From an uncultured Gammaproteobacteria bacterium (GTDB lineage Bacteria > Patescibacteriota > Patescibacteriia > Magasanikbacterales > UBA922): a stretch of 64,000 nucleotides of DNA. A program made the position numbers and the translations under genes. Shown piece after piece: positions 1 through 64,000 of the stretch (positions within the stretch are counted from its first letter, which is position 1; each line of letters begins with the position of its first letter). The notes under the pieces were generated by a model, which was not told the origin of the DNA, ran no database searches, and was given only the letters and a program-made list of their open reading frames with translations. The stretch is from positions 192,092 through 256,091 of the forward strand of contig CAYMVY010000002.1 of NCBI GenBank assembly GCA_964394405.1, written 5' to 3'.

Positions 1-100
1 ATCACGAAAACCTTCAGGTTTTCGTGTACTTTCCTCAGCCCAGTGAAACCTCACGGTTTCACCCTTCCCTGTTCGAATCCCTCTTTATCTCTGACTTAAA

Positions 101-140
101 AAAAGAATATAGCCAATTGGCTATATTCTTTTTTTAGCTC
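101..140. terminator. bidirectional intrinsic terminator (perfect ~30-bp palindrome flanked by A-run and T-run)
   Basis: sequence AAAAAAAGAATATAGCCAATTGGCTATATTCTTTTTTT; lies just 3' of the minus-strand ORF 194..658. Confidence 0.55.
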
Positions 141-193
141 GGATACGTGGATAGCTTCCGAACTTTTTATATAGAATACCGCACTATCTTTCT

Positions 194-658
194 CTAGTGT
201 CGAGATGATCTTTTAGCAAGTAGTACACCAGATAAAAATAATGACCAAAGAATGATGTTTTGTATGATCCAACCAATACGTCCTAATGTTTCTCCCAGTG
301 TTTCATAAGAAGCTTCAAAAGGAATGACAGAGAAAGTGTAAAATAAAAGTACAACTACAAGCGTACTCACCGTCAACGCAGAAAAATAGAGGGCAGCAAA
401 TGCTCGTAGCTGTATCAATTTATCAGGTGCAATGATTTTTGAAATCACAAACCATGTAATGGTTATAAATAAACCTTCACGTAATAAAATGAAAAAAACT
501 TCACGGCCAAAAAAATCAATGTTGCTTACTATGCCAGCGTAAGAATTAAAAGGTATAAACTTAGATAGTATATGAGCAAGTACAGCTATCCATAGTGCGT
601 GTTTGTTGGTTGTGATTACTGTGAGAGTTTGGCGTAAAAAAGTGGTAATCGATATCAT
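194..658 (-). CDS. hypothetical integral membrane protein
   Basis: 154-aa ORF with several hydrophobic helices; no recognisable motif. Confidence 0.45.
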   Translation of the reverse strand: MISITTFLRQTLTVITTNKHALWIAVLAHILSKFIPFNSYAGIVSNIDFFGREVFFILLREGLFITITWFVISKIIAPDKLIQLRAFAALYFSALTVSTLVVVLLFYTFSVIPFEASYETLGETLGRIGWIIQNIILWSLFLSGVLLAKRSSRH

Positions 659-759
659 ATATTCAAAGTTTTAATTATTATAACAAACAAAGCGAACTTC
701 TGAAACAGGGCAAATATTACAGAAAAACAGGCTCTTTTAAGCCTGCTTATCCTGTTGTG

Positions 760-830
760 CTCGGGGACAGGGATTCGAACCCCGATAGTTGGGACCAAAA
801 CCCAAAGTCCTACCATTAGACGATCCCCGA
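760..830 (-). tRNA. tRNA-Gln (anticodon UUG)
   Basis: reverse complement folds as a cloverleaf: acceptor TCGGGGA/TCCCCGA, D-arm GTCT-AATGGTA-GGAC, anticodon stem TTGGG/CCCAA with loop TTTTGGT, T-arm CGGGG-TTCGAAT-CCCTG; CCA not encoded. Confidence 0.7.
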
Positions 831-931
831 ATGTTTCAAAGTTAAAAGGGAAAAGTAAAAAGTCAAAAGATAAATCTGAGTTTTATCTAAAGCTTTTCAA
901 GCTTTTTAGGCCTTACAAGCCTCTCAAGCCC

Positions 932-1837
932 TTAAGTTCTGAGGTATCTCCTCATTGCAAGCATACTCGAGAATAAAGTAAGGAGAAACACGGTTCCAAA
1001 CTGTATTCCAAGTAGGAAGAGTATATGTGACGTGAAGTAATCTGTCAAGATAGCCTCTGACTCAAAAATGACGCTCACATAGGGGTCCAAAAATTTGAGA
1101 GTGAACCATACGGTTACCGTAGTAACCACCATGCTCACCACACTAAAAACTAATGATTCAACGAGATATGGTCCGCTGATAAACCAATTGGTCGCACCCA
1201 CCAATCGCTTGATACCGATTTCTGCTCGCTGCGTATAGATAGCGACTCTAATCGTATTGAAGATAATTACAAATGCGATAATAGCAAACAGCGCGGTCAG
1301 AGCGTAGGTAAATCGCTCTACCTGTGTCGTAATGGTCTGAATGCGATCAATTGCAGTCTCTGTGTCTCCAAATGTCTTTGCCTCGATAATATTTTCGTAT
1401 TCAGGGACTGAGAGCGCCTTGATAATTTTCTCATAATCCCGAGGTTCTCGGGTTTTCACAATGAGTGTTGAGCCAAGTGGGTTTCCACCGAGTTCTTCAA
1501 GTGACTGAATAATTTCAGAATTTTCTGAATATGTTTTTTTGAATTCTGCGAGCACCTGTTCTTTGTCGAGGAATCTCTCCTCAGTAACCTCGGGCATTGA
1601 CGCAACAAATCCCCGCACTTCCTCTATCTTTTCTGGTGTCGCGGCTGGGTCAAAATAAATACTCACGTCAATCTGATCTTTTACTGATGTAATCGACCGA
1701 TCGGTCAACACACGCACAATAATCAACGTATTGATCGATAATAACATTAAAATCAAAATAAGCACTGTCATAAATGACAAGCTCATATTTCGTACAATAT
1801 CTTGAAGTGAAAATTTGATGATTCTACCGACAGACAT
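932..1837 (-). CDS. ftsX: cell division ABC transporter permease FtsX
   Basis: 301 aa with N-terminal TM, large periplasmic loop and C-terminal 3 TM helices; immediately downstream of ftsE. Confidence 0.8.
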   Translation of the reverse strand: MSVGRIIKFSLQDIVRNMSLSFMTVLILILMLLSINTLIIVRVLTDRSITSVKDQIDVSIYFDPAATPEKIEEVRGFVASMPEVTEERFLDKEQVLAEFKKTYSENSEIIQSLEELGGNPLGSTLIVKTREPRDYEKIIKALSVPEYENIIEAKTFGDTETAIDRIQTITTQVERFTYALTALFAIIAFVIIFNTIRVAIYTQRAEIGIKRLVGATNWFISGPYLVESLVFSVVSMVVTTVTVWFTLKFLDPYVSVIFESEAILTDYFTSHILFLLGIQFGTVFLLTLFSSMLAMRRYLRT

Positions 1838-1873
1838 AATGAAAATTCAAAACTTAAAACTCAAAGCTCAAAA
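1838..1873. repeat. half-copy of the AT-rich 'caaaactcaaa' intergenic element (left arm only)
   Basis: aaaattcaaaacttaaaactcaaagctcaaaactaaata between the ftsE stop and ftsX start; matches the left arms of the copies at 18212, 20046, 33098, 35231, 44396. Confidence 0.6.
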
Positions 1874-2554
1874 CTAAATACGATACTTACCCTCACGTTC
1901 GTCTGAAACGATACGCCCATCATGCAAGACCACTACTCGCCTTCTCAGCTGATTTACAATTTCACGATTGTGGGTTACCAGCATGATTGTGGTCCCAAAT
2001 TCATTTATTTTTTTAAGAATTTCAATAATTTCCTGTGTATTGATTGAATCCAGGTTGCCGGTTGGCTCATCTGCAACCAAAATTTTTGGTCGATGTACTA
2101 GTGATCGAGCAATTGCCACACGCTGTTGTTCCCCTCCTGACAGCTGATGCGGATATCGGTCAAGTTTGTGTGACAATCCGACGATGTCTAGAACTCGGGG
2201 AACTACCTGCTTGATACGATTCTTTTTTTCTCCCGCAACTTCAAGCGCAAATGACACATTTTCATTCACCGTCTTTTTTGCCAATAATTTGAAATCCTGA
2301 AAAATAACTCCGATCTGACGTCGCAATAATGGAATATCATGTAGAGAAATTTTGGTAATATCCCATCCACCAATTTCTATTGAACCGCCTGTTGGACGCT
2401 CCTCTGCAATAAGCATTTTTACCAAGGTAGTTTTTCCAGTCCCACTTTGTCCCACTACAGACACAAATTCTCCTGGTTCAATATGAAGACTAACTTCATT
2501 CAAACCAATACTGTCATGGGAATACTGTTTACTAACATTTTTCAGTGTAATCAT
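1874..2554 (-). CDS. ftsE: cell division ATP-binding protein FtsE
   Basis: Walker [13 protein letters not shown] signature [14 protein letters not shown], Walker [13 protein letters not shown]; start moved to the internal Met [11 protein letters not shown] (the ORF-track start adds 24 non-conserved residues). Confidence 0.85.
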
Positions 2555-2676
2555 AGCCAAAATATACAAGTGGACTATAGTATAACATATTTGAGAAACA
2601 CGATACAATATACATAGAAGTCCCAAAATCTAAACTATTAAAAAACCGCCCTATCCAGGCGGTTTTTAGTTATTGG

Positions 2677-3546
2677 TTATTTCACGATCTCACTCAAAAG
2701 CTCGTGTTTTCCTTGCAAAATATGATGAATCGTGTGGAGTAGTGGATAAGAGCTAATGTCCCCCAATAATTTCACGACAGTCGGAGTCGAGACTACTCCC
2801 TCACATTGCATCGGAGTTTCACCTCGAGCAATTCGCCTCCCCTCCCCCCTATGACGTGAATCTTCGCTCATACCAGTCGCAATAAAATCTCCCATACCCG
2901 CGAGCGTATATGCTGTTTCATTTTTCCCTCCAAGTGCTACGATCTCTTTTCCCATTTCTTCTATCGCTTTTGTCGCATACCAGCCACGTGCATTACTCCC
3001 CATCCCCTGTTCATCGAGCATTCCCAAACCCATGGCGTATACATTTTTTAGAACCCCTGCAAGCACGGTACCATATACATCGTTTATGTGCTGTAATAAT
3101 ATTTTACTTCCTTCAAATAAGGATACAATAGTGCGGTAGGTCTCAATAGATTCACTTGCAATCGCACCAAAAGCATATTTTCCCGCGTCAATCTCTGCTG
3201 AAACCATGGGGCCTCCAAAAAAGGCAAATAGATGATCTGGTACCACATCAGCGACGATTTGATCAGCTGTTTTCATGGTTTTTTCTTCAAACCCTTTTGC
3301 AACTGAGACGAGAATTGCATGCGGTTCTAGATGTGGTTTGATGCGCTCCAGTGTCTGTCGTATGACCCATGAGTGGATACAGAGAAATACTACTTCGGCT
3401 CCGACGACACGTTCCTCGAGAGTTTGGGTTCCTGAAATCTTGGTCTGATCAATATCCCACCAATCCACACTTGCACCACTTTTCTGAATAGTTTTTCCAA
3501 TTGCACCTCCTATTTTCCCAGCTCCAATAACCAGTACTTTTGTCAT
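2677..3546 (-). CDS. gpsA: NAD(P)H-dependent glycerol-3-phosphate dehydrogenase
   Basis: N-terminal Rossmann fold VLVIGAGKIGGAIG; C-terminal GpsA-like blocks LAGVLKNVYAMGLGM and LAGMGDFIATGMSEDSRHR; start taken at MTKVLVIGAG. Confidence 0.7.
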   Translation of the reverse strand: MTKVLVIGAGKIGGAIGKTIQKSGASVDWWDIDQTKISGTQTLEERVVGAEVVFLCIHSWVIRQTLERIKPHLEPHAILVSVAKGFEEKTMKTADQIVADVVPDHLFAFFGGPMVSAEIDAGKYAFGAIASESIETYRTIVSLFEGSKILLQHINDVYGTVLAGVLKNVYAMGLGMLDEQGMGSNARGWYATKAIEEMGKEIVALGGKNETAYTLAGMGDFIATGMSEDSRHRGEGRRIARGETPMQCEGVVSTPTVVKLLGDISSYPLLHTIHHILQGKHELLSEIVK

Positions 3547-3622
3547 ATGTATATGTTTAGGTTTTCCCAAGTGTACTCATAATGATATACTGTTCAAAGA
3601 GAATTATCAACAGGTCAAGATA

Positions 3623-3898
3623 GTGTGGAATATGTATTCATTAGAAACTCTGTACAGACAAGCTGAAGAAAAAATCCACCTATTTGATGGGTTTGTAGAC
3701 GCTCACCGACTGAACGGGAGAATATTTGTAGATCATATAGGGTATAAATGTTCATCAACACAGCGCTTTCACGAGTTAAGACAACTTTTTGAAGCTCGTT
3801 CCGAATACATTTATCAATCAATTATTTCAGCACGTCGCATTGCAGTTATTAAACTTATCGACCCTATTCAGACTACGTGCGGTATGATTAATTTTTAG
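3623..3898 (+). CDS. hypothetical small protein
   Basis: 91-aa ORF in a 580-bp gap; upstream -10-like TATACT; no homology recognised. Confidence 0.3.
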   Translation: MWNMYSLETLYRQAEEKIHLFDGFVDAHRLNGRIFVDHIGYKCSSTQRFHELRQLFEARSEYIYQSIISARRIAVIKLIDPIQTTCGMINF

Positions 3899-3948
3899 AA
3901 TTATCAGACCAGAAGCCAGATGGAAGTCAGATAGATGGGTTTGATCAT

Positions 3949-4152
3949 ATGGAATTTTACCCTATAGAACAAACTGTTGAAACTATTGTTAATTATTTAA
4001 CCAATCAAAATGTCATAGTGACAAAAACTGTTCGACCCCATCATACCACCTATGATATTTCTCTTGAAAATAATTTCAAAGTACGGATTGAAGATTTTCC
4101 TTTAATTGAAAAAATAGTCAGGGAAGAAATTAAACTTATGCAAACAAAATAG
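3949..4152 (+). CDS. hypothetical small protein
   Basis: 67-aa ORF followed immediately by an intrinsic terminator hairpin. Confidence 0.35.
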   Translation: MEFYPIEQTVETIVNYLTNQNVIVTKTVRPHHTTYDISLENNFKVRIEDFPLIEKIVREEIKLMQTK

Positions 4153-4176
4153 CCCTAGTCCGGGCTATTTTAGTAT
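4151..4176 (+). terminator. intrinsic terminator
   Basis: TAGCCC-tagtcc-GGGCTA hairpin followed by TTTTAG. Confidence 0.5.
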
Positions 4177-4177
4177 G

Positions 4178-4250
4178 AGCCGATGTCGGGGATCGAACCC
4201 GAGACCTACAGTTTACGATACTGCCGCTCTACCAGCTGAGCTACATCGGC
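4178..4250 (-). tRNA. tRNA-Thr (anticodon CGU)
   Basis: reverse complement GCCGATGTAGCTCAGCTGGTAGAGCGGCAGTATCGTAAACTGTAGGTCTCGGGTTCGATCCCCGACATCGGCT folds as a canonical cloverleaf; anticodon loop ATCGTAA. Confidence 0.75.
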
Positions 4251-4321
4251 GTTTGGAAAGTACAAAATAAAAAGTCAAAATAAGTAGCTGTAATTTTAGC
4301 TAAAATACCCTCTATTGTCAA

Positions 4322-5452
4322 TCATGTTCGATGGTATGCACCTACCGCTTCAGAAATTGAAGTATATCCATCACGCTTGAGGAAACGTGCAAGTTCATAA
4401 TTAATTGTACCAATAAGCTGAGGCCCCTCATAAATCATCCCTGTAATCAATTGTACCAAAGATGCTCCCCGCCTGATCTTCTCATATGCATCCTCGGCAG
4501 AAAAAATACCCCCTGTACCAATGATTGTCATCTTATCACCACAATATGCATATGTTTGTGAAATAAGCTCATTCGAGAGATTCCAAGTGGGTTTACCACT
4601 TATTGATCCTTTAACATGTTCAGGAATTTTTTCTTTAATCGCATGGTCTGACCTATCTTTATTAAGGTTACCAATGTTTACTGCATGCACTTGATATTGC
4701 AGTGCCACATCGAGAAGTTTTTTAAATTCCTCCCACGGAATATTGATTGGCATTTTTAGAATTATCGGTTTTTTACTCTCCCTCACCTGCAAAACTTCGA
4801 GAAGTTTTTTCAATTTTTCACTTGTGGTAAAAGGCTCTCCACCGAATGTATTCGGGCACGAGATATTAATTTCATAGATATCTCCCACCCCATTTTTTTG
4901 AAATACATCCAAACAATCTTTATAGTCATTCATCCCTTTCTCTTCATCCGCCGTTAAACTACAGTTAGTTTTGCCAATAGACACTACCTGAGGTACACGA
5001 CTGATTACCCCCTTGAGATGCCTAGAAACTGCCTCTGCGCCGCTATTCTTGAGTCCATAATAGACTACCAGCCCTTTTGATGCCGGAAGACGATACAGCC
5101 GTGGTTTTGGGTTACCCTCGTATGCACCATATGTCACAGTTCCCACTTCTGCAAAACCAAATCCCATATCACTCATGAGCGAAAATATCTTCCCTTCTTT
5201 ATCAAATCCCGCAGCAAGCCCAACAGGATTAGAAAAATGTGTACCCCACATCTCCTGAGCAAGTGATGGGTGTCTGTAGTCAAAGCACGCTCGCACAATC
5301 ATCTTCCCCAGTTTACTCTTACCCAATCGCTCACCCGCTATCATCATTCGATGATGTACTACTTCAGGATCCTGCGCAAAAAAAATCGGTTTAAGAATCG
5401 CGCGATATAAAAAATGAAATATGGTGCTTCGATATCTCAATTTCATATACAA
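4322..5452 (-). CDS. pyrD: dihydroorotate dehydrogenase (quinone), class 2
   Basis: N-terminal membrane-association helix, then FSNPVGLAAGFDKEG, EVGTVT, NISCPNT and GGI motifs typical of PyrD. Confidence 0.85.
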   Translation of the reverse strand: MYMKLRYRSTIFHFLYRAILKPIFFAQDPEVVHHRMMIAGERLGKSKLGKMIVRACFDYRHPSLAQEMWGTHFSNPVGLAAGFDKEGKIFSLMSDMGFGFAEVGTVTYGAYEGNPKPRLYRLPASKGLVVYYGLKNSGAEAVSRHLKGVISRVPQVVSIGKTNCSLTADEEKGMNDYKDCLDVFQKNGVGDIYEINISCPNTFGGEPFTTSEKLKKLLEVLQVRESKKPIILKMPINIPWEEFKKLLDVALQYQVHAVNIGNLNKDRSDHAIKEKIPEHVKGSISGKPTWNLSNELISQTYAYCGDKMTIIGTGGIFSAEDAYEKIRRGASLVQLITGMIYEGPQLIGTINYELARFLKRDGYTSISEAVGAYHRT

Positions 5453-5457
5453 AATAA

Positions 5458-6282
5458 TTACACCGTTCCTTTTTCTATTTCTTCTAACTCACCTCTATCT
5501 TGAGCCTGATTCATCTGCTCCTGTTCCTCTTGGTTAATTAATTTTTTCTTTGGTTCATATGTATCTGGTTTCACTAATGCGCTCTGGTGGTCAAATGTTA
5601 TATTAAATTCAGTCACGTACATCACTTTTCCGTCAGTAGAATCCTCAAACTCCATACCCACTATTTCTGCCTCAAAACCAAAATCCGGATCAGTACCATT
5701 TTCAATAAAATTTTCTGCTCGTTTTTGAATTAGAAACGTAATCTTCTGCTGAATAAGCGTCTCTGCTGCCTCTGCATTCTGGCTATCGTCTAAAAAATTC
5801 CTAAAATCCTCTATGGTTTCTTTGATAGACGAGTCAATAAATGCATCAACAGACTCTTGACGAGCTTTTTTTTCTAAACCTTTGATACTTTGTCGATCTA
5901 AGGTCTCAATGTGTTTTTTAAGGAATTGTGAATCAGCGCCTTCACCCTCAGGAATACCCAACAGGTGTTGTTCTTGTTTCACTATCTCTTCTTCAAGATC
6001 TATCCTCTGTTTTTCAAGTGTCTGTGCGTGATCAGAACTACTTGTATTTACTTCACTTTCTGGCGCCAAACCCATAGACTCCCGCACATATTTCATTTTT
6101 TCATCAGCTTTTCTTGCACTATCAATTGCATCAGTGAGTTTTTCCTCTAATTTCGCCGCCTTCTGCAAAGTAGAGATATACTCTTCCTCGGAATCAGGCT
6201 TCTGTCTTCCACTCTCACTGGGCAACCGCTCTTGTCCGACCTCTCCCTGTGGCTCTACCCCCTCTCCTCTGATTTCAGGCAT
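5458..6282 (-). CDS. hypothetical acidic coiled-coil protein
   Basis: 274 aa, very Glu/Asp/Lys-rich with heptad-like segments, no TM; no recognisable family. Confidence 0.45.
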   Translation of the reverse strand: MPEIRGEGVEPQGEVGQERLPSESGRQKPDSEEEYISTLQKAAKLEEKLTDAIDSARKADEKMKYVRESMGLAPESEVNTSSSDHAQTLEKQRIDLEEEIVKQEQHLLGIPEGEGADSQFLKKHIETLDRQSIKGLEKKARQESVDAFIDSSIKETIEDFRNFLDDSQNAEAAETLIQQKITFLIQKRAENFIENGTDPDFGFEAEIVGMEFEDSTDGKVMYVTEFNITFDHQSALVKPDTYEPKKKLINQEEQEQMNQAQDRGELEEIEKGTV

Positions 6283-6388
6283 ATTTTAGAATTAAATAAA
6301 AAAACACATAATAACTTAATACTACTACAGGTTATATAAAATTCATAGTAACCTGCCTAATAGTATAAACCCACATTGTTGTTATAAA

Positions 6389-6417
6389 AATTTAGCTGAT
6401 TAGAGCTAAATTTTTTA
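6389..6417. terminator. hairpin plus T-run; likely terminator of the minus-strand tRNA-Gly transcript (bidirectional)
   Basis: TTTAGCT-gattag-AGCTAAA followed by TTTTTT on plus, and by TTTTTAT on minus. Confidence 0.45.
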
Positions 6418-6421
6418 TAGA

Positions 6422-6635
6422 GCGGGATACGACCCTCCTTCGCCCGGCTAGGCCGGGCTATGGCGGGCAAGGAACCGGTAATCTTGAGCGAGTGAGGGGA
6501 ATCGAACCCCCTTCCCGTGCTTGGGAAGCACGAATAATAACCATTATACGACACTCGCATGATCCCTCCTTATACACACTAATACCATTACCCGTCCGCC
6601 GTAGCCCATAGGGCGAAGGTGGATACTAATCCCGC
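6422..6635 (-). repeat. long-range inverted repeat (about 45 bp per arm) enclosing tRNA-Gly: putative leader/trailer processing stem
   Basis: 6422-6445 gcgggatacgaccctccttcgccc pairs with 6611-6635 gggcgaaggtggatactaatcccgc; 6453-6464 ggctatggcggg pairs with 6596-6607 ccgccgtagccc. Confidence 0.5.
6487..6558 (-). tRNA. tRNA-Gly (anticodon CCC)
   Basis: reverse complement GCGAGTG..CGTGC-TTCCCAA-GCACG-GGAA-GGGGG-TTCGATT-CCCCT-CACTCGC-T; 7-bp acceptor stem, anticodon loop TTCCCAA, 4-nt variable loop; D-stem is weak (3 bp). Confidence 0.65.
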
Positions 6636-6637
6636 AT

Positions 6638-6671
6638 GAAAACAGTCCCGATGAGTTGGGACTGTTTTTTG
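6638..6671. terminator. intrinsic terminator (bidirectional)
   Basis: AACAGTCCC-gatgagtt-GGGACTGTT followed by TTTTTTG; sits 3 nt after the PPIase stop codon. Confidence 0.6.
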
Positions 6672-6673
6672 CT

Positions 6674-7780
6674 CTATTGTGTAGTAGTTGCTGTTTCAGT
6701 CTCCACGGGCACTTCTTCGGTGTCTGACGTTGCATCTTTCAGATCTTCAAATGGATTTCTGAGACCTTTGGATACCTTGATTTCAGAGGCGAGTAGACGT
6801 TCATTCATAAATGTTTCAAACTCAGCGTTGCTACCATCATCGACGAGGAAAAGAATATGTCTCACCTTTACCTCATCTTGCTCATTACCTTCTTGATCCT
6901 TGGTCTTTCTTGTATCATCCACTCGCACGATATGGAATCCAAATTCAGTCTCTACCAATTCACTACCCAGCTCTCCTTTTTTCAAAGAAAATACTGCTTG
7001 CTCAAATTCAGGCACCATTACTCCTTTTCCAAACCAATCTAGATCACCGCCTTTATCTTTGTTACTTGTATCAGCGCTAAATTCTTTTGCCATTTTTTCA
7101 AATGACTCACCACCCTTGATCCGGTCAAGTACTGCCTGTGCTTCTCCGCGAATAGCCTCTTTCTTTGATGGATCTTTGACTGTCTCAAGATATGCTTTTC
7201 CTAATTTTTGGTCAAGAATAGTCGGTAAAACAAATTTACGCGCAAAAACATCGATAGTCCAACCATATCTCTTTACCACATCTTCCTCAGCTTTTTCACG
7301 ATTTTCATATCGCGCAACGATATTTTCTTGTACGAAAGTATCAATCTCTGATTGCTCGACACTCACACCGTATTCTCTCGCAATTTGTCTCACAAATGCA
7401 TCTACTATTAATCTCCGCAACACATAGTCAGACATCTCTGGGTCTGTCGGTCGAGGCAGATTGGTCGTATCAGTGTCATAAAAATTTCTCATCCCTTTCA
7501 AATTCTCCACATATTCACCATAGGGAATTCTCTCACCATTGAGAGAAGCCACTGGAATTCTAAAAATTCGGGCAGTCGTCAGAGTGAATGGTGATTCAGA
7601 TAACGCCTTTACACTTTGAATTCCGACTACATACCAAATTATTGCTGCGATTACCAATGCAACGCCCAGTCCTGCAAACAATAGAGAGCCTGTCTTTGTT
7701 CTTCTTTTTTTGTCTCCCCCTACGCTCGATGTTTCGGCGACACTATCTTTGTGCTCCTCAACCTGTTTTTTTTCTTCCAT
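6674..7780 (-). CDS. peptidyl-prolyl cis-trans isomerase, parvulin (PpiC) type, membrane-anchored PrsA/SurA-like
   Basis: N-terminal TM helix; C-terminal parvulin domain GGDLDWFGKGVMVPEFEQAVFSL...GFHIVRV. Confidence 0.75.
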   Translation of the reverse strand: MEEKKQVEEHKDSVAETSSVGGDKKRRTKTGSLLFAGLGVALVIAAIIWYVVGIQSVKALSESPFTLTTARIFRIPVASLNGERIPYGEYVENLKGMRNFYDTDTTNLPRPTDPEMSDYVLRRLIVDAFVRQIAREYGVSVEQSEIDTFVQENIVARYENREKAEEDVVKRYGWTIDVFARKFVLPTILDQKLGKAYLETVKDPSKKEAIRGEAQAVLDRIKGGESFEKMAKEFSADTSNKDKGGDLDWFGKGVMVPEFEQAVFSLKKGELGSELVETEFGFHIVRVDDTRKTKDQEGNEQDEVKVRHILFLVDDGSNAEFETFMNERLLASEIKVSKGLRNPFEDLKDATSDTEEVPVETETATTTQ

Positions 7781-7790
7781 AGATTACTAA

Positions 7791-8207
7791 TTATTGCCCG
7801 CTATCGGGTGATTGATGAATAAAATAGTACCACCATTTTAGCGGATTTGGAATATCCTGTCCACCCAGTCCTTCCCCCTCTGGGTCACGGATAGCATCTT
7901 GCTGTTTTTCTACGCTGTGTATAAAAAGTACCCGTTCTCCAGGCTTCTTCATATTCAAATCAAGACGAGCCGTGTCCTCGAGATAACTAGTACTTGAAAC
8001 ATATTTCAACAGTTCGATTGATTCGAGCTTCTTTTTCTCCAATTGATTAATCTCACTCTCGAGTCGCTTTACTTCTTCTCGAAATGCATAATCCTTGAAA
8101 TACGCGCGTGCAAAACCAAACGCAAATGCAAATGTGAGCAAAAAAGCAAAGCCCAAAAAAAATTTTGACCCAAAAAATGTCCGTACACGTGAGGATTCCC
8201 GACTCAT
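7791..8207 (-). CDS. septum formation initiator family protein (FtsB/DivIC-like)
   Basis: N-terminal TM, then coiled coil, then ARLDLNMKKPGE resembling the DivIC/FtsB C-terminal motif. Confidence 0.6.
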   Translation of the reverse strand: MSRESSRVRTFFGSKFFLGFAFLLTFAFAFGFARAYFKDYAFREEVKRLESEINQLEKKKLESIELLKYVSSTSYLEDTARLDLNMKKPGERVLFIHSVEKQQDAIRDPEGEGLGGQDIPNPLKWWYYFIHQSPDSGQ

Positions 8208-8235
8208 AGTATTTTATAGTATATCATGACTTGAG

Positions 8236-8841
8236 TTATCCTCTCAATTGTTTGAGTCGAGCTTCAATAATTTTTCGTAGATATACCAAATCTTCAGTAT
8301 CAAGTTCAGTAATGCTTTTATGGAGATCCTCTACTGAAAATCGGGGGTGCGATACTCCCCCATTCACTTGTTTCTTCAACTCATTAATCAATCTCTGAAC
8401 TCCTTGTGGACGACGCACATACTCCACATCAATCCGTATTTTCGAATCTCGCACTCTGATTTCGACTGTTCCATAATTGAGCATCATACGCCACAACCCC
8501 CTCTGTCTCACCACTACGTCTTCAATATCCCCTAATTCTGCTTCTGAGATAGTACGCCCAGTGATTCCATCCTTTGCAATATCAATAATTCGGTAATTAG
8601 TGAGAATAAGGACTGTACCACGAAATCTGACATAATTTGAAATACACCCCGCAACCCCGATCAGGGTGAGGGCCGAAAAACCAATCATACCAATAGTTCC
8701 CTGACGCATGAGCCAGAACATATATATTCCTGCAACTGCAAATGGTATGAGTGCCCCGACCCAGCGCCAAAGATACGTCAACCCAAAGCGCCGAATTTCG
8801 GCTACAATCTGTTCATCGACTCGAAGTGGGATTGATTTCAT
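8236..8841 (-). CDS. bacterial PH-domain (bPH_2/YdbT-like) membrane protein
   Basis: two N-terminal TM helices followed by an ILTNYRIID motif typical of bPH_2 domains. Confidence 0.5.
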   Translation of the reverse strand: MKSIPLRVDEQIVAEIRRFGLTYLWRWVGALIPFAVAGIYMFWLMRQGTIGMIGFSALTLIGVAGCISNYVRFRGTVLILTNYRIIDIAKDGITGRTISEAELGDIEDVVVRQRGLWRMMLNYGTVEIRVRDSKIRIDVEYVRRPQGVQRLINELKKQVNGGVSHPRFSVEDLHKSITELDTEDLVYLRKIIEARLKQLRG

Positions 8842-8844
8842 ATA

Positions 8845-9981
8845 TTAATTCAACCATGGATTTAACTTCTGTAATTGAATTTTCCAGTTAAAAATTTGCT
8901 CGATGCGCTGCCTTCCTGCAGCTCCATACTCAGCACTTTTTTCTTTGTCTCCTAATAATTCAACAATGGTATCAACCACCTTGTGCGCTTCATGATATAC
9001 ATCAAATACCCTTCCAGTCTCTCCATCAATTACCGCCTCCTCTACACCACCACTCTTTCCTGCGACAATTGCCTTGCCAGCTGTCGCAGCCTCGAGAAAC
9101 ACGAGTCCTAGCCCCTCTTCACGCTCACCTGCGGTATGCGTCAATAGTACAAATAGATCTGCGAGGTGATAGTATACTGCTAATTCTTCATGAGGTACTG
9201 ATCCGATAAACCGAACGACATTTTGTAGTGACAATTTTTGCACGGCTTCAAAAATCTCAGCACGCTTAGGCCCATCTCCCACGATTACCCACACTGCATG
9301 AGGTTCTCGAACCAGAATTTCTGGCATTGCATGTACGAGGTGTTGGAATCCCTTGCCAATGTCCATACGTGACACAGAAAGAATTACTTTTTTCCCTTGA
9401 AGCGCAAGCGATCTTCGCAATTTTTCCACTTTTTCTACATCAACCGAACTCAAAAACATCGTATCTGGACACGGATAGACGACTACTGATTTTTGCTCAA
9501 ACTCAGGCAATCTCTCCAAGAATCTCCGCTTGATTGACTCACTATTGAAGACTACTTGTTCTGCCTCTTGAATTACCAGCCTAAGCATTTTTCTCTTCCA
9601 TGGGCTTGCCGAAGCATAGAGTACATCTGTCCCATGAGAAATCACGATATATGGAATTTTTTTGATTTTTTTGACAAGTATAGCGGCATACCCCAATGGT
9701 AGTACATGGTTCACCAATATAATTTCTATTTTTTCCTTTTTTACTATTGAAAAAAAATGTACGATAGTCAATATCCACCGTGGCCAGAAAAAAGAAAGTA
9801 ATTGTTTTTTTCTAAAAATTTTATAGGGTTCTTTCTGATCATATTCCTTATCTCCTGCTATTTTTGGCGCATATACACAGACGCGATCGGGTTCAAGCGA
9901 TCGGGCGAATTGCGCCACATAGGTAGCAATACCCCCAATAGTCGGAGGAAATTCGAGTGTTGCTAATAATATTTTTTTCAT
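8845..9981 (-). CDS. glycosyltransferase family 4 (GT-B, RfaG-like)
   Basis: C-terminal EGLGLVFLEAATAGKAIVAGKSGGVEEAV (EX7E-type GT1/GT4 motif). Confidence 0.8.
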   Translation of the reverse strand: MKKILLATLEFPPTIGGIATYVAQFARSLEPDRVCVYAPKIAGDKEYDQKEPYKIFRKKQLLSFFWPRWILTIVHFFSIVKKEKIEIILVNHVLPLGYAAILVKKIKKIPYIVISHGTDVLYASASPWKRKMLRLVIQEAEQVVFNSESIKRRFLERLPEFEQKSVVVYPCPDTMFLSSVDVEKVEKLRRSLALQGKKVILSVSRMDIGKGFQHLVHAMPEILVREPHAVWVIVGDGPKRAEIFEAVQKLSLQNVVRFIGSVPHEELAVYYHLADLFVLLTHTAGEREEGLGLVFLEAATAGKAIVAGKSGGVEEAVIDGETGRVFDVYHEAHKVVDTIVELLGDKEKSAEYGAAGRQRIEQIFNWKIQLQKLNPWLN

Positions 9982-9984
9982 ATA

Positions 9985-11424
9985 TTAAGAAATTTTGGAT
10001 CTGATTGACCTGAAGTATCGGATATCATCAGATGTCAGCCCCCGGAGGAGTACAAATAGTACCCCAAAAATAGCAGCTCCAACAAAAATTGCGATTACTA
10101 CTGGAGCATAGAGTGCAGTATACCATACTGCTATAGCCATGACAGTACTTGCGCATATGAGCTTGAGTATCAGCGGTACGAGCAGTCGATATGAGATTGA
10201 AATATTTTTTGAGACCGTGATCCATGAGATGACAAACAGGAGAATATTACCTGCTGTCGCAGACAATGCAGCGCCGGTGATCCCGAATCTCGGAATCAAA
10301 ATAAAATTCAATATAATATTTGCCAACATAGTAATGCCTACATAGGTAGTTTGCGTTTTTTGCTTTCCTGTTGCATTGAGTAGCGCTCCTAACAGTACGT
10401 TTACAAATCCTGCAGCAACACCAATCATCAAAATCTGGAGCGGAAGTACAGAGGGGGCATATTCAGTGCCAAAAAATGTTCCAATTATTTTCTCTGCTAA
10501 TACCGTAATCCCTACTGACATCGGAACTGACACCATCAATAAATACCGCAATCCCTGCCCAAACACTTCACCCAATCTTTTCTGATCCCGCGCAAAATAT
10601 TCACTCATCCTCGGGTACAGTCCTGCAATCAAAGCAAAAGGAATGAATTGAAACGCGTATGCTATTTTATAAGGTACGCTATACCAGCCCACTGCCGTAT
10701 CCCCTGCAATCTTTGATAACATTACCGAATCAGCATAGGCGAATACACGCCCAAATATGGTAGCCAGAGCAAAGGGTACTGCGATCGGAAGTAGATAGAA
10801 TACAATTTCTCGGGAATAGCGTGGACGCACCACAATACTATACCGCATGGTGACGATTGACCAGGCATATATTGTATTGAGGAAGCTCGGTATGAGGAAA
10901 GCGATCATCAAAAAAAACAACGGTAGTTTCAAGTATAAAAATATCGTACCTAACACTAGCGTAAGGAACTGACTCCCCATTATTCCACCCGCTTCATATT
11001 TCACATTCCCTACTGCCCGTAGAGTGCCGTACAGACTCAATTGAAGCGAATCAAGTAACATGGTGATTCCTGAGATACCTACCAATAGCTGTGTCTCGAC
11101 GCCATACCCGAGTATCATGAGTACTCCTGACATGATCAGGTATGTTGCTATTCCCAAAAATAGTTTCAAAAAAATAATTGAAGATAAAAACTGAGATACT
11201 TTATCCTTTGCTTTGGCACCTTCCCGGACCATCACATTCGTAAGTCCCAAATCTACAAAAACTACAAAAATCGTAGTGAACGATAATGCAAAGAAATACT
11301 TTCCCGTATCTTCAGCTCCGAGGGTACGCGCAATAATCGCAAAATATACAAAAGAAATCAGTTTTTGAGCTATTGACGCTAGCGTCATGTAGAGTGTACT
11401 TTGACCGAGAGAGATGGTTTTCAT
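9985..11424 (-). CDS. polysaccharide/oligosaccharide flippase, MOP superfamily (Wzx/MurJ-like)
   Basis: 479 aa, about 12-14 TM helices, polysaccharide-biosynthesis-protein architecture; adjacent to a GT gene. Confidence 0.7.
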   Translation of the reverse strand: MKTISLGQSTLYMTLASIAQKLISFVYFAIIARTLGAEDTGKYFFALSFTTIFVVFVDLGLTNVMVREGAKAKDKVSQFLSSIIFLKLFLGIATYLIMSGVLMILGYGVETQLLVGISGITMLLDSLQLSLYGTLRAVGNVKYEAGGIMGSQFLTLVLGTIFLYLKLPLFFLMIAFLIPSFLNTIYAWSIVTMRYSIVVRPRYSREIVFYLLPIAVPFALATIFGRVFAYADSVMLSKIAGDTAVGWYSVPYKIAYAFQFIPFALIAGLYPRMSEYFARDQKRLGEVFGQGLRYLLMVSVPMSVGITVLAEKIIGTFFGTEYAPSVLPLQILMIGVAAGFVNVLLGALLNATGKQKTQTTYVGITMLANIILNFILIPRFGITGAALSATAGNILLFVISWITVSKNISISYRLLVPLILKLICASTVMAIAVWYTALYAPVVIAIFVGAAIFGVLFVLLRGLTSDDIRYFRSIRSKIS

Positions 11425-11467
11425 ATGGCAGTATTTTACGTTAAACTACCAAAAAAGTCTATTACTT

Positions 11468-11597
11468 TTACAACTTAAAACTCAAATGTCAAAACTCAAA
11501 ATTGTAACTAAAAATTCAAAACTAATATGCTAATTTAGTAAAGTTTTAACATTTAAGTTATAGTTTTACGTTTTGAGTTTTTAGCTTTGAGTTAACG
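11468..11597. repeat. AT-rich imperfect-palindrome intergenic element ('caaaactcaaa' family), full copy
   Basis: left arm aacttaaaactcaaatgtcaaaactcaaaattgtaactaaaaattcaaaact; right arm agttttaacatttaagttatagttttacgttttgagtttttagctttgagtt. Confidence 0.7.
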
Positions 11598-11612
11598 AGA
11601 ACTCATCATACA

Positions 11613-11641
11613 AAAACCCCCTGCATCGCAAGGGGTTTGTA
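11613..11641 (-). terminator. intrinsic terminator of the ribosomal protein operon
   Basis: on the minus strand AAACCCCTTGCGATGCAGGGGGTTTTTG, immediately 3' of rpsI. Confidence 0.6.
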
Positions 11642-11650
11642 ATAATCTGA

Positions 11651-12061
11651 CTAACGTTTTCTCCACTGATGTCCACGACGTGCGCGGTGTAAACCTGGTT
11701 TTTTTCGTTCTTTTGCACGTGAATCACGTGTCAACATTCCTTCTGCTTTCAATATCGGTCGCAATTCAGGACTCCATTTGATGAGCGCTCGCGCAATCCC
11801 ATGTCGTACTGCATCAGCTTGTCCTGCGATACCACCGCCTACTACGCGTACTGAAACATCGAGACTTTCTTCACGCTGAGTCAAAACCAATGGACTCATA
11901 GCAGTCTGCTGGTGAATTTTTGTTGGAAAATACTCCTTGAACTCACGTCCGTTAATGGTAATGTTTCCTTTACCTACAGTCAACTTCACGCGTGCAGCAG
12001 CCTCTTTTCGTCTACCGACAGCCCGAGTGGTATCATTTTGTGTGATTTTTTTTATTGACAT
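11651..12061 (-). CDS. rpsI: 30S ribosomal protein S9
   Basis: VRVVGGGIAGQADAVRHGIARAL and a C-terminal basic tail ending in R. Confidence 0.9.
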   Translation of the reverse strand: MSIKKITQNDTTRAVGRRKEAAARVKLTVGKGNITINGREFKEYFPTKIHQQTAMSPLVLTQREESLDVSVRVVGGGIAGQADAVRHGIARALIKWSPELRPILKAEGMLTRDSRAKERKKPGLHRARRGHQWRKR

Positions 12062-12064
12062 ACA

Positions 12065-12436
12065 CTAGACTTTAATAGTTAATCGCTTCAACATCTCCAC
12101 TCGATGTTTGTTCTTTGGAAGCATACCATTGACTGCGTGTTTTACCACTAGTGCTGGATCAGCAGTGAACATAGTTTGCAGAGACATAGTTTTGAGACCA
12201 CCAGGGAACATAGTATGTCTCTTGTAATCTTTCTGAACAAATTTCTTACCGGTAAATTTCAATTTTCCTGCATTAATAATAACGACACGTGCACCTCGAT
12301 CAATGTGGCGTTCAAAGGTTGGTTCGTCTTTTCCCATCAGCGCTTTTGCAGCTTCTGAGGCAACGCGACCGACTGCCCGATTCGTTGCGTCAATTTCCAC
12401 TGTTTTTCGTGTATTCATAGAATTCATATTATACAA
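12065..12436 (-). CDS. rplM: 50S ribosomal protein L13
   Basis: VEIDATNRAVGRVASEAAKALMGKDEPTFERHIDRGARVVIINA matches the L13 N-terminal region; the true start may be an internal Met. Confidence 0.9.
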   Translation of the reverse strand: MYNMNSMNTRKTVEIDATNRAVGRVASEAAKALMGKDEPTFERHIDRGARVVIINAGKLKFTGKKFVQKDYKRHTMFPGGLKTMSLQTMFTADPALVVKHAVNGMLPKNKHRVEMLKRLTIKV

Positions 12437-12779
12437 ATTCGATTTTTACGGTCTCAGCACTATCATTTTGACGATATCCCAACTTCACAATCCGAGTATA
12501 ACCGCCTTTTCTTTCCATATAGCGAGGAGCAATTTCTTTGACCAACATCTTTACCGCTTTTCCCGTATAGAGCGTTTTCATGATAATTTCACGGTCAACG
12601 AGATTATTTCTCTTTGCCTTTGTGACCAAAGGTTCAATAACCGTTTTGAGGGCCTTTGCTTTTGCTTTTGTCGTTACTAGCGATCCATGCAATATCAAAC
12701 TTTCCGCAAGGCTTCTCATGAGCGCTTTGCGTTGTCCTGCTTCCCGACCTAGTTTTACACCTTTTTTCTGATGTCTCAT
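12429..12779 (-). CDS. rplQ: 50S ribosomal protein L17
   Basis: MRHQKKGVKLGREAGQRKALMRSLAESLILHGSLVTTKAKAKAL. Confidence 0.9.
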   Translation of the reverse strand: MRHQKKGVKLGREAGQRKALMRSLAESLILHGSLVTTKAKAKALKTVIEPLVTKAKRNNLVDREIIMKTLYTGKAVKMLVKEIAPRYMERKGGYTRIVKLGYRQNDSAETVKIEFV

Positions 12780-12802
12780 AACAATCTTTCAATAATCAAA
12801 TA

Positions 12803-13528
12803 TTATTCTTGACCACTTGCAGCAGTTTTTGACGCGGTACCAGACGCATCAAGCACAAGACTGTAGTGATCCATAAGAATTTTTGTTGCTCGCTCCACCG
12901 CTTCTCGAGGAGAAATCGTTCCATTCGTTTCAATTCTAATTACAAGTTTTTCGTAATCAGTTACATCTCCTACACGAGTATTCTCAACTGAATATCCCAC
13001 ATCCTTGATTGGTGAGTAAAATGAGTCCATAACAATGGTCCCCAAATCAAGATGCTTGCTTTCTTTTTCTGCAGCAGGAACGTATCCCAAACCTTTTCCA
13101 ATAATCACCTCAAGTGTAAATTCTTTTTTGTCACTCGTAATTGTTGCGATCTTGAGTTCAGGATTAATAATTTCAATATCAGCATTTTTATCAAAATCAC
13201 CTGCAGTCACTTCTCCTTTACCTGTTTTCTTGAGTGTTAATATCACCGGCTCGTCACTGTGAGAAATCACTGCGAGCTGCTTCAGATTGAGTGTAACTTC
13301 AATCACATCTTCGAGTACACCATCAATTGCAGAAAACTCGTGCTGGATTCCATCAATCTTTACTGCCTCGACAGCAGATCCCTCAATTGAAGAGAGAAGT
13401 ACACGTCGGAGTGAATTCCCCAGCGTGGTTCCGTATCCCTGATGACAAGGGGTAACGACCAACTCGCCGATATTTTTGTCACCGGTTTCTCGGAATTCGA
13501 TTGTTGATGGTAGTAAAATATAATCCAT
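12803..13528 (-). CDS. rpoA: DNA-directed RNA polymerase subunit alpha, N-terminal domain only (241 aa, no alpha-CTD)
   Basis: conserved alpha-NTD blocks (GYGTTLGNSLRRVLLSS, VTPCHQG); the ORF ends 24 nt before rplQ, leaving no room for a ~90-aa CTD. Confidence 0.85.
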   Translation of the reverse strand: MDYILLPSTIEFRETGDKNIGELVVTPCHQGYGTTLGNSLRRVLLSSIEGSAVEAVKIDGIQHEFSAIDGVLEDVIEVTLNLKQLAVISHSDEPVILTLKKTGKGEVTAGDFDKNADIEIINPELKIATITSDKKEFTLEVIIGKGLGYVPAAEKESKHLDLGTIVMDSFYSPIKDVGYSVENTRVGDVTDYEKLVIRIETNGTISPREAVERATKILMDHYSLVLDASGTASKTAASGQE

Positions 13529-13580
13529 ACCTGAGAAGATTATTGAAGGGTGAGGCTAAAGCCACACTCCTTCGTTATTA

Positions 13581-14198
13581 TTAGCGAGTTGAGTAATACT
13601 CAACAATAAGTTTAACATCAAATACGCGTTCAAAATCAGTGTCCATTGGTTTACTCGTCACACTTCCTGTTTTTCCTGAAATTCGAAGCCACGAAGGTAA
13701 TTCATGTTTACTCAATTTTTCCTCAATACCTTCAAATAGTTTCTTACCCGCTTTGTTTGCTTTAAGCTCTACCACATCCCCTGTTGATACGATATGTGAA
13801 GGGATGTTCATTTTTTTATTGTTCAAGGTAAACATACCATGACTCACCATCTGTCGCGCTTGCGCTCGTGTGGTCGCAAATCCAAGTCGATATACCACAT
13901 TGTCCATACGCATCTCAAGCATCTGTTGCAAATTAACTCCTGAGTCGCCTTTCATATTACTTGCTTCCTCAACATAGCGTCGGAACTGGCGTTCGCGAAG
14001 TCCGTATACAAATTTTGCTTTCTGTTTTTCGTCCAATTGTTTTCCATATGAAGACGAAGTTCCTTTGCGTTTATTCGGTCCATGAACCCCAGGGGACTGT
14101 GAAAGACGTCGCGCTACTTTGGTCGCGTTTGTTTTCAAACCTAAATTGACGTGGAAACGTCGTGCGATTTTGTTTTTTGGTCCAATATATCTACCCAT
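13581..14198 (-). CDS. rpsD: 30S ribosomal protein S4
   Basis: MGRYIGPKNKIARRFHVNL...YGLRERQFRRYVEEA. Confidence 0.9.
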   Translation of the reverse strand: MGRYIGPKNKIARRFHVNLGLKTNATKVARRLSQSPGVHGPNKRKGTSSSYGKQLDEKQKAKFVYGLRERQFRRYVEEASNMKGDSGVNLQQMLEMRMDNVVYRLGFATTRAQARQMVSHGMFTLNNKKMNIPSHIVSTGDVVELKANKAGKKLFEGIEEKLSKHELPSWLRISGKTGSVTSKPMDTDFERVFDVKLIVEYYSTR

Positions 14199-14226
14199 AG
14201 TGTTTCAAATTTTTGGTAAATTAGCT

Positions 14227-14628
14227 TTATACGCGACGTCGCTTTGGAGGGCGGCATCCATTGTGTGGAATTGGGGTGATATCCTTCACTGCAAGCACAT
14301 TCACTCCATTCGTATTGAATGCGCGAATTGCAGCTTCTCTTCCGCCACCCACACCTTTTACAAACACACTCACCTCTTTGACTCCATAGGGTTTGATTGC
14401 CTCTACTACATTTTTTACAACCATGCCCGCAGCGTAAGGTGTTGCTTTTTTAGGTCCTTTGAATCCCGCTCCTCCAGCAGAACCCCAGCCCAACACATCA
14501 CCATTCTGATCAGTGACTGTAACAATTGTATTATTAAATGAAGCCTGAACATACGCGCGGCCGTGTGAGACTGAACGAATGATTTTTTTCTTTTTGGTAA
14601 TTTTTTTTGTCGTAGTTGCTTGTGCCAT
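14227..14628 (-). CDS. rpsK: 30S ribosomal protein S11
   Basis: ASFNNTIVTVTDQNGDVLGWGSAGGAGFKG...NGCRPPKRRRV. Confidence 0.9.
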   Translation of the reverse strand: MAQATTTKKITKKKKIIRSVSHGRAYVQASFNNTIVTVTDQNGDVLGWGSAGGAGFKGPKKATPYAAGMVVKNVVEAIKPYGVKEVSVFVKGVGGGREAAIRAFNTNGVNVLAVKDITPIPHNGCRPPKRRRV

Positions 14629-14663
14629 ACAATTTTAGAGGATAAAAAGAATATCAGAGGTGT

Positions 14664-15050
14664 TTATGTCTTTTGTGCCGAAGGTTTCTTGCCACTAGGT
14701 GCAATATTTCGCTTGTTTCCTCGAGTTGTTCTACTATTCGTCTTGGTTCTCTGTCCTCGAAGAGGTAGGCGTTTTGCATGTCTCGTGCCACGATAGGACT
14801 TAATATCCTTCAAACGTTTGATATTAGAAGCCACCTCACGTCTTAGATTTCCTTCGGTGGTTTCTTGTTTTTCAATAATATTTCGAATTGCATCTTCTTG
14901 AACCTGAGTGAGCTCTTTTACTCGAGTATTCTCAGAAATTTTTGCTGAAGCCAAAATTTTCTTTGCTTTTGTACTGCCAATACCGTAAATATAGGTAAGT
15001 GCAATTACGATTCTTTTTTCACGTGGGATGGTAACACCAGAGACTCTCAT
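14664..15050 (-). CDS. rpsM: 30S ribosomal protein S13
   Basis: MRVSGVTIPREKRIVIALTYIYGIG...RGQRTKTNSRTTRG. Confidence 0.9.
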   Translation of the reverse strand: MRVSGVTIPREKRIVIALTYIYGIGSTKAKKILASAKISENTRVKELTQVQEDAIRNIIEKQETTEGNLRREVASNIKRLKDIKSYRGTRHAKRLPLRGQRTKTNSRTTRGNKRNIAPSGKKPSAQKT

Positions 15051-15082
15051 ACGCTAAAAATATTCAAAATTATTCTAAAAAA

Positions 15083-15223
15083 TTAACTTCCTGCTTTTGT
15101 TCGCTGCTTTTGCCCTTGTCTTTGTTTGTGTCTTGGGTTCTTGCAGATAACAAACCGAACTCCACGTCTTATGACGATTTTGCAGTCTTTGCATCGTGTC
15201 TTTACTGATGGTTGTACTTTCAT
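15083..15223 (-). CDS. rpmJ: 50S ribosomal protein L36 with a 9-aa C-terminal extension (46 aa; below the ORF-track size cutoff)
   Basis: hand translation of the minus strand gives [46 protein letters not shown]; zinc-ribbon C-x2-C...C-x4-H; canonical position between rpsM and infA. Confidence 0.75.
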
Positions 15224-15322
15224 AACATCCGGGTTTTAAACAAAAATCATCAACTACTACGCGATATCGACGCCAGCCTGAGGCCGGCTACACCGCACTA
15301 GTTGAGACTTCACTATATTAAT

Positions 15323-15541
15323 TTAGAACCGATAGGTAATGCGTCCTTTTGACAGGTCATACGGCGTCATTTCGACTTTCACCTCGTCACCGACGTTGAG
15401 TCGAATATTGAACATTCGCATTTTCCCAGACAAATGGGCAATTACTTCGTGTTCGTTTTCAAGTTTCACTCGAAATTTGGCTCCTGGTAACAATTCATCA
15501 ATAGTACCTCGGACTTCCAAAAAATCGTTTTGCTTTCCCAT
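15323..15541 (-). CDS. infA: translation initiation factor IF-1
   Basis: 72-aa S1-like fold; [34 protein letters not shown] matches the IF-1 consensus. Confidence 0.9.
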
Positions 15542-15679
15542 GTAAATATGTTTAACGCTGACATTGTAGCGTATCTGACTAAAGTTGTCAAGAACTTCCA
15601 GATTGTGTCTAAAGACCTATATCTTGGCTTATTTTAGCATAATAATTTATATTTGACAAACTGTGCACAACTTGATAGT

Positions 15680-16046
15680 TTGCACCTGGTGGATGCAGAA
15701 ACAGTGTACTGCAGAAGTTTCCGGGTTCGTTGCTCGGCACTGGTCCTTGAGATAGTTCCTGGTGTGTAGAGCCATAGGCGGGAGACTGAGAGATCGTGTG
15801 CGGTGTCTACATGGAGCATCAAATAAGGAAAGATCCGAATAGTCGAAAGGCATCGGTACGGGCATTGCTCTCGAGCGGGCCTACTTACACGTCTTATCCT
15901 CGATTTGATGCGATGAAGTGGAGACGTCCCGCACGGAGGATCGTCGTTGAAATACCGCCCTCTAGGAGCGAAATACATTCGAAAGGATTCTGCATCCACC
16001 ACCCTACCCCGCCGACACTTGTGTCCGCGGGGTTTATCTTTTTTAT
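15680..16046 (+). ncRNA. candidate GC-rich structured non-coding transcript of about 360 nt, identity unknown
   Basis: consensus-like promoter (TTGACA at 15651) upstream; about 55% GC region with no credible ORF on either strand; ends in a strong intrinsic terminator; no RNase P, tmRNA or SRP motif found by eye. Confidence 0.25.
16007..16046 (+). terminator. intrinsic terminator (copy 1 of a duplicated terminator)
   Basis: CCCCGCCGACAC-tt-GTGTCCGCGGGG followed by TTTATCTTTTTT. Confidence 0.7.
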
Positions 16047-16112
16047 ACAGTTTGACCAAAACACTATTCTATAGTATACACTCCTTATCCCACACATCGG
16101 AGGAAAAGGGAT

Positions 16113-16475
16113 ATGACGATCAATAATCTCATGGGCACTCAGTTCGTTATCGCGTCCTACAAGATCAAGGATGAGCTCTTCATCCACGGAGGTCCGGATG
16201 CAAGAATAGTAGCAAAAGGAATCCTCCGGTACATGGTTCAAAGCACCCTCACAGAAAATCCTCAGGCAGATGTCAGCCGCCTGATGGAAGATGCAGTGGC
16301 GCTCACACCTACCCTCAAGTACCTGAGTGTCGACGAGCTCCACGAGATCACCAGTCGGGCAGCTGACAATGATCTCGATGCAAGAGTCTTCGAATTCATG
16401 CTTGAAGTACTGCGAGGGTCAGTCCCGACCGAAGACTCCTTCCTCGGGAAGGTGAAAGTTCCCACCATACCCTAA
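16113..16475 (+). CDS. hypothetical protein, GC-rich
   Basis: 120 aa; strong SD GGAGGAAAAGGGAT before the ATG; about 55% GC versus an AT-rich backbone. Confidence 0.5.
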   Translation: MTINNLMGTQFVIASYKIKDELFIHGGPDARIVAKGILRYMVQSTLTENPQADVSRLMEDAVALTPTLKYLSVDELHEITSRAADNDLDARVFEFMLEVLRGSVPTEDSFLGKVKVPTIP

Positions 16476-16493
16476 CCCAGCCGGAGAAACACC

Positions 16494-16706
16494 GTGCCTG
16501 ATCGATACTGCACCACTTGCAGAAAACCCATCAGCGATACCTCACGCCCGCATACACGCATGATCGATGCCATGAATGGAGGTGTCGAGATCATAGAGTG
16601 CGTGGGCGGCATACTTGTCGATGCATCTGCGCTTGGACGCAATCCGCGCTGGTCGTACATCGACTACTCGAGCCACGTGACCGGGATTCACCCCAACGAT
16701 GGCTGA
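16494..16706 (+). CDS. hypothetical small protein (GTG start), GC-rich
   Basis: 70 aa; GGAG 7 nt upstream of GTG; 18 nt after the preceding ORF; followed by a terminator. Confidence 0.4.
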   Translation: MPDRYCTTCRKPISDTSRPHTRMIDAMNGGVEIIECVGGILVDASALGRNPRWSYIDYSSHVTGIHPNDG

Positions 16707-16732
16707 GGTTCATTGGACCAGCTATTGCGCGA

Positions 16733-16769
16733 CCCCGCCGACACCATGTCCGCGGGGTTCATCTTTTTT
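16733..16769 (+). terminator. intrinsic terminator (copy 2, near-identical to 16007..16046)
   Basis: CCCCGCCGACACCATGTCCGCGGGG followed by TTCATCTTTTTTAT. Confidence 0.7.
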
Positions 16770-16806
16770 ATATGTACTTTTCTTTTCTCTTTTTTACTTT
16801 TAACCT

Positions 16807-17250
16807 TTAACTTTTTACTTCCTCTCTCTCCCGATACACCCAAAATCGAAATAGTGCAAAATTCCACAGTACCATGCACGCAATTGAAGCTACTCGTACC
16901 AATAGATATGGAAGTCCAAGAATCTCGTTTCCCAAATGCATCGCACCTACTGAGAACGCATAGTTCCATGTTGCGAGTATCAGATATCGTACTAATTCTT
17001 TGTGTGAAGGAGCCTTGCTTCCAAACGACCATTTTTTATTGAGAGTAAAATTAAACCCAAGCACTATTGCCTGATTGATGATAACTGACACGGTCGGATT
17101 CAGCTGGATCCACTCAACAAACACAACAAGCAATGCGAGATCAATCGCAACACTTGAAACTCCGACAATTACATATTTTGCGAATTTTACTCGCTCTGCC
17201 CACGCCATTGCGATAACATGAAGAATTTTTTGTTTCATAGATGTAGGCAA
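16807..17250 (-). CDS. GtrA family polysaccharide-synthesis membrane protein
   Basis: 147 aa, 4 TM helices; YVIVGVSSVAIDLALLVVFVEW...LNKKWSF matches GtrA-like. Confidence 0.65.
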   Translation of the reverse strand: MPTSMKQKILHVIAMAWAERVKFAKYVIVGVSSVAIDLALLVVFVEWIQLNPTVSVIINQAIVLGFNFTLNKKWSFGSKAPSHKELVRYLILATWNYAFSVGAMHLGNEILGLPYLLVRVASIACMVLWNFALFRFWVYREREEVKS

Positions 17251-17359
17251 GTATACGCGATATGTACATTTTATTCAAACAAAATAAGACTACAGTCGAC
17301 AGCCTACTGACTACAGTAAGATTCAAGATCTACTGTCTATAGTCTGTTGTCTATAGTCT

Positions 17360-18211
17360 TTAATTCTGTGCAATACTTGTCTTTCTCAAATACTTCGTCT
17401 TGATAATCGAATACGTGAATACCATCAAAAATACAATCCCCTGGAACAATACAATCGCTCCACCGGTCGACACGTCGAGGTAATAACTCACATATGAACC
17501 TGCAATCGAACTAACCACACTCACCGTTGTCGCAATACCAAGCATTGTGGGGAAACGTTTGGTCAGGACAAACGCAGTTGCTCCTGGGGTAATAAGCATG
17601 GCAATAACGAGAATAATACCAACAGTCTGAAGTGATACGGTAATCGTAATTGCGAGGAGTACTAGTAAGAAGTAGTGAACCACTTTTGCATTGATGCCGA
17701 TTGACTGCATATGCGTAGCGTCAAAGCAGTACAGTAGCAGAGTGCGTCTGAATGCAATGATGATGAGCGCAACCAGCAGTGAAACCCCCATCGTGTACCA
17801 TGCGGCACTATCTGAAATTCCCAGCACGTATCCAAAGAGTACATGCATCAGATCGACTGAGGAGACTGTTCTAGAAATCAATACCAGACCAAGCGCAAAG
17901 AGCATCGTAAATACAATACCCATGACCGCATCCTCTTTGATCTTGGTGTTTGTTTTGATTCCACCAATGAGAAGCACTGCGAGCAAGGCGAATACAAATG
18001 CTCCAATACTAAAGGGAATTCCAATAATGTATGCAAGTACCACACCTGGTAATACTGCATGCGAAATTGCATCGCCCAACAGTGACCACCCTTTCAAAAT
18101 AAGAAAACATGATAATAGCGCGCATACTGCGCCTACAACCGAAGAAACCAAAATGGCTTTTACCATGAAGGGGTATTGGAGTGGGGTTGTAATTATGTCG
18201 AGGATATTCAT
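17360..18211 (-). CDS. metal ABC transporter permease (ABC-3 family, ZnuB/MntB-like)
   Basis: 8-9 TM helices, ABC-3 signature region; start moved to ATG at 18211 (MNILDIITTP) because the ORF-track TTG start lies inside the repeat element. Confidence 0.8.
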   Translation of the reverse strand: MNILDIITTPLQYPFMVKAILVSSVVGAVCALLSCFLILKGWSLLGDAISHAVLPGVVLAYIIGIPFSIGAFVFALLAVLLIGGIKTNTKIKEDAVMGIVFTMLFALGLVLISRTVSSVDLMHVLFGYVLGISDSAAWYTMGVSLLVALIIIAFRRTLLLYCFDATHMQSIGINAKVVHYFLLVLLAITITVSLQTVGIILVIAMLITPGATAFVLTKRFPTMLGIATTVSVVSSIAGSYVSYYLDVSTGGAIVLFQGIVFLMVFTYSIIKTKYLRKTSIAQN

Positions 18212-18335
18212 AGTGTATAAACTCAAAGCTTAAAACTCAAAACGTAAAACTGTAACTCAAATCTAGAAACTAATTCTTCTATTTAGTTTTAAATTTTTAG
18301 TTGTAATTTTAAGTTTTGACATTTGAGTTTTGATT
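18212..18335. repeat. AT-rich imperfect-palindrome intergenic element ('caaaactcaaa' family)
   Basis: taaactcaaagcttaaaactcaaaacgtaaaactgtaactcaaatc ... agttgtaattttaagttttgacatttgagttttga. Confidence 0.7.
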
Positions 18336-18355
18336 TAAAAAATTACAAAGTCAAT

Positions 18356-19105
18356 TTAGTGATTAAATTGAATATGATGCATCGCTCCATCATATGTTTT
18401 TTCTACTAACTCACGCGTAAACACTTCTTTGGTAGGGCCATACGCAATCACCGTTCTTTTTACCAATGCGATATAATCGCAATATTCTGAAAGCGAGGTG
18501 AGTTCATGTGTAGAAAGAATAATTGTTTTTCCTTCGGACTGGAGTGTGAGTAGTAATTGTGTAAGCGATCGTTCACTCTTGGCATCAACTCCGGCAAATG
18601 GCTCATCAAGTAACAGAATCTCGGCACCATGTGCGAGTGCTCGCGCTACGAATACACGTTTTTTTTGTCCGCCAGATAATTCTCCGATTTGTCGATCTTT
18701 GTATTCAGACATTCCGACTTTTTCAAGTGCACCCTCTACCATTTTTTTGTCTTTTTCAGTCGGGGTACGAAATATATTCTGTGATCCATATCTTCCCATC
18801 ATAACCACATCATACACAGACACTGGAAAATCCCAATCGACCAATTCATTTTGCGGTACATAGGCAACGAGCCCAAGCTTCTGTGCAGTTTTGGGATTTT
18901 TTCCACAGACTAACACGCTACCTTGGTCAGGCTTTACTAATCCCATAATCACTTTGAACAGAGTAGACTTCCCTGCCCCATTCATTCCGATAATTCCAGA
19001 AAAACTTTTATACGGAATTGAAATCGATGTATCACGAAGAGCGATATACTCATGATACTTCACTGATACATCTCTTATTTCTATTGCAAATTTATTTTCT
19101 GACAT
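18356..19105 (-). CDS. metal ABC transporter ATP-binding protein (ZnuC/MntA-like)
   Basis: Walker A GMNGAGKSTL, signature LSGGQKKRVFVARAL, Walker B ILLLDEPFAGVD. Confidence 0.85.
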   Translation of the reverse strand: MSENKFAIEIRDVSVKYHEYIALRDTSISIPYKSFSGIIGMNGAGKSTLFKVIMGLVKPDQGSVLVCGKNPKTAQKLGLVAYVPQNELVDWDFPVSVYDVVMMGRYGSQNIFRTPTEKDKKMVEGALEKVGMSEYKDRQIGELSGGQKKRVFVARALAHGAEILLLDEPFAGVDAKSERSLTQLLLTLQSEGKTIILSTHELTSLSEYCDYIALVKRTVIAYGPTKEVFTRELVEKTYDGAMHHIQFNH

Positions 19106-19112
19106 ACATACA

Positions 19113-20042
19113 TTATTCGCCTTTCAATCCTTTAATAATTGTCTCAACGGTGTGTTCAAGTAATTTCAAATATGTTGGTGCCGGTCCATCTGTAGCTGAT
19201 AATGAATCTACGTAGAGTACGCCTCCCATGCGGCTCCCTGATTCTCGTACTACTTCCTCTTGAATTCTCGGTTCAATCGTACTTTCACAAAATACTGCGG
19301 GAATCTTGTTTTTCTTTACTTCCTCTACCACATACGCAATTTGTTGTGGACTTCCTTGTGATTCATCATTGATTGCCCAGAGATATAATTCTTTCATTCC
19401 ATAATCTTTTGCAAGATAACTAAACGCTCCTTCACAGGTCGTCAAATATCTTTGACTCTCAGGAATTGTTGCAATAGATTCTCGCAATTTTGTATCGAGG
19501 GCTTGTATTTTTTCAGAATAGATTCGTGCTCGTTCGGCAAAATACTCACTATCACTAGGCGAAAGTTCGGCGAGTGCACTTCTAATATTTTCAACATAGG
19601 TAAGAGCTTGCGCAGGAGACATCCATGCGTGTGGATTTGGTTTATCCGCATATACACCTTCTGCGATAGGCACGATTTCAATTCCTTCACTAATCGTCAC
19701 ATGAGGAACGTCAGGAATACTGGTATAGAGTTTATTCGCCCATACTTCCAGATTCATTCCATTATCAAAAATAATATCAGCTTGTGATGCACGAATGAGG
19801 TCCCCTGGGGTTGGTTCATATCCATGAATTTCCACTCCGGGTTTGGTAAGTGAAATGGCTTCGATTCTATCTCCCCCGACTTCACGGACCATGTCTGAAA
19901 TAACGGTGAAGGTGCTAAGTACGGTAAGTTTGTCATTGACAATTTTTTCGCCCGCGACTCTTTTTTCGTGAAAGGCAAAAAATAAGATAGTCACTACAGC
20001 AAGCGCAATCGTAATAAGTAAAAATATTTTATTTTTGTTCAT
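19113..20042 (-). CDS. metal ABC transporter substrate-binding protein (cluster A-I, TroA/ZnuA/MntC-like)
   Basis: N-terminal signal/TM; conserved metal-ligand His contexts (EIHGYEPTP, PHAWMSP). Confidence 0.8.
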   Translation of the reverse strand: MNKNKIFLLITIALAVVTILFFAFHEKRVAGEKIVNDKLTVLSTFTVISDMVREVGGDRIEAISLTKPGVEIHGYEPTPGDLIRASQADIIFDNGMNLEVWANKLYTSIPDVPHVTISEGIEIVPIAEGVYADKPNPHAWMSPAQALTYVENIRSALAELSPSDSEYFAERARIYSEKIQALDTKLRESIATIPESQRYLTTCEGAFSYLAKDYGMKELYLWAINDESQGSPQQIAYVVEEVKKNKIPAVFCESTIEPRIQEEVVRESGSRMGGVLYVDSLSATDGPAPTYLKLLEHTVETIIKGLKGE

Positions 20043-20045
20043 AGT

Positions 20046-20180
20046 CTATTAACTCAAAGCTTAAAACTCAAAACGCAAAACGATAACTTAAGTCTAAAAA
20101 CTAATTATTATATTTAGTTTTTAATTTTTTAGTGTAGTTTTGAGTTTTGAAATTTGAGTTTTGAAATTTGAGTTTTGCGT
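20046..20180. repeat. AT-rich imperfect-palindrome intergenic element ('caaaactcaaa' family); right arm carries an internal tandem duplication
   Basis: aactcaaagcttaaaactcaaaacgcaaaacgataact ... agttttgagttttgaaatttgagttttgaaatttgagttttgcgtt. Confidence 0.7.
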
Positions 20181-20187
20181 TACACGT

Positions 20188-20595
20188 TTACACTTTCTTT
20201 ATCCTCTTCCCATGCGGATCCTTCTTCGGATTCCCCAAAAAATTTGCGAGACGTTTTATTACCTCATCTGAAAATGCATGTTCAAGTCTGTGCGCTTCGT
20301 CATGCACTTTTTCTGGGTCAATGCCCAGGATTGTGTGAAGAAAAAATTCGATGAGACGATGTTTGTAGGTGAGTTTTTCGGCAAGAGTTAATCCTTGCTT
20401 CGTAAGACTGATTCCACCACTTCGGTCGGTTTTTATTAACCGAGCGCGTTCGAGATCGTGAACGCGTTCTGAAACAGTCGATCTAGCGAGACCTAGATAG
20501 CGTGAAATGTCGATAATACGAACCTGTAGTCCCTGTTCATGGAGCGAATATACTGCTCGAACATAATCTTCCCTTGTAGGAGTTGTTTTTCGCAT
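20188..20595 (-). CDS. mntR: DtxR/MntR family metal-dependent transcriptional repressor
   Basis: N-terminal wHTH (ISRYLGLARSTVSERVHDLERARLI), then a metal-binding/dimerisation helix with His/Glu ligands; heads the metal ABC operon. Confidence 0.8.
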   Translation of the reverse strand: MRKTTPTREDYVRAVYSLHEQGLQVRIIDISRYLGLARSTVSERVHDLERARLIKTDRSGGISLTKQGLTLAEKLTYKHRLIEFFLHTILGIDPEKVHDEAHRLEHAFSDEVIKRLANFLGNPKKDPHGKRIKKV

Positions 20596-20604
20596 AAAGC
20601 ACTT

Positions 20605-20622
20605 TGTTCGTATATACGAACA
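20605..20622. promoter_or_regulatory. perfect 18-bp palindrome TGTTCGTATATACGAACA: candidate MntR autoregulatory operator overlapping a -10-like TATATA
   Basis: perfect dyad symmetry 10 nt upstream of the mntR ATG; centre reads as a -10 hexamer. Confidence 0.45.
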
Positions 20623-20806
20623 TCACTATATCACACTTGAACACTCTCGTCAAGGATCGAATTATCCACCAAATAAGCATTGACAAAGTGCTCATTTTGA
20701 GATACCCTTTCTTGAGTTTGACTATGCAGCATTCGCGGCACATCAAACTCTCGAGTCGACCAAAAGGAAGACCGAATTCACAACGACACAAAGGAGTACA
20801 ATCGCC

Positions 20807-21022
20807 ATGCCCAATACCATACAGGACCGGAACTCCAATCGGTACGATCTCCCAGAGTTCCCGAAGCGCGGTTCCCTGCGCCACGACGGCATGACCGCCG
20901 CCTCCACCACCTCCCCGTCCAGCAAACGTGGAGGAGAATACCAGGTCGGCCATGACCCGGAAGAGGAGGTCGAACCCACCCAGATGGTCAACCACTTCTT
21001 CGGCCGGGGACGGAGAGGGTAG
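20807..21022 (+). CDS. hypothetical small protein, GC-rich
   Basis: 71 aa; SD AAGGAG 10 nt upstream; promoter-like TTGACA-17-TACCCT at 20683-20711. Confidence 0.3.
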   Translation: MPNTIQDRNSNRYDLPEFPKRGSLRHDGMTAASTTSPSSKRGGEYQVGHDPEEEVEPTQMVNHFFGRGRRG

Positions 21023-21127
21023 GTCGGTTCGCAAGTTTCGAACGCGTACAACCACATACGGGCCACTCTGGTTCCCGCATGACGGAAGTACGCGTTCGGA
21101 CTCTCTCAAAAACGATATTCATTATTC

Positions 21128-21157
21128 AAACGCCTTATGGGCGATTTTTTGTTTTTT
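21128..21157 (+). terminator. intrinsic terminator (copy 1 of a duplicated terminator)
   Basis: CGCC-ttatg-GGCG followed by ATTTTTTGTTTTTT. Confidence 0.6.
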
Positions 21158-21177
21158 AACCTATCCACCCCCTACTC

Positions 21178-21206
21178 TTGACAGCATATTCACTCTATGC
21201 TAGTAT
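21178..21206 (+). promoter_or_regulatory. sigma70-type promoter TTGACA-17-TAGTAT
   Basis: exact -35 consensus, 17-bp spacer, TAnnnT -10. Confidence 0.55.
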
Positions 21207-21292
21207 CTTTTGAAGTTTGGACTGGCTATGCATTCGCTTGCCATGCGACCAGACTTTTTCTGTGACACCTGCGACGAGACAGGAGAGTCCTC

Positions 21293-21478
21293 ATGAAGGA
21301 TCCCCCGATGACCAGCATCAAGGGAAACAATCCCAACATTCCGGCGATGACGAACGGCAACAACCTCGACCGGCCGATGGACGCCGGCACCAAGAAGAAG
21401 GGCACCGACCGCGACCGCTACGCGCGCGCGAAGAAGATCTCGATGAAGGGGCACGGCGGCTCGAAGCCGGCGGCCTGA
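21293..21478 (+). CDS. hypothetical small basic protein, GC-rich
   Basis: 61 aa; SD GGAGAG 5 nt upstream of the ATG; alternative overlapping 98-aa ORF 21217..21513 is low-complexity. Confidence 0.35.
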   Translation: MKDPPMTSIKGNNPNIPAMTNGNNLDRPMDAGTKKKGTDRDRYARAKKISMKGHGGSKPAA

Positions 21479-21517
21479 TCGAGCGCGGCGAGCGAGCTCC
21501 TACCAACCCCTAGACCA

Positions 21518-21677
21518 AAGGAGGTCCTGGTGCGGAAGTACGCAGTGTTCTAGATGGGCTCACACCGAGCCCTCCTCGGCACCTTCCTAGGGCGACAACG
21601 ACGCCGTCGCCCACAACCTCTCAACGGAGGAAAGATGAGGAAGTACGCAGTGTTCTAGATAGGCTCACACCGAGCCT
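21518..21677 (+). repeat. tandem direct repeat (2 x about 42 bp, period 105 bp), each unit = SD + 7-codon mini-ORF M-R-K-Y-A-V-F + stop + GGCTCACACCGAGCC hairpin
   Basis: AAGGAGGtcctgGTGCGGAAGTACGCAGTGTTCTAGATGGGCTCACACCGAGCC at 21518; GGAGGAAAGATGAGGAAGTACGCAGTGTTCTAGATAGGCTCACACCGAGCC at 21626; both in the same frame. Confidence 0.6.
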
Positions 21678-21817
21678 CCCACGCGCCCGCACGCATCCCC
21701 TACCACGACGCAACCAACGGTACGGGAAATGCTTCGGACGCACCTGGCGCCGCGCCCTCGCATGAACTTCGGTTCAAGCGACGGGTGCGGCGCCAGACAC
21801 TCAATTCAATCATTCTG

Positions 21818-21846
21818 AAAACGCCTTATGGGCGATTTTTTGTTTA
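21818..21846 (+). terminator. intrinsic terminator (copy 2, identical core to 21128..21157)
   Basis: AAACGCCTTATGGGCGATTTTTTGTTT. Confidence 0.6.
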
Positions 21847-21861
21847 TATAAGTGTCTTGCA

Positions 21862-21890
21862 TTGACAGAAAGATATAATTATGCTACACT
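21862..21890 (+). promoter_or_regulatory. sigma70-type promoter TTGACA-17-TACACT upstream of the membrane protein gene
   Basis: exact -35, 17-bp spacer. Confidence 0.45.
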
Positions 21891-22058
21891 CTTCCGTTCG
21901 TCTTTGACGAAAGATCTTTACATGAATTTAGCCATTTCCATGCATTTGGTCAGTATTGTGATATTTCAATTTTTGAATTATTGCACAACTGACTAAAAAG
22001 CTGAGTGGTGAAGTTCACTATTTGGTTCATAAGTCAAAATGTCAGCCAGGAGGCAGAC

Positions 22059-23030
22059 ATGTTCGGTAAGCTCTTCGAGGTGTTCAACATCGAGAAGTGG
22101 TCGGGCCTCGGCCTGACGCTTCTCACCTGTGTTCTTCTCATGACGACTGCTCGTGCGCTTCTTGCGCCGGGTGTCGTCGAGTTCCCTTCCGAGCTCGCCT
22201 CGGATGGTGACTACTGGAGTATGATTGCGATGAGCGCACTGCTCATCGCGGTCGATGCCATGCTGATCGTGCTCGTGTCCTGGTCCTCACTCAACACGCC
22301 GAAAGACGTGATGGGTGTCGCCCTCATGGTCGGGTTGACGCATGTCGTCTTCCCGCTCGTGACCTTCGGCCTCACCGCCGGCGCGACCTTCCTCAGCCAG
22401 CACACGGGCCTCCCGATGTGGTTGGGGCAGGGCATCCTCACGGGCATCTACCTCCTCGCGTTCTACTTCGTTGTGTTCCACCTCCGTGAGGTGCATCGCG
22501 GTATCCGCGAGGGCGAGTCGGACAAGCTCAGCTCGGACCAACCCGCGTTCACGCGAGCGTGGCTGCGGGTGATCTGGCCCATCGTGTTTGCGGTCTCGGT
22601 CGACGCCCTTCTGGTGGGACCGGCTAAGATCGCCTTCATGGCCCGCTACACCGAGACGCAGTTCATGATGAGCTTCGTCTTGATCGGCGGGAGCGTGTTT
22701 GTGCTCGTGATGAGCGCTGGCCTCTTGGTCCTCGCCCTCAAGAAGTGGATCGACAACCACGCGCGGATCTCGAGGAAGGTCCACCAGTTCGACTGGCTTG
22801 GGTCACTCCTCCTCGTCCTCGTCTTCATCCACTTCTCGGTCTTCGCCTTGGTGTACGTGCTCTACACGTTCATCCCGAAGGCATGGATCCTCGAACCCCA
22901 GACCATCTGGAGCGCTACCGGCGCCATCTTCCTCCTCTACCTCATCTTCGGACGAGTGGGGGAGATCAAGAAGGCGAGCCTCGAACGGGCTGGACTGGGT
23001 CCGGCCGAAGTCGAGAATGAAGCAGCCTGA
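22059..23030 (+). CDS. hypothetical polytopic membrane protein, GC-rich (about 58% GC)
   Basis: about 10 TM helices; start set at ATG 22059 preceded by AGGAGG-cagac; the ORF-track start at 22005 lacks an SD. Confidence 0.6.
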   Translation: MFGKLFEVFNIEKWSGLGLTLLTCVLLMTTARALLAPGVVEFPSELASDGDYWSMIAMSALLIAVDAMLIVLVSWSSLNTPKDVMGVALMVGLTHVVFPLVTFGLTAGATFLSQHTGLPMWLGQGILTGIYLLAFYFVVFHLREVHRGIREGESDKLSSDQPAFTRAWLRVIWPIVFAVSVDALLVGPAKIAFMARYTETQFMMSFVLIGGSVFVLVMSAGLLVLALKKWIDNHARISRKVHQFDWLGSLLLVLVFIHFSVFALVYVLYTFIPKAWILEPQTIWSATGAIFLLYLIFGRVGEIKKASLERAGLGPAEVENEAA

Positions 23031-23113
23031 TAGCTGAACCGAACAACAGGTTGGGGACGACATCATCATCACATGCGTGATCGGTGATGCCTGTCCCCTG
23101 CCTTAGTCTACAT

Positions 23114-23170
23114 AAAAAGCAGATAGCTAGTAGCAAAATCTTTGATACTGTACTATCTGCTTTTTTATTT
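23114..23170. terminator. bidirectional intrinsic terminator between convergent genes
   Basis: AAAAAGCAGATAG...28-nt loop...CTATCTGCTTTTTTATTTT. Confidence 0.6.
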
Positions 23171-24135
23171 TACGTCACTACAAAATCTACATTTCTAATA
23201 TCGTATACATTTTTTCCTCCACTATACGAAATCGCACTTTGTAAATCTTCTTCTATTTCTTTGAGTTTCTGTTCATAAGTCATATTATTGCACTCAATAT
23301 GGCGCAAAAACCCTTCCACATGATGATTGGTACCCTTATTATACTCAGAGGCTGAACCAAAATAAATCTTTTTTATTTCCCCATCTACACTAATCGTCTC
23401 ACCTGGAGAATCAATGCAGCTACTAAAAATCCCTCCAGCCATGATGAGGTCTGCTCCTGCATGAATTGCTTTTGCGATATCTCCATTATTTTTGATACTC
23501 CCGTCAGCAATGAGAAGTGTCTTCAGGGAATGTTCTTTTTTTGCTTCACTGCATTCCTTTACACATGAATACATCGGGTATGTGAAACCTGTCTTAAACT
23601 TGGTAGAGCATGCAGATCCGCCACCAATCCCCACTTTTACTGCATCAGCTCCCCAATTACTCAAATCCACAAAAGCCTGTTTACTCGCAACATTCCCTGC
23701 GATAATAAAACAATTTGGGTAATATTTTCTTACGTGTTCCAGAATATTTTTGACAGCTGGACTATGGCCATGTGCAATATCAATCGTAATTGCATCAACT
23801 CGAAAATTTTTATCTTTGAGTGTACGGATACATTCATAATCAGCTTCTTTTACACCGAGAGAAAGTGAGATGAACATATCCTGATTTTTACCCACCCAGT
23901 CTATAATTTCTTCGTATGTATAAAAACGATGCAAAATGTAAAAATAATCATGCGTCGCCATCCATCGAGCAAGCATAAAATCAATCGTGCACTTCATATT
24001 AGCAGGCATGATTGGCAGTCGCCAACGACGGGAAGCAAAGGAAAGTGTTGTATCACACTCTGAACGCGAATTTACTACACACATTTTTGGCACGAGCCAA
24101 ATAGACGAGTATTCGAGTGCTCTATCCATAGACAA
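23170..24135 (-). CDS. guaC: GMP reductase (IMPDH/GMPR family)
   Basis: 321 aa; blocks LPIMPANM, TIDIAHGHS, IIAGNVAS, GADAVKVGIGGGSACSTKFKTG align with E. coli GuaC; no CBS insert. Confidence 0.75.
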   Translation of the reverse strand: MSMDRALEYSSIWLVPKMCVVNSRSECDTTLSFASRRWRLPIMPANMKCTIDFMLARWMATHDYFYILHRFYTYEEIIDWVGKNQDMFISLSLGVKEADYECIRTLKDKNFRVDAITIDIAHGHSPAVKNILEHVRKYYPNCFIIAGNVASKQAFVDLSNWGADAVKVGIGGGSACSTKFKTGFTYPMYSCVKECSEAKKEHSLKTLLIADGSIKNNGDIAKAIHAGADLIMAGGIFSSCIDSPGETISVDGEIKKIYFGSASEYNKGTNHHVEGFLRHIECNNMTYEQKLKEIEEDLQSAISYSGGKNVYDIRNVDFVVT

Positions 24136-24189
24136 GCTTAAAAATAAATAAATTAATGTTTACGTAAAAAAAGGGTTATGATTAACCCT

Positions 24190-26091
24190 TTATTCTACAA
24201 TTGCTTTGATGCGTCTGACTCCCGCACTTACTGCCTCTTCTTTTACTATCTTGAATTTTCCAATCACTCCAGTGTGTTCCACATGCGGGCCTCCGCAGAG
24301 TTCCCGACTGAATGTGGGAGCCGTAGCGTCTGCGACTGGCAACTCTTTTGGATCACCAACACTATACACTTTGACCATATCTTCGTATTTGTCACCAAAG
24401 AGTCCGATTGCTCCTCGTCTTTTTGCTTCCTCAATTGGAATTATTTCGTAGGTCACCGGATAATCACGCTCTATTGCTGAGTTTACCAAATCTTCCACTT
24501 GTTTGATTTGTTCTGATGTCATTTTTTCTCCATGCGCAAAATCAAACCGCAATCGCTCTGGCGTAATATTACTCCCCTTCTGTGTTGCGTGAGGACCTAA
24601 AATTTTTAGAACCGCAGCGTGCAGTAAATGCGTTGCGGTATGATATTTGAGACTCATTTCACTGTGATCAGCCAAGCCACCTTTGAATTTCTGCTCTGAC
24701 CCTGCTCGTGACAAATCCTGATGTTTTTTGAACTCTTCATTATATTCCGCTACATTAATTTCACTTCCTGATATTTGTTTTGCGATTTCGATGGTCAACT
24801 CTTTGGGGAAACCAAAATTCTGATACAGGTCAAACGCATCTTTGCCTGTAACTGTTTTCTTACTATTCAAAATTTTTTCTAACTCTTTGGTTCCTTTCTG
24901 TATTGTCGCTCCAAATTTCTTTTCCTCTTTTTCCATTTCACTTAATATCTTTTCTTTGTTGGTTTCTAAATCTGGATATGCATCTTTGTATACTTCAATA
25001 ATCGATTCCGCAATATCTTTGGTAAAATTCGTCGTAATTTCAAGATTACGCGCGTAGCGAATACTGCGACGAATGAGACGTCTCGTAAAATATCCCTGAT
25101 CTTTGTTGGAAGGCACGACTCCATCACCGATTAAAAATGTTGCTGCACGAAGATGGTCCATGATTACACGAAACGCATAAGTAATTTCGGTAGTCTCTCC
25201 ATATTTTTTTCCAGACACCCCCTCGAGTTTATTCCGCACGCCATCAAATAAATCAATTTTAAATACATCAGGATCACTGCTCCGTGCTGCTGCCATGCGC
25301 TCGAGTCCGCCACCAAAATCCACATTCTGCTGTTTCAATTTTTCAAAACCACTCTCAGTTTTCTGGTATTCCATGAATACATTGTTGCCGATTTCCATGA
25401 ATCGTCCGCAATCACAATTCACGTGACATGGTTCATTTTTCCACGCTGAATTTTCATGTAAACCCATCTCAGCACCAAAATCCCAGAACATCTCAGTGTC
25501 TGGTCCTCCTGGTTCTCCGACTGGCATATTTCCAGGGATCCCACTTCGGCTCCACCAATTTTTCTTTTCAGAATAATAAAAAATTCGCTCTCCAGATCTC
25601 ATTCCATCTTTCTCTGGATTTTCACCAATACTCGCATCAATCCCCCTGTCCGCAAATAATTTTTGCCACAATTCAGCAGATTCAGTATCACGTGGAATAC
25701 CAAGTTCTTCGTTTCCTTTGAAACAGGTGAAATACAAACGATTTGGATCAAGATCAATTTCACTAGTCAAAAATTCCCACATCCAGGAAATTTGTTCTTG
25801 CTTGAAATAATCGCCGAGTGACCAGTTGCCAAGCATTTCGAAGAGGGTGGTATGACGATTGTCCCCCACTTCCTCAATATCTTGTGATCGAAAACATTTT
25901 TGTGAATCAACAATCCTCGTTCCCTTGGGATGCTTTTGTCCCAACAAATACGGCACCATCGGCTGCATTCCTGAGCCAGTAAATAGTGTCGTCGGATCAT
26001 TTTCCGGTAATAACGAAGAAGACGGGATAATTACATGCCCTCTCGCTGCAAAAAAATCTAAGTATTTTTTTCTTAAATCTGTGGTAAGCAT
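24190..26091 (-). CDS. alaS: alanine--tRNA ligase, short form (catalytic plus editing domains; no C-Ala domain)
   Basis: N-terminal class II core MLTTDLRKKYLDFFAARGH...FTGSGMQPM; editing-domain HxxxH...CGGPHV; 633 aa versus about 870 typical. Confidence 0.85.
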   Translation of the reverse strand: MLTTDLRKKYLDFFAARGHVIIPSSSLLPENDPTTLFTGSGMQPMVPYLLGQKHPKGTRIVDSQKCFRSQDIEEVGDNRHTTLFEMLGNWSLGDYFKQEQISWMWEFLTSEIDLDPNRLYFTCFKGNEELGIPRDTESAELWQKLFADRGIDASIGENPEKDGMRSGERIFYYSEKKNWWSRSGIPGNMPVGEPGGPDTEMFWDFGAEMGLHENSAWKNEPCHVNCDCGRFMEIGNNVFMEYQKTESGFEKLKQQNVDFGGGLERMAAARSSDPDVFKIDLFDGVRNKLEGVSGKKYGETTEITYAFRVIMDHLRAATFLIGDGVVPSNKDQGYFTRRLIRRSIRYARNLEITTNFTKDIAESIIEVYKDAYPDLETNKEKILSEMEKEEKKFGATIQKGTKELEKILNSKKTVTGKDAFDLYQNFGFPKELTIEIAKQISGSEINVAEYNEEFKKHQDLSRAGSEQKFKGGLADHSEMSLKYHTATHLLHAAVLKILGPHATQKGSNITPERLRFDFAHGEKMTSEQIKQVEDLVNSAIERDYPVTYEIIPIEEAKRRGAIGLFGDKYEDMVKVYSVGDPKELPVADATAPTFSRELCGGPHVEHTGVIGKFKIVKEEAVSAGVRRIKAIVE

Positions 26092-26121
26092 ACCTGGCTA
26101 ATCCTACAAGAAATCTTCTTT

Positions 26122-26220
26122 TAGCGCAAGTATTTGATCGCAACAAAGACGATAAGTCCAGCAAGCGCTAGGTAGAGCCACGTCTGCGAAAGAAAACTGC
26201 CAATCCAGTTGGTTTCCATA
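26122..26220 (-). CDS. possible small membrane peptide (32 aa)
   Basis: hand translation METNWIGSFLSQTWLYLALAGLIVFVAIKYLR*; single TM helix; no SD. Confidence 0.2.
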
Positions 26221-26299
26221 ATTTGGTTACTTATTTCACTAACGAGTTACATTATCCAAGATAGACAAAGTATAACACAATTTATTTTAAAGAAAAAAA

Positions 26300-27727
26300 T
26301 TATTGTGGTAAAAATTGCCGAGCGCGTTCAACTCCCAGATTCCATTCTTGCCATGATTCGTGTTTTTGAATAAATCTATTTTGAACTTCCAACAGAGGCT
26401 TCAGTGCTTCAGCTTGATCGGTTTTTTGGGTTGCAGCAACCAAAAATTCCATTGCATCAACTGAGAGTGGGCGGAAATAATCTATATGCGATTCTCCACT
26501 TATGAACCGTACATAATTTTCTTCACCTACCATTTTATCTACATTGATAGAACTTACTATAGTGAAAGCAGTGATACCAAGAATCGCAGTAGTATAAAAG
26601 AAAAAATGGAACGATTTTTTCATGACGATACTTACGAGAGCAAGCACGAGAATCGTGAGAACAAAATAGATAAACCATTCAACATACAGGCGAAGGGCGC
26701 TATAACCTAGATCCTGAAATAGATTCATCCGATATAATGCAAATGATGCAATCGCTCCTACCTGCGCAATAGATACTATCATCAGAGTTTTGAGAAACTT
26801 TCCTGCACCATGATACGAGACTGAACGATAGAACACGACGAGCATGAGCGCGGTCAGTGTGATTACCCAGGTGAGCTGGAAAAATCCGCTACGCGCAAAT
26901 TCTGCATTCTGCAGTGTTCGTAATTGTACGATCAGGAAGAATAGAAATAACGCATTAACGAGGGTAAGGATGGTTCCTGATACCACCTCGTCAATCTTCC
27001 ATGCTTTAACCACTCGAGAACCCAAAATTCGATGTCCTTCATCCAAAAATATGTAGAGGAAACTCGCGCCAAACAGGGTGAGCAGGATTGTTCGAATAAC
27101 TCTTCCAACTGTATCTTCTTCAATTTGAACCCAATCAAAAAATCGTCCAAAGAAATTGTCTACAGCATTATTGAAGGTCGGATCAGCACTAGCAAATAAT
27201 GATGAGAAAATAAATAAAATAGGAATAGAGATAATAATACCAATTGCAATTTTTCTATACACTGCATTCTTTTTGCTCTCCTTTGTTTTTCCTCGAAATA
27301 AATCCCGATATACCTTCCCCCATTGATCAAAAAAAATAAATATATTTCGAACTACAGGTATTTGCAGCAGGGACAGTGAAAATTTTCCCGGATTTTTTAA
27401 TGGAAGTAAAATCGAGAATAATACGAGAAGTCCAAAAATTACTAGTAGTGTAAGACTATGTACGAGTTCATTATTGTAGATCATCACATCGAGACTCAGT
27501 ACTAGAATTGGAATAAGCAACAATAATGCACCACGTCGGTGAATCTGTTTTGTAGTGAATGTAAGTGCTACGAAGCCTATACAATATATGAGTACAAATA
27601 AGAAAAATCCTAGGCCCAATTCTTTATTCCACAGAAACCATTCAAATAGAATCGCCATGAGTAACGCAAAGCCAATGTACGAAAGACGGATGTATCGATT
27701 TTTTTCTTCTGTGGTAAGCATATACAT
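26300..27727 (-). CDS. hypothetical polytopic membrane protein (DUF4173/DUF4153-like architecture)
   Basis: 475 aa, more than 10 TM helices, C-terminal soluble tail. Confidence 0.5.
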   Translation of the reverse strand: MYMLTTEEKNRYIRLSYIGFALLMAILFEWFLWNKELGLGFFLFVLIYCIGFVALTFTTKQIHRRGALLLLIPILVLSLDVMIYNNELVHSLTLLVIFGLLVLFSILLPLKNPGKFSLSLLQIPVVRNIFIFFDQWGKVYRDLFRGKTKESKKNAVYRKIAIGIIISIPILFIFSSLFASADPTFNNAVDNFFGRFFDWVQIEEDTVGRVIRTILLTLFGASFLYIFLDEGHRILGSRVVKAWKIDEVVSGTILTLVNALFLFFLIVQLRTLQNAEFARSGFFQLTWVITLTALMLVVFYRSVSYHGAGKFLKTLMIVSIAQVGAIASFALYRMNLFQDLGYSALRLYVEWFIYFVLTILVLALVSIVMKKSFHFFFYTTAILGITAFTIVSSINVDKMVGEENYVRFISGESHIDYFRPLSVDAMEFLVAATQKTDQAEALKPLLEVQNRFIQKHESWQEWNLGVERARQFLPQ

Positions 27728-27786
27728 TAAAATTACTCCTTTATGTGAGCATACACTATATGGCTAGAATTAGGCAAATTATACCC

Positions 27787-27815
27787 TTGACAAAAGCAAA
27801 GAAATATGGTATTAT
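27787..27815 (+). promoter_or_regulatory. sigma70-type promoter TTGACA-17-TATTAT
   Basis: exact -35, 17-bp spacer, near-consensus -10. Confidence 0.6.
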
Positions 27816-27877
27816 GATTTGTCCTTTTGGACCGTTCGCCATTGGTGAATGAACTCTGTGACAAGGATACCAGAAAA

Positions 27878-28087
27878 ATGCTGAGGCATGAGTTTCTCCA
27901 GCAGTTCGATGCTATTGGCCGCAATCATGCGGTCAAAATCATCCAGTCCAACGGCGGAGAGTACGTGGCGAGGTGGCCTGATGTGAAGATCCACGCTCGA
28001 CACGTGAAACTCCCGGATGCCACCGCCCCCGCCGCCATCCGTGTGCCGTACGACGAGATCAAAGGTGTCACGAAGTACTCCGGGTAG
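27878..28087 (+). CDS. hypothetical small protein, GC-rich (start ATG 27878; alternative TTG 27827)
   Basis: 70-86 aa; AAGGAT 9 nt upstream of the ATG; about 55% GC. Confidence 0.35.
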   Translation: MLRHEFLQQFDAIGRNHAVKIIQSNGGEYVARWPDVKIHARHVKLPDATAPAAIRVPYDEIKGVTKYSG

Positions 28088-28184
28088 ACCGCGCAAGCAC
28101 ACCCAGATCTCACGCCCTGCCGTCCCGTGTTTGTCCCCCGACGTACGTCGAGGTCTCGACGAACACGGGCGGCACAAACACATT

Positions 28185-28207
28185 CACCGAAATACGGTGT
28201 TTTTTTA
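28185..28207. terminator. intrinsic terminator (T-run overlaps the mnmA stop)
   Basis: CACCG-aaata-CGGTG followed by TTTTTTT; preceded by a larger GC-rich stem CCGTCCCGTGTT...AACACGGGCGG. Confidence 0.55.
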
Positions 28208-29290
28208 TTGTATAACTCCCCCACCCAAACATTCGCCTTCTTTATATAACACTGCAAACTGACCTGGACTTATGGCACGCTGAGGATTAGTGCAGGCAAT
28301 AGTAATTGTATGCGGATTGGAAACGCGGACACTGCATTTCTCTAATTTTTGTCGATGGCGAAAGCGTACCATGCAATCAAATGATGAACTGGCTGGTTCA
28401 CCTGAAATCCAATTCATTTGCTCCACTTTTATTTCTGTAGTAAAAAGCATTGGATCATTTTCATTCCCAACAATTAGTTCATTTTTTTTAATATCTTTAC
28501 CCACCACATACAGCGGTCGCTCTCCCCCAGCTTGCGCAAATCCGTGTCTTTGACCAATGGTATAAAATGGAAGTCCCTCGTGCTCACCAATGATTTCTCC
28601 ATTCTGTTTCCGTACACTCCCCTTCCTGCCTTTAATTCGTTTGCTCAAAAATTCTTTCATTGATACTTCACCGATAAAGCAGATTCCCATGCTTTCTTCT
28701 TTTTTCGCAGTTGGGAGATCAAACTTCTCCGCAAGTTCTCTCACTTCACTTTTTTTGTACTTCCCAATTGGAAACATTGCGTGCGAGAGTTGCTCTTGAT
28801 TGAGTTGGTGCAAAAAGTATGTCTGATCTTTTTCTGTATCAACTGACTCAAGCAAATGATATTTGTCACCTTTTTTCTCTACCTCTGCATAATGCCCAGT
28901 TGCGAGAATATCAAATCCTTTACTCTTAGCAACCTCAAGCCATGCTCCATACTTGATCAAACTGTTGCACAAAATATCTGGGTTTGGTGTGCGCCCTGCT
29001 TCGTATTCACGATACACGTACTCAAGTACTTTTTCTTTATATTCTTTTCTGAAATCAAGTTTGAGTAATGGAATGTCTAATCGAGCGGCTACTCTAAGTG
29101 CGTCTCGATATTCGGGAATCCAACATGATTCACCATCAGTAGTAATAGCCTCGTCCGCAGTATCATAATTGATCATGAATGCGCCCGTAACATCATATCC
29201 TGCGCGAACCAAAAGAGCGGCAGCGACTGAAGAGTCGACACCACCAGACATTGCGATGAGGATTTTCTGTTTTTTATTTTTAGAAAGCAT
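28205..29290 (-). CDS. mnmA: tRNA-specific 2-thiouridylase MnmA
   Basis: PP-loop SGGVDSS, catalytic Cys contexts, 361 aa. Confidence 0.9.
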   Translation of the reverse strand: MLSKNKKQKILIAMSGGVDSSVAAALLVRAGYDVTGAFMINYDTADEAITTDGESCWIPEYRDALRVAARLDIPLLKLDFRKEYKEKVLEYVYREYEAGRTPNPDILCNSLIKYGAWLEVAKSKGFDILATGHYAEVEKKGDKYHLLESVDTEKDQTYFLHQLNQEQLSHAMFPIGKYKKSEVRELAEKFDLPTAKKEESMGICFIGEVSMKEFLSKRIKGRKGSVRKQNGEIIGEHEGLPFYTIGQRHGFAQAGGERPLYVVGKDIKKNELIVGNENDPMLFTTEIKVEQMNWISGEPASSSFDCMVRFRHRQKLEKCSVRVSNPHTITIACTNPQRAISPGQFAVLYKEGECLGGGVIQ

Positions 29291-29324
29291 AACGGCGAGA
29301 TAGTATCAAAAAAATTCGCTAAAA

Positions 29325-29411
29325 TCAATAGAACACGGATGACACGGATTTAACGGATTGGAACGGATAAAATCCGTGTTAACCCGTGTGATCCGCTAAA
29401 CCCGTGTTCTA
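29325..29411. repeat. about 85-bp compound palindrome built from 4 + 4 tandem ACGGAT/ATCCGTGT units at about 10-bp periodicity
   Basis: atagaacACGGATgacACGGATttaACGGATtggaACGGATaaaATCCGTGTtaacCCGTGTgATCCGCtaaaCCCGTGTtctat. Confidence 0.55.
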
Positions 29412-29433
29412 TGAACTTTACTTAAGACACCTA

Positions 29434-29889
29434 TTACTTACTTTTCTTATGCAACCCCGCCTCATCAAACGTATAGGTCCGATCAAACTCGAACCCAGCG
29501 TAGGTAGCAGTACCAATCAGAATTATCACTGTCACATAAAATTTCCAATCAGCATACAGTGTCCTCAACATTTTCACTACTCCTTCTTCTGGCGTACTCG
29601 AGGCGACGAGTATCACATCAAGTACACACGAAACCACAAGCGTAAAAATTCCCAAGAATAATCCTCTTCGAGTTGAGGGCTGAAATTTTCTAAAATACCA
29701 TTTTGCACACACCAGTATTACCGGGATTAATGCCAACAGGTATACAATGCACTGGAATACGGGGATTTCATTTGGCTTGGTATCGAGACTGGTACCAAAG
29801 ACTACAAACAAAAGCGCAAATAGAATAAAGCTTACGATATAAAATAATAAGGAGAACCCAAGTGCTCGTTTGAAATGCAAATCTTTCAT
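29434..29889 (-). CDS. hypothetical membrane protein
   Basis: 151 aa, 4 predicted TM helices. Confidence 0.45.
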   Translation of the reverse strand: MKDLHFKRALGFSLLFYIVSFILFALLFVVFGTSLDTKPNEIPVFQCIVYLLALIPVILVCAKWYFRKFQPSTRRGLFLGIFTLVVSCVLDVILVASSTPEEGVVKMLRTLYADWKFYVTVIILIGTATYAGFEFDRTYTFDEAGLHKKSK

Positions 29890-29932
29890 ATTTCAAAGTA
29901 AAAAATAAAAAGGTAGAAGTCAAAAGAAATAC

Positions 29933-31936
29933 TTACACCAGATCATCAAACGATATTTCCTCATCTTCATTCATTTTCTTTGGCTGACCCTCATTTGCAG
30001 CTGGTTTTGGTGGAGTTGGTGGGACTACTTTTTCCTCTACCACTGGTGCTGGTTTTGGTAAATCAACTTGCGGAGCAGGTCGAGGTGGAATGATTGGACG
30101 TGGTTCAGTAACACTAGGTTGTATTGGACGAACTTGTTCTTGCCCCACTTGAGAATTTCCTCCTTGATTTTGTGATTGACCCGAAAAACCTGACGACTGA
30201 CCACCTTGTTCACCCCCACCCTTATTACCTCTTCGTCTGCGTCTGCGTTTTTTTCCAGTTCCTGGAGTACCTGGGGCTTGAGAAGCTCCTCCTTGTCCAA
30301 AGGAAGAAGCCGGAGTAGTAGATTGTAGAGATCGTGATGGATTCTCGCTTCTAGACTGAACATGACTATCCCGGGGTGGTAGATCATTTTTAGGTTTCAG
30401 ATCGCTCAGAGAAATAGTCTTTTCTTCTCTAACTTCATTATTTTTTGGTTCAGGCTTTTTTTCCTCGTTTCTCTTTGGAGATTCCTGCTTTTGCATTATA
30501 GGTTTCGGTGCGGGTGGTAATTGAGGTTTTGGTTGTTCACTTGGTAATTTTTTCAATTCACTCATCCCTGAACTAATGAGTGGAGTTTCAATATCTTCTT
30601 CTCCTGCATCTTGCGCATCAGTCTCAGACATACTCCAACGACCAATCTTTTCTTCTACCAATTCTCGCTTGCGACCATATCGTTCACGTGATATTCGAAT
30701 CACCTTTTCCGCTGAATCAGTCGGATGTGCAAGTGGTGGTAAGGTCATAGCACTAAATGGATGTGACGCCACCCCATCAATCATGAGTTTTAGAATAATC
30801 TGGTATTTCGTGAGATTTACAATATCTTCTTCGGTAAATGTGGGAGTAAACTCTTTTACAAGCATCTCAGCATCAGCACCACCGATACGGAATGTTACAA
30901 TGGTTCCGACGTTTCCAAACACTGCATCAGCTACGACTTCGTCCAGCTGTGCCACATATTGATGCGCCATAATCAGACTCAGACGATATTTGCGAGCTTC
31001 TGATAAAATATTTGCAAACGATGGAGTTGCAAAATTTTGAAACTCGTCCACGTAGAGGAAAAAGTCCTTGCGATCTGGTTCTGGCGTATCAACGCGTTCC
31101 ATTGCTGATAGTTGCAGCTTGGTAATAAGCATACCTCCAAGCAAACGACTATTATCTTCACCAATTCGTCCTTTTGACAAATTCATGATAAAAATTTTCT
31201 TTGAGTCCATGATGTCGCGTACATTGATCGTTGATTTTACCTGCGCGACCATATTTCGAATAATTGAGACGGATAAGAATTGTCCAATTTTATTCTGGAT
31301 CGGTGCTACTGCTTCTTTTGCATATCGCTCATCATAATTCGCAAATTCATCACGCCAAAAAGCCTTTACTACCGGATCTTTGAGTTGACGCACGACTCGT
31401 TTCCGATAATTTTTGTCAGACAATAGACGATTGACCCCAAGTAGAGTAGATCCTGGGTAATCAAGTAACGCGAGTAGTGTATTGTTTAAAATATATTCCA
31501 TTCTCGAACTCCACACATCTGGCCAGATTTTCTTGAATGTACCCATGAGTCCTGAGGCGACCAAATGTTTCTGCTCTTCTGTCTTGACCTCAAGAATATT
31601 GAACCCAATCGGATTGTCGATATCAGCGGGATTCAAATATACTACATCATTCAAACGCCAGGATGGAATATGATTAATGATTTTTTCTGCAAAATCTCCG
31701 TGCGGGTCTACCAGTCCGATCCCATGTCCAGCGTAGATATCAGACAAGACCATATTCTCCATGATCGTTGTCTTTCCCATACCTGTTTTTCCAATCACAT
31801 ACATGTGACGACGTCGATCATCTGTTTTAATACCAAAACGACGCATTTGATTGCGGTAGGTTGTCTGCGCAAATACACAAATTTCCTCTCGCTCTTTTGG
31901 AACTTGTCCTGGAGTTGTCAAATGTGAGGTTGGCAT
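29933..31936 (-). CDS. P-loop ATPase, TraD/VirD4 (type IV coupling protein)/HerA-FtsK-like, with a long disordered Pro/Gly/Gln-rich C-terminal tail
   Basis: Walker A VIGKTGMGKTT, Walker B FFLYVDEFQNF, LIMAHQ motif; last about 230 residues low-complexity. Confidence 0.55.
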   Translation of the reverse strand: MPTSHLTTPGQVPKEREEICVFAQTTYRNQMRRFGIKTDDRRRHMYVIGKTGMGKTTIMENMVLSDIYAGHGIGLVDPHGDFAEKIINHIPSWRLNDVVYLNPADIDNPIGFNILEVKTEEQKHLVASGLMGTFKKIWPDVWSSRMEYILNNTLLALLDYPGSTLLGVNRLLSDKNYRKRVVRQLKDPVVKAFWRDEFANYDERYAKEAVAPIQNKIGQFLSVSIIRNMVAQVKSTINVRDIMDSKKIFIMNLSKGRIGEDNSRLLGGMLITKLQLSAMERVDTPEPDRKDFFLYVDEFQNFATPSFANILSEARKYRLSLIMAHQYVAQLDEVVADAVFGNVGTIVTFRIGGADAEMLVKEFTPTFTEEDIVNLTKYQIILKLMIDGVASHPFSAMTLPPLAHPTDSAEKVIRISRERYGRKRELVEEKIGRWSMSETDAQDAGEEDIETPLISSGMSELKKLPSEQPKPQLPPAPKPIMQKQESPKRNEEKKPEPKNNEVREEKTISLSDLKPKNDLPPRDSHVQSRSENPSRSLQSTTPASSFGQGGASQAPGTPGTGKKRRRRRRGNKGGGEQGGQSSGFSGQSQNQGGNSQVGQEQVRPIQPSVTEPRPIIPPRPAPQVDLPKPAPVVEEKVVPPTPPKPAANEGQPKKMNEDEEISFDDLV

Positions 31937-32000
31937 GGAATTATGACTGATTACCTACTATAGCAGAGTCTATAGTATAGCATAAACAGAATCATCAGAG

Positions 32001-33074
32001 CTACTGTATAGCGCGTTCACAGATCTCGATGATATCCTCGGAGTCAGCGACTTTGAGCATTTCATGCATGGTATGCGCGAGTGATTTTGCAGCTTCAGGA
32101 TTTCCCAACAGTTCTTTGATCTGTTTTGCAATATAGAGACCGTCTGCAGTAGTCTCATTCACCAATATTGCCGCACCGCCACGTTCCAAAAATCGAACGT
32201 TTTCAACCTGATGGCCTGGTTTTGGAATAATAATACAAGGTTTCTCAAGCGCAGCCGCCTCGGTCAAGGTTCCAAATCCTCCGCGACACACAATAATGTC
32301 TGCAACAGCATACGCATCTTTCATCTCACTTCCCAAAAACTGATACACATGGTAGTGCGGAAATAATTCTTCTGTTTTTACGACCATTTGCTGCGGACGC
32401 TCTCGACCTGAGAGATGTATAATCTCAGCATGATCAATAATATGTGGCACTGCCTCTGCAATAAGCTGGTTTACCCGAAGTGAGCCTGTCCCCCCTCCGA
32501 GAACCAGGACTACAGGCAGCTTCCCAGAAAGTTTGAATATTTTTTTTGCCCGTGCCCTATTTCCCTCAAAAATTTCTCTGCGAACCGGATTACCCAGCCA
32601 GACGGTTTTTCGTTTTGGAAATTGTGTGGTGATTCGCGACAGTGACGTGGTAATGACCGTAGAGTATGGAACCATAAGCTTATTTGCGAGCCCAACCGCC
32701 ACATCCTGCTGATGCACCCAGGTCGGAATTCCCAATAGCCACGCAGCTGCGTGTACTGGAACAGACACAAATCCACCTGCAGAAATACACAGTGTAGGAT
32801 CTTCTCGTAACAAAATCCGTACTGCCTGAAAAAATCCGCGTATTATCCTCCCGATATCAAACAGATTGAGAAATGAAAAATATCTACGAAACTTTCCCGC
32901 AGAAATCGCTTGAAATGGAATACCATGCTCTGCGATTAATTCTACTTCAGGACCGTTTTTTGTTCCAATCCAAAAAAAACTCGCATATCGATCTTTCTCT
33001 CTAATCACATCCTTTATTGCTAGAAGCGGTGTTACCGGGCCAAGTGTTCCTCCTCCGGAGAATAGTATTTTCAT
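32001..33074 (-). CDS. murG: undecaprenyldiphospho-muramoylpentapeptide beta-N-acetylglucosaminyltransferase
   Basis: MKILFSGGGTLGPVTPLLAI N-terminal G-loop; GT28 C-terminal domain; follows ftsW. Confidence 0.85.
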   Translation of the reverse strand: MKILFSGGGTLGPVTPLLAIKDVIREKDRYASFFWIGTKNGPEVELIAEHGIPFQAISAGKFRRYFSFLNLFDIGRIIRGFFQAVRILLREDPTLCISAGGFVSVPVHAAAWLLGIPTWVHQQDVAVGLANKLMVPYSTVITTSLSRITTQFPKRKTVWLGNPVRREIFEGNRARAKKIFKLSGKLPVVLVLGGGTGSLRVNQLIAEAVPHIIDHAEIIHLSGRERPQQMVVKTEELFPHYHVYQFLGSEMKDAYAVADIIVCRGGFGTLTEAAALEKPCIIIPKPGHQVENVRFLERGGAAILVNETTADGLYIAKQIKELLGNPEAAKSLAHTMHEMLKVADSEDIIEICERAIQ

Positions 33075-33097
33075 AGTTTACTGTGTTTTCTAACTTA

Positions 33098-33228
33098 GTA
33101 ATAACTCAAAACGTAAAATTCAAAGCTCAAAACTGAAACTAAAAACTAAAATCTTTCAGCAAAAAGAAAGTAGGATTTTAAAATTTGAATTGTAGTTTTT
33201 AGTTTTGACATTTGAGTTTTGAGTTATT
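33098..33228. repeat. AT-rich imperfect-palindrome intergenic element ('caaaactcaaa' family); right arm overlaps the ftsW stop codon
   Basis: aactcaaaacgtaaaattcaaagctcaaaactgaaactaaaaact ... agtttttagttttgacatttgagttttgagtt. Confidence 0.7.
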
Positions 33229-34336
33229 TTGCATGTTTACTCACATTCACGACGACACCCAGTGCTGCCATACTAATCATAAGTGCAGTCCCCCCATGAC
33301 TTATAAAGGGAAGTGGCACTCCTGTCAATGGCAGCAACCCCAGCATTGCACCTATATTCATCAGTGTCTGAATACCAAACCAACTCATAATACCGAGCAC
33401 CAACAATCGTCCAAATTCATCAGAAGTATGTTCGGCAATTGAAAATCCACGGAAAAATAACAATGTATATGCAGCAATGCACGCTACCATAACTACAAAC
33501 CCCAATTCTTCTGCGGCTACAGCAAAAATACTGTCTGCATGGACTTCTGGTAAATATTGAAATTTTTGGCGTGAATGTCCCAAGCCTAATCCAAACCATC
33601 CACCCGTACCAATCGCCAAAAATGCCTGATTCATCTGATACCCCGTACCCTCTGGGTCAAGTTCTGGATGCAAGAACGTGACAAACCGATCTGCCCGATA
33701 TGGTGCCGCGTAAATCATCACGCCAAATGCGATGACCCCGAGCAAAAATAAAATCAATAAATGGGACAATTTTGCTCGTGCGAAAAAAAACATGAGTACA
33801 ATTAGCGATCCCAAAATAAACATACCTCCGGTATCTGGTTGTAGTGCTACCAGAACTAGCGGAATTGTTGCTACACATAGTATGGAGAGAAACCCGTGTA
33901 CTTGTCTGATCGCATTTCCTGCAGAAGAAAGTACTGCGGCTAGATATATGATAATCCCCAGTTTTGCTGCCTCAATCGGCTGAAAAGAAAAATTACCTAG
34001 TACAATCCAACTTTTTGCAAACGTATTATTATTTGATCCAATGCCTGGGATAAATACAAGAATGAGAAGCGCGACTGCAAGAATAAACACAGGTAATGCA
34101 TATTTTTTCCATACCGTATAATTGATCTTTGACATTACCAAAAACAATAAAATTCCTGGAAAAAAGCCAAAAAACAGCTGCCGCTTGATAAAAAAATACG
34201 CATCTGAAAACCGATCGAGACCTACCGCAACTCCTGCCGAACTAAGTACTAACAATCCAAACAAAATAATAGCGCCTGCGTAGCCAATAAATACATAATC
34301 AGCGCTATTGTGTGTAAGAGTCTGGGCTCGACGCAT
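33224..34336 (-). CDS. ftsW: SEDS family peptidoglycan glycosyltransferase FtsW (or RodA)
   Basis: 370 aa, 10 TM helices; position upstream of murG favours FtsW. Confidence 0.75.
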   Translation of the reverse strand: MRRAQTLTHNSADYVFIGYAGAIILFGLLVLSSAGVAVGLDRFSDAYFFIKRQLFFGFFPGILLFLVMSKINYTVWKKYALPVFILAVALLILVFIPGIGSNNNTFAKSWIVLGNFSFQPIEAAKLGIIIYLAAVLSSAGNAIRQVHGFLSILCVATIPLVLVALQPDTGGMFILGSLIVLMFFFARAKLSHLLILFLLGVIAFGVMIYAAPYRADRFVTFLHPELDPEGTGYQMNQAFLAIGTGGWFGLGLGHSRQKFQYLPEVHADSIFAVAAEELGFVVMVACIAAYTLLFFRGFSIAEHTSDEFGRLLVLGIMSWFGIQTLMNIGAMLGLLPLTGVPLPFISHGGTALMISMAALGVVVNVSKHAK

Positions 34337-34343
34337 ACCTTAA

Positions 34344-34706
34344 TTAAATATTCAAAAAGACAATCAGCACGCTTGAAATTGCGACAAATAGATTGACCAT
34401 CATTGCTATTGCGAGCAATAGGTATGCGAGGAACCAGTCTTTCTTATACAAAATCCATGCAGTAATAAAATTAGCCACCAGAAGCGCAAGTCCAATCAGT
34501 GATGCGTAGTATACTTCCCCTGATTCGCCAATTTTATCTACCCCAAAGAGAATATTATAATGCAAGAATACCTGTTCCAGATCTCGAGGAATCTGGAGTA
34601 GGAGCCATAGCCAAGAGAATATATTGAGCGCTAGCGCCCCTCCGAGCATGCTGAGTACTGGTACTTTGCGGACAAAAAGTTTTAGTGGATACACATGATA
34701 TTCCAT
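34344..34706 (-). CDS. hypothetical membrane protein
   Basis: 120 aa, 4 TM helices. Confidence 0.4.
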   Translation of the reverse strand: MEYHVYPLKLFVRKVPVLSMLGGALALNIFSWLWLLLQIPRDLEQVFLHYNILFGVDKIGESGEVYYASLIGLALLVANFITAWILYKKDWFLAYLLLAIAMMVNLFVAISSVLIVFLNI

Positions 34707-34823
34707 ACCGCTCTAGTATACGTGCACAGAGCTATCTTGACAAGATAAAGACAATCACGTATACTCCCCAGCGCATTACCTAGTTTTACAGTTTGTATTT
34801 TAAACCCCCTTTATTTTTAGCCT

Positions 34824-35171
34824 ATGGCAACCAAAAAGGCGGGTGGTGCGGTCAGGCTTGGACGTGATTCCAATCCTCAATACCTCGGTGTGAAAGTCGG
34901 CGATGGACAGCCGGTTCACTCGGGAATGATCCTCGTCAGACAGCGAGGCACGCGCATTCACCCTGGAAACAATGTCCGCCGTGCAGTAGATGATACTCTC
35001 TTCGCGGTTGCGTCTGGAGTAGTAAAATTTCAGACCAAAAAACGAACACGTTTTGACGGAAAAATGAAAACCGCAAAATATGTGCACGTACGCAGTGCTG
35101 AAGCAATCGCAGTAGCAAAAGGAAAATCAGCTGCGCACGCAAAGGCAAAAGCGACAAAGAAGAAGAAATAA
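34824..35171 (+). CDS. rpmA: 50S ribosomal protein L27 with a C-terminal Lys/Ala-rich extension (115 aa)
   Basis: [24 protein letters not shown]...[17 protein letters not shown] matches L27; about 25 extra basic residues at the C-terminus. Confidence 0.85.
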
Positions 35172-35172
35172 T

Positions 35173-35202
35173 AAAATCCCGCGAAAGCGGGGTTTTTGTT
35201 TA
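35173..35202 (+). terminator. intrinsic terminator of rpmA
   Basis: AAAATCCCGC-gaaa-GCGGGGTTTTTGTTT. Confidence 0.7.
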
Positions 35203-35230
35203 AACAATGCTCAAGTGATATACTACTCTC

Positions 35231-35336
35231 ACTAACTCAAAACTTAAAACTCAAAGTTCAAAACTACAACTAAAAACTAAAAAGTTTTAAGCTTTAAGTT
35301 ATAGTTTTACGTTTTGACATTTGACTTTTGAATTTA
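35231..35336. repeat. AT-rich imperfect-palindrome intergenic element ('caaaactcaaa' family)
   Basis: actaactcaaaacttaaaactcaaagttcaaaactacaactaaaaact ... aagttatagttttacgttttgacatttgacttttgaattt. Confidence 0.7.
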
Positions 35337-35341
35337 ATACC

Positions 35342-36151
35342 ATGCTTCTGGAAGCTGTGAAACAAATCCTACTCTCAACATTAATCCAAATCGGCATTGT
35401 TTTCGGTTTATTTTTCATTCTTGGATTTATCCATTCGATTATTTACAAACTGACGATCCGATTTTTTTCTAGAGTTTTTGGATGGACTGGGATTATTGTC
35501 ACCGGAGTCATCGGTACACCGATCCACGAAATCTCACACTGGCTCATGGCAAAAATTTTTCGCCACAAAATACACTCAGTAAGTCTCTTTAGCCCAGACC
35601 GAAATTCGGGAAAACTCGGACATGTCGAGCATAGCTACGATCGCAGGAGCGCCTACCAAACTATGGGGAATTTTTTTATTGGATCCTCCCCTATTATTTT
35701 TTGCTCACTCGCACTGATCACCTTATTGTATTTTTTCTTTCCCAACCCTTCAGCTATTATTACTCCATTGATCACCCTTCCTCACTCAATCCAGGAGTTT
35801 CTTCATGCGTGGAGTACTTCATTTGGCAATGCATGGGCACAGATTGATGTTACTAGTTGGAAATTTTGGATATTCTTTTTTCTCTCACTTTCAATTGCAC
35901 TACACATGTCACCAAGTTCCTATGACCAAAAAACAATGTGGAAGGGTTTCTTCCACATTTCACTCCTTATGCTTCTAGTAAATATTATATTAACGCTTAC
36001 TAAAGTCCGATATACTGAATTTCTTCTTTCTCATGTTTCCGCACTCTACACCTTCGCCTGGGTATTAGTCTATGCAATCGGAGTTTCAGTACTTTTTCTT
36101 ATACTATCTTTTATACTCTACAGCATCAAAAGAATTTTTGTCCGTAGATAA
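35342..36151 (+). CDS. membrane protein with an HExxH motif (DUF3267-like putative zincin peptidase)
   Basis: HEISHWLMA between TM helices; start moved to ATG 35342 because the ORF-track TTG start is inside the repeat. Confidence 0.45.
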   Translation: MLLEAVKQILLSTLIQIGIVFGLFFILGFIHSIIYKLTIRFFSRVFGWTGIIVTGVIGTPIHEISHWLMAKIFRHKIHSVSLFSPDRNSGKLGHVEHSYDRRSAYQTMGNFFIGSSPIIFCSLALITLLYFFFPNPSAIITPLITLPHSIQEFLHAWSTSFGNAWAQIDVTSWKFWIFFFLSLSIALHMSPSSYDQKTMWKGFFHISLLMLLVNIILTLTKVRYTEFLLSHVSALYTFAWVLVYAIGVSVLFLILSFILYSIKRIFVRR

Positions 36152-36176
36152 ATTATCATCCCTTTGCGAGTTTACA

Positions 36177-36683
36177 CTAACTTTTTATTAACATTTTTTT
36201 ATATTCAGTACTATCATCGGTTGTCACACGCATTATGCAAGGTGAAACCTTATTTTTGGTCCATGCACCATAGGTAGGAATGGTGCCAATATCCACCAGC
36301 CACTGTCCCTCTCTATTTTGCGATATTCGTACACTGCTCTGATCAATAAGAAATGTGAAAAAACCATTTTTTGAGTGGTTTTGTTGCAATTCTTTTCCAG
36401 CTTCAAACACAAACACGACTATAATTCTCGCGTCATCTTTTGTAAGCTTACGTTCAGCAAAAATGATTCTTTTGTTGGTAACACGGATTATGGGCCTTCT
36501 GCGATACCGACCATATTTTTCTCCATACATCCACTGAAGATTAACGGGTCTTTCTTCAAAAATTATTCTCTCGTCTGAATCTAGCCGAAGTGAATTTAAT
36601 GTAACTCTCTTTCTAAATACATATACAAAAAACATAATAATCGCTACACACGATACCGCTATATATAGTGTAAAAACATCCAT
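36177..36683 (-). CDS. membrane-anchored bPH_2 (bacterial PH) domain protein, paralog A
   Basis: N-terminal TM plus VTNKRIIF motif; paralogous to 36695..37222. Confidence 0.5.
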   Translation of the reverse strand: MDVFTLYIAVSCVAIIMFFVYVFRKRVTLNSLRLDSDERIIFEERPVNLQWMYGEKYGRYRRRPIIRVTNKRIIFAERKLTKDDARIIVVFVFEAGKELQQNHSKNGFFTFLIDQSSVRISQNREGQWLVDIGTIPTYGAWTKNKVSPCIMRVTTDDSTEYKKMLIKS

Positions 36684-36694
36684 ATTGTCAGTGG

Positions 36695-37222
36695 CTACTG
36701 TACCTTGATTTTAGCACCCAGTGCCTTTTCATACACCGAAAGCTGATTTGTGGTGATCTCAACTGTCTGCTCAATACCTTGCACGTTCCCCATCAAAAAT
36801 GGGGTCAGTAATTTGAATATAATAGTATAGGCACCGCTATCCTTGCTTGCCGTTGCACTCACAGTCCCTCTATCGACCTGAATCGTCGCATATCCATGTT
36901 TCCACCATGCAGAAAGCACATGTTCAGAGACTGGATCAAACGAAAAGATATTTCTAATGTACCCATCAGGACTGGTTTCTTTTTTCTGCACAATAATAAT
37001 TCGCTTATTGGTAAGTATGATATAGGGAAGACCGACCCGTGTTGTGCGTTTTTTTCCATTCCCTACGCTCTTTTCTTCAATAGTGATTGGTTTATCTTCT
37101 GCGATTTTTTCTTCGCCCTGCTCATACACCAGTTTGCTCAACAATTTTACTTTGCGAAATCGGATACCGGAAAAAATGAAAAAGGCGATAACTACTACGA
37201 CTAATATGAGTTCGAAATTCAT
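36695..37222 (-). CDS. membrane-anchored bPH_2 (bacterial PH) domain protein, paralog B
   Basis: N-terminal TM plus LTNKRIIIV motif. Confidence 0.5.
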   Translation of the reverse strand: MNFELILVVVVIAFFIFSGIRFRKVKLLSKLVYEQGEEKIAEDKPITIEEKSVGNGKKRTTRVGLPYIILTNKRIIIVQKKETSPDGYIRNIFSFDPVSEHVLSAWWKHGYATIQVDRGTVSATASKDSGAYTIIFKLLTPFLMGNVQGIEQTVEITTNQLSVYEKALGAKIKVQ

Positions 37223-37232
37223 ATTTTCTTAC

Positions 37233-37625
37233 TTATATTTTAAAAGTATTAATTAATGCTCTAATTCGTGCACCTTCTCTCTCCACTACCTCACCCTCAT
37301 ATTCTCCACCGTGTGCTGACGTGCCTGTATAACTTGGCTGGCGCTGATCAAGATGTAGATTGATTTGGAACCCACCCTCGTAGTCTTCGAGATATGCATG
37401 GAACCGTGGATAGAGATTTCTCCCATTGATCATTCGCATATAGCTCGTTTGACCCGTGTTTCTTCCGACCATTTTCCCATATCCACATCTCCGAAGAATA
37501 TATTCGGGGTTATGTTTGTATGTCCCGTCGCAAAAAATTTTCATAAAAATATGTTTAATGGAACACAGATTTCCAGGATTACCCAGATATACCAGGATCT
37601 GATCTTGGTTAATCATGGAGATCAT
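37233..37625 (-). CDS. hypothetical protein
   Basis: 130 aa, several Cys/His, no family recognised. Confidence 0.35.
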   Translation of the reverse strand: MISMINQDQILVYLGNPGNLCSIKHIFMKIFCDGTYKHNPEYILRRCGYGKMVGRNTGQTSYMRMINGRNLYPRFHAYLEDYEGGFQINLHLDQRQPSYTGTSAHGGEYEGEVVEREGARIRALINTFKI

Positions 37626-37646
37626 GGCGATCTGTGTTCTATGGCT

Positions 37647-38120
37647 TCACACATGACATGAATCTTCCCCTCGTTTCATCAAATACTTCTGATGATAGTC
37701 TTCTGCTTTCCAAAAATTCTGTGCCGGAGTGATTTCTGTCACAATCGGAGCTTTCCATTTACCTGATTTTCCTAATCCTTCTTTTGATTTCTCAGCAATT
37801 TCTTTTTGTTCTGGGGTATGATAAAAAATCGCAGAACGATATTGTGTACCAACATCTGGTCCTTGACGGTTCAACGTTGTAGGGTTATGTGACTGCCAAA
37901 AAATATTCAACAACTCTTCGTATGAGATTTTATCAGGATCATAGGTGAGCTGCAGTACTTCCGCATGCCCAGTTCGAGATGAACAGACTTGTTCATAGGT
38001 AGGTCGCTCAGTTGAGCCACCCATGTAACCTACGGCGGTTTCAATCACTCCAGAAAGTTTCCGAAATGTTTCCTCTACTCCCCAGAAGCATCCTGCTCCG
38101 AATGTTGCCAGCTCGGTCAT
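37647..38120 (-). CDS. msrA: peptide-methionine (S)-S-oxide reductase
   Basis: GAGCFWGVE active site and [12 protein letters not shown]. Confidence 0.85.
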
Positions 38121-38653
38121 ATGTTTTTACGTAAATATTCTTGTGCTTTCATAATAAGCGCAACACAGGGCCCGTGAACGATTTTTGATTCCATAACCAT
38201 CTGCACCGCTTCTTCCAGTGAAACTTTAAGCAATTCAATCCCCTCTTCTTCATTTTTTTCGAGTACATGTTTTGAATCAAATCCGCGTGCAATAAATAGA
38301 TACTCTTTGTGATCAATCGACGCTGTAAGCGGTCGTACGGAACCAAGATCAATCCACTCAGTCGCTTCAATTCCTATTTCCTCCTTTAATTCTCGCTTTG
38401 CAGCAATAAGCGGATCAGAGTCATCATCTATTGCTCCCCCAGGAGATTCAATAGTATCTTCCCCTGCCCCGTACCTAAATTGTTTTACTAAATAGACATT
38501 TCCTTCTGAATCAATAGGTAGCACAGAACTACCATACTTCAATGTAACCACTCCATACAGCTGCTCTTTCTTTTTTTCATCTTCAAGAATATCCTCTCGA
38601 ACTGATATCCAGGGATTTTTATAAATTTCTTTTCGTTTCAATAATTTCCACAT
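38117..38653 (-). CDS. NUDIX hydrolase
   Basis: Nudix box [25 protein letters not shown]. Confidence 0.8.
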
Positions 38654-38655
38654 AG

Positions 38656-39048
38656 CTAGCCTTGAAACTCAATCTCAAACGGATACATACCCATTCCACA
38701 ACTACCCTGGAGTGTTCCCGCCCCCTGTTCGCCCAATGCAATATCTGTTGCTCCTGATGGCGGAAGTATTTTTTCTATATCAAGACTAGGAATTCGAACC
38801 GCAGAAGAACAATCAAACGTTCCTTTGGTATTGAATCTTAGCACAGTTGGAATTCCTGCTTTTGCAGTACTCACTCTTGGCTGATACCCACCTTTTGCCC
38901 GGATTTCAATGATCTGGACTCCATCAACAATCGAGACGTTATTACCAGCCACTTCCTCCGTACCCGCAGGAAGTCTATCCCTAAGCAAGAGAAATCCTCC
39001 GCCAAACAGAATGATTACCGCAATAAATCCTAGTATAAGTGGTTTCAT
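38656..39048 (-). CDS. cupredoxin-like domain protein (putative copper-binding, membrane-anchored)
   Basis: N-terminal TM; beta-rich domain ending GSCGMGMYPFEIEF resembling the PF13473 Cys/Met copper site. Confidence 0.45.
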   Translation of the reverse strand: MKPLILGFIAVIILFGGGFLLLRDRLPAGTEEVAGNNVSIVDGVQIIEIRAKGGYQPRVSTAKAGIPTVLRFNTKGTFDCSSAVRIPSLDIEKILPPSGATDIALGEQGAGTLQGSCGMGMYPFEIEFQG

Positions 39049-39070
39049 AGATACACAAAGGTTTTTAAAT

Positions 39071-39589
39071 TTACTTGATAATGGTTACCGTGCTTGGTAA
39101 CTTTTTAATAATACCATTTAGATCTGCTTCTGAATAGTTATTACCAGAAATATTAAGTGTTTTGAGATTTTTCAAATTTCCCAATTCATTTGGTAAACCA
39201 GTCAGCTTATTATACGATAAATCGAGTACTTCCAAGTTTTGTAATTGTCCAATTTCAGCTGGAACTCCGGTCATCAGATTATTACTTGCATCTAAGACAC
39301 GTAAATTTTGCAATTTTCTGATTTCTCCTTGCAGTGCCCCTGTAATCTTATTATTTGAGATGTTCAATGCCTCGAGATTTGTGTTGTTAAAGACATTATC
39401 TGGAACTTTTGTCAGATTTTGATTACTCAAATCGAGTGTATACTCTGGGTTAGGTTCTCTCACTGGCTCAGTATTAGTCACCACTGGAGCTGGTGTATTC
39501 GTATTTCTACCATATAATCGATCAGTGAGGGCACAACCACTCGATACAAGTACAACTACCAAAAGCATCATTATAGAAATATATTTCAT
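39071..39589 (-). CDS. leucine-rich repeat lipoprotein
   Basis: lipobox-like LVSSGC after the signal peptide; about 6 LRR units LxxLxxLxLSNNKITG; start set to MKYISIMML (the ORF-track start overlaps the upstream gene). Confidence 0.6.
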   Translation of the reverse strand: MKYISIMMLLVVVLVSSGCALTDRLYGRNTNTPAPVVTNTEPVREPNPEYTLDLSNQNLTKVPDNVFNNTNLEALNISNNKITGALQGEIRKLQNLRVLDASNNLMTGVPAEIGQLQNLEVLDLSYNKLTGLPNELGNLKNLKTLNISGNNYSEADLNGIIKKLPSTVTIIK

Positions 39590-39599
39590 GTTAGTATGA

Positions 39600-40622
39600 T
39601 TAGAAATTAAATAACGGCGGAATAAGACCAATTACGACGAGACTATTAAGTAAGTTAAATACTGCAAAAAGGATTACGACTAATCCCGCAGTTTTGAAAA
39701 ATACACCAGAATATTTACTATTTTTGATACTCAGAGAACTGAAGCTGATGAGTGCGAGGACTGGCAAAGTACCCAGTGCAAATGCAAGCATGTACATCCC
39801 CCCAGAAAGAAAACTACCCGTTGAAAGCGTAAAGATCTGCATTGATTGGGTAAACCCGCACGGGAGGAAGAAAGTAAGAATTCCAACCAGAAACGGAGTT
39901 AACCGATGATTCAATTTTGATACTCCGAGTGCATGTTTTGAGAGAAACTTTGGCATTGATGGCTGGAGTTTACGTGCAAAATGAAACACATCGAGCAAAT
40001 TGATACCAAGAATGAGCATGACAATTCCAATAACTACACTCAACACAAATGTTGTCGTGGTATTCAATGCAAACGCTGAGCCGAGCGCACCAATCACTCC
40101 GCCAAGAATAAAGAATGATACGAGACGCCCGACATGGAACAGGAGTTGTGGCTTAACACGATCACCAGTTTTTGCAAATGTGGTCGACATTGAGAGTACC
40201 AATCCTCCGACTACTGCCATGCACGTTGAAAGTGATGCGATAATACCGATGGCAAATGCAGTTCCATATGAGACGGTACTTGCGTCAACCAGATTCACAA
40301 TTCCCATTTTCTGAAGCAGTACAAATAGCGCTGCAAAAAGTAGTGCTATAGGAAGCGCAATCTTAAACTCTGACCAGTTTTTCTGTGTTTCTTGTTTTTC
40401 TATTGAGAGTGTATAGCCATGGGGTTTTAATACCACAGACAATTCTTCTGCGATAGTTTCTGGAGTTTTGTCTCCAAAATCTCCACATACTTCAACTGTT
40501 CGAGTTTCGAGACGTGAAGTTGCACCTGTAACATACGGAACATCTTTCAGTTCACTTTCAGTCACGAGCACACATGATTTGCAATGCATGCCATTTACAT
40601 GAAAAATATGTTTTTGTTCCAT
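39600..40622 (-). CDS. heavy-metal-associated (HMA) domain fused to a polytopic membrane domain (DsbD_2/UreH-like)
   Basis: N-terminal GMHCKSC HMA motif; 6-8 TM helices with an FLPCGF motif. Confidence 0.55.
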   Translation of the reverse strand: MEQKHIFHVNGMHCKSCVLVTESELKDVPYVTGATSRLETRTVEVCGDFGDKTPETIAEELSVVLKPHGYTLSIEKQETQKNWSEFKIALPIALLFAALFVLLQKMGIVNLVDASTVSYGTAFAIGIIASLSTCMAVVGGLVLSMSTTFAKTGDRVKPQLLFHVGRLVSFFILGGVIGALGSAFALNTTTTFVLSVVIGIVMLILGINLLDVFHFARKLQPSMPKFLSKHALGVSKLNHRLTPFLVGILTFFLPCGFTQSMQIFTLSTGSFLSGGMYMLAFALGTLPVLALISFSSLSIKNSKYSGVFFKTAGLVVILFAVFNLLNSLVVIGLIPPLFNF

Positions 40623-40626
40623 ATGA

Positions 40627-42951
40627 TTATAATTTTTTAGCTTTTAATCGGAGCGAATTCCCCACAACCGAAACGCTCGAGAATGCCATCGCAAACCCTG
40701 CAAAAATTGGGCTGAGGAGCCATCCAAATAGCGGGTAGAATGCTCCTGCTGCGAGTGGGATTCCCACAATATTGTAGATGAATGCCCAGAATAAATTCTG
40801 TCTGATTCCGCGCATGGTAAGCTTTGATAATCTGATTGCCTGCACAAGCTTGGAAATGTCTCCGTGGAGAAGTGTAATACCCGCGGATTCAATCGCGACA
40901 TCAGTTCCCGTTGCCATCGCAATTCCCACGTCTGCAGCTGCAAGTGCCGGAGCATCATTCACCCCATCCCCTGCCATTGCGACTATTTCTCCTTTAGATT
41001 GTAATTCCTTCACTTTTTTAAGCTTATCTTCTGGTAATACTTCAGCCACGACCTCATCAATTCCAATTTGTTTTGCGATAAAGTTCGCGGTGTTCTTGTT
41101 ATCTCCCGTAAGCATGACGATTTTGATTCCAAGTTTGTGAAGCTTTTGTACCGCTTCACTCGCTTCTGGTTTTATCGCATCAGCAACTGATACCACCGCA
41201 AGCACTGTAGTCTTTGTTGCCAGTATAATTGGTGTCTTACCTTCATGTGTTTCTTTTTCAAGTGAAGCAGTATTAAACGAAAGCTTTAGATCTTTAATCA
41301 ATGCAGTATTACCTGCATAATACTCTGTATGGTTAATTTTTCCTTTAATCCCTTTTCCCTTAATCGCTTCAAAATGTTCAACCGTGTGAAGTGATATTTT
41401 TTTCTCATCTGCATACGACACGATGGCGTGCGCAATGGGATGTTCTGATTTTTTCTCGAGTGACGCAAGAATAGAAACTAGCTCTTCATCTGTTTGTTTT
41501 GAAACATTTTCGATTGATACTAGTTCTGGTTTTCCTTTGGTAATGGTTCCTGTTTTATCTACCACTACGGTTGTAACTGCGTGAAGTTTTTCCAGTGTTG
41601 CAGCATCTTTAATCAGTATACCATTTTTTGCCCCTTTACCTACTCCCACAATAATTGCTGTTGGAGTGGCAAGACCCAAGGCACACGGACATGCGATAAC
41701 CAATACTCCTACAAATGAGACTAGTCCAAATGAGAGTGCTTCTGAAAACCCGAGATATCTGGTGCCTACGATAAGCCACGTAGCAAGTGCTCCCGCAGCA
41801 ATTACCAATACAATCGGTACGAACACCGCAGAAATTTTGTCCGCAAGCGCCTGGATCGGAGCTTTGGTACCCTGAGCATCCTCAACCATTTTCACGATAT
41901 GCGCGAGCATAGTTTCTTTTCCTACCTTAGTCGCCTTGAAGGTGAATGATCCACTTGTATTAATAGTTCCTGCAACCACACTATCCCCTGCTTTTTTACT
42001 GACTGGCATGGGCTCTCCAGTGATCATAGACTCATCAATATATGATGAACCACTTTCGACAACACCGTCTACTGGAATTTTTCCTGCAGGTTTTACAATA
42101 ATCACCTCACCTACGGCCACTGCGTCAACTGAAATCTCGATTTCTTTTCCCTCTCGAATGACGAGTGCGGTCTTTGCCTGAAGATTCAATAATTTTTCAA
42201 TTGCATCACCGGTTTTCAACTTTGATTTTGTTTCCAAATATTTTCCGAGTGCGATAAACGTAATCACAATAATCGTCACATCATAATAGGACGCTTTCAC
42301 ATCAATAAAGGGTGCGAGTGTTTCTTCAAATGCGCTCACGATAAAGCTATAGAGAAATGCGACTCCAGTACCAATACCGATCAGCGTATCCATATTTGCC
42401 TTGCCGTAGCGTACAAATCGATATACTCCCTGCAGATATGGTTTTCCAACCACCACTAGAGTAAACAGCGCAAAAAGTGGCAAGAGATGATGAAAAAATT
42501 CTTCCCATACTATGGGCATTTCTGGAAAATTCGTGAGTTTTGCCATGATTTCCCAACCCATGATGAGTACACTTGCAATTGCAAGTGGTATTACCGAATA
42601 CACCTTGCGTTTCATAGTAGCAAGTTCAAGAAGCTTCTGCTCTTTGGTCTGCCCCAATCCCAGATGTGCGGCATGCTCATCTTCGCTCATCCCCATTTCT
42701 CTTGCACTTGGTACAACTAGCGAGTAGCCGAGTGGTTCTATTTTTTTGGAAAGTTCATGTGCACTCGTCTCATGTTCATTAAACTCAACTTTAGCTGTTT
42801 CGGTACCATAATTCACTTCAGCTGAAGTAACTCCTTTTGTTTTTTTGAACGTTTTTTCAATGATATTTGCGCAGGATGCACAATGCATACCTGAAATTTT
42901 ATATGTCTTTTGCTGTGGCACGGTATGTCCTCCATGAGATGCATGATCCAT
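40627..42951 (-). CDS. copA: copper-translocating P1B-type ATPase
   Basis: N-terminal HMA GMHCASC; TM CPC motif (IACPCALG); DKTGT phosphorylation site; GDGVNDAP. Confidence 0.9.
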
Positions 42952-42968
42952 ATGAAGAAAAAAATAAA

Positions 42969-43226
42969 TTACGCACTTAAATTATAAATTTTCATGAGTT
43001 CTTTAATCGTCTGTGCTTTATTTTCCTTAAGTTTGTGTTCGAGGCAGTGATCCAGATGTCCGAGAAGTAAGTCACGCTTACACGATCGGAGTAGCCCCAT
43101 GACACTATCGATCTGTTGAATGATATCCGGGCAATATTCATCTTTTTCTACCATTGAAACTACCTTCCCGAGAGTGCCCGCTGCTTGCTTTGACAGCTTG
43201 AGTGCTTTAGCATTAGTAACATGCAT
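42969..43226 (-). CDS. csoR: CsoR/RcnR family metal-sensing transcriptional repressor
   Basis: 85 aa; conserved Cys...His...Cys ([17 protein letters not shown]) spacing typical of CsoR. Confidence 0.7.
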
Positions 43227-43247
43227 AGTATATGCGTTAAGAGTACT

Positions 43248-43264
43248 AACCTATAGTATAGGTT
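43248..43264. promoter_or_regulatory. 17-bp palindrome AACCTATAGTATAGGTT upstream of csoR: candidate CsoR operator overlapping a -10-like TATAGT
   Basis: perfect dyad 22 nt upstream of the csoR ATG. Confidence 0.4.
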
Positions 43265-43319
43265 ATAGGTTACTTGAGCGCAAGAGGTGACGGTGGATAA
43301 GTTTAAAAAATCCAAATAA

Positions 43320-43375
43320 AATGATAAATTTGTATTTTATCCGTGTAAACCCGTGTTTACCCGTACAACCCGCGT
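43320..43375. repeat. direct repeats of CCGTGT-like units at 10-bp phase (ATCCGTGTaaACCCGTGTttACCCGTACaaCCCGCGTACC)
   Basis: same unit, phasing and ATCCGTGT-AACCCGTGT core as the array at 29325..29411. Confidence 0.45.
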
Positions 43376-43399
43376 ACCATTAAACAATTGAAAAACAAA

Positions 43400-43436
43400 A
43401 AAGCCACAGTTTTTGCAAGACCGTGGCTTTTTATTT
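43400..43436. terminator. bidirectional intrinsic terminator
   Basis: AAAAAGCCACAG-loop-CTGTGGCTTTTTATTTTTG. Confidence 0.55.
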
Positions 43437-43447
43437 TTGAATAACTA

Positions 43448-43663
43448 TTACATCTTTGGCATACTGCAAGCTTTGCAGTCCTTCTTGTGTGTAAAGAGAA
43501 GAACGAGAGCTGAAAGACCAACCAAAACGTATACTACGCGAGAAAATGCTGCATCCATGCCGCCAAATAATTGGCCAACATCCCAGCCCCAGATTCCAAC
43601 GAGCAACCAATTCAACCCGCCGACTACGACGAGAAGAAAAGCTATCATATGTACTGCTTTCAT
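43448..43663 (-). CDS. DUF378 family small membrane protein
   Basis: 71 aa, 2 TM; GGLNWLLVGIWGWD motif. Confidence 0.55.
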   Translation of the reverse strand: MKAVHMIAFLLVVVGGLNWLLVGIWGWDVGQLFGGMDAAFSRVVYVLVGLSALVLLFTHKKDCKACSMPKM

Positions 43664-43857
43664 GTGTGTTCACCTCCTGTCATATGTGAAAATATTGACT
43701 GAGTTAACGACACGCCATTAGTATAGACCTTTTTTACCCTTTAGACAAAGAAGTTATCCACTGGAAGAAAGCCCGCCTGCAACGCTTTGCGTAGCAATGC
43801 GGGCAGGTAAAAGGTTAAAAGGAAAAAGTAAAAAGAATAAATTCTAAATACAAGTTC

Positions 43858-44391
43858 TTACTTTAGACCAAATATTTTATATACCATCGATACCATCGGA
43901 TCGGCATCAGGGCCGTAGACCATTCCCCCACCGAGTGCTCCGGTGAGTGTGATAGAAATCAATCCAGCGAGAGCACCAACAACAATTACCGGACGAAGAG
44001 TAATGAATTTTGAAATCCGTTCTACTATTTTCCAGATCACATACGTCCATTCACGCTTGCTCACCAATCGAGTCACTGATCTCGTGGTTGCAATTACCGC
44101 ATGAGCCCCGGCCAATACCGTGAAGATTATTTTGGTAATCGTTGCTAGGAGTTCATGCATGGCAAGCGCAGTACCTGGCTCGATATTCTCTCCTCCACGA
44201 GCTTCACCTGTAGTTGCCGCAACAATCACTGCAAGCGCCCCAAAAAATAAAAGTACACGCTTGGCAAAAATCCATTTCGGATCAGTCCACGTAATTCGGA
44301 ACGGGAGTAATTCCAGCACTGCATATAACGTAAGTAATCCGATTGGAAAATGGACGATGACAGGATGGAGTTGGGCGAGGAGGGTTTCCAT
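43858..44391 (-). CDS. DUF2231-like membrane protein
   Basis: LHPVIVHFPIGLL N-terminal motif; 4-5 TM helices. Confidence 0.5.
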   Translation of the reverse strand: METLLAQLHPVIVHFPIGLLTLYAVLELLPFRITWTDPKWIFAKRVLLFFGALAVIVAATTGEARGGENIEPGTALAMHELLATITKIIFTVLAGAHAVIATTRSVTRLVSKREWTYVIWKIVERISKFITLRPVIVVGALAGLISITLTGALGGGMVYGPDADPMVSMVYKIFGLK

Positions 44392-44395
44392 AAGA

Positions 44396-44522
44396 TAAAA
44401 TTCAAAACTTAAAATTCAAAGCTCAAAACTGAAACTAAAAACTTAAAACTTTTTATTCTCATATTAATTAATTTTTAGATTTGAGTTATAGTTTTACGTT
44501 TTGAGATTTAAGTTTTGAGTTT
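44396..44522. repeat. AT-rich imperfect-palindrome intergenic element ('caaaactcaaa' family)
   Basis: aaattcaaaacttaaaattcaaagctcaaaactgaaactaaaaact ... agttatagttttacgttttgagatttaagttttgagtt. Confidence 0.7.
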
Positions 44523-44525
44523 ATA

Positions 44526-45776
44526 TTATACTTCATGAAACTTCTCAGTACTTGGTCTGTATTTTAACACAAACACGAGCCAACCGAAGAATATGAGCAC
44601 TCCAGAAATTATGGTGGGTAAACTAAGATGGAATGCAACGATAAACCCTGCAATCATCGGAGGAATTGCAGAACCAAGTGACTGGAGAGATGCAGTAATT
44701 CCCATAATTTCTCCCTGCGATTGTTTGTCTGCTGAATTTGAAACTACGGCGCTCATATTCGGCATCGTAAGCCCATTGCAGATCGCGACCAGTGGCATGA
44801 GAACATACACCCAGCCGAGGCTTGGTACCAAGAGATGTGACACAATCGCAAGCGGAAGCGCAAATAAGGCAATTTTGATAATCTGCTCAGGTTTTTTGTG
44901 TTTTGCTGCAATACGCACGAGTGTTCCCTGTACAATCGCGATCCAGATACCCAAATACCCAAAAATAAATCCAATATCTCTCTGTGTCGCGCCGAATTTC
45001 TCGATCATGTAGACCTGAAAAAACTGGATGAAGAATGCAAACCCAAAAATCTGGAGAAAGAGTACGGTGAATACCACACGCATATTCTTCATCTGAAATG
45101 CGCGAATCGTATTTTTGATACCTGTAAACGGACTAATATGAATATGTTTGTTTCTCTCAGTTAATGTTTCCTTGAACCATTTCCCCACTGCACTGATATT
45201 CATGAGTGATAATCCTGCTGCAAACCAGAATGGGGTCGCAAAATTGAACCAGCCAACAATCGTCGAATCAGATAATATTCCACCAACAAAGGGACCAAAA
45301 ATAAATCCGAGCCCGAATGCCATACCAATCAACCCGAAGTTTTTTGCCTTTTCTGCCGGGTCGCTCACATCTGCGACAGCTGAGTGTACGACTGATACAT
45401 TTCCACCCGTAATTCCATCGATCAATCGCGAGAGGAAGAGGAGCCAGAGCTGCCCTGTAATAATTCCGATTGCAAATAAGAGGTATCCAAAACAGGTTCC
45501 GGCAAGCGAGATCATCATTACAGGCTTTCGCCCATATTTGTCTGCAAATGCTCCGATAATCGGAGCTGCAAAAAACATGGCGAGCGGATAGATCGCGGTC
45601 AAAAATCCGAGGAGAACAGTTCTCGTTTCATAACTCACCGAAGCTGGAAGAAATGCGTCTCCGAGAAATAGTGGAGCGATAATCGGCGCAATCAACCCGA
45701 TTCCTATCATGTCGAGGAAAATGACGAGGAAAAGCGAGAGAAGTGAGAGTTTTTTCTTGTCCATAGAGGCAATCAA
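44526..45776 (-). CDS. MFS transporter (DHA1-like drug:H+ antiporter)
   Basis: 12 TM helices; MFS motif A (GAFADKYGRKPV). Confidence 0.8.
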   Translation of the reverse strand: MIASMDKKKLSLLSLFLVIFLDMIGIGLIAPIIAPLFLGDAFLPASVSYETRTVLLGFLTAIYPLAMFFAAPIIGAFADKYGRKPVMMISLAGTCFGYLLFAIGIITGQLWLLFLSRLIDGITGGNVSVVHSAVADVSDPAEKAKNFGLIGMAFGLGFIFGPFVGGILSDSTIVGWFNFATPFWFAAGLSLMNISAVGKWFKETLTERNKHIHISPFTGIKNTIRAFQMKNMRVVFTVLFLQIFGFAFFIQFFQVYMIEKFGATQRDIGFIFGYLGIWIAIVQGTLVRIAAKHKKPEQIIKIALFALPLAIVSHLLVPSLGWVYVLMPLVAICNGLTMPNMSAVVSNSADKQSQGEIMGITASLQSLGSAIPPMIAGFIVAFHLSLPTIISGVLIFFGWLVFVLKYRPSTEKFHEV

Positions 45777-45830
45777 AAAAATAAGGAGTCCCTAGTATAC
45801 GCGTGTACGGCACAATAATCAAGGGTATGA

Positions 45831-46364
45831 TTAAAACTTCCTACTATCGTAGCCCCAATGTAATACTGCTTGTCTCTGGCGTGGTCGGCAGGTCGTATCC
45901 CCTGCTTCGCAACTCTTCTTGATTTGGGTGATATGTCGACGCATGGCCCACCACCTAGCAATCTGGCGTTTATCTTCTTTTGGAATTCTCCGCCCCAAAT
46001 AATATCTACAATACCACTGGAACCATCCATGCGGATCGTCAGAATAGATCCAGCCTTTTTCCTGCCAGATTTTCAATGACTGACTCGCATCAACCTTGAA
46101 ATAATTATAGTGTTTCTGCTTGGTATTATCCGGCGACAACTTCACCCCTCTGAACCATTCACGGGGCAAATCTGCCGGAATTCCATTTTTCACACCAATA
46201 AAATATGCGCCACCAAAAATTCCCACTTTCAACATTTCTTGTGGAGTAAGGTCGGGGCGAAACATGGGATCAAAATTTTTTCCCTCAGGTTCGACCAAGG
46301 TATAGTGATATTTTTTCTGAAAATTGTCTGAGTAGGTAATTTTTTTTACAACACGACGCGGCAT
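45831..46364 (-). CDS. hypothetical protein
   Basis: 177 aa, Trp/Tyr-rich, no TM; no family recognised. Confidence 0.4.
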   Translation of the reverse strand: MPRRVVKKITYSDNFQKKYHYTLVEPEGKNFDPMFRPDLTPQEMLKVGIFGGAYFIGVKNGIPADLPREWFRGVKLSPDNTKQKHYNYFKVDASQSLKIWQEKGWIYSDDPHGWFQWYCRYYLGRRIPKEDKRQIARWWAMRRHITQIKKSCEAGDTTCRPRQRQAVLHWGYDSRKF

Positions 46365-46367
46365 ATA

Positions 46368-46847
46368 TTATTGATTGAGTATCCAGATTGCTCCATTCAG
46401 CACACTTGCAAATGACACCCAGAGAAGATATGGAATGAGGAGATATGCTGCAATTTTTTTAATCCGATAAAACACAAAAATGTTCCAGATAATGGTGCAC
46501 CAGAGTGTCAGTATGACTACAAACCCCGCACCCGCTGCTTCCAGTCCGAAAAATACTGGTGTCCAGAGTGCATTCAAGGCAAGCTGGAGAAAAAATACAC
46601 TGAGTGCCCGACTCCGCTCCTTACTTTTTTTCATTTCCCACACGAGAAACAAGGAGATTCCCATAAGTGCGTAGAGTATTGTCCATACAGGTCCAAAGAG
46701 CCAATTGGGTGGCGCAAACGACGGACGGATGAGTTCGGTTAGATACCATGATTGTATTTTCGAACCTGTAAAAAAGGTACCGAGAATTCCTGCTGCTTCA
46801 CAGAGGATAATTGCACCAATACATCGAAGTGTTTTATTCATATACAT
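46368..46847 (-). CDS. tspO: TspO/MBR family tryptophan-rich sensory protein
   Basis: 5 TM helices; FGPVWTILYALMGISLFLVW and Trp-rich loops. Confidence 0.75.
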   Translation of the reverse strand: MYMNKTLRCIGAIILCEAAGILGTFFTGSKIQSWYLTELIRPSFAPPNWLFGPVWTILYALMGISLFLVWEMKKSKERSRALSVFFLQLALNALWTPVFFGLEAAGAGFVVILTLWCTIIWNIFVFYRIKKIAAYLLIPYLLWVSFASVLNGAIWILNQ

Positions 46848-46884
46848 AATTTATGGTACCTGGCCCTGGCCAGGATACTACCCC

Positions 46885-47544
46885 CTATTTGAATACTACT
46901 GTTTGATAGATCTGATCAACGACACTGTCGAGGTCAAAAAATTTAGCTTCTGATACACACTCTTCCTGTTTTGCTCCTGTATATTGTGTACACGCAGGTG
47001 TCCGCACACTTAGTTGGAATACCACTACCCCATCCCCGCTCTTAGTCACATATCCGTAGTCTTGTACCTCTTTTTCATTTAGTGAGTTTGATATTGTCCT
47101 ACAATATTCACGTCCACCTACGATTCTTTTTTCTGTTTTTCCATTTGCCTGTGTCTCAAATCCACCTTCCACACACGTGTATACAGACATCGTACTTTTT
47201 TCAATCACTGGTGGCCAATAGGTCGGATGTACATATGTTGTACCAAAATCAGTAGGATACTTGAATGTGAGATCATTGGAGGTATATGTCTGCCAGGTAT
47301 CCATTCCTTCTGCCGGAGGTACTGCACCTTCTCCTGGACATGCTTCGAATTCACACTTGGGTCCAGTGCGGCCCACATATGATCCATCTGGACAGAGTTT
47401 TGCGTCCATAGTACATACCACTGTTCCGCCATCGGTGATCATATCCTCGGTGTTTTCTTTAGTTGTATTTTTGTACCAGAAAAACCCGATACAAATAACT
47501 ATAACCGCAATAATAATCATGAGTAGTGCTGATGTTTTATTCAT
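46885..47544 (-). CDS. Cys-rich secreted/membrane-anchored protein, paralog A
   Basis: N-terminal anchor; shared block CTMDAKLCPDGSYVGRTGPKCEFEACPG; 8 Cys. Confidence 0.5.
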   Translation of the reverse strand: MNKTSALLMIIIAVIVICIGFFWYKNTTKENTEDMITDGGTVVCTMDAKLCPDGSYVGRTGPKCEFEACPGEGAVPPAEGMDTWQTYTSNDLTFKYPTDFGTTYVHPTYWPPVIEKSTMSVYTCVEGGFETQANGKTEKRIVGGREYCRTISNSLNEKEVQDYGYVTKSGDGVVVFQLSVRTPACTQYTGAKQEECVSEAKFFDLDSVVDQIYQTVVFK

Positions 47545-47554
47545 AAACGACTAC

Positions 47555-48310
47555 TTAGTTCGTCTGCATACCAAGCGTGAACGCATTCCAATTGTAGGTA
47601 GTGAATATCTGATCTACAAACCGATCAATACTAAATATTGCTCGCTCTGCTTCACATGTTTTTCTCTCTGTCTCATTGTAATTCGCGCATTGTGATTGTT
47701 GCACTTCGAATTTGAAGGTGACTGTTCCTTTTTCATACGCGGTCACATATGTGTAGGTATTATAGGTACTCCCTGCAGCACCCTCACTCTGTGTTGTTAC
47801 ACAATATTCTTGTCTACCGACAGTATGTTTTTCTGTTTTTCCACTTACTACCACACTCTCATCGGTGCCTGCAAGATTACATGCATACGGGGTAGCAGAA
47901 GAAATAGTAACAAACGCCTTATCAGTACTACGCATGTATTTGGTAGGCAACATATCAATATAGAGGAAAGATTTTGCTTGCTCACCATCGATGGCTACGC
48001 CCCATGCAATTTTATTTTCTCCACCAATGCTCGTTGGACATGCTTCGAATTCACACTTGGGTCCAGTACGTCCTACATACGATCCATCGGGACACATCAT
48101 CGTATCCATCGTACATGCCACTGGCTCGGTCGTCGTAGTATTCACGACCACAACGGTTGGAGGTGCTGAGGGACCATAGAGAACTTTGTCGTAGACGATG
48201 TAGCCGAGTGCTCCAATAAGTGCAAGAATGATGACAACAAGTAGTGCTTTCATATGTACGGTGCTTAAGAGTGATAGTCCTAGTGTAGCACGGTATACCA
48301 TTGTTGTCAT
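47555..48310 (-). CDS. Cys-rich secreted/membrane-anchored protein, paralog B
   Basis: shared block CTMDTMMCPDGSYVGRTGPKCEFEACP; the true start is possibly the internal MKALLVVIIL (about 48253). Confidence 0.5.
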   Translation of the reverse strand: MTTMVYRATLGLSLLSTVHMKALLVVIILALIGALGYIVYDKVLYGPSAPPTVVVVNTTTTEPVACTMDTMMCPDGSYVGRTGPKCEFEACPTSIGGENKIAWGVAIDGEQAKSFLYIDMLPTKYMRSTDKAFVTISSATPYACNLAGTDESVVVSGKTEKHTVGRQEYCVTTQSEGAAGSTYNTYTYVTAYEKGTVTFKFEVQQSQCANYNETERKTCEAERAIFSIDRFVDQIFTTYNWNAFTLGMQTN

Positions 48311-48322
48311 TCTATCTCCCTC

Positions 48323-48724
48323 TTATACGTCATCAATCATTCTCCGCCCCCGCTTCTTTTCGCCTGTTATTTTCTTTGCCGTGAGCCGTCGTTCTTTTGA
48401 GGCATATGTCCGTCTCGTTGGACGGCGGATCTTCTTTGGTTTCAAGGCTGCACCCACGAGCGCGTGTAGTTTTGCTATAGCGACTTCCCTATTCTGGGCT
48501 TGTGATCGCTCTTCTTGTACATCGATCATGAGCTCATCATCCATATTGATGCGATTCTCGAGCTGGCTTCGCACGATTTCTTTTTCTTCGTACGTTAAAA
48601 CAGTGGACGCGCCAATATTCCAACGAAGTTGCACTTTGGTGGCAACTTTGTTGACATTCTGCCCACCTGGACCGCCGGAGCGTGCAGTGTCGATCGTGAA
48701 TTCTGATTCGGGGATTCGAAGCAT
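48323..48724 (-). CDS. arfB: alternative ribosome-rescue factor ArfB (peptidyl-tRNA hydrolase, GGQ family)
   Basis: GGPGGQNVNKVATKV GGQ motif; basic C-terminal tail; 133 aa. Confidence 0.8.
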   Translation of the reverse strand: MLRIPESEFTIDTARSGGPGGQNVNKVATKVQLRWNIGASTVLTYEEKEIVRSQLENRINMDDELMIDVQEERSQAQNREVAIAKLHALVGAALKPKKIRRPTRRTYASKERRLTAKKITGEKKRGRRMIDDV

Positions 48725-48733
48725 ATAACTTTA

Positions 48734-48833
48734 TTGACAGTGATAATGACGTGTGTTATAATTTATACAGTTTTGGTTTCCAGCATAGTGCTGGTAGCTC
48801 CGCTCCTCGCTTCGGCGAGGAGCTGTTTTTTTA
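48734..48833 (+). ncRNA. candidate small RNA (about 65 nt) defined by a perfect consensus promoter and an intrinsic terminator
   Basis: TTGACA-17bp-TATAAT at 48734-48762; transcript carries a CCAGCA-tag-TGCTGG hairpin and a GCTCCTCGC-UUCG-GCGAGGAGC hairpin followed by T7; no ORF. Confidence 0.4.
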
Positions 48834-49244
48834 TTCAAATTGTTTGAGAAATTCAGACCTAATATTCATGAACTGTTCATGATTCAGTTTTGTCTTTTTA
48901 CGTAACAATCGTTTTGCACTAATTACTCTGCCTTGCGTAATATTGACACTACGCAACTCTCCATCAAGGGTAACATATACTTGATACCACGGTCTTTCTT
49001 TTTTTATTTTAGTGCTTAACGGAAGAATAAAGCACATATCCGACGAATATTTTTTGAGCACGACTATTGGTCGCTCAAATAGTTCATTTTTTCCATCTAT
49101 TTCGTATCCTATATTTTTCCCTAATGCTGCCCACCAAATTTCTTTTTCACGAAAATATTTCTCTTTTTCAGAAGATTCAACATGATGTCTAATCTTCTTT
49201 TTTGTCCACGCAACAAAAACCTGCGCGATTTTCTGAACATCCAT
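48831..49244 (-). CDS. PemK/MazF-like family protein (putative endoribonuclease toxin fold)
   Basis: EIWWAALGKNIGYEIDGKNELFERPIVVLK resembles the MazF/PemK N-terminal consensus; no adjacent antitoxin ORF. Confidence 0.4.
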   Translation of the reverse strand: MDVQKIAQVFVAWTKKKIRHHVESSEKEKYFREKEIWWAALGKNIGYEIDGKNELFERPIVVLKKYSSDMCFILPLSTKIKKERPWYQVYVTLDGELRSVNITQGRVISAKRLLRKKTKLNHEQFMNIRSEFLKQFE

Positions 49245-49286
49245 ATACCCTCCTTTTATATGAATTAATTATTGTAAACGATCTAT

Positions 49287-49745
49287 TTATTTTTCCGCAA
49301 TTTCTTTCACCTTCTCGAGCGCTTTTGGCCATATATCAGCAAACATTTCTGAGTACTCTTCATTTGTATCAATATCGACGATTACCTGCGTACCCCCGTC
49401 GCGGCTAACAAATGTATAATTCTCAAACGCTGGTGTCCATTTCTTCACCTCGTCACTCGTCGTGTCTTCTACTCCATCGTTAATCATTCCATAGTGCTCG
49501 AGGGAAATAAATTCATAGGGACGGTTCTCGGCAACATGACTCAACATGCCACCGATTTTTGACGGATCAGCAGGATTGGGCCCTAGGAATCTGATGTTTG
49601 AGCCCTGATTCCAATCACCTTCAAACCATCCGCCATGTTCATTGAACGGGAGTGTCCATTGGCGATAGGTGGCGTCCTGAATCATCGTATTCCAGACTTT
49701 TTCTGGTGATGCTGCAATAAATTTTTCAAAATGTAATTTTTTCAT
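49287..49745 (-). CDS. SRPBCC (AHSA1/START-like) domain protein
   Basis: 152 aa; EKVWNTMIQDATYRQW N-terminal motif. Confidence 0.65.
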   Translation of the reverse strand: MKKLHFEKFIAASPEKVWNTMIQDATYRQWTLPFNEHGGWFEGDWNQGSNIRFLGPNPADPSKIGGMLSHVAENRPYEFISLEHYGMINDGVEDTTSDEVKKWTPAFENYTFVSRDGGTQVIVDIDTNEEYSEMFADIWPKALEKVKEIAEK

Positions 49746-49829
49746 AAAATTTAGTTACATACGAATTACTAATCCCGACGTACGTCGGGACGAATTTACG
49801 AATTAAATCATTTAGAATAATTAGGTTAA

Positions 49830-50225
49830 TTAGAATAATTTCTCAAGCTTTCCTTTTCTTTTCACAATATTTTTGTAATCCCACTGAATTGTCTTTGACT
49901 TCTTGAGCCAGCGTTTGAGTTCACTCACTTTAATCTCCTCAGCTGAATTGTAGAATATTGACGCGTCTTTGAATTTCCCAGTGCCCTTCTCTAGACCTGC
50001 TTCATCAAAATCAGCACCGCTCCAGAACATGAGTCGAATTCCCTTTTTCTGCTTACTATACCCGACTATGGGATTGCCATCGAGAAACCAGACTGGATGT
50101 CTGTGCCAGACTTTATTCTCAGATTTCGGAAGACCTTTGATAATCTCACTAGCCAATGCATTGCAGATTTTCTTGTCTTCTTTCCCTAGTGCTTTGTTGT
50201 ACGTGGTAATGTCTTTGTGTAGCAT
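49830..50225 (-). CDS. DUF1801 (YdhG-like) domain protein
   Basis: start moved to MLHKDITTYNKAL; DUF1801-like core KVWHRHPVWFLDGNPIVGYS; the ORF-track N-terminal extension overlaps another small ORF. Confidence 0.5.
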   Translation of the reverse strand: MLHKDITTYNKALGKEDKKICNALASEIIKGLPKSENKVWHRHPVWFLDGNPIVGYSKQKKGIRLMFWSGADFDEAGLEKGTGKFKDASIFYNSAEEIKVSELKRWLKKSKTIQWDYKNIVKRKGKLEKLF

Positions 50226-50263
50226 AAAAAACTTAAAATAGGCTATAGTATTAGTATAGCATA

Positions 50264-50404
50264 TTATTTTTTCTTTCGAGGTGAAGGCTTCTTTTTCTTG
50301 TAATATCCTGGCCAACATTTGGGGCAGACTGGTAACTCGCTCGAGCGAGTGTATGTGTGGCCGCGGGAGCAGGTTTTTTTGGTGGGGTTGTGGAGGTTGG
50401 ACAT
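50264..50404 (-). CDS. possible small zinc-ribbon protein (46 aa; weak resemblance to ribosomal protein L31)
   Basis: hand translation MSNLHNPTKKTCSRGHTYTRSSELPVCPKCWPGYYKKKKPSPRKKK*; C/H-x..-CPKC; no SD. Confidence 0.25.
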   Translation of the reverse strand: MSNLHNPTKKTCSRGHTYTRSSELPVCPKCWPGYYKKKKPSPRKKK

Positions 50405-50479
50405 AGTTATTTTTTAGCAAATTTATTTACAGTTTTTCTAGGTATAGATAGTTTAAAATATATGTATAATATAACTTCT

Positions 50480-51379
50480 TTACTCTTCATCAAAAAAATC
50501 ATTGTCCATTTCCTTTATACTATATTGTATTTTTATTTGAACACCAACTTCATATTTAATCATCAAATCAGCAAGCTGTTCACCGTCGATTAAAATTATT
50601 TTATGGTTAAAAGCACTTTTTGCTTTATGTATTGCAGAATCATCAAAAATCGAAGTTGTTACAAATATACCTTTACTCACATCACCACTCATTGCTCCAA
50701 TAAAATTTCTAATATCCGGTTCCCTAACTTTATTTTTTTCATTATATCTTTTTGCCTGGATATAAATTTTCTCAAGACCTAATTTGTCTTGACTTATAAT
50801 ACCATCTATTCCACCATCTCCAGATTTTGGTGTTTCTTGAAAATCACCATACCCCATTTTTTGAAATAAAATTAAAACAACTTTCTGAAAAAAATAAGGA
50901 TTAGTGTTGTGCAATTTTTCAAGTAAGTCACTTTTTAAAGTTTCTTGAATATCTCTAAAACCAATATCAATCATGTCTTGTGGAGAAAATTTCTCCGAAA
51001 CTGCTTTACCTATTTCCTCTTTTGTTTTTTCACCTCCTCCAGATTTAAAAGCGACAAAAGATGGGTACTTAAATAAAAATTCCACATCAACACTCGCTAA
51101 ATTTAAGGAAAGAACTTTTTGACCCTCTTTGGTAATTTTTATCTTTCCTCTTTCAGGCTGTTCGACAAGTCCCGCTTTTTTTAAATATGTCCTGCCCCAT
51201 GATACCCTATCAAAAAACCTACTATAACCATTTGATACCGTCTCCTTTTTTTCGTCTTCAGTTAAATTAAAATATTCTTTTTCTAAAATATCTGAAACAT
51301 CTTTAATAGTCCTCATCTGTTCATCACCTAAAACTTTCAATATAGGTAACATTGTCTCATCGAATTTTGGAATTGCCAT
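50480..51379 (-). CDS. mrr: Mrr-family type IV (modification-dependent) restriction endonuclease
   Basis: N-terminal Mrr_N winged helix (MAIPKFDETMLPIL); C-terminal PD-(D/E)xK core GDGGIDGI...QAKRY. Confidence 0.8.
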   Translation of the reverse strand: MAIPKFDETMLPILKVLGDEQMRTIKDVSDILEKEYFNLTEDEKKETVSNGYSRFFDRVSWGRTYLKKAGLVEQPERGKIKITKEGQKVLSLNLASVDVEFLFKYPSFVAFKSGGGEKTKEEIGKAVSEKFSPQDMIDIGFRDIQETLKSDLLEKLHNTNPYFFQKVVLILFQKMGYGDFQETPKSGDGGIDGIISQDKLGLEKIYIQAKRYNEKNKVREPDIRNFIGAMSGDVSKGIFVTTSIFDDSAIHKAKSAFNHKIILIDGEQLADLMIKYEVGVQIKIQYSIKEMDNDFFDEE

Positions 51380-51395
51380 ATCTTTTGTTTTATTT

Positions 51396-52166
51396 CTAAT
51401 TTATTTTCTGAAAAATAAATAAATGTTCGTGCATAATCAAAAGGAAATTGTTTTCTTTTGATCTTTTTACCCAAAAACCTGTTGCCTTGCAATTAAACTG
51501 TCGCTTGATGATATCTTCTTTCAGCGCAAAACCTGTCTGCAAACACTTATCCATTATTTTATATGCAAGCGGCTGATACATCTTGTTGCGTCTCGTATCC
51601 CCCATAAGAATTGCGCAATATTTTCCCTTTTTCAGCACACGAAACAATTCTTTTACTACTTTTCCCATTTCTTCTACAAAAAGTTCAATATCATGGATAT
51701 TAGACAGATCGTCCTCTAGTTTTCCTTCACTGTATTTCACAATATCAGCGTATGGCGGATGTGTGAGTACGAAATCAATCTCTTCATCTTTGATAAAATG
51801 CAAATTTCGAGCATCGCATTTCTTTATCCGCTGTTTTGCTTTATTATCAACCTCAAAATTCAGTGCATTTTTTGTGCGCTCGAGTGCTTCTTCATTCACA
51901 TCAACACAAGTGATATGGCGATTCAATATTTTTGCCTCAATCGCTGTGGTACCACCACCAATCATGCAATCAAGTAAATGATCACCCTCTTTGGAATATC
52001 GCAAAATCAAATTCCGAGCAACCTCTGGTGCCCAGTTTCCACGCCAATCTGATTTGTGTGTTGCCCAGTTTCCACGACGAGGAAATGCCCAAACAGTTGT
52101 GCATTCTAGTTCAAAATTATCTGGGTGAAGTTTTACCTCCTTTATTTTCTGCATTTTCATTACCAA
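51396..52166 (-). CDS. DNA methyltransferase, N4/N6 family (DpnA-like second methylase; 256 aa)
   Basis: SAM motif LLDCMIGGGTTAIEA and catalytic THPPY; 7-nt overlap with the upstream REase gene; length equals S. pneumoniae DpnA (256 aa), figure quoted from memory. Confidence 0.7.
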   Translation of the reverse strand: MVMKMQKIKEVKLHPDNFELECTTVWAFPRRGNWATHKSDWRGNWAPEVARNLILRYSKEGDHLLDCMIGGGTTAIEAKILNRHITCVDVNEEALERTKNALNFEVDNKAKQRIKKCDARNLHFIKDEEIDFVLTHPPYADIVKYSEGKLEDDLSNIHDIELFVEEMGKVVKELFRVLKKGKYCAILMGDTRRNKMYQPLAYKIMDKCLQTGFALKEDIIKRQFNCKATGFWVKRSKENNFLLIMHEHLFIFQKIN

Positions 52167-53026
52167 TTTAATTTACTAAGAACACCATTTTCCACCATAT
52201 TCAAGTTAAACACATACTCATTATGATTATAAGTTTCTTCTAGTGGTCTTTTCGCTGTTTTCCAACCCAATCCATCTGTTATCCATACAAAATCAATATC
52301 TTGAGATTTGAGTTCAGTATATAAATCTCTAAATTCTCCAGCAACTGCTTTTAGTTTTGATCCTCCTCCGTTATAAAAATTAACTTCAAATAATTTCAAC
52401 TTCTTGCTCGAAGGATTAAAGACAGCAAAATCAAAACTTCTCTCAGATTTGTTAACCCGAACATCAATGCCCCACTTATTCCTAATATCTGTTGCTCTAG
52501 ATTGTCTTAAATATTCAAGATTATTTTGTTCACAAAGATTTTCTATATGAGCCTCCACTATTTTTTCCATAAGACTTCCTCCTCGATTTTTTCTACCATT
52601 ACTATCCAGACCAACTTCGACACCAATGACGTAATCAACTAAATTCTTTATTCCCTCTTTTTTAAATAAATTAACCAAACCTGTTTTTTCAAGAAAATTA
52701 AAATACTTTTCCGAAGCACTATCACCCACTTCAGGATTACGGAAATTAAGGAGCTCAACACTACCGTCACTCAAATTAAATATTTCTAATTCTTTTTCAC
52801 GAACTGCTAGTAACACAGGTAATGCTTTTACAATATCAGGATTACTCACAAATAACTTTTTAAACTGTGATTTTAAATCCTCTTTTCCCAAGAGATAATT
52901 CAACTTATTGAGAATAATTTCAAGTTCCGCACCTCCTGCAAAAACTTTCTCCCAATTTACAAAATAATCCCAAGTTTTAATTGAATTTTTAAGCGTAGCT
53001 ATTAAATTTTGAAAATCCATCTTCAT
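52160..53026 (-). CDS. DpnII/MboI-family type II restriction endonuclease (GATC), 288 aa
   Basis: length and gene context (between the Dam-like and the second MTase, as in the dpnM-dpnA-dpnB cassette); the DpnII family is assigned from memory of the family, not by a search. Confidence 0.55.
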   Translation of the reverse strand: MKMDFQNLIATLKNSIKTWDYFVNWEKVFAGGAELEIILNKLNYLLGKEDLKSQFKKLFVSNPDIVKALPVLLAVREKELEIFNLSDGSVELLNFRNPEVGDSASEKYFNFLEKTGLVNLFKKEGIKNLVDYVIGVEVGLDSNGRKNRGGSLMEKIVEAHIENLCEQNNLEYLRQSRATDIRNKWGIDVRVNKSERSFDFAVFNPSSKKLKLFEVNFYNGGGSKLKAVAGEFRDLYTELKSQDIDFVWITDGLGWKTAKRPLEETYNHNEYVFNLNMVENGVLSKLNW

Positions 53027-53029
53027 ACG

Positions 53030-54778
53030 TTAAAACATTTTAATTTGTTTGAATATTTTTTCACCTAAATCACCACCTCTTTTTTTAATTGCCACTTCCG
53101 GATTATCTACAAAAATATTTCTGTATTCACCTAGATCTCGATTAAATTTAAATTTTGATTTTGAATAAATATTTTCAATTTTCTTATCTAATATATCGTT
53201 ACCGGCATCATTATTATCCTGTTCATGCAGTAACGTTAAATTACCAATTTTATTTACAAATCCAGCAACCTGTTCTTTGGTGAACCCCCATTTTACTGGG
53301 TTCTGTGGGAGAATGTGTTCAATATTTGGATCTAAGATAGCTATCCCTCTATCACTAAAATCATAATTCCTCATTACTTCTGTAAGCAGATAATCAATTA
53401 ACTTCGAATCAGACCCATACTCTAGATTATTAGAAAAATTTTTCACAAATTCGTCCATTTTATTCACTAAAGAGAATAATGTTTTAAATTTTTTTCCAAC
53501 TTCTCGCTGATAATCTACTCCGCTATAACGTGTTGCACTCTCACATATAGAAGCAAATATCTTTTCATAATCAGATGGATTAACACTTACAAATTTAGCC
53601 AGTATGGCAAAATTAAGAAGTCTAACAACATCCTCACGGAAATTCCCGGTCTTATAACTTGAATCGTTTAGTTTTTTACTATACAGAGCAAGTAAAACTT
53701 CAAATACTTGCTCTAGTCCGTTTAGATGCCTAAACACTCTTATTATTCTCTTTGTCTTTTCATCTTTTTTTAATAAAGATAAATTTCCATCATAATCTTC
53801 AAATCGAAATCCTATATATATTTGAGCATCCTGGAGTAGTTCTTTCGTGAATTTCAAAACATCATTACCTGATTTTCGCTCAATTTTTTCTTTTTTAATA
53901 ATTTTAAAAAGTCTAGAACTGGAAATAAGCCCATTTCTGGAAATCCAGTAGTGTCTTAGAAATTTCGGAAAAAGAACGGTCTTTGTATTCTCGAATAGAG
54001 ATTCAATTTGACTCCAATTTATTTCAATACTCTCTCGTATACTCCTTGTTTGTGTTGATTTTAATACAGCATTTTTTAATAGATCTGCAACCGAAAGACC
54101 CAAGCCAGTAGAGTTCAGTCCTTCAAAAAGATCATACACGTCATTTTCTGATCTTACAACAATAGCAATAAATTGTACCGATAATATCTTTTGGATCAAT
54201 TTATCTACCTCATCTTCTTTTTTATCTTTTATCTCTTTTTTCACCAAAGTAACAATATATCTAAGATTAGACAGGTATTTAGATTGATTATCATCAAGTT
54301 TTCCATCGAATTTGTCTAAACCAATAACATCTGGGCTTTCTATTAAATTCTGATATATCTCAATTAAATTTTCCTTTCCTGGAATAAGACGGGGATGTTT
54401 CTGTTGTGTTCTAGGGTTTCTCCAATATAAATAGTCATCAACAAGATTAATTAATTCCTTGATAGAGTTAGTAATATATTTCTCCTCATATTGAGAGAAG
54501 ATATATTTAAAAGCAATCAAAAATAAAGAGATTGTTGTTAATCTTTGTTGTCCATCAACAATGACCAGACTATCATCTGACTCTTCAGATGGCTCAAGAC
54601 AGACAAGGTTACCTATAAAGTACCCGTCCTCAGCCTCCACCAGAACTTCCCATAGTTCTCCCACATGAGAAGTCTTCCATGCATATGGTCTTTGGTTATG
54701 GGGCATGGAGAACTTTTTATAAGTATCACAAAGTGTTGAGTAAGTATAGGGTTTAGTATCAACAAAATTATTTATCAT
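53030..54778 (-). CDS. GmrSD/BrxU/SspE-like DUF262 + DUF1524 protein (ParB-like NTPase/nuclease plus His-Me finger)
   Basis: N-terminal DUF262 DGQQR motif (IVDGQQRLTT); C-terminal DUF1524 HxxP (IEHILPQNP). Confidence 0.8.
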   Translation of the reverse strand: MINNFVDTKPYTYSTLCDTYKKFSMPHNQRPYAWKTSHVGELWEVLVEAEDGYFIGNLVCLEPSEESDDSLVIVDGQQRLTTISLFLIAFKYIFSQYEEKYITNSIKELINLVDDYLYWRNPRTQQKHPRLIPGKENLIEIYQNLIESPDVIGLDKFDGKLDDNQSKYLSNLRYIVTLVKKEIKDKKEDEVDKLIQKILSVQFIAIVVRSENDVYDLFEGLNSTGLGLSVADLLKNAVLKSTQTRSIRESIEINWSQIESLFENTKTVLFPKFLRHYWISRNGLISSSRLFKIIKKEKIERKSGNDVLKFTKELLQDAQIYIGFRFEDYDGNLSLLKKDEKTKRIIRVFRHLNGLEQVFEVLLALYSKKLNDSSYKTGNFREDVVRLLNFAILAKFVSVNPSDYEKIFASICESATRYSGVDYQREVGKKFKTLFSLVNKMDEFVKNFSNNLEYGSDSKLIDYLLTEVMRNYDFSDRGIAILDPNIEHILPQNPVKWGFTKEQVAGFVNKIGNLTLLHEQDNNDAGNDILDKKIENIYSKSKFKFNRDLGEYRNIFVDNPEVAIKKRGGDLGEKIFKQIKMF

Positions 54779-54781
54779 ACT

Positions 54782-55798
54782 TTAATAGTTTGTCACTAAA
54801 ACTTCAGTGATCTTCCCTCTATTTGCACTCTTCGAATTTATCGCTCTTCCAGCCTCCACTTTTGAAATTCGAACCCCTTTATGTCCTGAATAAATTTTAT
54901 TGATAAAAGGGGTGTCAGAATTAGAAAGCATTACAAAACAACCACGCTTGTGCAATTCTAAGAACGTATTCCGTAGTTCTACCTGTTCTTTATCAAGAAA
55001 ACTATCTTTTGTATATGATGTAAACGAGGCGGTCTTGCTCACTGGATAGTATGGCGGATCGAAATAAATAAAATCACCTTTTTTTGCTTTTTTCAGAACC
55101 GCTTTATAATCTTGATGCTTTATTTCTACATTCTGCAATGCTTTTGAGACTTTCCTCAGGTTCTCAGCATCACAAATTAATGGATTGGTGTATCTGCCAA
55201 ATGGAACATTGAATTCTCCCCTGCTATTGACTCGGTACATTCCATTGAACCCAGCTCTATTAAGAAAAATAAATCGAGAAGCAATTTGTAAATCCGATAG
55301 TTTTTTTGGATTCTGCGAACGAACTTTCAAGAAAAAATCTTTATCGTATTTATATTTTTTCAAAGACGTAATCAATCCTTCAACATTATTTTTTATTACA
55401 TTATATGTTGTTACCAACTCAAAATTCATGTCCGAAAGAAATGCTTTTTCTGGAAGTAAATCGAAAAAGACTGCGCCACCACCAACAAATGGTTCAAAAT
55501 ATCTTCCTTTTTTTGGATCAAACTTCTCCGGAGGATATAAATCAAGCAATCTAAACTGTTTTAACAATTGACGTTTTCCACCTACCCATTTCACAAATGG
55601 TTTTGGTCGCGCATCAATTATTTTTGCAATTTCTTGTAAAAAATCAGTCGCATTCGACACCATTCCCAAAACACGCTTAGCATAAATAGTATTGATATCA
55701 AAAACTTTTTGGATTTCTTTCACCTTTTGATTATGCGTCATATGTAAGCATGGGTTTACTATGATTTCATAGTACCATATAAACGCTTTTTTGTTCAA
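54782..55798 (-). CDS. dam: Dam-family N6-adenine DNA methyltransferase (GATC-type, DpnM-like)
   Basis: FVKWVGGKRQLL SAM-binding motif, FDPPYY catalytic motif; the ORF-track start is probably about 45 codons too long. Confidence 0.85.
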   Translation of the reverse strand: MNKKAFIWYYEIIVNPCLHMTHNQKVKEIQKVFDINTIYAKRVLGMVSNATDFLQEIAKIIDARPKPFVKWVGGKRQLLKQFRLLDLYPPEKFDPKKGRYFEPFVGGGAVFFDLLPEKAFLSDMNFELVTTYNVIKNNVEGLITSLKKYKYDKDFFLKVRSQNPKKLSDLQIASRFIFLNRAGFNGMYRVNSRGEFNVPFGRYTNPLICDAENLRKVSKALQNVEIKHQDYKAVLKKAKKGDFIYFDPPYYPVSKTASFTSYTKDSFLDKEQVELRNTFLELHKRGCFVMLSNSDTPFINKIYSGHKGVRISKVEAGRAINSKSANRGKITEVLVTNY

Positions 55799-55843
55799 AT
55801 ATTTTTAGGGCACTAAAAACCCACCTTTTTCAGGCGGATTTTA

Positions 55844-55875
55844 GGGGGTTATAGCCCGGCCGGGCAGGGTATCAG
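55844..55875. repeat. direct repeat copy 1: GGGGGTTATAGCCCGGCCGGGCAGGGTATCAG (contains the 12-bp GC palindrome GCCCGGCCGGGC)
   Basis: near-identical copy at 56516..56548; the pair brackets a single gene. Confidence 0.6.
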
Positions 55876-55946
55876 AATGTACCGCTCATGAAAGCCGAAA
55901 TCTGGATTGCCCTTGGTAATCAGTGATAACGAAAACTACCACCAGA

Positions 55947-56441
55947 CTAAGGTACCAAATTCTTCCAAAATTTTTTGCACCTTCTCCATCTTGTACCTAC
56001 AGTAACCTTACTTTTCTTGAATTCGAGACCTCTCACATAACTTGCGTGCACAGAAGTGATCACATCTTTGACATTCTGCCATGTATGTTCTCGATTTTCA
56101 CCAAAATAATTTTGTATGTCTTTGTCGAATACGTCTCCCCCATACACCACTTCTCCGCTTTCTATCTTATCGAAAATACTATATATAAATCGCTCAATAC
56201 TTCTACTTAATCCATTACCCTCACAAGTATCAGGAGCAAATTTGTTATGATCAGTTTTGTTTTCCCGCATACACCCTATGACATACTTCAAGAAGTGCGC
56301 GTCATCGATATTATTATTGAGCTTTTTGCAGCTAGGGCATGGGTAATTCGCGTCTAACGGTACATAAAGATTTCGACATTTTTGACATCGATATTCATGA
56401 TTGATAATACTATTAAACGGTGTGCCACAAAGTAAACTCAT
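55947..56441 (-). CDS. hypothetical protein with an N-terminal zinc ribbon (C-x2-C...C-x2-C)
   Basis: YRCQKCRNLY...YPCPSCKKL; 164 aa; flanked by 32-bp direct repeats, adjacent to the R-M island. Confidence 0.45.
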   Translation of the reverse strand: MSLLCGTPFNSIINHEYRCQKCRNLYVPLDANYPCPSCKKLNNNIDDAHFLKYVIGCMRENKTDHNKFAPDTCEGNGLSRSIERFIYSIFDKIESGEVVYGGDVFDKDIQNYFGENREHTWQNVKDVITSVHASYVRGLEFKKSKVTVGTRWRRCKKFWKNLVP

Positions 56442-56515
56442 ACAATACGACTAACATTGATATAGATACACGTAAATTCTCCAATGCGAAAGTATTTTGT
56501 TCATGCAATAATTCT

Positions 56516-56548
56516 CGGGGGTTATAGCCTGGCCGGGCCGGGTATAAG
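56516..56548. repeat. direct repeat copy 2: GGGGGTTATAGCCTGGCCGGGCCGGGTATAAG
   Basis: 28/32 identity with copy 1. Confidence 0.6.
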
Positions 56549-56561
56549 TTGTATAAATGTA

Positions 56562-56954
56562 TTACTCACTCGCCGTACCATCAAAATGTTCTTCATCTGC
56601 TTCTGCATCTTCTTTGGTCACATGGACTACTCCATCTCGATGATTGGGTGGTGCATAGACGGTATAGAGCTTGAGCGCGGTCGCGCCTGTATTCACGATA
56701 TTGTGTCTGGCGCCTGCAGGAACGACGACAGCTGTCCCCGCGCCTATCTCCCGCTCCTCACCATCGAGGATCGCCTTCCCTGCTCCCGCTTCACAGCGGA
56801 TAAATTGGTCGAGCTGGTGGACTTCTTCTCCGATGTCTTCGCCTGGCTCGAGGCTCATGACCACGAGCTGGCAGTGGTGCGCGGTATAGAGGACGGTACG
56901 AAAATTAGTGTTCTCGAGTGATAGTTTCTCGATATTGCCGATATATCCGTTCAT
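56562..56954 (-). CDS. cupin domain protein
   Basis: cupin_2 motifs G(x)5HxH...and...GxxxxxPxG...H; 130 aa. Confidence 0.65.
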   Translation of the reverse strand: MNGYIGNIEKLSLENTNFRTVLYTAHHCQLVVMSLEPGEDIGEEVHQLDQFIRCEAGAGKAILDGEEREIGAGTAVVVPAGARHNIVNTGATALKLYTVYAPPNHRDGVVHVTKEDAEADEEHFDGTASE

Positions 56955-56975
56955 AGGATGTGGGGTTAGATGAAT

Positions 56976-57287
56976 TTATGCTTTGGGTGGATATTTTTTT
57001 GCAGATTTCAACAGTTTTTTCTGTACTGCTTCTTCCAGATCAATACCGAGCGCGTCAGCGAGAGAAATAATGCAATAGAGGGTATCTGCAAGCTCGTCTC
57101 CAATATCTTCTGTGTGTTCCCTGAGATATGTCTCCAACTCTTCCCCATTCATGAATCGGAAATGTTCCAATATTTCAGCAGCTTCGGTAGAAATTCCGAT
57201 TGCAAGGTCTTTGGGATTGTTCCCATCCCCCTCTCTCCAACCTCGTGCATCCCGCCAATCAAGAATTTTCTTGGTAATATCTTTCAT
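56976..57287 (-). CDS. MazG-like nucleotide pyrophosphohydrolase
   Basis: EAAEILEHFRF and EDIGDELADTLYCIISLADALGIDL (E-x2-E...D motifs). Confidence 0.65.
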   Translation of the reverse strand: MKDITKKILDWRDARGWREGDGNNPKDLAIGISTEAAEILEHFRFMNGEELETYLREHTEDIGDELADTLYCIISLADALGIDLEEAVQKKLLKSAKKYPPKA

Positions 57288-57290
57288 AGT

Positions 57291-57812
57291 TTAGTTCACT
57301 TCAAAAAACTGTACTTCAATATTTTTTTCTACATGAGCGCCCAAGAAATTTATCAGCGCGTCTGCAATCTCGCGCGGACTAGACATCTCATGTACATCAA
57401 GTACCACACTCCCTATCTCTGCACCCGTATCCTTGCTATACATAACCAATCTCCCTGGTTTTTTCTCGGTGAAAATTGATTTGATCAGTGTTTTCTCTTC
57501 TTCGGTCACATGGAGAAGTTTGATGATTACATCCAGCCCTTCCTCTGGGCTCTGCTCCCAATCTACTTCTTCGATCAGCTCATCAAGATCTTCTTCGGTA
57601 TATCCATGTTCTAGAGCTTCCTTGATTTTCTGGGCGAGTTCAAAGATCTCTGGTCGCATCATGACCCCTTCTTCGACAGGATTGCCCAAGGCAACTGATG
57701 CAGCAACCCTCACTTCATCTGCCGTAGCCTGAATACGCATGACCAACTGATCGAGTTCGTTGGCTATACGTACGTGTTCCTGGTCATCTGGTGGACGAAA
57801 TTTTTCTGACAT
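57291..57812 (-). CDS. hypothetical acidic protein
   Basis: start moved to MSEKFRPPDD; the ORF-track 32-aa N-terminal extension is hydrophobic low-complexity. Confidence 0.4.
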   Translation of the reverse strand: MSEKFRPPDDQEHVRIANELDQLVMRIQATADEVRVAASVALGNPVEEGVMMRPEIFELAQKIKEALEHGYTEEDLDELIEEVDWEQSPEEGLDVIIKLLHVTEEEKTLIKSIFTEKKPGRLVMYSKDTGAEIGSVVLDVHEMSSPREIADALINFLGAHVEKNIEVQFFEVN

Positions 57813-57902
57813 AGTAATCGTATGGTTATATATAAAGTATAACAACAAGAAATAACAAGTACAAACAATATGTAGTGACAAATGGATACAATATGTTAGT
57901 AT

Positions 57903-57931
57903 TGACAACAGGGGTCTTTTTGGCTAGAGTC
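57903..57931 (+). promoter_or_regulatory. sigma70-type promoter TTGACA-17-TAGAGT
   Basis: exact -35; followed by a GCTTACC-gcagt-GGTAAGC hairpin in the leader. Confidence 0.5.
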
Positions 57932-57992
57932 ATACGCTTACCGCAGTGGTAAGCAGATGATCAACCGTCCATTCGGAAACAGGAGTCTAGAG

Positions 57993-58199
57993 ATGGCACA
58001 GGTCAGTCTGAGATACATCCACAAGCTCGTCTACATGTTTGGACCATGTCCCCGTCATCCCGACGTGACCCTCACGAGCAAGTCGCCCACCTGCGCCAAG
58101 TGCCGGTGGGAGCGCGAGCTCTACGAGAAGGGCATGGTGCTCACCCACGAGTACATCCAGCTCCAGGTGCCCGGGTACGAAGAGGAGGCCAACAAGTGA
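57993..58199 (+). CDS. hypothetical small Cys-containing protein, GC-rich (about 60% GC)
   Basis: 68 aa; AGGAG 7 nt upstream of the ATG; CPRH...CAKC; followed by an 11-bp-stem terminator at 58225-58275. Confidence 0.35.
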   Translation: MAQVSLRYIHKLVYMFGPCPRHPDVTLTSKSPTCAKCRWERELYEKGMVLTHEYIQLQVPGYEEEANK

Positions 58200-58343
58200 C
58201 AGGGGCCACACACCGGGCCCCCCCAATGACCGAGATATCGCTTGTATGCATATCTCGGTCGCTTTCATTTTAGGGGTATATACAGACAAAAATAAGACTT
58301 ATCCCCATATATACCTTGCAATACATAGTACCTTATACTATAG

Positions 58344-58697
58344 TTGTTTTATATGGAACACTTTGATATCGATAAATTCATAGAGAACAATTCTGCCCAG
58401 ATGCGCAAAGGCTCGCTTGAATTAGCGATTCTTTCTATTATTGGAAAAGGGTCAGTATATGCAGGTGATATTATCGAAAAGCTCCAGGCTAATAATCTGA
58501 TCGTGGTCGAAGGCACGCTCTATCCCCTGCTCTCTCGGATGAAGCGCGGTGGATTATTGGAGTATTCGTGGGTAGAGTCTCCTAGTGGTCCGCCACGAAA
58601 GTATTATGGGCTTACGGCAGAAGGACGATCCGTGCTTGAAAGACTTGCCAAAGAATGGAAGGATATGACAGGATCAATTACACGGTTGATTGAATAA
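58344..58697 (+). CDS. PadR family transcriptional regulator
   Basis: LAILSIIGKGSVYAGDIIEKL...GTLYPLLSRMKRGGLLE wHTH. Confidence 0.8.
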   Translation: MFYMEHFDIDKFIENNSAQMRKGSLELAILSIIGKGSVYAGDIIEKLQANNLIVVEGTLYPLLSRMKRGGLLEYSWVESPSGPPRKYYGLTAEGRSVLERLAKEWKDMTGSITRLIE

Positions 58698-58815
58698 ATA
58701 TAACTTTTACCTTTCAAAACGTCATTCCCGTGAAACTTGTCCTCGACTTAATCGGGGAACGGGAATCTAAGATCCCCGCTTTCGCGGGGATGACATAAAA
58801 AAACTTTATAGACTT

Positions 58816-59874
58816 ATGAAAACAACAATATCAATCAATCTCGGTGGTATCGCATTCACGATCGATGACGACGCGTATCGTGAACTAAAAACATATTTGG
58901 ACGCACTCTCGAATCATTTCAAACAAGAAGACGGTGGAGATGAGATACTTGCAGACATTGAAGCTCGTATTGCCGAAGAATGCGCACGCAAGCGAGAAAA
59001 TGGAATTCAAGTCATCTCTATTTCAATGGTACAAGAGATTATTTCTCGCATGGGACGTGTCGAAGATCTGACGGGAGAAAAGGCAGGAGAGACTGATGGA
59101 ATCAAAATCGAAGAACCTTATTTTGCACGTACTGACAAAGAAAAAACCAAGAGTCCCAAACGTCTCTATCGAAACCCAGAAAATGCAATGCTCGCAGGTG
59201 TCGCTTCCGGACTTGGGGCGTATTTCAATATCGACCCCTCGATTCCTCGCATCGCATTTGTACTTCTCACGCTCTTTGGCGGATCTGGAATCATTATCTA
59301 TATTATTCTATGGCTTGTATTACCTGAAGCAGACACCCCATTGAAACAGTCAGAACTTCGAGGCGAGTCACCTACGATTAAGGATATTGAAAAAAAGTTT
59401 AAGGACATGGTTGATGTTGGCAAAAAAAAAATTTCTGAAATAGACACTGAAAAAGCAAAAGAATCAGTAAAACAAGGATTCAAAACAACCGTGAGCACGG
59501 TATCGCGTACCGCAGGATCAATTGGTGGTGGACTCGTGAGAGTAATCGCAATCGTAGTCGGCATTGCGCTCATTATTGCAGGTGTTTTGAGTATTGCCGG
59601 AGTGACCATAGTTGGAACGAGTATCTTGTTTGGCACTTCAACGATACTCCTAGATGTGGCACCTGAAATCATACTTCTTGAAGCGCCTATTATGACCACT
59701 CTTCTAGTCTCACTCTGGTTGGTAGCAGTGTTTCCACTTATGTTTCTTATAACCATTGGCGCGGCACTCGCCGGACAGCGAAGACTGAAATTTGGTTTTG
59801 GTTTTGCGCTATTCACCATTCTCTGGATTGTTGCGCTTTCAGTGGCTGGGACATTGGTGATTGGGAGTGTATGA
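58816..59874 (+). CDS. PspC domain-containing membrane protein
   Basis: PspC motif RNPENAMLAGVASGLGAYFNIDPSIPRIAFVLL; multiple C-terminal TM helices; paired with PadR. Confidence 0.7.
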   Translation: MKTTISINLGGIAFTIDDDAYRELKTYLDALSNHFKQEDGGDEILADIEARIAEECARKRENGIQVISISMVQEIISRMGRVEDLTGEKAGETDGIKIEEPYFARTDKEKTKSPKRLYRNPENAMLAGVASGLGAYFNIDPSIPRIAFVLLTLFGGSGIIIYIILWLVLPEADTPLKQSELRGESPTIKDIEKKFKDMVDVGKKKISEIDTEKAKESVKQGFKTTVSTVSRTAGSIGGGLVRVIAIVVGIALIIAGVLSIAGVTIVGTSILFGTSTILLDVAPEIILLEAPIMTTLLVSLWLVAVFPLMFLITIGAALAGQRRLKFGFGFALFTILWIVALSVAGTLVIGSV

Positions 59875-59920
59875 AACTCAACATAACAAAACATCCCGAC
59901 TCATTCGGGATTTTTTTCAA

Positions 59921-60493
59921 TCATTTAGATCGCTTCCAGGAGAATAATGCTTCGACCATCTGACTTCCTATAATCGCGAGGATGAGCAATACGCCGTACC
60001 CGACGAGTAACTGAGAAAAAGAATACGGAAGTGAACGAAGTGAGCCCAAAATAAATGCACTATACCAGGAGACCATAGAAATACTACCCAATGCGAATGC
60101 GAGTCTTCTCAGATTTCGTCTTTTTGCATCACGTCCTAATTTCCAATCAATATGCATGAGACGCGGAGCCACGAGCGAATTCAAGGCAAATCCATTCAGC
60201 GACACGACAATTACAACCATTGCTTTCAATAAAAATTTTGATGAGTGTGAGTACGCCTGAATATCTGATAGAAAAATTAATATTCCACTGATCCATAGTA
60301 TCGCGAGCCCTACCCACACAACCTGTGACAACGCACCAAGTACCGTATGTTCTTTCTTACTAATACGAAGATCAGTTAAAAAACGGAAAAACATGATATC
60401 CGCAATCGTTGCTCCTCCGAGACCAAATATGAATCCGAGCATGTGGAACGCAACAAATACTGATTTGTATTCTAACAGTAATTCAAAAAACAT
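59921..60493 (-). CDS. hypothetical membrane protein
   Basis: 190 aa, 5-6 TM helices. Confidence 0.45.
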   Translation of the reverse strand: MFFELLLEYKSVFVAFHMLGFIFGLGGATIADIMFFRFLTDLRISKKEHTVLGALSQVVWVGLAILWISGILIFLSDIQAYSHSSKFLLKAMVVIVVSLNGFALNSLVAPRLMHIDWKLGRDAKRRNLRRLAFALGSISMVSWYSAFILGSLRSLPYSFSQLLVGYGVLLILAIIGSQMVEALFSWKRSK

Positions 60494-60588
60494 AGATAGC
60501 TAAATTGGAGTGTAGTGTAACATATGCTCGCGCAATACAAAAGCAGTCTCCTGATTCGGAAGACTGCTTTTGTTGTTTTCTATTACAC

Positions 60589-61671
60589 TTATTTCATCAT
60601 AAACCCTGCTGGCAATCCACCTCCGCCTCCAAGCATTGCTCCGACAAATGCCCCCATGAATTCATTCATAGTTTTAGCGCCTGTTGGTGCCGAAACCATT
60701 ACTTTTTCATTGAAATTTCGAAGATCGAGTTCTACTGCAATCGTTCCACTACTTGGTTCTGTATCAGTTTTTGCAATAGTTACCCCAAATAAAGTTTTGT
60801 AGAGATAGTAATCTTTGGTACCTACCCAAATTTCTCCATTAGTCATTTCAGCTCGAGTGAAAAATTCATTCATTTTCTTTTCGTCTTCGATTGAAGGCGC
60901 CTTTCCATTCACCTCAGTACTCACTGCTCGAGCCACCCGCATTACTTCTGCTTCGTTCAAAGTTACTTTGTAGTGACGAGTAGTAATTCCACCCAGACTC
61001 TCTTCACCCAAATCTTCGGTCACCTGGAAATATTTTCCCCCACTGATAATATCTTTCACTTTATCAGCAGTCTCCTCATTCATAGTCGAAGTGGTTGCAG
61101 GAACAGTAGTATCATCACCTTCCTTTGGATCAAGCTGTACCCACATATTGGTGAGTGATGATAAATTCAATTTACCTAACACTGGGATTGTATTGAATTT
61201 GAAATAGGTATCTGCGCCTATATTTTTCAATTCAATTTCCGCTGAACCATTATTTGGAAATTCAGGTGAAGTAAGTGTGAATTTTGCTCCTGACTGTAGT
61301 TTTTCCCAGTTTCCAAATTCTGATGTTCCGCTGAATGCGACAGAGAATGCAACAGGCTTATCCGCACTTGTAGCTCCAGCTCCAGGCAAACTTGCCAATG
61401 GATTCTTGCCACCTTCGATATTTGCAGTCAGTTTCCCTGCATATTCTACAGATTCTACCCCTGACATTGAACGTGACATCCGATCAACTACACCTTCGGG
61501 AGTAGTAGGCGTCGCATTCCCGGCAGATTTATAAATACCGTACCCAATCAATAATACAACCACCAATAATACTATTTTCCCTACTCCGGATTTCTTTCCT
61601 GGAGTTGCTACCGTAGCGTCTGCCATAGATATAGATAAAAATAAATAATCTAAATAAAATGTGTAGGGCAA
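60589..61671 (-). CDS. hypothetical secreted/membrane-anchored protein
   Basis: N-terminal TM anchor (KIVLLVVVLLIGYGIY), then a beta-rich domain and a Gly-rich C-terminus. Confidence 0.45.
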   Translation of the reverse strand: MPYTFYLDYLFLSISMADATVATPGKKSGVGKIVLLVVVLLIGYGIYKSAGNATPTTPEGVVDRMSRSMSGVESVEYAGKLTANIEGGKNPLASLPGAGATSADKPVAFSVAFSGTSEFGNWEKLQSGAKFTLTSPEFPNNGSAEIELKNIGADTYFKFNTIPVLGKLNLSSLTNMWVQLDPKEGDDTTVPATTSTMNEETADKVKDIISGGKYFQVTEDLGEESLGGITTRHYKVTLNEAEVMRVARAVSTEVNGKAPSIEDEKKMNEFFTRAEMTNGEIWVGTKDYYLYKTLFGVTIAKTDTEPSSGTIAVELDLRNFNEKVMVSAPTGAKTMNEFMGAFVGAMLGGGGGLPAGFMMK

Positions 61672-61675
61672 TTGT

Positions 61676-62152
61676 CTAATTTTTCTTCTTCGCTGTCAAC
61701 TGCCCCCGATTACCCCATCCATTTTCATAATTTGTAATATACGCTTTCATGGGGACTTTTTTTACCAATTTTCCAATTATTTCAAGCGGTAGATCGTCAA
61801 GTTTTTTGAATCGGAGACACCCTTTTCCCATATCCAGTTTCTTCCCTGTTTTTTTCCATTCATCTTTGAACCATTGATCTACACCTTTGTTTCCATATAC
61901 GCACATGAGATAGAGTGCCATATAATTTTTCTGGTTTGCAAGCCCCAAGAACATGAGCGGTTTCTTGTTGTATGAATATGGATATGTCTTCAGTGGAATC
62001 TCATAGGTGATCATCCCCCAGTTTATTACTTCCACATAGCCTTTCGGAAGATTTTTCTTAACTACTCTTCGTACTTCAGTCAAAGCCTTTTTCCGATCAG
62101 GTGGTAGACTATTCAGATATTCGGTAACCGTTGTTGCCGTAGTTTTGAACAT
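61676..62152 (-). CDS. DUF1801 (YdhG-like) domain protein
   Basis: TVTEYLNSLPPDRKKAL...EVINWGMITYE...LMFLGLANQKNYMALYL; start moved to MFKTTATT. Confidence 0.6.
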   Translation of the reverse strand: MFKTTATTVTEYLNSLPPDRKKALTEVRRVVKKNLPKGYVEVINWGMITYEIPLKTYPYSYNKKPLMFLGLANQKNYMALYLMCVYGNKGVDQWFKDEWKKTGKKLDMGKGCLRFKKLDDLPLEIIGKLVKKVPMKAYITNYENGWGNRGQLTAKKKN

Positions 62153-62156
62153 ATGA

Positions 62157-62465
62157 TTATTCAATCGTCTCATCAAGAATGATTCGTTTCTCAAATCCTC
62201 CGCGTGCTTCTCGTTTTTTCACTCGCACTTCTTCTAACTGTTCTTTAGATACACCGTTATATTCCCCAATCGCATAGACGACCTCGAGAATATCCGCGAG
62301 TTCTTCTGTAGTACGGTCGGAATTAAACTCCACCACTTCTTCATCTAATTTTTCAATCAATTTTTCTTCGTATTCTTTGTCACCCGCAATATGTGTGACG
62401 ACTTTTTCACCATTCCCCTCAATCAGAGCAGGAATATTATCTCGAACCAGTTTGTGATATTTCAT
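62157..62465 (-). CDS. small MazG/HisE-like NTP pyrophosphohydrolase
   Basis: KLVRDNIPALI...EELADILEVVYAIG; start moved to MKYHKLVRDN. Confidence 0.55.
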   Translation of the reverse strand: MKYHKLVRDNIPALIEGNGEKVVTHIAGDKEYEEKLIEKLDEEVVEFNSDRTTEELADILEVVYAIGEYNGVSKEQLEEVRVKKREARGGFEKRIILDETIE

Positions 62466-62539
62466 ATATACAAAAATAAAGTATGATCTCATCATACCAA
62501 GGCTTATAGTGAATTACAACTCCCAAAAAAAACGAAGCC

Positions 62540-62578
62540 GCCCAGTTTTACGAGTGGGCGGTGAGCTCGGTTGGAGGT
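62540..62578 (-). terminator. intrinsic terminator (minus strand)
   Basis: on the minus strand CGCCCA-ctcgtaaaact-TGGGCG GCTTCG TTTTTTTT. Confidence 0.6.
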
Positions 62579-63037
62579 TTAGACGAATGTGAACTTGGAC
62601 TCAGCGAGGATCTTCCGCGCGCGATCGCGACTGATCACCTGGAACTCCACGCCCCCGATCGTGACCGAGAGGGTGCGTGCAGACCCCAGATAATACAGCT
62701 GGAACCTGCTGACCATGAACCTCGCATGCTCGATCACGTAGTCGATCGATTCGATGCATTGGTCCGGTCGCCCCTTCTCGCTGTCGAGAGCAAAGAAGAA
62801 CTCAGTGTCTCCCAGCACTCGAGCGAGCACGATGAAGTCATCTCGACCGAGGTCGCCATTGCCGATCCGAGAACCCCTCTGATCGAACCAGCCGGCCTGC
62901 GACATGATGCGGTTCTCACCGCGCGACTGCCCCGGTGCAATCGAGGCACGAGTCCACAACGATTCTGCAGTCAAACGATTCATACTCCCCCTTTTCATTT
63001 CTCCTACCAGTTCTACAAGCACCCTGTTTGTACTCAC
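62579..63037 (-). CDS. hypothetical protein, GC-rich (about 58% GC); start uncertain (GTG 63037 or ATG 62998)
   Basis: minus-strand consensus promoter TTGACA-17-TATAGT at 63061-63089; the opposite-strand ORF is low-complexity. Confidence 0.4.
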   Translation of the reverse strand: MSTNRVLVELVGEMKRGSMNRLTAESLWTRASIAPGQSRGENRIMSQAGWFDQRGSRIGNGDLGRDDFIVLARVLGDTEFFFALDSEKGRPDQCIESIDYVIEHARFMVSRFQLYYLGSARTLSVTIGGVEFQVISRDRARKILAESKFTFV

Positions 63038-63060
63038 AAAACTGGTAGGAAAGACACTGC

Positions 63061-63089
63061 ACTATAGAATATTTTTTTCCCTTTGTCAA
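63061..63089 (-). promoter_or_regulatory. sigma70-type promoter TTGACA-17-TATAGT (minus strand)
   Basis: exact -35 and a 5/6 -10 hexamer read on the minus strand. Confidence 0.5.
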
Positions 63090-63137
63090 TATCAAACAGC
63101 CTCTTGGTAGAGGCTGTTTTTTATGAATGAGATTATG

Positions 63138-63536
63138 TTACTTCGCATTCGTATCTGGCTGATGGATTCCAAATACATTTCCTTCGGTATCCAGATAGTA
63201 CCCTTGCCATGCCATTCCAATGAGAGCCATCTTCGGCATTGCAACTATTCCTCCTGCTGCGAGAATTTTCTTCTCAGTCTCATCATAGTTTGCCACATCC
63301 ATGGTGCAGGTAAAAGCATTGGTGCCACATTCTTTTGGTGGAGTGTCTGCAGGACGTCGAAGTAATCCTCCGTTGATCCCCAATTCTTTACTATCTTTTG
63401 GAGCGGTCATAATGATCCAATATTCCATCTGTCCACCTTCCCATTTGGTAATTTCCCATCCAAATACGTCGCGGTAAAATTGCGCTGCGCGTTCTGGATC
63501 AGCAGCCTGAATTTCAAAATGTACCGGTCGATTCAT
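63138..63536 (-). CDS. VOC (glyoxalase/bleomycin-resistance) family protein
   Basis: 132 aa; VHFEIQAADPERAAQFYRDVFGWE N-terminal beta-alpha-beta-beta-beta motif. Confidence 0.7.
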   Translation of the reverse strand: MNRPVHFEIQAADPERAAQFYRDVFGWEITKWEGGQMEYWIIMTAPKDSKELGINGGLLRRPADTPPKECGTNAFTCTMDVANYDETEKKILAAGGIVAMPKMALIGMAWQGYYLDTEGNVFGIHQPDTNAK

Positions 63537-63552
63537 ATGATTACGTTAAAAA

Positions 63553-63921
63553 TTATTTCTTCTTTTTTAGTTTATTATTTTCTTTCACACGAAATAACAC
63601 AATTTTTTTTATTAAACTAAACGGCATTGGTTCATCAAGCTGAAATTGTGCTGACCCTTTGCCACTTTTATATTTTGATAATTCTTTTTTGAATTTTGCC
63701 GTGCCCGAAGGTGTTGGATAAAACCCAATATGTTTTTTATACGCACCAAAATATACGAGAGGCTTCCCATTGAGTTTGTACGCAGGCATCCCGTAACTGA
63801 TTGATTCCACCGCACTCGATGCACCTGATCGAACAATCTCTCGAATTTTTTTCAAAATCAACTGCACATTCTTCGGATGCAATTTCACATATTCACCAAA
63901 TGTTTTGACCTGTGTATTCAT
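63553..63921 (-). CDS. DUF1801 (YdhG-like) domain protein
   Basis: GMPAYKLNGKPLVYFGAYKKHIGFYP core; third DUF1801 paralog in the window. Confidence 0.6.
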   Translation of the reverse strand: MNTQVKTFGEYVKLHPKNVQLILKKIREIVRSGASSAVESISYGMPAYKLNGKPLVYFGAYKKHIGFYPTPSGTAKFKKELSKYKSGKGSAQFQLDEPMPFSLIKKIVLFRVKENNKLKKKK

Positions 63922-64000
63922 AGAGATTAGAAACTTCCTGTTTTTACTTCACCCGCGCGTTTGTAATTGGCAAATACTACTCCACTTGGAGAAACTTTTG

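Follow-up and report, generated by a model that had tools for sequence, protein, structure and literature searches.

Intergenic palindromes that are co-transcribed with their neighboring genes and cleaved by RNase E or RNase III have precedents in the ERIC and Correia elements (PMC10969869). ERIC has RNase-dependent effects on the flanking mRNA, and the inverted-repeat transcript of Correia elements, which can lie between a promoter and its gene, forms a hairpin that is an RNase III substrate (PMC10969869). Repeats of 7 nt are known as STRR from cyanobacteria and as TAACTGA from Beggiatoaceae, Cyanobacteria, and Bacteroidetes (MacGregor 2015, PMC4679880). REP halves are short G+C-rich palindromes that carry a GTAG or CGTC tag and are mobilized by RAYT transposases (PMC3733652, PMC3116915), and heptad arrays, as in the cholera toxin promoter with its TTTTGAT repeats, serve as binding platforms.

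Herein, we analyze a repeat family in a 64,000-nt stretch of DNA (the window) from a Patescibacteria (CPR) bacterium. The host has a tiny genome almost without Shine-Dalgarno (SD) sites, and hardly any ORFs carry an SD motif within 15 nt of their start. The copies are probably a non-autonomous foldback-type (MITE-like) intergenic repeat, with the spread, reshaping, and tolerated folding proposed below. Our best reading is that they behave as miniature mobile "foldback" elements, not as a dedicated regulator, and that the heptamer family is one member of a broader, rapidly turning-over class of "tandem-unit palindromes". A part in RNA processing or translational coupling may be added to this. 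Rfam gave no match for the element, and no description of such elements in CPR was found in the literature.

Inverted heptamer arrays in short gene spacers

A first-pass annotation had reported a family of AT-rich intergenic palindromes in this DNA. The repeat family is real, and comprises six full copies of 105-135 nt plus a half copy, which are AT-rich (19-23% G+C), hairpin-forming, about 130 bases long, and dispersed (Table 1). They have no coding capacity and are confined to short spacers between genes. In each full element, a variable loop of 10-35 nt separates two arrays in inverted orientation, each with about seven degenerate heptamers (AAAACTY / RAGTTTT). The arms, which range from 5 to 8 heptamers, pair into a long AU-rich hairpin. 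Their period is 7/14 nt (TRF: 5-8 units, 65-82% matches), with an autocorrelation of 0.55-0.63 at lag 7 versus about 0.2 at lags 3-4. TA terminates both ends of all six full window copies and of a Saccharibacteria copy (L108); TA is itself palindromic, target-site duplication is unproven, and the dinucleotide could simply be the inverted-repeat end.

Table 1. Repeat copies and adjoining terminators in the window
Feature	Position	Type or strand	Evidence or remark	Gene context
Half copy	1842-1876	one arm, 4.9 heptamers (AAAACTC)	TRF period 7, 81% matches; z 5.8-12	fills 36-nt spacer from ftsE stop (1874-1876) to ftsX start (1835-1837)
Full copy 11468	11466-11597	group I	113.7 bits (R1)	between rpsI terminator and promoter-like site (11461-11433) upstream of flippase ATG (11424)
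rpsI intrinsic terminator	11618-11640	-	context, not element	separates rpsI from copy 11468
Full copy 18212	18214-18340	group II (inverted)	125.9 bits (R1)	between ABC ATPase stop (18356-18358) and ABC-3 permease ATG (18209-18211)
Full copy 20046	20045-20182	group II	115.1 bits (R1); R1 span 20045-20171, extended to 20182 by a 14-nt unit duplication in the right arm	between DtxR/MntR-like stop (20188-20190) and ZnuA-type binding-protein ATG (20040-20042)
Full copy 33098	33097-33229	group I	113 bits (R1)	ends 25 nt before murG ATG (33072-33074)
rpmA intrinsic terminator	35178-35197	+	context, not element	just upstream of promoter and copy 35231
Full copy 35231	35228-35338	group I, short loop	105.6 bits (R1)	predicted 5' UTR of plus-strand gene, ATG 35342
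Full copy 44396	44393-44525	group I	109.9 bits (R1)	between MFS stop (44526-44528) and DUF2231 ATG (44389-44391)

The likeness of the copies goes beyond AT-richness. Every pairwise local alignment scored above all 200 dinucleotide shuffles; z was 10.7-24.3 between full copies and 5.8-12.0 in pairs with the half copy. Covariance model R1 was used to place the six full copies, and a rescan of the window with filters off gave no further copy; the half copy reached just 20.7 bits. Allowing up to one mismatch, AAACTCAAAR was counted 68 times versus 20.0 ± 4.9 expected. Identity between copies 18212 and 20046 is 87% across 127 nt. These two are inverted relative to copies 11468, 33098, 35231, and 44396, so that the single orientation claimed earlier does not hold; both orientations are present, four copies against two. 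Positions 18216-18275 are complementary to 44466-44525, in the right arm of copy 44396, at 92%, and alignment scores favor the reverse orientation for the inverted copies (78 vs 56 and 75 vs 58). The same genome holds several such palindrome families, the heptamer family being one. The tandem heptamer make-up, the mixed orientation, and the coexisting palindrome families had been overlooked by the earlier reader.

The flanking genes had been named correctly (ftsE/ftsX, rpsI/Polysacc_synt flippase, ABC ATPase/ABC-3 permease, DtxR-like/ZnuA, ftsW/murG, and MFS/DUF2231). The ftsW stop codon (33224-33226) does lie inside copy 33098, and TTG ORF starts at 18226 and 35321 do fall within elements. 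The picture of every copy wedged between minus-strand genes breaks down twice. Copy 35231 lies between plus-strand rpmA and another plus-strand gene, and begins about 7 nt past a conserved extended -10 box, TGaTATACT (35216-35224). Copy 11468 is set apart from rpsI by an intrinsic terminator (11618-11635) and from the flippase ATG by 44 nt containing the promoter-like site.

The six full copies are predicted to fold at -20 to -36 kcal/mol, better than shuffles (z -2.4 to -6.4). As a structural prediction, the long mRNA hairpins proposed earlier are sound for the four operon-internal full copies and for copy 35231 as a predicted 5' UTR. Copy 11468 probably does not belong to any mRNA, and an RNA-level part therefore cannot cover every copy. 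The stop codon falls within the stem base at ftsW/murG and at MFS/DUF2231, and in the mRNA-sense fold of copy 44396 the MFS stop codon pairs with bases overlapping the A of the AUG. Compensatory changes were absent from the copy alignment, with both sides changed in none of 26 pairs, and no promoter was detected inside the elements. A role as attenuators is weak, as the AU-rich stems lack the G+C-rich base and U-run of the genome's real terminators.

Palindrome exchange among sister strains

In sister strains with flanking genes about 98% identical, all six comparable junctions carry a palindrome, mostly of an unrelated unit family. The swap is exact, running from the stop codon or transcription start to the start codon, and the replacement palindromes follow the plan of the heptamer elements with different units. 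At ftsW/murG, where the flanks on both sides are 98-99% identical between strains, an unrelated 85-nt TAAAGTC palindrome stands in place of copy 33098 in DRR736411, DRR736418, and SRR8893623; DRR736411 retains an ortholog of copy 18212. Such differing hairpin families at precisely corresponding gaps of sister strains are unusual. Constant occupancy of the six junctions is not predicted by random insertion, and fits a functional requirement or element-targeted replacement equally well.

Pairing also persists where sequence has changed. DRR736432 carries an orthologous copy 11468 with 6 substitutions, five at unpaired positions and the remaining one turning U.G into C-G; with about 30% of positions unpaired, the chance of this pattern is roughly 0.01. 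At the junction between a 151-aa gene and mnmA, the outer stem TAAAGTTCATAGAACAC...GTGTTCTATTGATTTTA is kept in three lineages, and the inner-stem units differ by lineage (ACGGAT, CCAGGAT, ACGAAT) with pairing retained. The -10 box upstream of copy 35231 is conserved in L002, L208, L209, and L211, with a different UTR hairpin in each. In four of five lineages, a long hairpin fills the stretch between the predicted transcription start and the ATG of the gene downstream of rpmA, and the hairpin sequence differs each time.

Orthologous spacers of distant relatives are short and empty. The ftsW/murG spacer of L208 is 12 nt (MurG 82% identical), and L124 has 32 nt at mntR/SBP and 4 nt at ATPase/permease. 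Among close relatives only replaced alleles were found, and no empty one. Short-read contigs of element-bearing sister strains terminate inside elements. The elements are not assembly artifacts: an independent assembly is 100% identical at them, and orthologous copies in other strains differ by a few substitutions. Other Patescibacteria also have full-length relatives, namely two copies in L063 (59-67 bits), which were left out of covariance-model training, and one in L108 (81 bits). In many phyla, the same heptamer builds arrays as well as hairpins that bridge genes.

Mobility weighed against other origins and roles

The proposals of the first-pass annotation are partly supported, with its MITE-like mobile repeat faring best. 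Dispersed, non-coding copies in both orientations, with arm-long inverted repeats and TA ends, favor this reading, as do their absence from the orthologous spacers of relatives and the breaks at elements in the assemblies of carrier strains. No transposase Pfam match was obtained among 30 window proteins scanned, and no transposase with matching ends is known in the 74 kb inspected of the approximately 257-kb contig. Copies may move between loci via a trans-acting transposase or gene conversion. Local reshaping would proceed by replication slippage, through unit gain or loss, and by intrastrand template switching, which would maintain the complementarity of the two arms. Within an operon or 5' UTR, copies would be transcribed and form a hairpin of roughly 40-50 base pairs, placing the stop codon of the upstream gene (or the 5' end) beside the next start codon. 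With SD sites hardly in use in this genome, the juxtaposition should leave an insertion nearly harmless, so that a co-transcribed repeat would be tolerated because it folds. Downstream initiation would probably depend on the upstream ribosome unfolding the hairpin, which would also present RNases with a double-stranded substrate. A benefit to the cell, if any, would be secondary to the element's own persistence.

Selection could instead act on the hairpins as cis-acting RNA elements for translational coupling, RNase III/RNase E processing, or 5'-terminal mRNA stabilization, and if the fold alone matters, the sequence family would be freely exchangeable. This would suit junctions that stay occupied in about 98%-identical strains despite replacement of the sequence, the start-to-ATG hairpin of the rpmA-downstream gene with differing sequences in four of five lineages, substitutions that avoid paired positions, differing inner-stem units that pair nonetheless at the mnmA junction, and a stem base holding stop and start codons. 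In a genome without SD sites, access to the start region should also be structure-sensitive. However, equivalent operons of relatives have hairpin-free spacers of 4-61 nt at ftsW/murG and in the ABC operon, so the hairpin is dispensable there. The flanking genes have no function in common, both orientations are found, and one copy sits between a terminator and a promoter-like site. Template-switch repair can preserve palindrome self-complementarity without selection, and in a compact genome whose spacers are tiny, any inserted sequence is expected to abut both genes. We consider selected RNA elements possible but unlikely. An origin without mobility, in which heptamers expand in place by slippage and are then duplicated in inverted form, their likeness stemming from a favored simple unit, appears improbable. 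Arrays of this or a similar heptamer in a single orientation are frequent both here and across many phyla (for example, the half copy, 29890-29930, L021, and L056), 94 of 119 genome matches are plain arrays, and unit turnover in situ is seen at the mnmA junction. Heptamers are also the commonest long simple-sequence repeat in bacteria, according to Mrazek 2007 as relayed in PMC4679880. Nevertheless, copies 18212 and 20046 have non-periodic detail and loop sequence in common, two arm types are distinguishable and 92% conserved across loci, a sister strain's 9-mer family is likewise alike over four loci, and a full swap of 85-150 nt within 98%-identical flanks is too fast for stepwise change.

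The arrays have also been regarded as a shared regulatory scaffold, that is, DNA sites for one protein, either nucleoid-associated or a regulator of GTTTTGA-type heptads. A conserved unit at regular 7-nt spacing, the same heptamer arrayed beside genes in many phyla, and the known precedent of heptad platforms such as the cholera toxin promoter repeats would agree with such sites. Yet most copies are operon-internal among housekeeping genes of unrelated function, sister strains have, at these junctions, substitute palindromes whose 7-mer or 9-mer units are unrelated, no candidate binding protein is encoded beside the copies, and the palindromic layout is given no role. With both orientations present as well, the scaffold is unsupported, and we regard it as very improbable. 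Integron-type attC sites between gene cassettes were a further candidate, given a superficial likeness to the 123-126-bp Vibrio cholerae repeats as imperfect, roughly 130-bp palindromes that separate co-oriented genes. This identity was refuted and is scarcely conceivable: the element ends do not match RYYYAAC / GTTRRRY core sites, orientation is mixed, the flanking core genes have a conserved order (ftsE-ftsX, ftsW-murG, the ribosomal protein operon) that relatives preserve without the element, and an integrase is absent among the window proteins scanned.

Comparison with described repeat systems

The STRR and TAACTGA repeats resemble the elements here as intergenic-only tandem heptamers that typically stop a few bases before a start codon, in spacers without canonical ribosome-binding sites and with a patchy distribution across distant phyla (PMC4679880). 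They are direct arrays, with 169 direct sets versus one indirect (PMC4679880), whereas the elements here are inverted-array hairpins of degenerate units, probably copied between loci as a whole composite. REP/REPIN sequences are likewise dispersed, intergenic, non-autonomous, operon-internal, and assembly-breaking hairpins of two inverted halves, but the elements here have no GTAG/CGTC tag, are of low G+C content, and have no RAYT seen in the window.

Correia elements (CREE/NEMIS, Neisseria) are similar as non-coding, gene-adjacent MITEs of about 100-150 bp with TA ends. Their 26-bp terminal repeats flank a unique core that contains promoter boxes and a site for IHF, whereas the arms here make up nearly the whole element, are built of heptamer repeats, and have no detected internal promoter. 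ERIC/IRU elements of enterobacteria (about 127 bp) are alike in size, in being an imperfect palindrome over the whole element, in their location in operons and UTRs in either orientation, and in strain-variable copy number and occupancy. They differ in host phylum and in having arms of unique sequence instead of tandem units, and same-site family replacement is not a described ERIC feature. To our knowledge, the ERIC consensus does not consist of AT-rich heptamer arrays and has no sequence relationship to the elements here.

Foldback (FB) transposons and the Porphyromonas MITE BrickBuilt are mobile elements that, like the copies here, consist mostly of short tandem subrepeats. BrickBuilt differs in that its 22-23-bp bricks lie between separate terminal repeats. 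FB elements are eukaryotic and kilobase-scale. Their long inverted arms are arrays of short units, and an FB element therefore snaps back into a hairpin.

A dispersed hairpin family and its settings

Direct reading found the described sequences at all seven places listed in the first-pass annotation, and a repeat search returned one direct-repeat family together with many inverted pairs. Two checks had been proposed there, shuffled controls and a covariance model, and both supported the family. Every pairwise alignment scored above all 200 dinucleotide shuffles, with z of 10.7–24.3 among the full copies and 5.8–12.0 for the half copy against the full copies, so the likeness of the copies is not explained by AT-richness. 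The motif AAACTCAAAR, with up to one mismatch, occurred 68 times in the window versus 20.0 ± 4.9 times in shuffles. The covariance model was built from a nine-sequence alignment of family copies (mean column identity 72%). Run on the window with filters off, it scored the six full copies at 106–126 bits and gave no other hit above noise; the half copy reached only 20.7 bits. Full copies are 105–138 nt long with 19–23% G+C, and are non-coding apart from ORF overlap at spurious TTG extensions (18226 and 35321). The family reaches 6.5 copies per 64 kb, in both orientations, and no further copy was found in the 10 kb to the right of the window. An assembly artefact was ruled out by an independent Logan assembly, 100% identical across 32 kb, and by orthologous copies with few substitutions in other strains. 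The repeat family is a real feature, and its first description is partly corrected here.

Each arm is a degenerate tandem array of period 7, which can also be read as 14. TRF reported 4.6–8.1 units per arm at 65–82% matches, and autocorrelation of the arms peaked at lag 7 (0.55–0.63) and lag 14. The left arm runs through the units AAYTCAA, AACTTAA, AAYTCAA, AGCTCAA, AACTGAA and ACTAAAA, and the right arm complements it imperfectly. The loop of 10–35 nt differs between copies. The arms, 50–60 nt long, are 73–76% self-complementary inside one copy; from one copy to another, complementarity reaches 92%. This composite of two distinguishable inverted arms and a loop is conserved as a whole across loci. 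The termini read TA-(A)AYTCAAA...TTTGARTT-TA in all six window copies and in a Saccharibacteria copy. No direct repeat longer than TA was found at the copy ends and no close strain supplied an empty allele; the terminal TA may be a duplicated target or simply the repeat end.

RNA from either strand is predicted to fold into one long stem (–20 to –36 kcal/mol, z –2.4 to –6.4), more strongly on the strand antisense to the flanking genes in six of six copies. A strand comparison of G.U with A.C showed no consistent bias in base composition, and the wobble columns are conserved by inheritance. Covariation analysis was uninformative because none of the base pairs in the nine-copy alignment had changed at both positions. 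Between orthologues of copy 11468, five of six substitutions fall at unpaired positions and one improves a pair; between those of copy 18212, one leaves a pair intact and the other two unpair the outer end. In the predicted mRNA-sense folds, the stop codon lies within the stem base at ftsW/murG and pairs with bases overlapping the A of AUG at MFS/DUF2231.

The first-pass annotation had placed all copies in the same orientation. This was not so: the arms are distinguishable, and pairwise alignment separates two orientation groups (Table). The left arm of copy 18212 and the right arm of copy 44396 share 92% complementarity, and reverse-orientation alignments score higher (78 versus 56 and 75 versus 58). 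Measured against the downstream gene, three full copies face each way, with the half copy adding one to the first set, and an orientation-specific RNA function was dropped on these grounds. Pfam confirmed the names of the flanking genes. The copies had also been described as wedged between minus-strand genes, but the context of copies 35231 and 11468 differs. The neighbours of copy 35231 are rpmA and a second plus-strand gene; here the rpmA terminator is followed by an extended –10 box, TGaTATACT, conserved in four relatives, and then by the element about 7 nt on. Because it spans from just past this box to 4–8 nt short of the downstream ATG, this copy is a predicted 5′ UTR. Copy 11468 is possibly outside any mRNA, since it sits beyond the rpsI terminator and upstream of a promoter-like TAGACT-17-TAAAAT site before the flippase gene. 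Consensus scans gave no convincing promoter within the elements; the genome's real –10 box (TATACT) lies outside them. Abutment of both genes was rejected as functional evidence, because any insertion into spacers so short must abut both.

Table. Repeat copies and other features, with orientation group by pairwise alignment and the corresponding sister-strain sequence. Positions are in the window unless a contig is named.
Feature	Position	Context or content	Orientation group	Sister strains
Half copy	1838	ftsE/ftsX	I (best alignment)	9-mer TTCTAATTA family, full element
Full copy	11468	rpsI/flippase	I	DRR736432 (L206): focal family, 6 substitutions; DRR736411: 9-mer TTCTAATTA family
Full copy	18212	ATPase/permease	II (inverted)	L205: focal family, 3 substitutions
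Full copy	20046	mntR/SBP	II (inverted)	DRR736411: other; ~30 nt at contig end, one TTCTAATTA-like unit beside GC-rich palindrome
Full copy	33098	ftsW/murG	I	85-nt TAAAGTC palindrome, three samples
Full copy	35231	rpmA/next gene	I	9-mer TTCTAATTA family
Full copy	44396	MFS/DUF2231	I	
Extended –10 box	35216-35224	before copy 35231		
Terminators (scanner)	11618-11635; 35178-35191			
Tandem-unit palindrome	17287-17359	GACTACAGT-type units; short period-7/9 array at 17335-17359		
Tandem-unit palindrome	29325-29414	151-aa gene/mnmA; ACGGAT units; short period-7/9 array at 29335-29368		
Same junction, relatives	L209 13660-13815; L211 13571-13715	151-aa gene/mnmA		
ACGGAT-element relative	L212 6320-6440	10 kb past window; inside-out arrangement		
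9-mer array	49812-49840	after gene end; TTAGAATAA x3.2		unit family of DRR736411
Short period-7 or -9 arrays	838-874; 16791-16820; 29890-29930; 43805-43835	spacers		
G+C-rich palindromic repeat GGGGGTTATAGCCYGGCCGGGC	55844-55861; 56517-56534; 46868-46885 (inverted)	spacers		
G+C-rich insert	21160-21810	60% G+C		
Bracketing repeats	21119-21154; 21810-21845	terminator-like		
61-aa ORF	21294-21479	in insert		
48-nt direct repeat	21531-21578; 21636-21683	in insert		
RpoA	12803-13528	241 aa		
AlaRS	24190-26091	633 aa		
Paralogous genes	46885-47544; 47555-48310	neighbouring		
Low-G+C island	50000-56000	32–34% G+C		
GmrSD-type restriction endonuclease gene	53030-54778	in island		

Turnover at conserved junctions

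The species occurs in samples SRR12404947, DRR736411, DRR736418, DRR736425, DRR736432 and SRR8893623. Sister strains, represented by contigs from other samples, carry genes beside these junctions that are 98–99% identical to those of the window. All six comparable junctions hold a tandem-unit palindrome in both strains, mostly of a different family (Table). The swapped segment has exact limits: the start codon at one end and, at the other, the stop codon or a point a few codons before it. The ftsW C-terminus reads ...NVSKHAK in the window versus ...NVSKQH in the other strains, and the ftsE stop is TAG in one strain and TAA in the other. Sister-strain short-read contigs terminate inside the elements, as expected of dispersed repeats. 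Import of long divergent DNA as the source of the swaps was rejected, since flanks beside the swaps are as similar (98–99%) as those beside the retained copy. The resulting population pattern, with conserved junctions and swapped sequences, is unusual.

More distant relatives lack the elements. Where MurG is 74–82% identical, L208 has an ftsW/murG spacer of 12 nt, L209 one of 61 nt that holds a one-orientation 9-mer array directly before the ATG, and L211 one of 48 nt without a hairpin. L124, the nearest relative in a metagenome scan with the ZnuA protein (binding protein 75% identical), keeps the mntR-SBP-ATPase-permease operon with spacers of 32 and 4 nt. It supplies an empty site, though one too distant to decide target duplication. 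Because these spacers are short or without a hairpin, the elements are additions in the window lineage, not ancestral operon parts. At the junction of a 151-aa gene and mnmA, the outer stem TAAAGTTCATAGAACAC...GTGTTCTATTGATTTTA is common to three lineages; the units of the inner stem differ by lineage (ACGGAT, CCAGGAT/CCAGAT and ACGAAT) and still pair. In such hairpins, therefore, the interior turns over in place, the arms staying complementary.

The focal family is a foldback repeat bounded by TA, and its non-coding copies are scattered through spacers only, in both orientations. It is absent from relatives and swapped between sister strains, and several families, this one included, follow a common plan. 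Copies would have spread from locus to locus by transposition in trans or by conversion, and slippage with template switching could have reshaped them locally. Operon-internal and UTR copies would be transcribed and then folded, so that insertion would be tolerated; downstream initiation would then likely depend on unfolding, or the RNA would be cleaved by a double-strand RNase. The main rival holds that the hairpins are retained for a function. It still stands because occupancy of the junctions is conserved, but it is weakened by the empty spacers of relatives, the unrelated neighbouring genes, the mixed orientation of the copies and the one copy apparently outside any transcript.

Further repeats and the host genome

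Roughly half of the 29 spacers measuring 60–330 nt fold much better than shuffles, and this set includes both ordinary G+C-rich terminators and further tandem-unit palindromes. The 9-mer family found after a gene end forms full palindromes at several DRR736411 junctions, clearly at three, and the direct array before murG in L209. Several of the short spacer arrays read CTTTTNA on the gene strand; one adjoins the tRNA at 760-830, and the array starting at 29890 occupies a whole 43-nt stop-to-start spacer. Palindromes GCCTGCCGGCAGGC, related to the G+C-rich repeat, occur at relatives' contig ends or in spacers (the start of L205 and about 4020 in L211).

One G+C-rich insert in this 41% G+C genome is bracketed by near-identical repeats. 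It carries its own TTGACA...TAGTAT promoter, a Shine-Dalgarno-led 61-aa ORF and two Shine-Dalgarno-led 7-aa ORFs, (V/M)RKYAVF, in a direct repeat. The insert had no Pfam or Rfam match and may be a foreign small-peptide locus. The low-G+C island is probably horizontally acquired defence DNA. Two neighbouring paralogous genes account for repeats 700 nt apart and 75–84% identical. RpoA, without a Pfam match to the C-terminal domain, and AlaRS are both short, at sizes shared with relatives.

The gene content fits a Patescibacteria genome: a type IV coupling protein is encoded beside murG, AlaRS is short and gene order follows one strand. Named MurG homologues belonged to Candidatus Parcubacteria and Magasanikbacteria at about 55–61% identity. 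Shine-Dalgarno-like motifs lie no more than 15 nt from the start codon in very few of about 76 window ORFs. At 10–40 nt upstream of start codons a TATACT –10 box recurs, in many cases preceded by TG, which implies that leaders are very short or absent. Patescibacteria have genomes of about 1 Mb with very little non-coding DNA, and hairpin-forming repeats occupy a large share of the longer spacers in the window. To our knowledge, almost nothing is known of gene-expression control in this group. Spacer hairpins here bear on operon expression, strain typing and assembly, the last because the elements are exactly where these organisms' contigs break.

The heptamer in other phyla and known element classes

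A scan with a 22-nt arm pattern, one genome per species, gave at least 119 loci. The matches listed include filamentous Cyanobacteria, Bacteroidota, Acidobacteriota, Abditibacteriaceae, Chloroflexota, Verrucomicrobiota and Patescibacteria, and 94 of the 119 listed are plain arrays. In all 20 clean palindromes among the matches listed the order is mirrored, the GTTTTGA arm preceding the AAAACTC arm. These come from Abditibacteriota, Acidobacteriota, Cyanobacteria and Chloroflexota, whereas Patescibacteria place the A/C-rich arm first; the two forms segregate by lineage, 20 to 0 among the matches listed. Many mirror palindromes fill the stop-to-start spacer (for example L017, L018, L050 and L086), their hairpins running from the stop codon to the next gene's ribosome-binding site or start codon in these loci and in L079, L119, L073 (5065-5162) and others, from Abditibacteriaceae, Acidobacteriota and Cyanobacteria. 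The window heptamer forms gene-bridging hairpins in several unrelated phyla. The covariance model matched the full-length window-type arrangement in four places outside: two in L063, another Patescibacteria genome (59–67 bits, outside the training set), one in a Saccharibacteria genome (L108) and one in a Vicinamibacterales genome (L102). Partial copies adjoin start codons in Falkowbacteria and another Patescibacteria genome (L113 and L021). Phage carriage was rejected, as none of 17 viral contigs with the heptamer pattern had the full element at a convincing score.

These hairpins could all belong to one cross-phylum class of tandem-unit hairpins in stop-to-start spacers, with two mirror forms, a function of the fold at the RNA level and dedicated cassette replacement. 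We think this improbable. Such a fold may couple the translation of neighbours through ribosome-dependent unfolding, or serve processing by a double-strand RNase, and cassette replacement at fixed junctions would explain why 98%-identical sisters carry different families at the same six sites. The conserved-site, swapped-sequence pattern offers a concrete system in which to separate fold selection, targeted replacement and template-switch repair.

As a dispersed foldback repeat, the family shares several properties with generic prokaryotic MITEs. Its copies are non-coding and within 50–500 bp, carry terminal inverted repeats, and are dispersed with presence or absence between genomes (L208 and L124 are empty, and sisters hold other families). 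The window and the 10 kb beyond it yielded no parent insertion sequence and no transposase whose ends match. REP/REPIN elements were rejected because the copies have neither a G+C-rich palindrome nor a GTAG/CGTC end tag; the scanned window proteins included no Y1 transposase (RAYT). Integron attC sites were rejected as well, as the ends misfit the RYYYAAC/GTTRRRY core sites, orientation is mixed and the neighbours are core genes in conserved order. Intrinsic terminators have no place here either: the element stems are AU-rich, and the scanner reported two terminators in these regions and no element. In Rfam, only three tRNAs passed the gathering threshold across the whole window, and a permissive search of 17900-20500, which holds two copies, gave chance-level matches only (E >1). 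A literature search found no account of such repeats in Patescibacteria.

Among bacterial long simple-sequence repeats, heptamers are the commonest. In Beggiatoaceae, Cyanobacteria and Bacteroidetes, arrays of the TAACTGA heptamer have been described shortly before start codons, in spacers that have no canonical ribosome-binding sites (PMC4679880). The heptamer hairpins connect to this old puzzle of STRR/TAACTGA heptamers just before starts in Shine-Dalgarno-poor genomes. Like the LSSR, STRR and TAACTGA repeats, the family has a head-to-tail 7-nt unit in intergenic DNA, and its unit forms plain arrays at more than 90 loci in many phyla. Unlike those simple one-orientation arrays, it is a two-arm composite. 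Among palindromic MITEs of intergenic DNA, the ERIC and Correia elements are co-transcribed, and RNases cleave them (PMC10969869). The family resembles ERIC and Correia elements in behaviour and heptamer repeats in composition.

Follow-up and report, generated by a model that had tools for sequence, protein, structure and literature searches.

Phage morons are independent 'more DNA' transcription units found in prophages (PMC3594210). Integron cassettes lack promoters, share attC sites whose core motifs are conserved, and depend on an IntI integrase. Compositionally atypical islands are said, in the model of Lawrence and Ochman, to be undergoing amelioration. Several mRNAs with a 5' stem-loop and a 3' hairpin or terminator are stabilised, among them mRNAs bearing the E. 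coli ompA leader or the Bacillus ermC and aprE leaders; a 5' stem-loop combined with a long 3' hairpin prolongs mRNA life.

The window studied here is the whole stretch of DNA analysed, 64,000 nucleotides in length. It contains units that recall phage morons: typically a single gene with its own predicted promoter and terminator lies between two other genes, its composition is unlike that of the surroundings, the content varies among relatives, and the function of the cargo is often unknown. The host chromosome is that of a CPR/Patescibacteria member close to Candidatus Magasanikbacteria, ultra-small, uncultivated and AT-rich. A phage was rejected as the source of the stretch, since the units are surrounded by genes for housekeeping functions (ribosomal, tRNA-synthetase and transporter genes). 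The backbone is syntenic with the Magasanikbacteria MAG L001, as it is with L002, at 71-84% nucleotide identity. The sole classical-looking foreign island in the window is a restriction-modification cluster (50480-55800), which is AT-richer than the backbone.

Base composition and codon usage

Five GC-rich regions, modules 1 to 5, resolve into about nine transcription units. Their GC contents are 0.518, 0.563, 0.534, 0.561 and 0.546, and every module is at or above the highest of the same-size background windows outside the modules (mean 0.400, sd 0.03-0.04). GC3 ranges from 0.60 to 0.92 in eight module ORFs, compared with a mean of 0.368 (sd 0.094) in 53 backbone ORFs of at least 150 aa. The contrast in composition and codon usage described in an earlier note is therefore real and common to all units, although the 55-60% GC given there for the modules was an overestimate; they measure 52-56% overall, and only the ORFs reach 58-63%. 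The unit non-coding parts are also GC-rich (53-61%). GC3 is far higher than GC2 in each chosen module frame, which identifies these ORFs as real coding frames. Every amino acid has moved to G- or C-ending codons, with CTC, GTC, ATC, TTC, AAG and GAG preferred, and the amino-acid composition is backbone-like (Ala 7.9%, Lys 4.6%, Ile 6.3%).

The strand bias noticed before was also found: four of five modules run along the plus strand, opposite to nearly all backbone genes, which are on the minus strand. Pfam and NCBIfam profiles gave zero hits for all eight module ORFs, in line with the earlier view that no protein family is recognisable, apart from a distant likeness of the M2c family to MntP. 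The size range proposed for the ORFs, 60-140 aa, fits most of them; M1a is non-coding, and the ORF of M2c, the third unit of module 2, has 323 aa. Several units vary between strains.

Anatomy of the units

Module 1 comprises a non-coding RNA followed by a two-ORF unit, and module 2 comprises three units. The features are as follows.

M1a, 15653..16045, plus strand: promoter TTGACA-17-TAGTTT (15653-15681), GC-rich non-coding RNA of ~340 nt, terminator 16007-16045
M1b, 16052..16769, plus strand: promoter TTGACC-17-TATACA (16052-16080), two ORFs, terminator 16733-16769
M1b ORF A, 16113-16475, plus strand: 120 aa, GC3 0.60
M1b ORF B, 16494-16706, plus strand: 70 aa, GTG start, CxxC, GC3 0.63
M2a, 20680..21153, plus strand: promoter 20680-20708, 5' hairpin leader, long 3' hairpin 21037-21100, terminator 21131-21153
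M2a ORF, 20807-21022, plus strand: 71 aa, hydrophilic, GC3 0.78
M2b, 21178..21845, plus strand: promoter 21178-21206, terminator 21822-21845
M2b ORF, 21293-21478, plus strand: 61 aa, basic, low complexity, GC3 0.92
M2c, 21862..23102, plus strand: promoter 21862-21890, leader 21897-22058, 3' hairpin 23049-23102
M2c ORF, 22059-23030, plus strand: polytopic membrane protein of 323 aa, distantly MntP-like, GC3 0.85
M3, 27787..28206, plus strand: promoter 27787-27815, 5' hairpins, long 3' hairpin 28118-28174, terminator 28185-28206
M3 ORF, 27878-28087, plus strand: 69 aa, GC3 0.74
M4, 57902..58272, plus strand: promoter 57902-57930, 5' hairpin, two 3' hairpins
M4 ORF, 57993-58199, plus strand: 68 aa, CPxH...CxxC, GC3 0.84
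M5, 62528..63089, minus strand: promoter 63089-63061, 5' hairpin of 23 bp (63052-63000), terminator 62562-62528
M5 ORF, 62983-62579, minus strand: 134 aa, GC3 0.73

The window has 12 exact copies of the promoter TTGACA-N17-TANNNT, where 1.13 +/- 0.82 are expected. Module heads take seven of the 12 (15653, 20680, 21178, 21862, 27787 and 57902 on the plus strand, 63089 on the minus strand), and the same exact promoter is found at rpmA (34737), infA (15591, minus) and tRNA-Thr (4321, minus). The statement that an exact TTGACA promoter heads each module thus stands for the five modules, but M1b, within module 1, has TTGACC. The common origin read from this uniformity does not follow, since the same promoter drives infA, rpmA and tRNA-Thr; it reflects the strong-promoter consensus of the genome. 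Terminator hairpins are present 3' of each unit, as had been claimed. The promoter-terminator layout is ordinary in this genome, and composition is the standout feature.

Predicted 5' ends carry hairpins in M2a, M2b, M3, M4 and M5; none is present at M1b, and rpmA is without one. The long 3' hairpins have folding z values of -4.2 to -4.6. Compensatory changes are seen in conserved unit hairpins: all 24 pairs of the M5 5' hairpin are retained, with compensatory changes in 3, and the M2a 3' hairpin, conserved above the level of its ORF, shows one compensatory pair. Terminators are duplicated in tandem, the M1b terminator being nearly a copy of that of M1a (90% identity over 42 nt) and the M2b terminator a copy of that of M2a, and 5' UTR segments are common to different units. 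The 350-nt GC-rich 3' region of M2b holds two 48-nt repeats (21531-21578 and 21636-21683). In each repeat a hairpin comes after an SD-led mini-ORF of 7 codons, (V/M)RKYAVF; the unit contains repeat families D8 and D11.

The M1a RNA is closed by a 13-bp stem in which 15686-15700 pairs with 15988-16001. It has no codon periodicity (GC by phase 0.55/0.51/0.52) and an MFE of -137 kcal/mol (z -2.9). Neither a homologue of M1a nor a Rfam family at E<=10 was found; Rfam gave nothing relevant at that threshold over the units (M1a, the M2c leader and the 3' elements), and over the window only three tRNAs reach the gathering score. The idea of structured RNAs mis-read as ORFs is correct for M1a (15686-16045); the ORFs of the other units show three-base periodicity. 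It is highly improbable that the ORFs in general are artefacts, standing for structured non-coding RNAs or small toxin/antitoxin-type selfish loci in which GC-richness merely removes stop codons. GC-rich stretches do give overlapping spurious ORFs on both strands, in L002 gene callers prolonged AlaRS into one of these units, and some 3' hairpins are conserved above their ORFs. However, periodicity is strong and restricted to the SD-led frame (GC3 0.73-0.92, GC2 0.39-0.50), and M2a, M2c and M5 have dN/dS of 0.13-0.46 and conserved peptide motifs. The small M2a and M2b proteins are hydrophilic, unlike membrane toxins.

Relatives and exchange of cargo

A check for the units in related genomes gave a divided answer: M2c, M2a and M5 are syntenic there, while L001 and L002 lack M1, M2b and M3 or have something different in their place. 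The M2a orthologue in L001 has 51% amino-acid identity, dN/dS 0.46 and GC3 0.88, and the unit is missing from L002. M5 has three homologues only; in both L008 and L096 it occupies the syntenic position, flanked by glyoxalase-like and MazG-like genes, at GC3 0.69 in backbones of 28-44% GC. The earlier note had named ordinary GC and codon usage, or ordinary syntenic orthologues, as what would refute its reading. M2c, M2a and M5 do have syntenic orthologues, under purifying selection, but the GC content of these is equally high, which leaves the anomaly standing and makes it more puzzling.

Other slots keep their promoter and 3' hairpin or terminator and hold unrelated GC-rich ORFs in relatives. 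At M3, the promoter in L002 is homologous and the 3' hairpin and terminator are nearly identical, but they enclose an unrelated 98-aa GC-rich ORF. The M1b slot of L001 has the same terminator and a different 68-aa ORF, and its M2b slot has two different units between terminators of the same kind. Downstream of M4 lie PadR and PspC-domain genes.

M2c is the best conserved case, syntenic in L001-L004 with 78-82% amino-acid identity and dN/dS of 0.13-0.18. Its gene exceeds the flanks in GC at all ten loci examined, in backbones spanning 32-52% GC. The protein appears distantly related to MntP (PF02659), which it resembles in being polytopic, in its two D-A-(L/M) motifs, in its long conserved leader and in its divergent placement relative to an MntR/DtxR-family repressor and a Mn/Zn ABC importer. 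It differs in length, 323 aa against roughly 190 aa for a typical MntP. Pfam Mntp matches 7 of 25 family members weakly (best E 2.8e-5) and not the window protein itself, whose AF2 model is all-helical (pLDDT 81). The leader, ~170 nt and AT-rich (37% GC), shows 85% identity over three lineages. In E. coli, mntP is preceded by a riboswitch leader; the M2c leader has no Rfam match, yybP-ykoY included.

Maintenance of the high GC content

Synonymous sites are near saturation (pS 0.46-0.78 in the backbone, 0.51 in M2c), and despite this the GC3 of M2c holds at 0.78-0.85 in all three lineages. Synonymous changes were polarised by parsimony over these lineages for M2c and ten backbone genes. Changes from G/C to A/T affected 37 of 178 GC sites in M2c and 208 of 378 in the backbone (Fisher p = 1e-14), that is, 0.21 versus 0.55 per site, a 2.6-fold lower rate; ~98 would be expected at backbone rates. 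The opposite changes affected 15 of 20 AT sites versus 370 of 869 (Fisher p = 5e-3), and exchanges between G and C numbered 45 versus 25 (Fisher p = 5e-9). The implied equilibrium GC3 is 0.78 for M2c and 0.44 for the backbone, in a stationarity test of one gene in three lineages where parsimony near saturation biases toward 0.5, equally in the controls. M5 offers only 26 polarisable differences, with 10 A/T-to-G/C and 9 G/C-to-A/T changes overall and, at third positions, 1 and 5. These data indicate that the GC-rich codon usage is a stationary state under a directional force on the transcribed or coding part, and that GC-rich composition is probably actively maintained, not left over from a recent transfer, in the units with relatives; M1, M2b, M3 and M4 are orphans.

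The units could instead be recent, un-ameliorated DNA from GC-rich donors (e.g., an actinobacterial host) or from an unknown mobile element, captured beside resident promoters and terminators, which is considered unlikely. GC and GC3 are atypical for the genome, the preferred codon set resembles that of high-GC bacteria, and M1, M2b and M3 are missing or replaced in both L001 and L002. M1b ORF A is an orphan (its sole database hit is itself) and M4 is nearly so, with one real homologue among 1.84 billion representatives searched; recent import may still apply to the orphan units, which have no relatives. However, searches of 5.8 and 1.8 billion proteins returned no homologue from a GC-rich donor, only from AT-rich CPR-type contigs, and the amino acids are not Ala/Arg-rich and Lys/Ile-poor as an import would suggest. 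M2c, M2a and M5 have diverged in step with the backbone and retained their GC3, and G/C-to-A/T change is suppressed in M2c instead of proceeding at the backbone rate, so that the picture of a recently transferred island fails its amelioration check in this one gene. The classical-looking restriction-modification island departs from the backbone in the opposite, AT-rich direction. The suggestion of acquired selfish modules fares no better: no recombinase, integrase or transposase was seen among ~60 window ORFs scanned, no att repeats or tRNA-adjacent insertion, no duplicated target where the L002/window insertion boundary lies, and no match to the units in the phage, plasmid and viral-contig collections searched.

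GC-biased gene conversion, in which cargo exchange makes the slots recombination hot spots and heteroduplex repair favours G/C alleles and raises local GC, is quite unlikely. That recombination is frequent at the slots is shown by the cargo swaps and by the variability between strains, and the non-coding parts are GC-rich; exchanges between C and G are frequent and A/T alleles are purged, as expected from conversion and from selection alike. The boundaries are too sharp for conversion tracts, as in M2c, where a leader of 37% GC directly precedes a coding region of 61% GC, and the flanking MntR and IMPDH genes stay at GC3 0.36 and 0.32. M2c and M5 are equally GC-rich though stably inherited and not swapped, and reported effects of bacterial gene conversion are far smaller than a shift of GC3 from 0.37 to 0.85.

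Codon-gated translation would make the ORFs a separate codon class needing particular tRNAs or modifications, with the small proteins made only in certain states, similar to bldA/TTA control in Streptomyces with reversed polarity. Every amino acid has its codon preference inverted, the M2c leader escapes the force that acts on the coding regions, and the window encodes Thr-CGU and Gly-CCC tRNAs, which read G-ending codons only, together with the tRNA thiolase MnmA. This reading is nevertheless very doubtful. Codons ending in G and codons ending in C are favoured uniformly, not just a few specific ones, which argues for a compositional force and not for tRNA matching, and the non-coding unit parts are GC-rich too.

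Proposed explanation

The explanation that we favour, tentatively, is that the units are moron-like accessory units with hairpin-capped transcripts, whose GC-richness is selected at the transcript level. They are autonomous accessory gene units, mostly monocistronic (M1b has two ORFs), occupying intergenic slots of a Magasanikbacteria-like CPR chromosome, in the order promoter, leader, ORF, 3' hairpin and terminator. Observed here are the anatomy, the composition, the synteny, the exchange of cargo and the suppressed G/C-to-A/T synonymous change. Each unit would be driven by the strongest promoter class of the genome. Most ORF units are predicted to give an mRNA with its 5' end, at the inferred transcription start site, inside a stem-loop and its 3' end formed by a long hairpin plus an intrinsic terminator, which may make it stable. 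The cargo consists mostly of small lineage-restricted proteins, plus one RNA and one MntP-like membrane protein. It turns over between strains by tandem unit duplication, as the duplicated terminators and common 5' UTR segments show, and by replacement inside conserved promoter/terminator frames, probably through recombination after DNA uptake. Natural competence has been shown in cultivated Saccharibacteria, also Patescibacteria (PMC10633639).

As the selective reason for the GC-richness, we infer that selection on a nucleic-acid-level property of the transcript, e.g., the stability or abundance of GC-rich mRNA, is most likely, with tRNA-matched codon choice and biased gene conversion as weaker candidates. 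High expression alone does not require GC-rich codons, since ribosomal-protein genes and infA share the promoter class at GC3 0.28-0.44. Synonymous-codon shuffles of the cassette coding regions revealed no folding beyond composition (z about -1, as in controls).

Comparison with known systems

In contrast to phage morons, the units lie in a cellular CPR chromosome where phage genes are absent nearby, several are vertically inherited and syntenic with an atypical composition that is maintained and not transient, and they have conserved 5' and 3' RNA hairpins. They share with integron cassettes the arrays of small ORFs, most of them orphans, with an imperfect hairpin after each, and cargo that differs by strain at the same site. 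Unlike those promoterless cassettes, every unit has a consensus promoter, and the hairpins precede U-tracts, as terminators do; no integrase was found in the window, and no GTTRRRY/RYYYAAC cores were seen by eye in the M3 3' hairpin. Ameliorating islands deviate as sharply from the resident genome in base composition and codon usage, but the units lack mobility genes and att sites, their amino acids are native, and substitution patterns indicate a stationary high GC3 rather than a decaying one. A parallel at the RNA level is with the stabilised mRNAs, which the units resemble, as far as can be read from sequence, in a stem-loop a few nucleotides from the predicted 5' end and in strong 3' hairpins. 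The ompA, ermC and aprE cases are without GC-rich recoding of the ORF, which is a feature of the units described here.

Chromosomal setting of the modules

The backbone of the window has a GC content of 40% and encodes ordinary cellular functions, including AlaRS, MnmA, a ZnuA/ABC-3 metal importer, an MntR-type repressor, ribosomal proteins, RpoA, IF-1, FtsW, MurG, a P-type ATPase, and a T4SS coupling protein, together with three tRNAs. The strong promoters, the tRNAs, and the 40% GC had suggested a phage genome, which was ruled out by the AlaRS, MnmA, ribosomal protein, FtsW, and MurG genes and by the lack of any match to the window in the phage records searched. The nearest relatives, both of one module protein and of the 15 kb around it, were found in a Candidatus Magasanikbacteria MAG (L001, GCA_018061425.1) and in JGI and Logan contigs (L002-L004). 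Gene order is kept in all of them at 71-84% nucleotide identity, which, as judged from sequence, identifies the window as a segment of a CPR/Patescibacteria chromosome. An engineered origin or an assembly artefact was ruled out for the modules, as identical junctions recur in independent assemblies, namely L007 (98% identity), L095 (identical), and L001-L004. The backbone also carries several features of its own.

Further features of the window
50480-55800, minus strand: AT-rich island (26-37% GC, below the 40% backbone) with genes for Mrr, an N6/N4 methyltransferase, a DpnII endonuclease, GmrSD, and a Dam-like D12 methyltransferase
1844-1897, 11464-11604, 18207-18347, 20038-20192, 33103-33236, 35234-35345, and 44399-44532: dispersed intergenic repeat family of phased AT-rich heptamers (AAAACTN)n, then the inverse (NAGTTTT)n, as large imperfect palindromes between genes
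46885-47544 and 47555-48310, minus strand: adjacent tandem paralogues, both without a Pfam family, with repeats 700 bp apart that are 84% identical over 89 nt
48734-48830, plus strand: exact TTGACA-17-TATAAT promoter and, about 10 nt on, a predicted transcript of about 60 nt with two hairpins, a U-tract, and no ORF, convergent with the gene at 48831-49244
55838-55875 and 56511-56548: GC-rich 38-nt element (A/C)GGGGGTTATAGCC(C/T)GGCCGGGC..., 87% identity between copies, downstream of two minus-strand genes
56562-56954, minus strand: cupin-domain gene with 54% GC and a third-position GC (GC3) of 0.54, between the backbone and cassette classes, without a consensus promoter of its own

The AT-rich island resembles a typical acquired defence island, with a composition that deviates in the direction opposite to that of the cassettes. 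The heptamer repeats at 18207 and 20038 are 87% identical over 127 nt; curved DNA, UP-element-like sequences, or a MITE-like element are possibilities for this family. The stretch at 48734-48830 is a candidate small RNA, and the 38-nt element is probably a shared terminator or a REP-like element.

Anatomy of the units

The five GC-rich regions comprise nine transcription units. The earlier note had assigned one small ORF led by a Shine-Dalgarno (SD) sequence to each module; eight coding ORFs are indeed present, but region 1 consists of two units (M1a and M1b) and region 2 of three (M2a, M2b, and M2c), and one unit is devoid of codon periodicity.

15686-16045: M1a, an RNA of about 340 nt, codon periodicity absent

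The M1a RNA has a 13-bp closing stem and a minimum free energy of -137 kcal/mol (z -2.9). It has no relatives in Rfam, and its identification as RNase P, 6S, or another known RNA was dropped on this ground. M1b is a separate unit with two ORFs, and its terminator is near-identical to that of M1a.

M2a and M2b have one shared terminator (repeat family D8). The 3' region of M2b is a GC-rich stretch of 350 nt with two 48-nt repeats (21531-21578 and 21636-21683; repeat family D11), each comprising an SD-led mini-ORF of seven codons, (V/M)RKYAVF-stop, followed by a hairpin. The core of these repeats, GGAAGTACGC, recurs as the 3' arm of the hairpin in M2a, a sign that the M2b repeats derive from it. 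Analogous duplicated mini-ORFs, MKNKDP(S/T), occur in L001 at about 9127 and 9262. The peptides of M2b and of the L001 cassettes have an M-K/H-x-x-D-P start in common and no significant similarity.

M2c, which encodes a 323-aa membrane protein distantly related to MntP, is divergent from the MntR-family repressor and the Mn/Zn ABC importer. Its AT-rich leader of about 170 nt (window 21897-22058; L001 about 9895-10056; L002 about 9850-10000) shows 85% identity across three lineages with saturated synonymous sites. No Rfam family matched the leader, and the yybP-ykoY riboswitch was dropped on this account; the leader is a candidate for a new metal-responsive leader or riboswitch, or for an MntR operator region. 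The AF2 model of the 134-aa product of M5 is of low confidence (pLDDT 58). When the GC-rich islands were compared all against all, only orthologues had cargo in common; the remaining similarity was confined to duplicated terminators.

Composition, codon usage, and promoters

The GC contents of the five regions are 0.518, 0.563, 0.534, 0.561, and 0.546, compared with a mean of 0.400 (sd 0.03-0.04) in windows of equal size elsewhere, and each region equals or exceeds the most GC-rich background window of its size. GC3 in the eight SD-led module ORFs is 0.60, 0.63, 0.78, 0.92, 0.85, 0.74, 0.84, and 0.73; the mean of 53 backbone ORFs is 0.368 (sd 0.094). The compositional contrast claimed by the earlier note is thus confirmed. 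GC3 greatly exceeds second-position GC in the chosen frame and in no other, as is characteristic of real coding sequence. The codon preference of the cassettes is the reverse of that of the backbone for all amino acids.

Codon usage in cassettes and backbone
TTC: cassettes 0.89, backbone 0.26
ATC: cassettes 0.82, backbone 0.26
TAC: cassettes 0.93, backbone 0.27
AAG: cassettes 0.81, backbone 0.24
CTC: cassettes 0.64, backbone 0.23

The consensus promoter sequences reported at the module heads are also present. The exact motif TTGACA-N17-TANNNT occurs 12 times in the window, compared with 1.13 +/- 0.82 in shuffles, and seven of the 12 stand at module heads. The layout of promoter and terminator is present as proposed, but it is not specific to the modules: the same exact promoter drives rpmA (34737), infA (15591, minus strand), and tRNA-Thr (4321, minus strand). 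It is simply the strongest promoter class of this genome, and the distinguishing trait of the modules is their composition rather than their promoter and terminator layout.

Conservation and exchange among relatives

Several units are inherited in place. M2c has orthologues at the same position in L001-L004 (78-82% amino-acid identity, dN/dS 0.13-0.18), and M2a has one in L001 (51% identity, dN/dS 0.46). M5 is found in two further contigs, L008 and L096 (about 70% identity, dN/dS 0.17), beside the same glyoxalase-like and MazG-like genes as in the window. These orthologues are equally GC-rich throughout, with a GC3 of 0.78-0.88 for M2c and M2a and of 0.69 for M5 within a backbone of 28-44% GC. 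In L008, an inserted gene with an ART-PolyVal ADP-ribosyltransferase domain (588-1259) separates the M5 orthologue from the MazG-like gene; the window and L096 lack this gene.

For M2c, 25 homologues were found among 5.8 billion clusters and only six more loci in a scan of metagenome contigs; M5 has three homologues, M4 a single real one among 1.84 billion representatives searched exhaustively, and ORF A of M1b none but itself. When genome contigs were scanned with ZnuA as the seed, most matches came from unrelated bacteria, a consequence of the wide distribution of the znu operon. The homologues of cassette proteins lie on CPR-type contigs only, and none was found in phage, plasmid, or viral-contig collections. 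In a more distant CPR genome (L006, 49% GC), the M2c-family gene of the stretch 9317-11649 lies on the opposite strand, flanked by rpsL-rpsG and rpoC, in an otherwise conserved ribosomal/RNA-polymerase cluster, and a further small ORF of 63% GC adjoins it.

Other slots vary in their contents. L002 lacks both M2a and M2b and has an additional unit 3' of M2c.

Contents of variable slots
infA-gtrA slot: window, M1; L001, a different Cys-rich, GC-rich ORF of 68 aa with the same terminator; L002, an ordinary AT-type gene
Slot between the two M2 terminator copies: window, M2b; L001, two different units
M3 slot: window and L002, homologous promoter with near-identical 3' hairpin and terminator; unrelated ORFs of 69 versus 98 aa, both GC-rich

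The M3 slot is the clearest case of a cargo difference inside a common frame, and the variable slots show that cargo is swapped within conserved expression frames. The arrays of units also expand via tandem duplication. Exchange of cargo through homologous or short-homology recombination is plausible, and cultivated Patescibacteria have been shown to be naturally competent (PMC10633639).

Persistence of the GC-richness

Synonymous sites of backbone genes are near saturation between the window and L001/L002 (pS 0.46-0.78, dS about 0.7 to above 2). Those of M2c are near saturated too, with a pS of 0.51 that is close to the ceiling for so biased a codon usage; nevertheless, its GC3 is 0.85, 0.78, and 0.84 across the three lineages. 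Third-position changes in these lineages were polarised by parsimony for M2c, a single gene, and for ten backbone genes.

Polarised third-position changes
M2c: GC-to-AT, 37 of 178 GC sites; AT-to-GC, 15 of 20 AT sites; C<->G, 45
Ten backbone genes: GC-to-AT, 208 of 378; AT-to-GC, 370 of 869; C<->G, 25

In this one gene and three lineages, the GC-to-AT rate is 2.6-fold below that of the backbone (Fisher p = 1e-14), AT-to-GC changes are more frequent (p = 0.005), and C<->G exchanges per GC site are 3.8-fold higher (p = 5e-9). These rates imply an equilibrium GC3 of 0.78 in M2c and of 0.44 in the backbone, both values being drawn toward 0.5 by parsimony near saturation. The M2c-family gene is GC-richer than its flanks at 10 of 10 loci, by 0.03 to 0.20, in backbones of 32%-52% GC. 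The amino-acid composition of the cassette proteins is backbone-like (Ala 7.9%, Lys 4.6%, Ile 6.3%, Asn 3.0%), unlike that of a high-GC organism. Together, the maintained GC3, the polarised changes, the ten loci, and the native amino acids speak for a directional force that maintains cassette composition, at least in the conserved units; the orphan units may be recent imports.

Nature of the proposed force

For every amino acid, the codon shift runs uniformly toward G and C endings alike, which marks the force as compositional rather than as tRNA-matched codon choice. Translational selection for high expression was ruled out, since rpmA, infA, rpsK, and rpsM have a GC3 of 0.28-0.44; expression level alone is not the cause, because ribosomal-protein genes and infA, with the same promoters, are not GC3-rich. 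Strand or head-on orientation was likewise ruled out, as other plus-strand genes have a GC3 of 0.37-0.42 and M5 lies on the minus strand. Biased gene conversion, which would also raise cassette GC, is hard to reconcile with the sharp edges of the units: the 37% GC leader of M2c abuts a coding region of 61% GC, and the adjoining MntR and IMPDH genes keep a GC3 of 0.36 and 0.32. The non-coding parts of the small units are likewise GC-rich (53-61%). These observations together suggest that the force acts on a property of the transcript.

Stem-loops at the 5' terminus and 3' hairpins are established stabilisers of mRNA, as in the ompA, ermC, and aprE leaders. A stem-loop lies 1-4 nt from the predicted 5' end in five of six small-ORF units, and the rpmA leader has none. 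That of M5 spans 23 bp (z -5.6); in the comparison with L008 (73% nucleotide identity), 24 of 24 pairs of this hairpin are kept, with three compensatory and ten one-sided changes. Most ORF units carry a long hairpin before the terminator (z -4.2 to -4.6; tested in M2a, M3, and M4), and that of M2a is more conserved than its ORF and includes a compensatory A-U to G-C change. Coding regions fold at -0.31 to -0.41 kcal/mol/nt in cassettes versus -0.21 to -0.31 in backbone genes. This difference stems wholly from composition, since the z obtained from synonymous shuffles is about -1 in cassettes and controls alike, and selection for specific mRNA folds within coding regions is unsupported by them.

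Interpretation and significance

We tentatively read the units, at somewhat less than an even chance, as autonomous, moron-like accessory genes of a CPR chromosome that vary between strains and whose unexpected G/C-ending codon usage is apparently selectively maintained. The "acquired selfish modules" of the earlier note are borne out only in part, as strain-variable accessory units; their maintained composition, the vertical inheritance of several of them, their CPR-only homologues, and the lack of an integrase among about 60 ORFs scanned in the window speak against selfish acquisition. GC-richness would be selected for highly stable or abundant transcripts; this rationale, which does not account for the choice of these genes over others, is less certain than the moron-like reading itself. 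It is quite unlikely, though conceivable, that the lineage has a dedicated expression system for a rapidly changing repertoire of small proteins and RNAs, in which conserved frames (a strong promoter, 3' hairpin, and terminator) serve as integrase-free landing pads for the exchange of cargo and a selected G/C-ending codon dialect marks transcripts for exceptional stability or state-specific translation. In the most radical version, the transcripts would be adapted to work inside a high-GC host cell or in contact with one.

Atypical composition is usually viewed as a timestamp of horizontal transfer that fades over time. In the cassette genes, the inverted codon usage outlasts synonymous turnover in at least three lineages, and in backbones of 32-52% GC, which points to a gene-specific force on base composition; so clean a case is rare. 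If this force is selection on transcript properties, the loci offer a natural experiment on bacterial GC held above mutational equilibrium, a matter of debate (PMC4478552). For CPR biology, in which host-interaction factors are largely obscure, the units represent a strain-variable set of small proteins that are probably highly expressed, and genetic manipulation of CPR bacteria has recently become possible (PMC10633639). In practical terms, islands of high GC content within an AT-rich genome give rise to spurious antisense ORFs and ORF extensions, and gene callers mis-annotate such islands. In L002 (12620-14947 and 14745-15215), the AlaRS database call of 775 aa, versus 633 aa in the window, starts about 140 codons too far upstream, across the antisense strand of a GC-rich cassette.

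Comparison with known systems

No description of such a pattern of GC-rich cassettes was found in the part of the CPR literature covered. Recent genomic islands are a poor parallel, as the cassettes fail the amelioration test (M2c, three lineages). Integron cassettes resemble the units in forming arrays of small orphan ORFs with a hairpin after each; however, each unit here has its own promoter, and the hairpins are terminators. The nearest known architecture is that of phage morons (PMC3594210), from which the units differ in sitting outside any phage and in that several of them are vertically inherited.

Follow-up and report, generated by a model that had tools for sequence, protein, structure and literature searches.

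Two modules in the infA-gtrA gap

The window, by which we mean the whole 64-kb stretch of the source genome that was analysed, is part of a Patescibacteria (CPR) chromosome from a Magasanikbacteria-like clade, and it was compared with about 12 relatives. The gap between infA and gtrA in the window contains two modules, A and B, which are placed antisense within the gap and end in two copies of the same repeat, here called pair 1. The features are as follows.

15653-16047, plus strand: module A, with a promoter, a 320-nt GC-rich body and a terminator
15653..15681, plus strand: predicted promoter of module A, read from the sequence, with a -35 box TTGACA (15653-15658), a 17-nt spacer and a -10 box TAGTTT (15676-15681)
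15688..16005, plus strand: body of module A, GC content 0.52, without a conserved ORF
16006..16047, plus strand: repeat copy 1, intrinsic terminator of module A, with a hairpin at 16007-16032 and a U-tract at 16033-16047, from alignment and folding
16052-16772, plus strand: module B, with a promoter, p120, p70 and a terminator
16052..16080, plus strand: predicted promoter of module B, read from the sequence, with a -35 box TTGACC, a 17-nt spacer and a -10 box TATACA
16113..16475, plus strand: p120, first gene of module B, a 120-aa ORFan with the Shine-Dalgarno sequence GGAGG at 16099-16103
16494..16706, plus strand: p70, second gene of module B, 70 aa, with a GTG start, a GGAGA Shine-Dalgarno sequence and one CxxC motif
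16732..16772, plus strand: repeat copy 2, intrinsic terminator of module B, from alignment and folding

The sequence of copy 1 (16006-16047) is ACCCCGCCGACACTTGTGTCCGCGGGGTTTATCTTTTTTATA. Aligned with copy 2 (16732-16772), which starts 726 bp further on, it matches in 38 of 42 columns, with three mismatches and one gap. The differences are confined to the loop and one tail position, while the stem is unchanged, including a C-C mismatch. Both copies fold into a hairpin followed by a U-tract (-18.6 and -21.2 kcal/mol, z-scores of -5.2 and -4.3), which are strong Rho-independent terminator folds and bear out an earlier note on this DNA that had seen a hairpin and a T-run recur around 16007 and 16733. 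The similarity ends at the edges of the repeat, where the flanks become unalignable, and an alignment of the two modules revealed no residual similarity outside the 42 nt. The sequence occurs in the 64-kb window as this pair only, and none was expected in shuffled sequences. Nor does it represent a ubiquitous terminator consensus, a possibility that the earlier note had raised against itself, since the other terminators in the window are quite unlike it (CACCGAAATACGGTG, CCCGCGAAAGCGGGG and GACCGAGATATCGC).

The 684 bp between the copies hold p120 and p70 only, in agreement with the earlier description of exactly two GC-rich ORFs led by Shine-Dalgarno sequences, and no integrase gene. The GC contents of p120 and p70 are 0.52 and 0.56, compared to 0.41 for the genome. 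A promoter-like site starts within 5 nt of the end of copy 1, and copy 2 is placed 35 nt ahead of the stop codon of the convergent gtrA gene. Each copy is accordingly predicted to close a transcription unit of its own. The earlier note had considered a target-site or att duplication around a single insert, but the left copy terminates the separate upstream module A, and pair 1 is therefore not a duplication of this type; it brackets no transposon-like insert. No transposase domain was found, and imperfect repeats of 36-42 bp are unlike the exact target duplication of 2-15 bp that accompanies a transposon with terminal inverted repeats.

The body of module A can be aligned with its counterpart in the L003 locus, where the -35 box and its adjoining bases, TTGACAAACTNTGCACAA, are also kept. 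The alignment contains conserved blocks and indels but no common reading frame. With a z-score of -3.4 for its minimum free energy, the body is a candidate for a small RNA or a decayed gene. A search of the whole window against Rfam at the gathering thresholds identified three tRNAs and no other RNA family, and a search of both hot spots (the infA-gtrA gap and the dtxR-guaC gap described below) in E-value mode gave chance-level matches only, none of which was to the body of module A.

The proteins encoded by the modules are all ORFans. Their genes have a GC3 content of 0.60-0.92, compared to 0.28-0.46 in the core genes, with coding periodicity, and their composition is foreign. A full HMMER scan of 1.84 billion representative proteins identified a sole homolog of p120 (P0002, 46% identity, E-value 3.7e-20), which is encoded in the infA-gtrA gap of L020, and a word-index search of 5.8 billion proteins returned p120 itself only. 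A tblastn search with p70 gave no match in any of the loci fetched. There was no significant match for any module protein in Pfam, NCBIfam, PHROG or PADLOC, and hence none of p120 and p70 to a toxin, antitoxin or defence family in these collections. The AlphaFold model of p120, based on a two-sequence alignment, has a pLDDT of 65 and a pTM of 0.52, and a Foldseek search of the PDB with this low-confidence model gave no match with an E-value below 0.3. We infer that the cargo consists of dispensable accessory small proteins.

Gap content in related genomes

Nine related alleles keep the synteny of infA and gtrA (L032 and L033 repeat alleles that are already counted), and the content of the gap varies among them. 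There are no modules in three alleles, one module in five and two in one, and the window also has two. The modules in the gap belong to six unrelated families. While the window contains A and B, the gap in L002 contains C, the gaps in L005 and L006 contain D, and the gap in L031/L032 contains F, a homolog of E. The gaps in L004/L033 and L030, of 120-145 bp, have no modules. In L020, the gap contains the p120 homolog and a second module, E, each ending in a terminator of the pair 1 family. The p70 gene is missing from this version of module B, and the promoter layout is kept, with TTGACC, 17 nt and TATAAG located 5' of the p120 homolog as in module B.

In the L003 gap, module A stands alone with a single terminator, and the flanks on either side are collinear with the window. 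The earlier note had proposed a search of related genomes for an empty-site allele, and by its layout L003 is the predicted one: it has the left flank, a single terminator and the right flank, and neither p120 nor p70. The hairpin of copy 1 is identical to that of the L003 terminator at 31 of 31 positions, the right flank of copy 2 is homologous to the flank 3' of the L003 terminator, and exactly one repeat unit with the DNA in between (726 bp) sets the two alleles apart. L003 may just as well have arisen by deletion from an A-T-B-T ancestor as represent the precursor of an insertion.

The stem CCCCGCCGACAC...G(T/C)(T/C)CGCGGGG ends three unrelated modules, namely A in the window and L003, B in the window and F in L032, and the tail GGGG-T(C/T)TT.C.TTTTTAT is common to all nine terminators compared. 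Two subtypes can be distinguished: copy 1 and L003 combine a loop of 4 nt with the tail TTT, and copy 2 and L032 a loop of 3 nt with the tail TTC.

Between the window and L002, the identity is about 98% for the DNA of gtrA and about 93% for infA, but the region from about 15595 to 16825 is unalignable. The gap was replaced in full, with breakpoints in the flanks, which is consistent with exchange by homologous recombination in these flanks. We also considered a short target-site duplication at single modules, since a TTATAC-like motif is located on both sides of the module in L032 and also in the empty L030 gap, but rejected it because the sequence is too rich in T and A and too variable.

The dtxR-guaC array and the third repeat pair

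Two further repeat pairs in the window, pairs 2 and 3, are associated with the following features.

20680..21154, plus strand: array module 1, with promoter TTGACA at 20680-20685, p71 at 20807-21022, a long 3' hairpin and the terminator repeat at 21119-21154
21178..21845, plus strand: array module 2, with a promoter at 21178-21206, p61 at 21293-21478 and the terminator repeat at 21810-21845
21530-21553 and 21635-21658, plus strand: mini-ORFs of module 2, seven codons each
21744-21796, plus strand: long hairpin of module 2
21862..23165, plus strand: array module 3, with a promoter at 21862-21890, a conserved leader of ~170 nt and a terminator at about 23108-23165
22059-23030, plus strand: ORF of module 3, encoding a 323-aa membrane ORFan
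55838..55875, minus strand: copy a of repeat 3, a hairpin and a CTATAACCCCC motif at the left end of a DpnII-type restriction-modification island
55947..56441, minus strand: p164, enclosed by repeat 3, an AT-rich ORFan with a GC content of 0.37 and a zinc-ribbon-like CxxC...CxxC motif
56511..56548, minus strand: copy b of repeat 3, from alignment

The second pair, which the earlier note had placed at 21128 and 21818, is real: 21119-21154 and 21810-21845 are identical at 33 of 36 positions, with a spacing of 691. Its hairpin has just 5 bp and is located 3' of the long hairpin. By its organisation, the dtxR-guaC gap is a second array with a terminator family of its own. The gap contains one to six modules per genome, of which 11 or more have the ending AAACGCC-loop-GGCGATTTTTTGTTT. 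The terminator is a locus-wide family, common to every module within each of the two hot spots.

In L002 and L003, the 3' untranslated region and terminator of module 1 are kept with an identity of 90% or more, whereas the coding sequence has diverged. For module 3, the leader and the 3' end are kept in L002 and L020 (at least the leader also in L003), while the ORFs differ. Homologs of module 2 in L002 and L004 are placed in a different order, and the order of p71 and p61 is swapped between the window and L002. The terminator of p61 in the window has the loop TTAT, which is of the p71 type, whereas its ortholog in L002 has TCACC. This points to exchange at the terminators.

The third pair (55838-55875 and 56511-56548, spacing 673) had been thought to share the same architecture. 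The repeat itself stands, with 34 of 38 positions identical, but the architecture does not: the repeat is not terminator-like (z-score about 0, no U-tract), and the enclosed p164 gene is located on the minus strand and is AT-rich. Copy a is placed directly upstream of a minus-strand terminator and the promoter of the Dam methylase gene. Single-copy alleles, which correspond to the empty sites that had been sought in relatives, are present for this repeat in L023-L026, and p164 was not found in these four loci.

Explanations and known systems

The explanation that we favour, and consider probable, is that the modules are chromosomal moron-like mini-genes in recombination hot spots, where the shared terminator serves as an insulator and a recombination handle. 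A few intergenic gaps of the clade would then be stacking sites for autonomous mini-genes, each of which begins with a promoter of the TTGACA type and a short leader, continues with either a non-coding body or one or two small ORFs rich in GC3, and closes with a Rho-independent terminator. Each terminator copy would stop plus-strand transcription short of the next unit, gtrA or the metal ABC transporter operon, which the transcript would otherwise enter in antisense. A hot spot would keep one resident terminator family that is reused by every module placed there and evolves slowly under selection for the hairpin, and the copies would be near-identical because this family is retained. Modules may be gained, lost and reordered by recombination between terminator copies, either as unequal exchange or as excision and re-integration of the unit of promoter, ORF and terminator, and homologous recombination within the core genes on either side may replace a whole gap. 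This turnover would not require a dedicated recombinase. Transcription of the modules, and the route and direction of the recombination (insertion or deletion), are what we infer from this arrangement. The junction between a terminator and the next promoter goes beyond simple homologous recombination of single-module alleles and calls for a further, hypothetical step, be it a duplication, a circular intermediate or an illegitimate join. A homology of 36-42 bp is close to the lower limit for RecA-dependent exchange. The lasting very high GC3 content in module families of diverged genomes is not accounted for by the favoured explanation.

In-place tandem duplication of one ancestral module, the interior of which diverged beyond recognition so that only the constrained terminator remained alike, would fit the dtxR-guaC array. 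Its modules share leader motifs (GTTTGGACTGGCTATGCATTCGC and GTTTGACTATGCAGCATTCGC) and a 3' layout of a long hairpin, an A/T linker and a short terminator, their untranslated regions are better conserved than the coding sequences, and their small, probably disordered proteins evolve very fast. We nevertheless consider it unlikely, as module A has no ORF and module B has two, with nothing alike outside the 42 nt, and as in L032 this terminator also closes F, a third module that is unrelated to them. Furthermore, the 46% identity of p120 to its homolog in L020 indicates that p120 is not diverging without limit, and six unrelated families at one gap would need many duplications, each followed by full erasure. 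Quite unlikely, in our view, is a dedicated cassette capture in which the terminator hairpin is a structure-specific attachment site like attC and the recombinase is encoded elsewhere in the genome. The same-orientation arrays of ORFans split by conserved imperfect hairpins with a conserved tail, the clean empty-site allele in L003, the shuffled cassette order between relatives, and repeat edges that coincide with the start of the hairpin and the end of the T-tract in independent pairs would all be expected from such a system. However, no mobility gene, be it for a recombinase, an integrase or a transposase, was identified adjoining any of the three loci, and no integrase or transposase gene in the ~40 kb of the window with Pfam-annotated gene calls. 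The attC cores RYYYAAC and GTTRRRY are absent, the stems being followed by GTTTATC and GTTCATC in pair 1 and by GATTTTTTGTTT in pair 2, and the hairpins are 13-26 nt rather than 50-150 nt. Every cassette has its own predicted promoter, of the form TTGACA-17-TAnnnT, the terminator family differs per hot spot and is not obviously served by a single recombinase, and the breakpoints between the window and L002 are in the flanking genes and not in a hairpin.

That the repeats are a coincidence, a general terminator consensus or an assembly artefact is very improbable and already effectively refuted. All terminators need a GC-rich stem and a T-tract, and the same stem was found by chance in two GC-rich non-CPR contigs from JGI metagenomes, matches to the terminator pattern that we rejected for their unrelated context. 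Against this, the agreement in pair 1 spans 38 of 42 columns including the C-C mismatch and the tail, where shuffles predict none, other terminators in the window are different, and the hairpin is preserved without change in L003. No difference in this region is seen in a second assembly made from the same sequencing run (Logan, SRR12404947), and homologs of the modules are present in MAGs of other studies; both observations argue against an artefact.

The small genomes of CPR/Patescibacteria are generally characterised as streamlined, with few mobile elements. The favoured explanation suggests that the clade nevertheless has defined intergenic slots in which very small autonomous genes pile up, replace one another and disappear from one close relative to the next, with the shared terminator as the only visible handle for module turnover. 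If true, it would provide a simple rule for locating fast-evolving accessory genes in these uncultured symbionts, namely that they are rich in GC3, run antisense to core genes and have a promoter at one end and a terminator at the other. It would also be a natural example of a terminator with a second role, as homology that travels with genes when they are gained or lost. Furthermore, it would yield a collection of small ORFan proteins and candidate small RNAs, which probably have a part in the interaction with hosts or phages. No established principle is changed by the finding.

In integron arrays, among them chromosomal arrays with uniform attC sites (VCR-type) and integrase-less CALINs, the cassettes have one orientation and most of them encode ORFans. 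The imperfect hairpin repeats between the cassettes are uniform in any one array, and the content and order of the cassettes vary between relatives. The attC sites are ~50-150 nt, the cassettes are promoterless and expressed from a common Pc, and a CALIN does not require intI and attI. The modules resemble such arrays in their orientation, ORFan content, uniform imperfect hairpins per array and variable content and order. They differ in that no intI or attI was found beside the arrays, where the neighbours are infA, gtrA, dtxR and guaC, and in their short hairpins without attC cores, their own promoters and a repeat that is a predicted terminator. It is doubtful that the hairpins are attachment sites of an unrecognised, integron-like cassette-capture system of Patescibacteria in which terminators replace attC and IntI is not adjacent; if they were, such a system would build chromosomal arrays of GC3-rich ORFan mini-genes with promoters of their own, and the odd composition would point to a mobile gene pool that is private to the clade. 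A general mechanism, RecA-dependent or by slipped strands, is the deletion or duplication of DNA between short direct repeats. It resembles the difference of one repeat unit and the intervening DNA between the window and L003, and it explains loss and changes in copy number, but not how unrelated modules came to share the repeat.

The earlier note had doubted that such an arrangement is a described feature of such genomes, which was too strong, as phage morons and the minimal mobile elements of Neisseria are close analogs. A moron, a concept of Hendrix and Juhala, is defined as an autonomous unit with a sigma-70-like promoter on one side and a factor-independent terminator on the other. It is located within a region that close relatives have without interruption, and its G+C content departs from that of its neighbours. 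With this layout, adjacent genes suffer little interference and recombination can transfer the unit as a functional cassette (PMC3714127). Measured against that description, the modules also have a predicted sigma-70-like promoter 5' and a predicted factor-independent terminator 3', a deviant GC3 content, and interrupt a region that is empty or different in L003, L004, L030 and L033. They differ in being placed in the core chromosome, by the ribosomal protein and infA cluster (rpsM, rpsK, rpoA, infA and alaS), and not in a prophage, and in being stacked in arrays whose modules share a single terminator family at each locus, a feature that the moron concept does not include. Searches for phage homology were negative: neither the terminator patterns nor the proteins were present in IMG/VR (four scans of viral contigs) or in phage or plasmid databases, and the proteins had no match in PHROGs.

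The minimal mobile elements of Neisseria are characterised as unrelated small cassettes that occupy the same site between conserved flanks, without a mobility gene, and their exchange is attributed to homologous recombination in the flanks (Saunders & Snyder 2002, cited in PMC1797815). Elements of this type are exchanged by transformation combined with such recombination. The infA-gtrA gap similarly holds alternative unrelated cassettes or none, without mobility genes, and the breakpoints between the window and L002 are likewise in the flanks. Neither repeated internal terminators nor head-to-tail stacking belongs to the definition of minimal mobile elements, unlike the modules reported here, which carry very small ORFans rich in GC3 as cargo, every one with a predicted promoter and terminator of its own.

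Predicted transcription units between infA and gtrA

The nearest public genomes to the window are MAGs labelled Magasanikbacteria/Magasanikiibacteriota and Paceibacteria (CPR/Patescibacteria). The first repeat pair lies in a 1265-bp gap between infA and gtrA. The sequencing run (SRR12404947) was assembled a second time in Logan, and this region is identical there. The features are:

15323-15541, minus strand: infA, preceded in order by rpsK, rpsM and rpmJ
15653: TTGACA (-35) of the predicted module A promoter, with a 17-nt spacer and TAGTTT
15688-16046: module A, a GC-rich body of ~320 nt, then the terminator
16006-16047: copy 1 of the terminator repeat
5 nt after copy 1: predicted module B promoter (TTGACC, 17-nt spacer, TATACA)
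16113-16475: p120 (ORFs are named by length in amino acids), with GGAGG 9 nt upstream
16494-16706: p70, after p120 and between the copies
16732-16772: copy 2 of the terminator repeat
16807-17238, minus strand: gtrA, then a metal ABC transporter (permease, ATPase, ZnuA)
20188-20595, minus strand: DtxR-family repressor gene (dtxR), after the transporter and before a 2.6-kb gap, guaC and alaS

The repeats reported in the earlier note at 16007 and 16733 were confirmed: in the alignment 38 positions match, 3 are mismatched and 1 is a gap, and the similarity stops sharply at both edges. The two SD-led genes between them, p120 and p70, were confirmed as well. Both copies, the only ones in the window, fold into a hairpin ahead of a U-tract, with an outer stem of 7 bp separated from an inner stem of 4 bp by a C-C mismatch (-18.6 kcal/mol for copy 1 and -21.2 kcal/mol for copy 2; 0 shuffles as good). 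Copy 1 had been taken for the left boundary of an insert, but it is the terminator of the separate upstream module A. Since copy 1 ends module A and the promoter of module B follows, the pair amounts to no more than the terminators of two predicted transcription units, which are arranged head to tail and run antisense to the core genes on either side. The alignments do not support a target or att duplication that brackets one insert.

The module A homolog in the relative L003 has conserved the promoter, the internal blocks GTGTAGAGYCATAGGCGGGAGACT and CGTTGAAATACCGCCCTCT and the entire hairpin (31/31), while the remainder has diverged with indels and has no common reading frame. The body folds better than its shuffles (z -3.4) and had 0 family matches in Rfam, and module A is a candidate small RNA or decayed gene. 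The only homolog of p120 among 1.84 billion representative proteins is encoded at the same locus in another relative, L020, preceded by the same promoter layout; p120 is thus a real gene. Its structure model gave no fold match, and neither p70 nor the other module proteins matched a family in Pfam, NCBIfam, PHROGs or PADLOC. The module ORFs (e.g. 21293-21478, 22059-23030 and 57993-58199) have a third-codon G+C of 0.60-0.92 versus 0.28-0.46 in core genes, which supports the module reading frames and marks these genes as compositionally distinct. A recent transfer from a GC-rich donor fails to explain this composition, because the same module families remain GC-rich in diverged genomes.

Module alleles among relatives

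Related loci were gathered by scanning species-representative genomes with the ABC permease, and contigs via homologs of p120 and gtrA. The gap could be seen in 11 loci. These amount to nine distinct alleles, as L031 looks like L032 and L004 like L033, and most of them retain full infA-gtrA synteny.

Content of the infA-gtrA gap in the window and in relatives (L-numbers; A-F are module families)
Window: A + B
L003: A only
L020: B' (p113, 46% identical to p120, without p70) + E (p98)
L031/L032: F (p101, homologous to p98)
L002: C (96-aa ORF)
L005, L006: D (70-aa ORF)
L004/L033, L030: no module, gap of 120-145 bp

The empty-site allele sought by the earlier note was found in L003, where the left flank, module A, a single terminator and the gtrA-side flank follow one another without module B; the difference from the window is exactly one repeat plus module (726 bp). 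The stem CCCCGCCGACAC ... G(T/C)(T/C)CGCGGGG terminates A in the window and L003, B in the window and F in L032, and the pair-1 terminator is not bound to one module. The two terminators in L020 are stem variants, in one of which a G-C pair replaces the C-C mismatch, and the tail GGGG-T(C/T)TT.C.TTTTTAT is common to 9/9 terminators compared. Because the remaining terminators in the window are quite unlike it in sequence, the pair-1 terminator represents a locus-specific family, and a genome-wide consensus was ruled out.

Downstream of dtxR, where the second pair is located (21119/21810, 33/36 identical), every relative carries an array of 1 to 6 units, with at least 6 in L003; no such arrays are present in the more distant Paceibacteria L008-L017. 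In each unit a TTGACA promoter and a leader precede a small GC-rich ORF. A long hairpin, GC-rich but variable in sequence, comes next, and an A/T-rich linker leads to the short terminator AAACGCC-loop-GGCGATTTTTTGTTT. The order is p71, p61 and a 323-aa membrane ORFan in the window, versus p61, p71 and a different ORF in L002. Three genomes share the last 115 nt of the p71 module, from the hairpin through the linker to the terminator, at 90% identity or more, and the coding part of this module is barely alignable in L002. The ORF of the final unit differs between conserved ends, the 3' end being conserved in L002 and L020. The p61 terminator has the p71-type loop TTAT in the window versus TCACC in the L002 ortholog, a difference that exchange or conversion at terminators would produce.

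Several other elements were observed at this locus. A perfect palindrome, TTCGTATATACGAA (20611-20624), just upstream of dtxR and kept in L002-L006 and L020, is probably the operator of the repressor itself. A 5' leader of ~170 nt (21897-22058), conserved in the window, L002, L003 and L020, precedes unrelated ORFs (the 323-aa membrane protein, 150 aa and 66 aa) and adjoins dtxR and the metal ABC transporter; it had no Rfam family match and is a candidate cis-regulatory RNA. A conserved 7-codon mini-ORF with a strong Shine-Dalgarno sequence is doubled in the window within a 48-nt repeat (21530-21553 and 21635-21658), each copy followed by the hairpin GGGCTC-ACACC-GAGCCC, and also follows the p61 homolog in L002 and L004. 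The peptides (MRKYAVF* in the window, MKLFAVF* in L002, MKKYAVF* in L004) could act as a leader or arrest peptide, or be the product of a tiny peptide gene.

Other units and repeats in the window

A further direct-repeat pair, which the earlier note had listed and assigned the same architecture, aligns at 55838/56511 (34/38). The repeat is real and, since four contigs (Dam genes 91-93% identical) carry a single motif copy and no p164, it also has an empty-site allele. It is, however, of a different kind from the first two pairs and not a terminator: the minus-strand repeat, a weak hairpin plus CTATAACCCCC(T/G)A(A/G)AAT, is without a U-tract and no more stable than background in a fold test, and the gene inside the pair, p164, is AT-rich and minus-strand encoded. 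The repeat marks the left border of a low-GC restriction-modification island of the DpnII type, which comprises a Dam methylase, GmrSD, DpnII and a second methylase. This island (50480-55798; GC 0.32-0.34; two methylases and a GmrSD-family enzyme) looks mobile, because its Dam-like methylase occurs, 74-93% identical, in differing contexts on many CPR contigs, on one of which it adjoins a serine recombinase.

Three more solitary GC-rich units lie between core genes at 27790-28215 (plus), 57904-58275 (plus) and 62510-63095 (minus). In each, a small ORFan (69, 68 and 152 aa) stands between a promoter and a terminator, and two of the three run antisense to the adjacent genes. The long hairpin, linker and short terminator of the unit near 28 kb are laid out as in the dtxR array. 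Long imperfect palindromes at 11464-11604, 18207-18347, 20038-20192, 33103-33236, 35234-35345 and 44399-44532 consist of 7-nt periodic units, (AAAACTC/AAAACGT)n, a short centre and (GAGTTTT/ACGTTTT)n. They occupy intergenic spacers, some within operons (e.g. between the ABC ATPase and permease), and look like a REP/BIME-style repeat family. The adjacent paralogous genes at 46885-47544 and 47555-48310 form a 700-bp tandem duplication with segments 75-84% identical.

Module turnover and known systems

The window and L002 are ~98% identical through gtrA and ~93% through infA, but unalignable from ~15595 to 16825. Because the flanks align and this interval does not, recombination in the genes on either side probably replaces whole gaps, as described for the minimal mobile elements of Neisseria. 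Identity to L002 in the flanks (window 15300-17300) and beyond is mosaic, with 99% for the gtrA protein, 85% for the ATPase and 83% for dtxR, which indicates frequent recombination among these lineages. Single units may in addition be gained or lost by recombination between terminator copies; the alleles point to this, since the stacking differences are exact repeat-plus-module lengths and loops move between neighbours.

The direction of change can be read in more than one way. L003 either never gained B or lost it, and an ancestral A-B-E array with differential deletions explains the window, L003, L020 and L032 equally well. To form the first terminator-to-promoter junction, a duplication would be needed, or else a circular intermediate or an illegitimate join; no such event was observed. 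A dedicated system capturing modules at hairpins would be much more interesting, but it is improbable, and none of the observations here requires it. No integrase, transposase or other mobility gene was found at or near any locus or in the ~40 kb of the window with Pfam-annotated gene calls, and searches of viral, phage and plasmid databases gave no phage link for the modules. Of the cassette-like reading in the earlier note, the empty sites and the turnover hold; the target or att duplication around one insert is unsupported.

Integrons and CALINs were rejected as an identity because attC cores are missing from the repeats and the modules have promoters of their own. Phage morons are defined by a promoter, a gene, a factor-independent terminator, a deviant G+C content and the interruption of a region contiguous in relatives (PMC3714127). 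Each unit has this architecture, with promoter and terminator predicted from sequence, but sits in the core chromosome instead. In population behaviour, the infA-gtrA gap resembles the minimal mobile elements of Neisseria, whose exchange is attributed to recombination in the flanks (PMC1797815). What is new here is the head-to-tail stacking with a single terminator family at each locus, in a CPR lineage, together with an ORFan cargo of extreme GC3.
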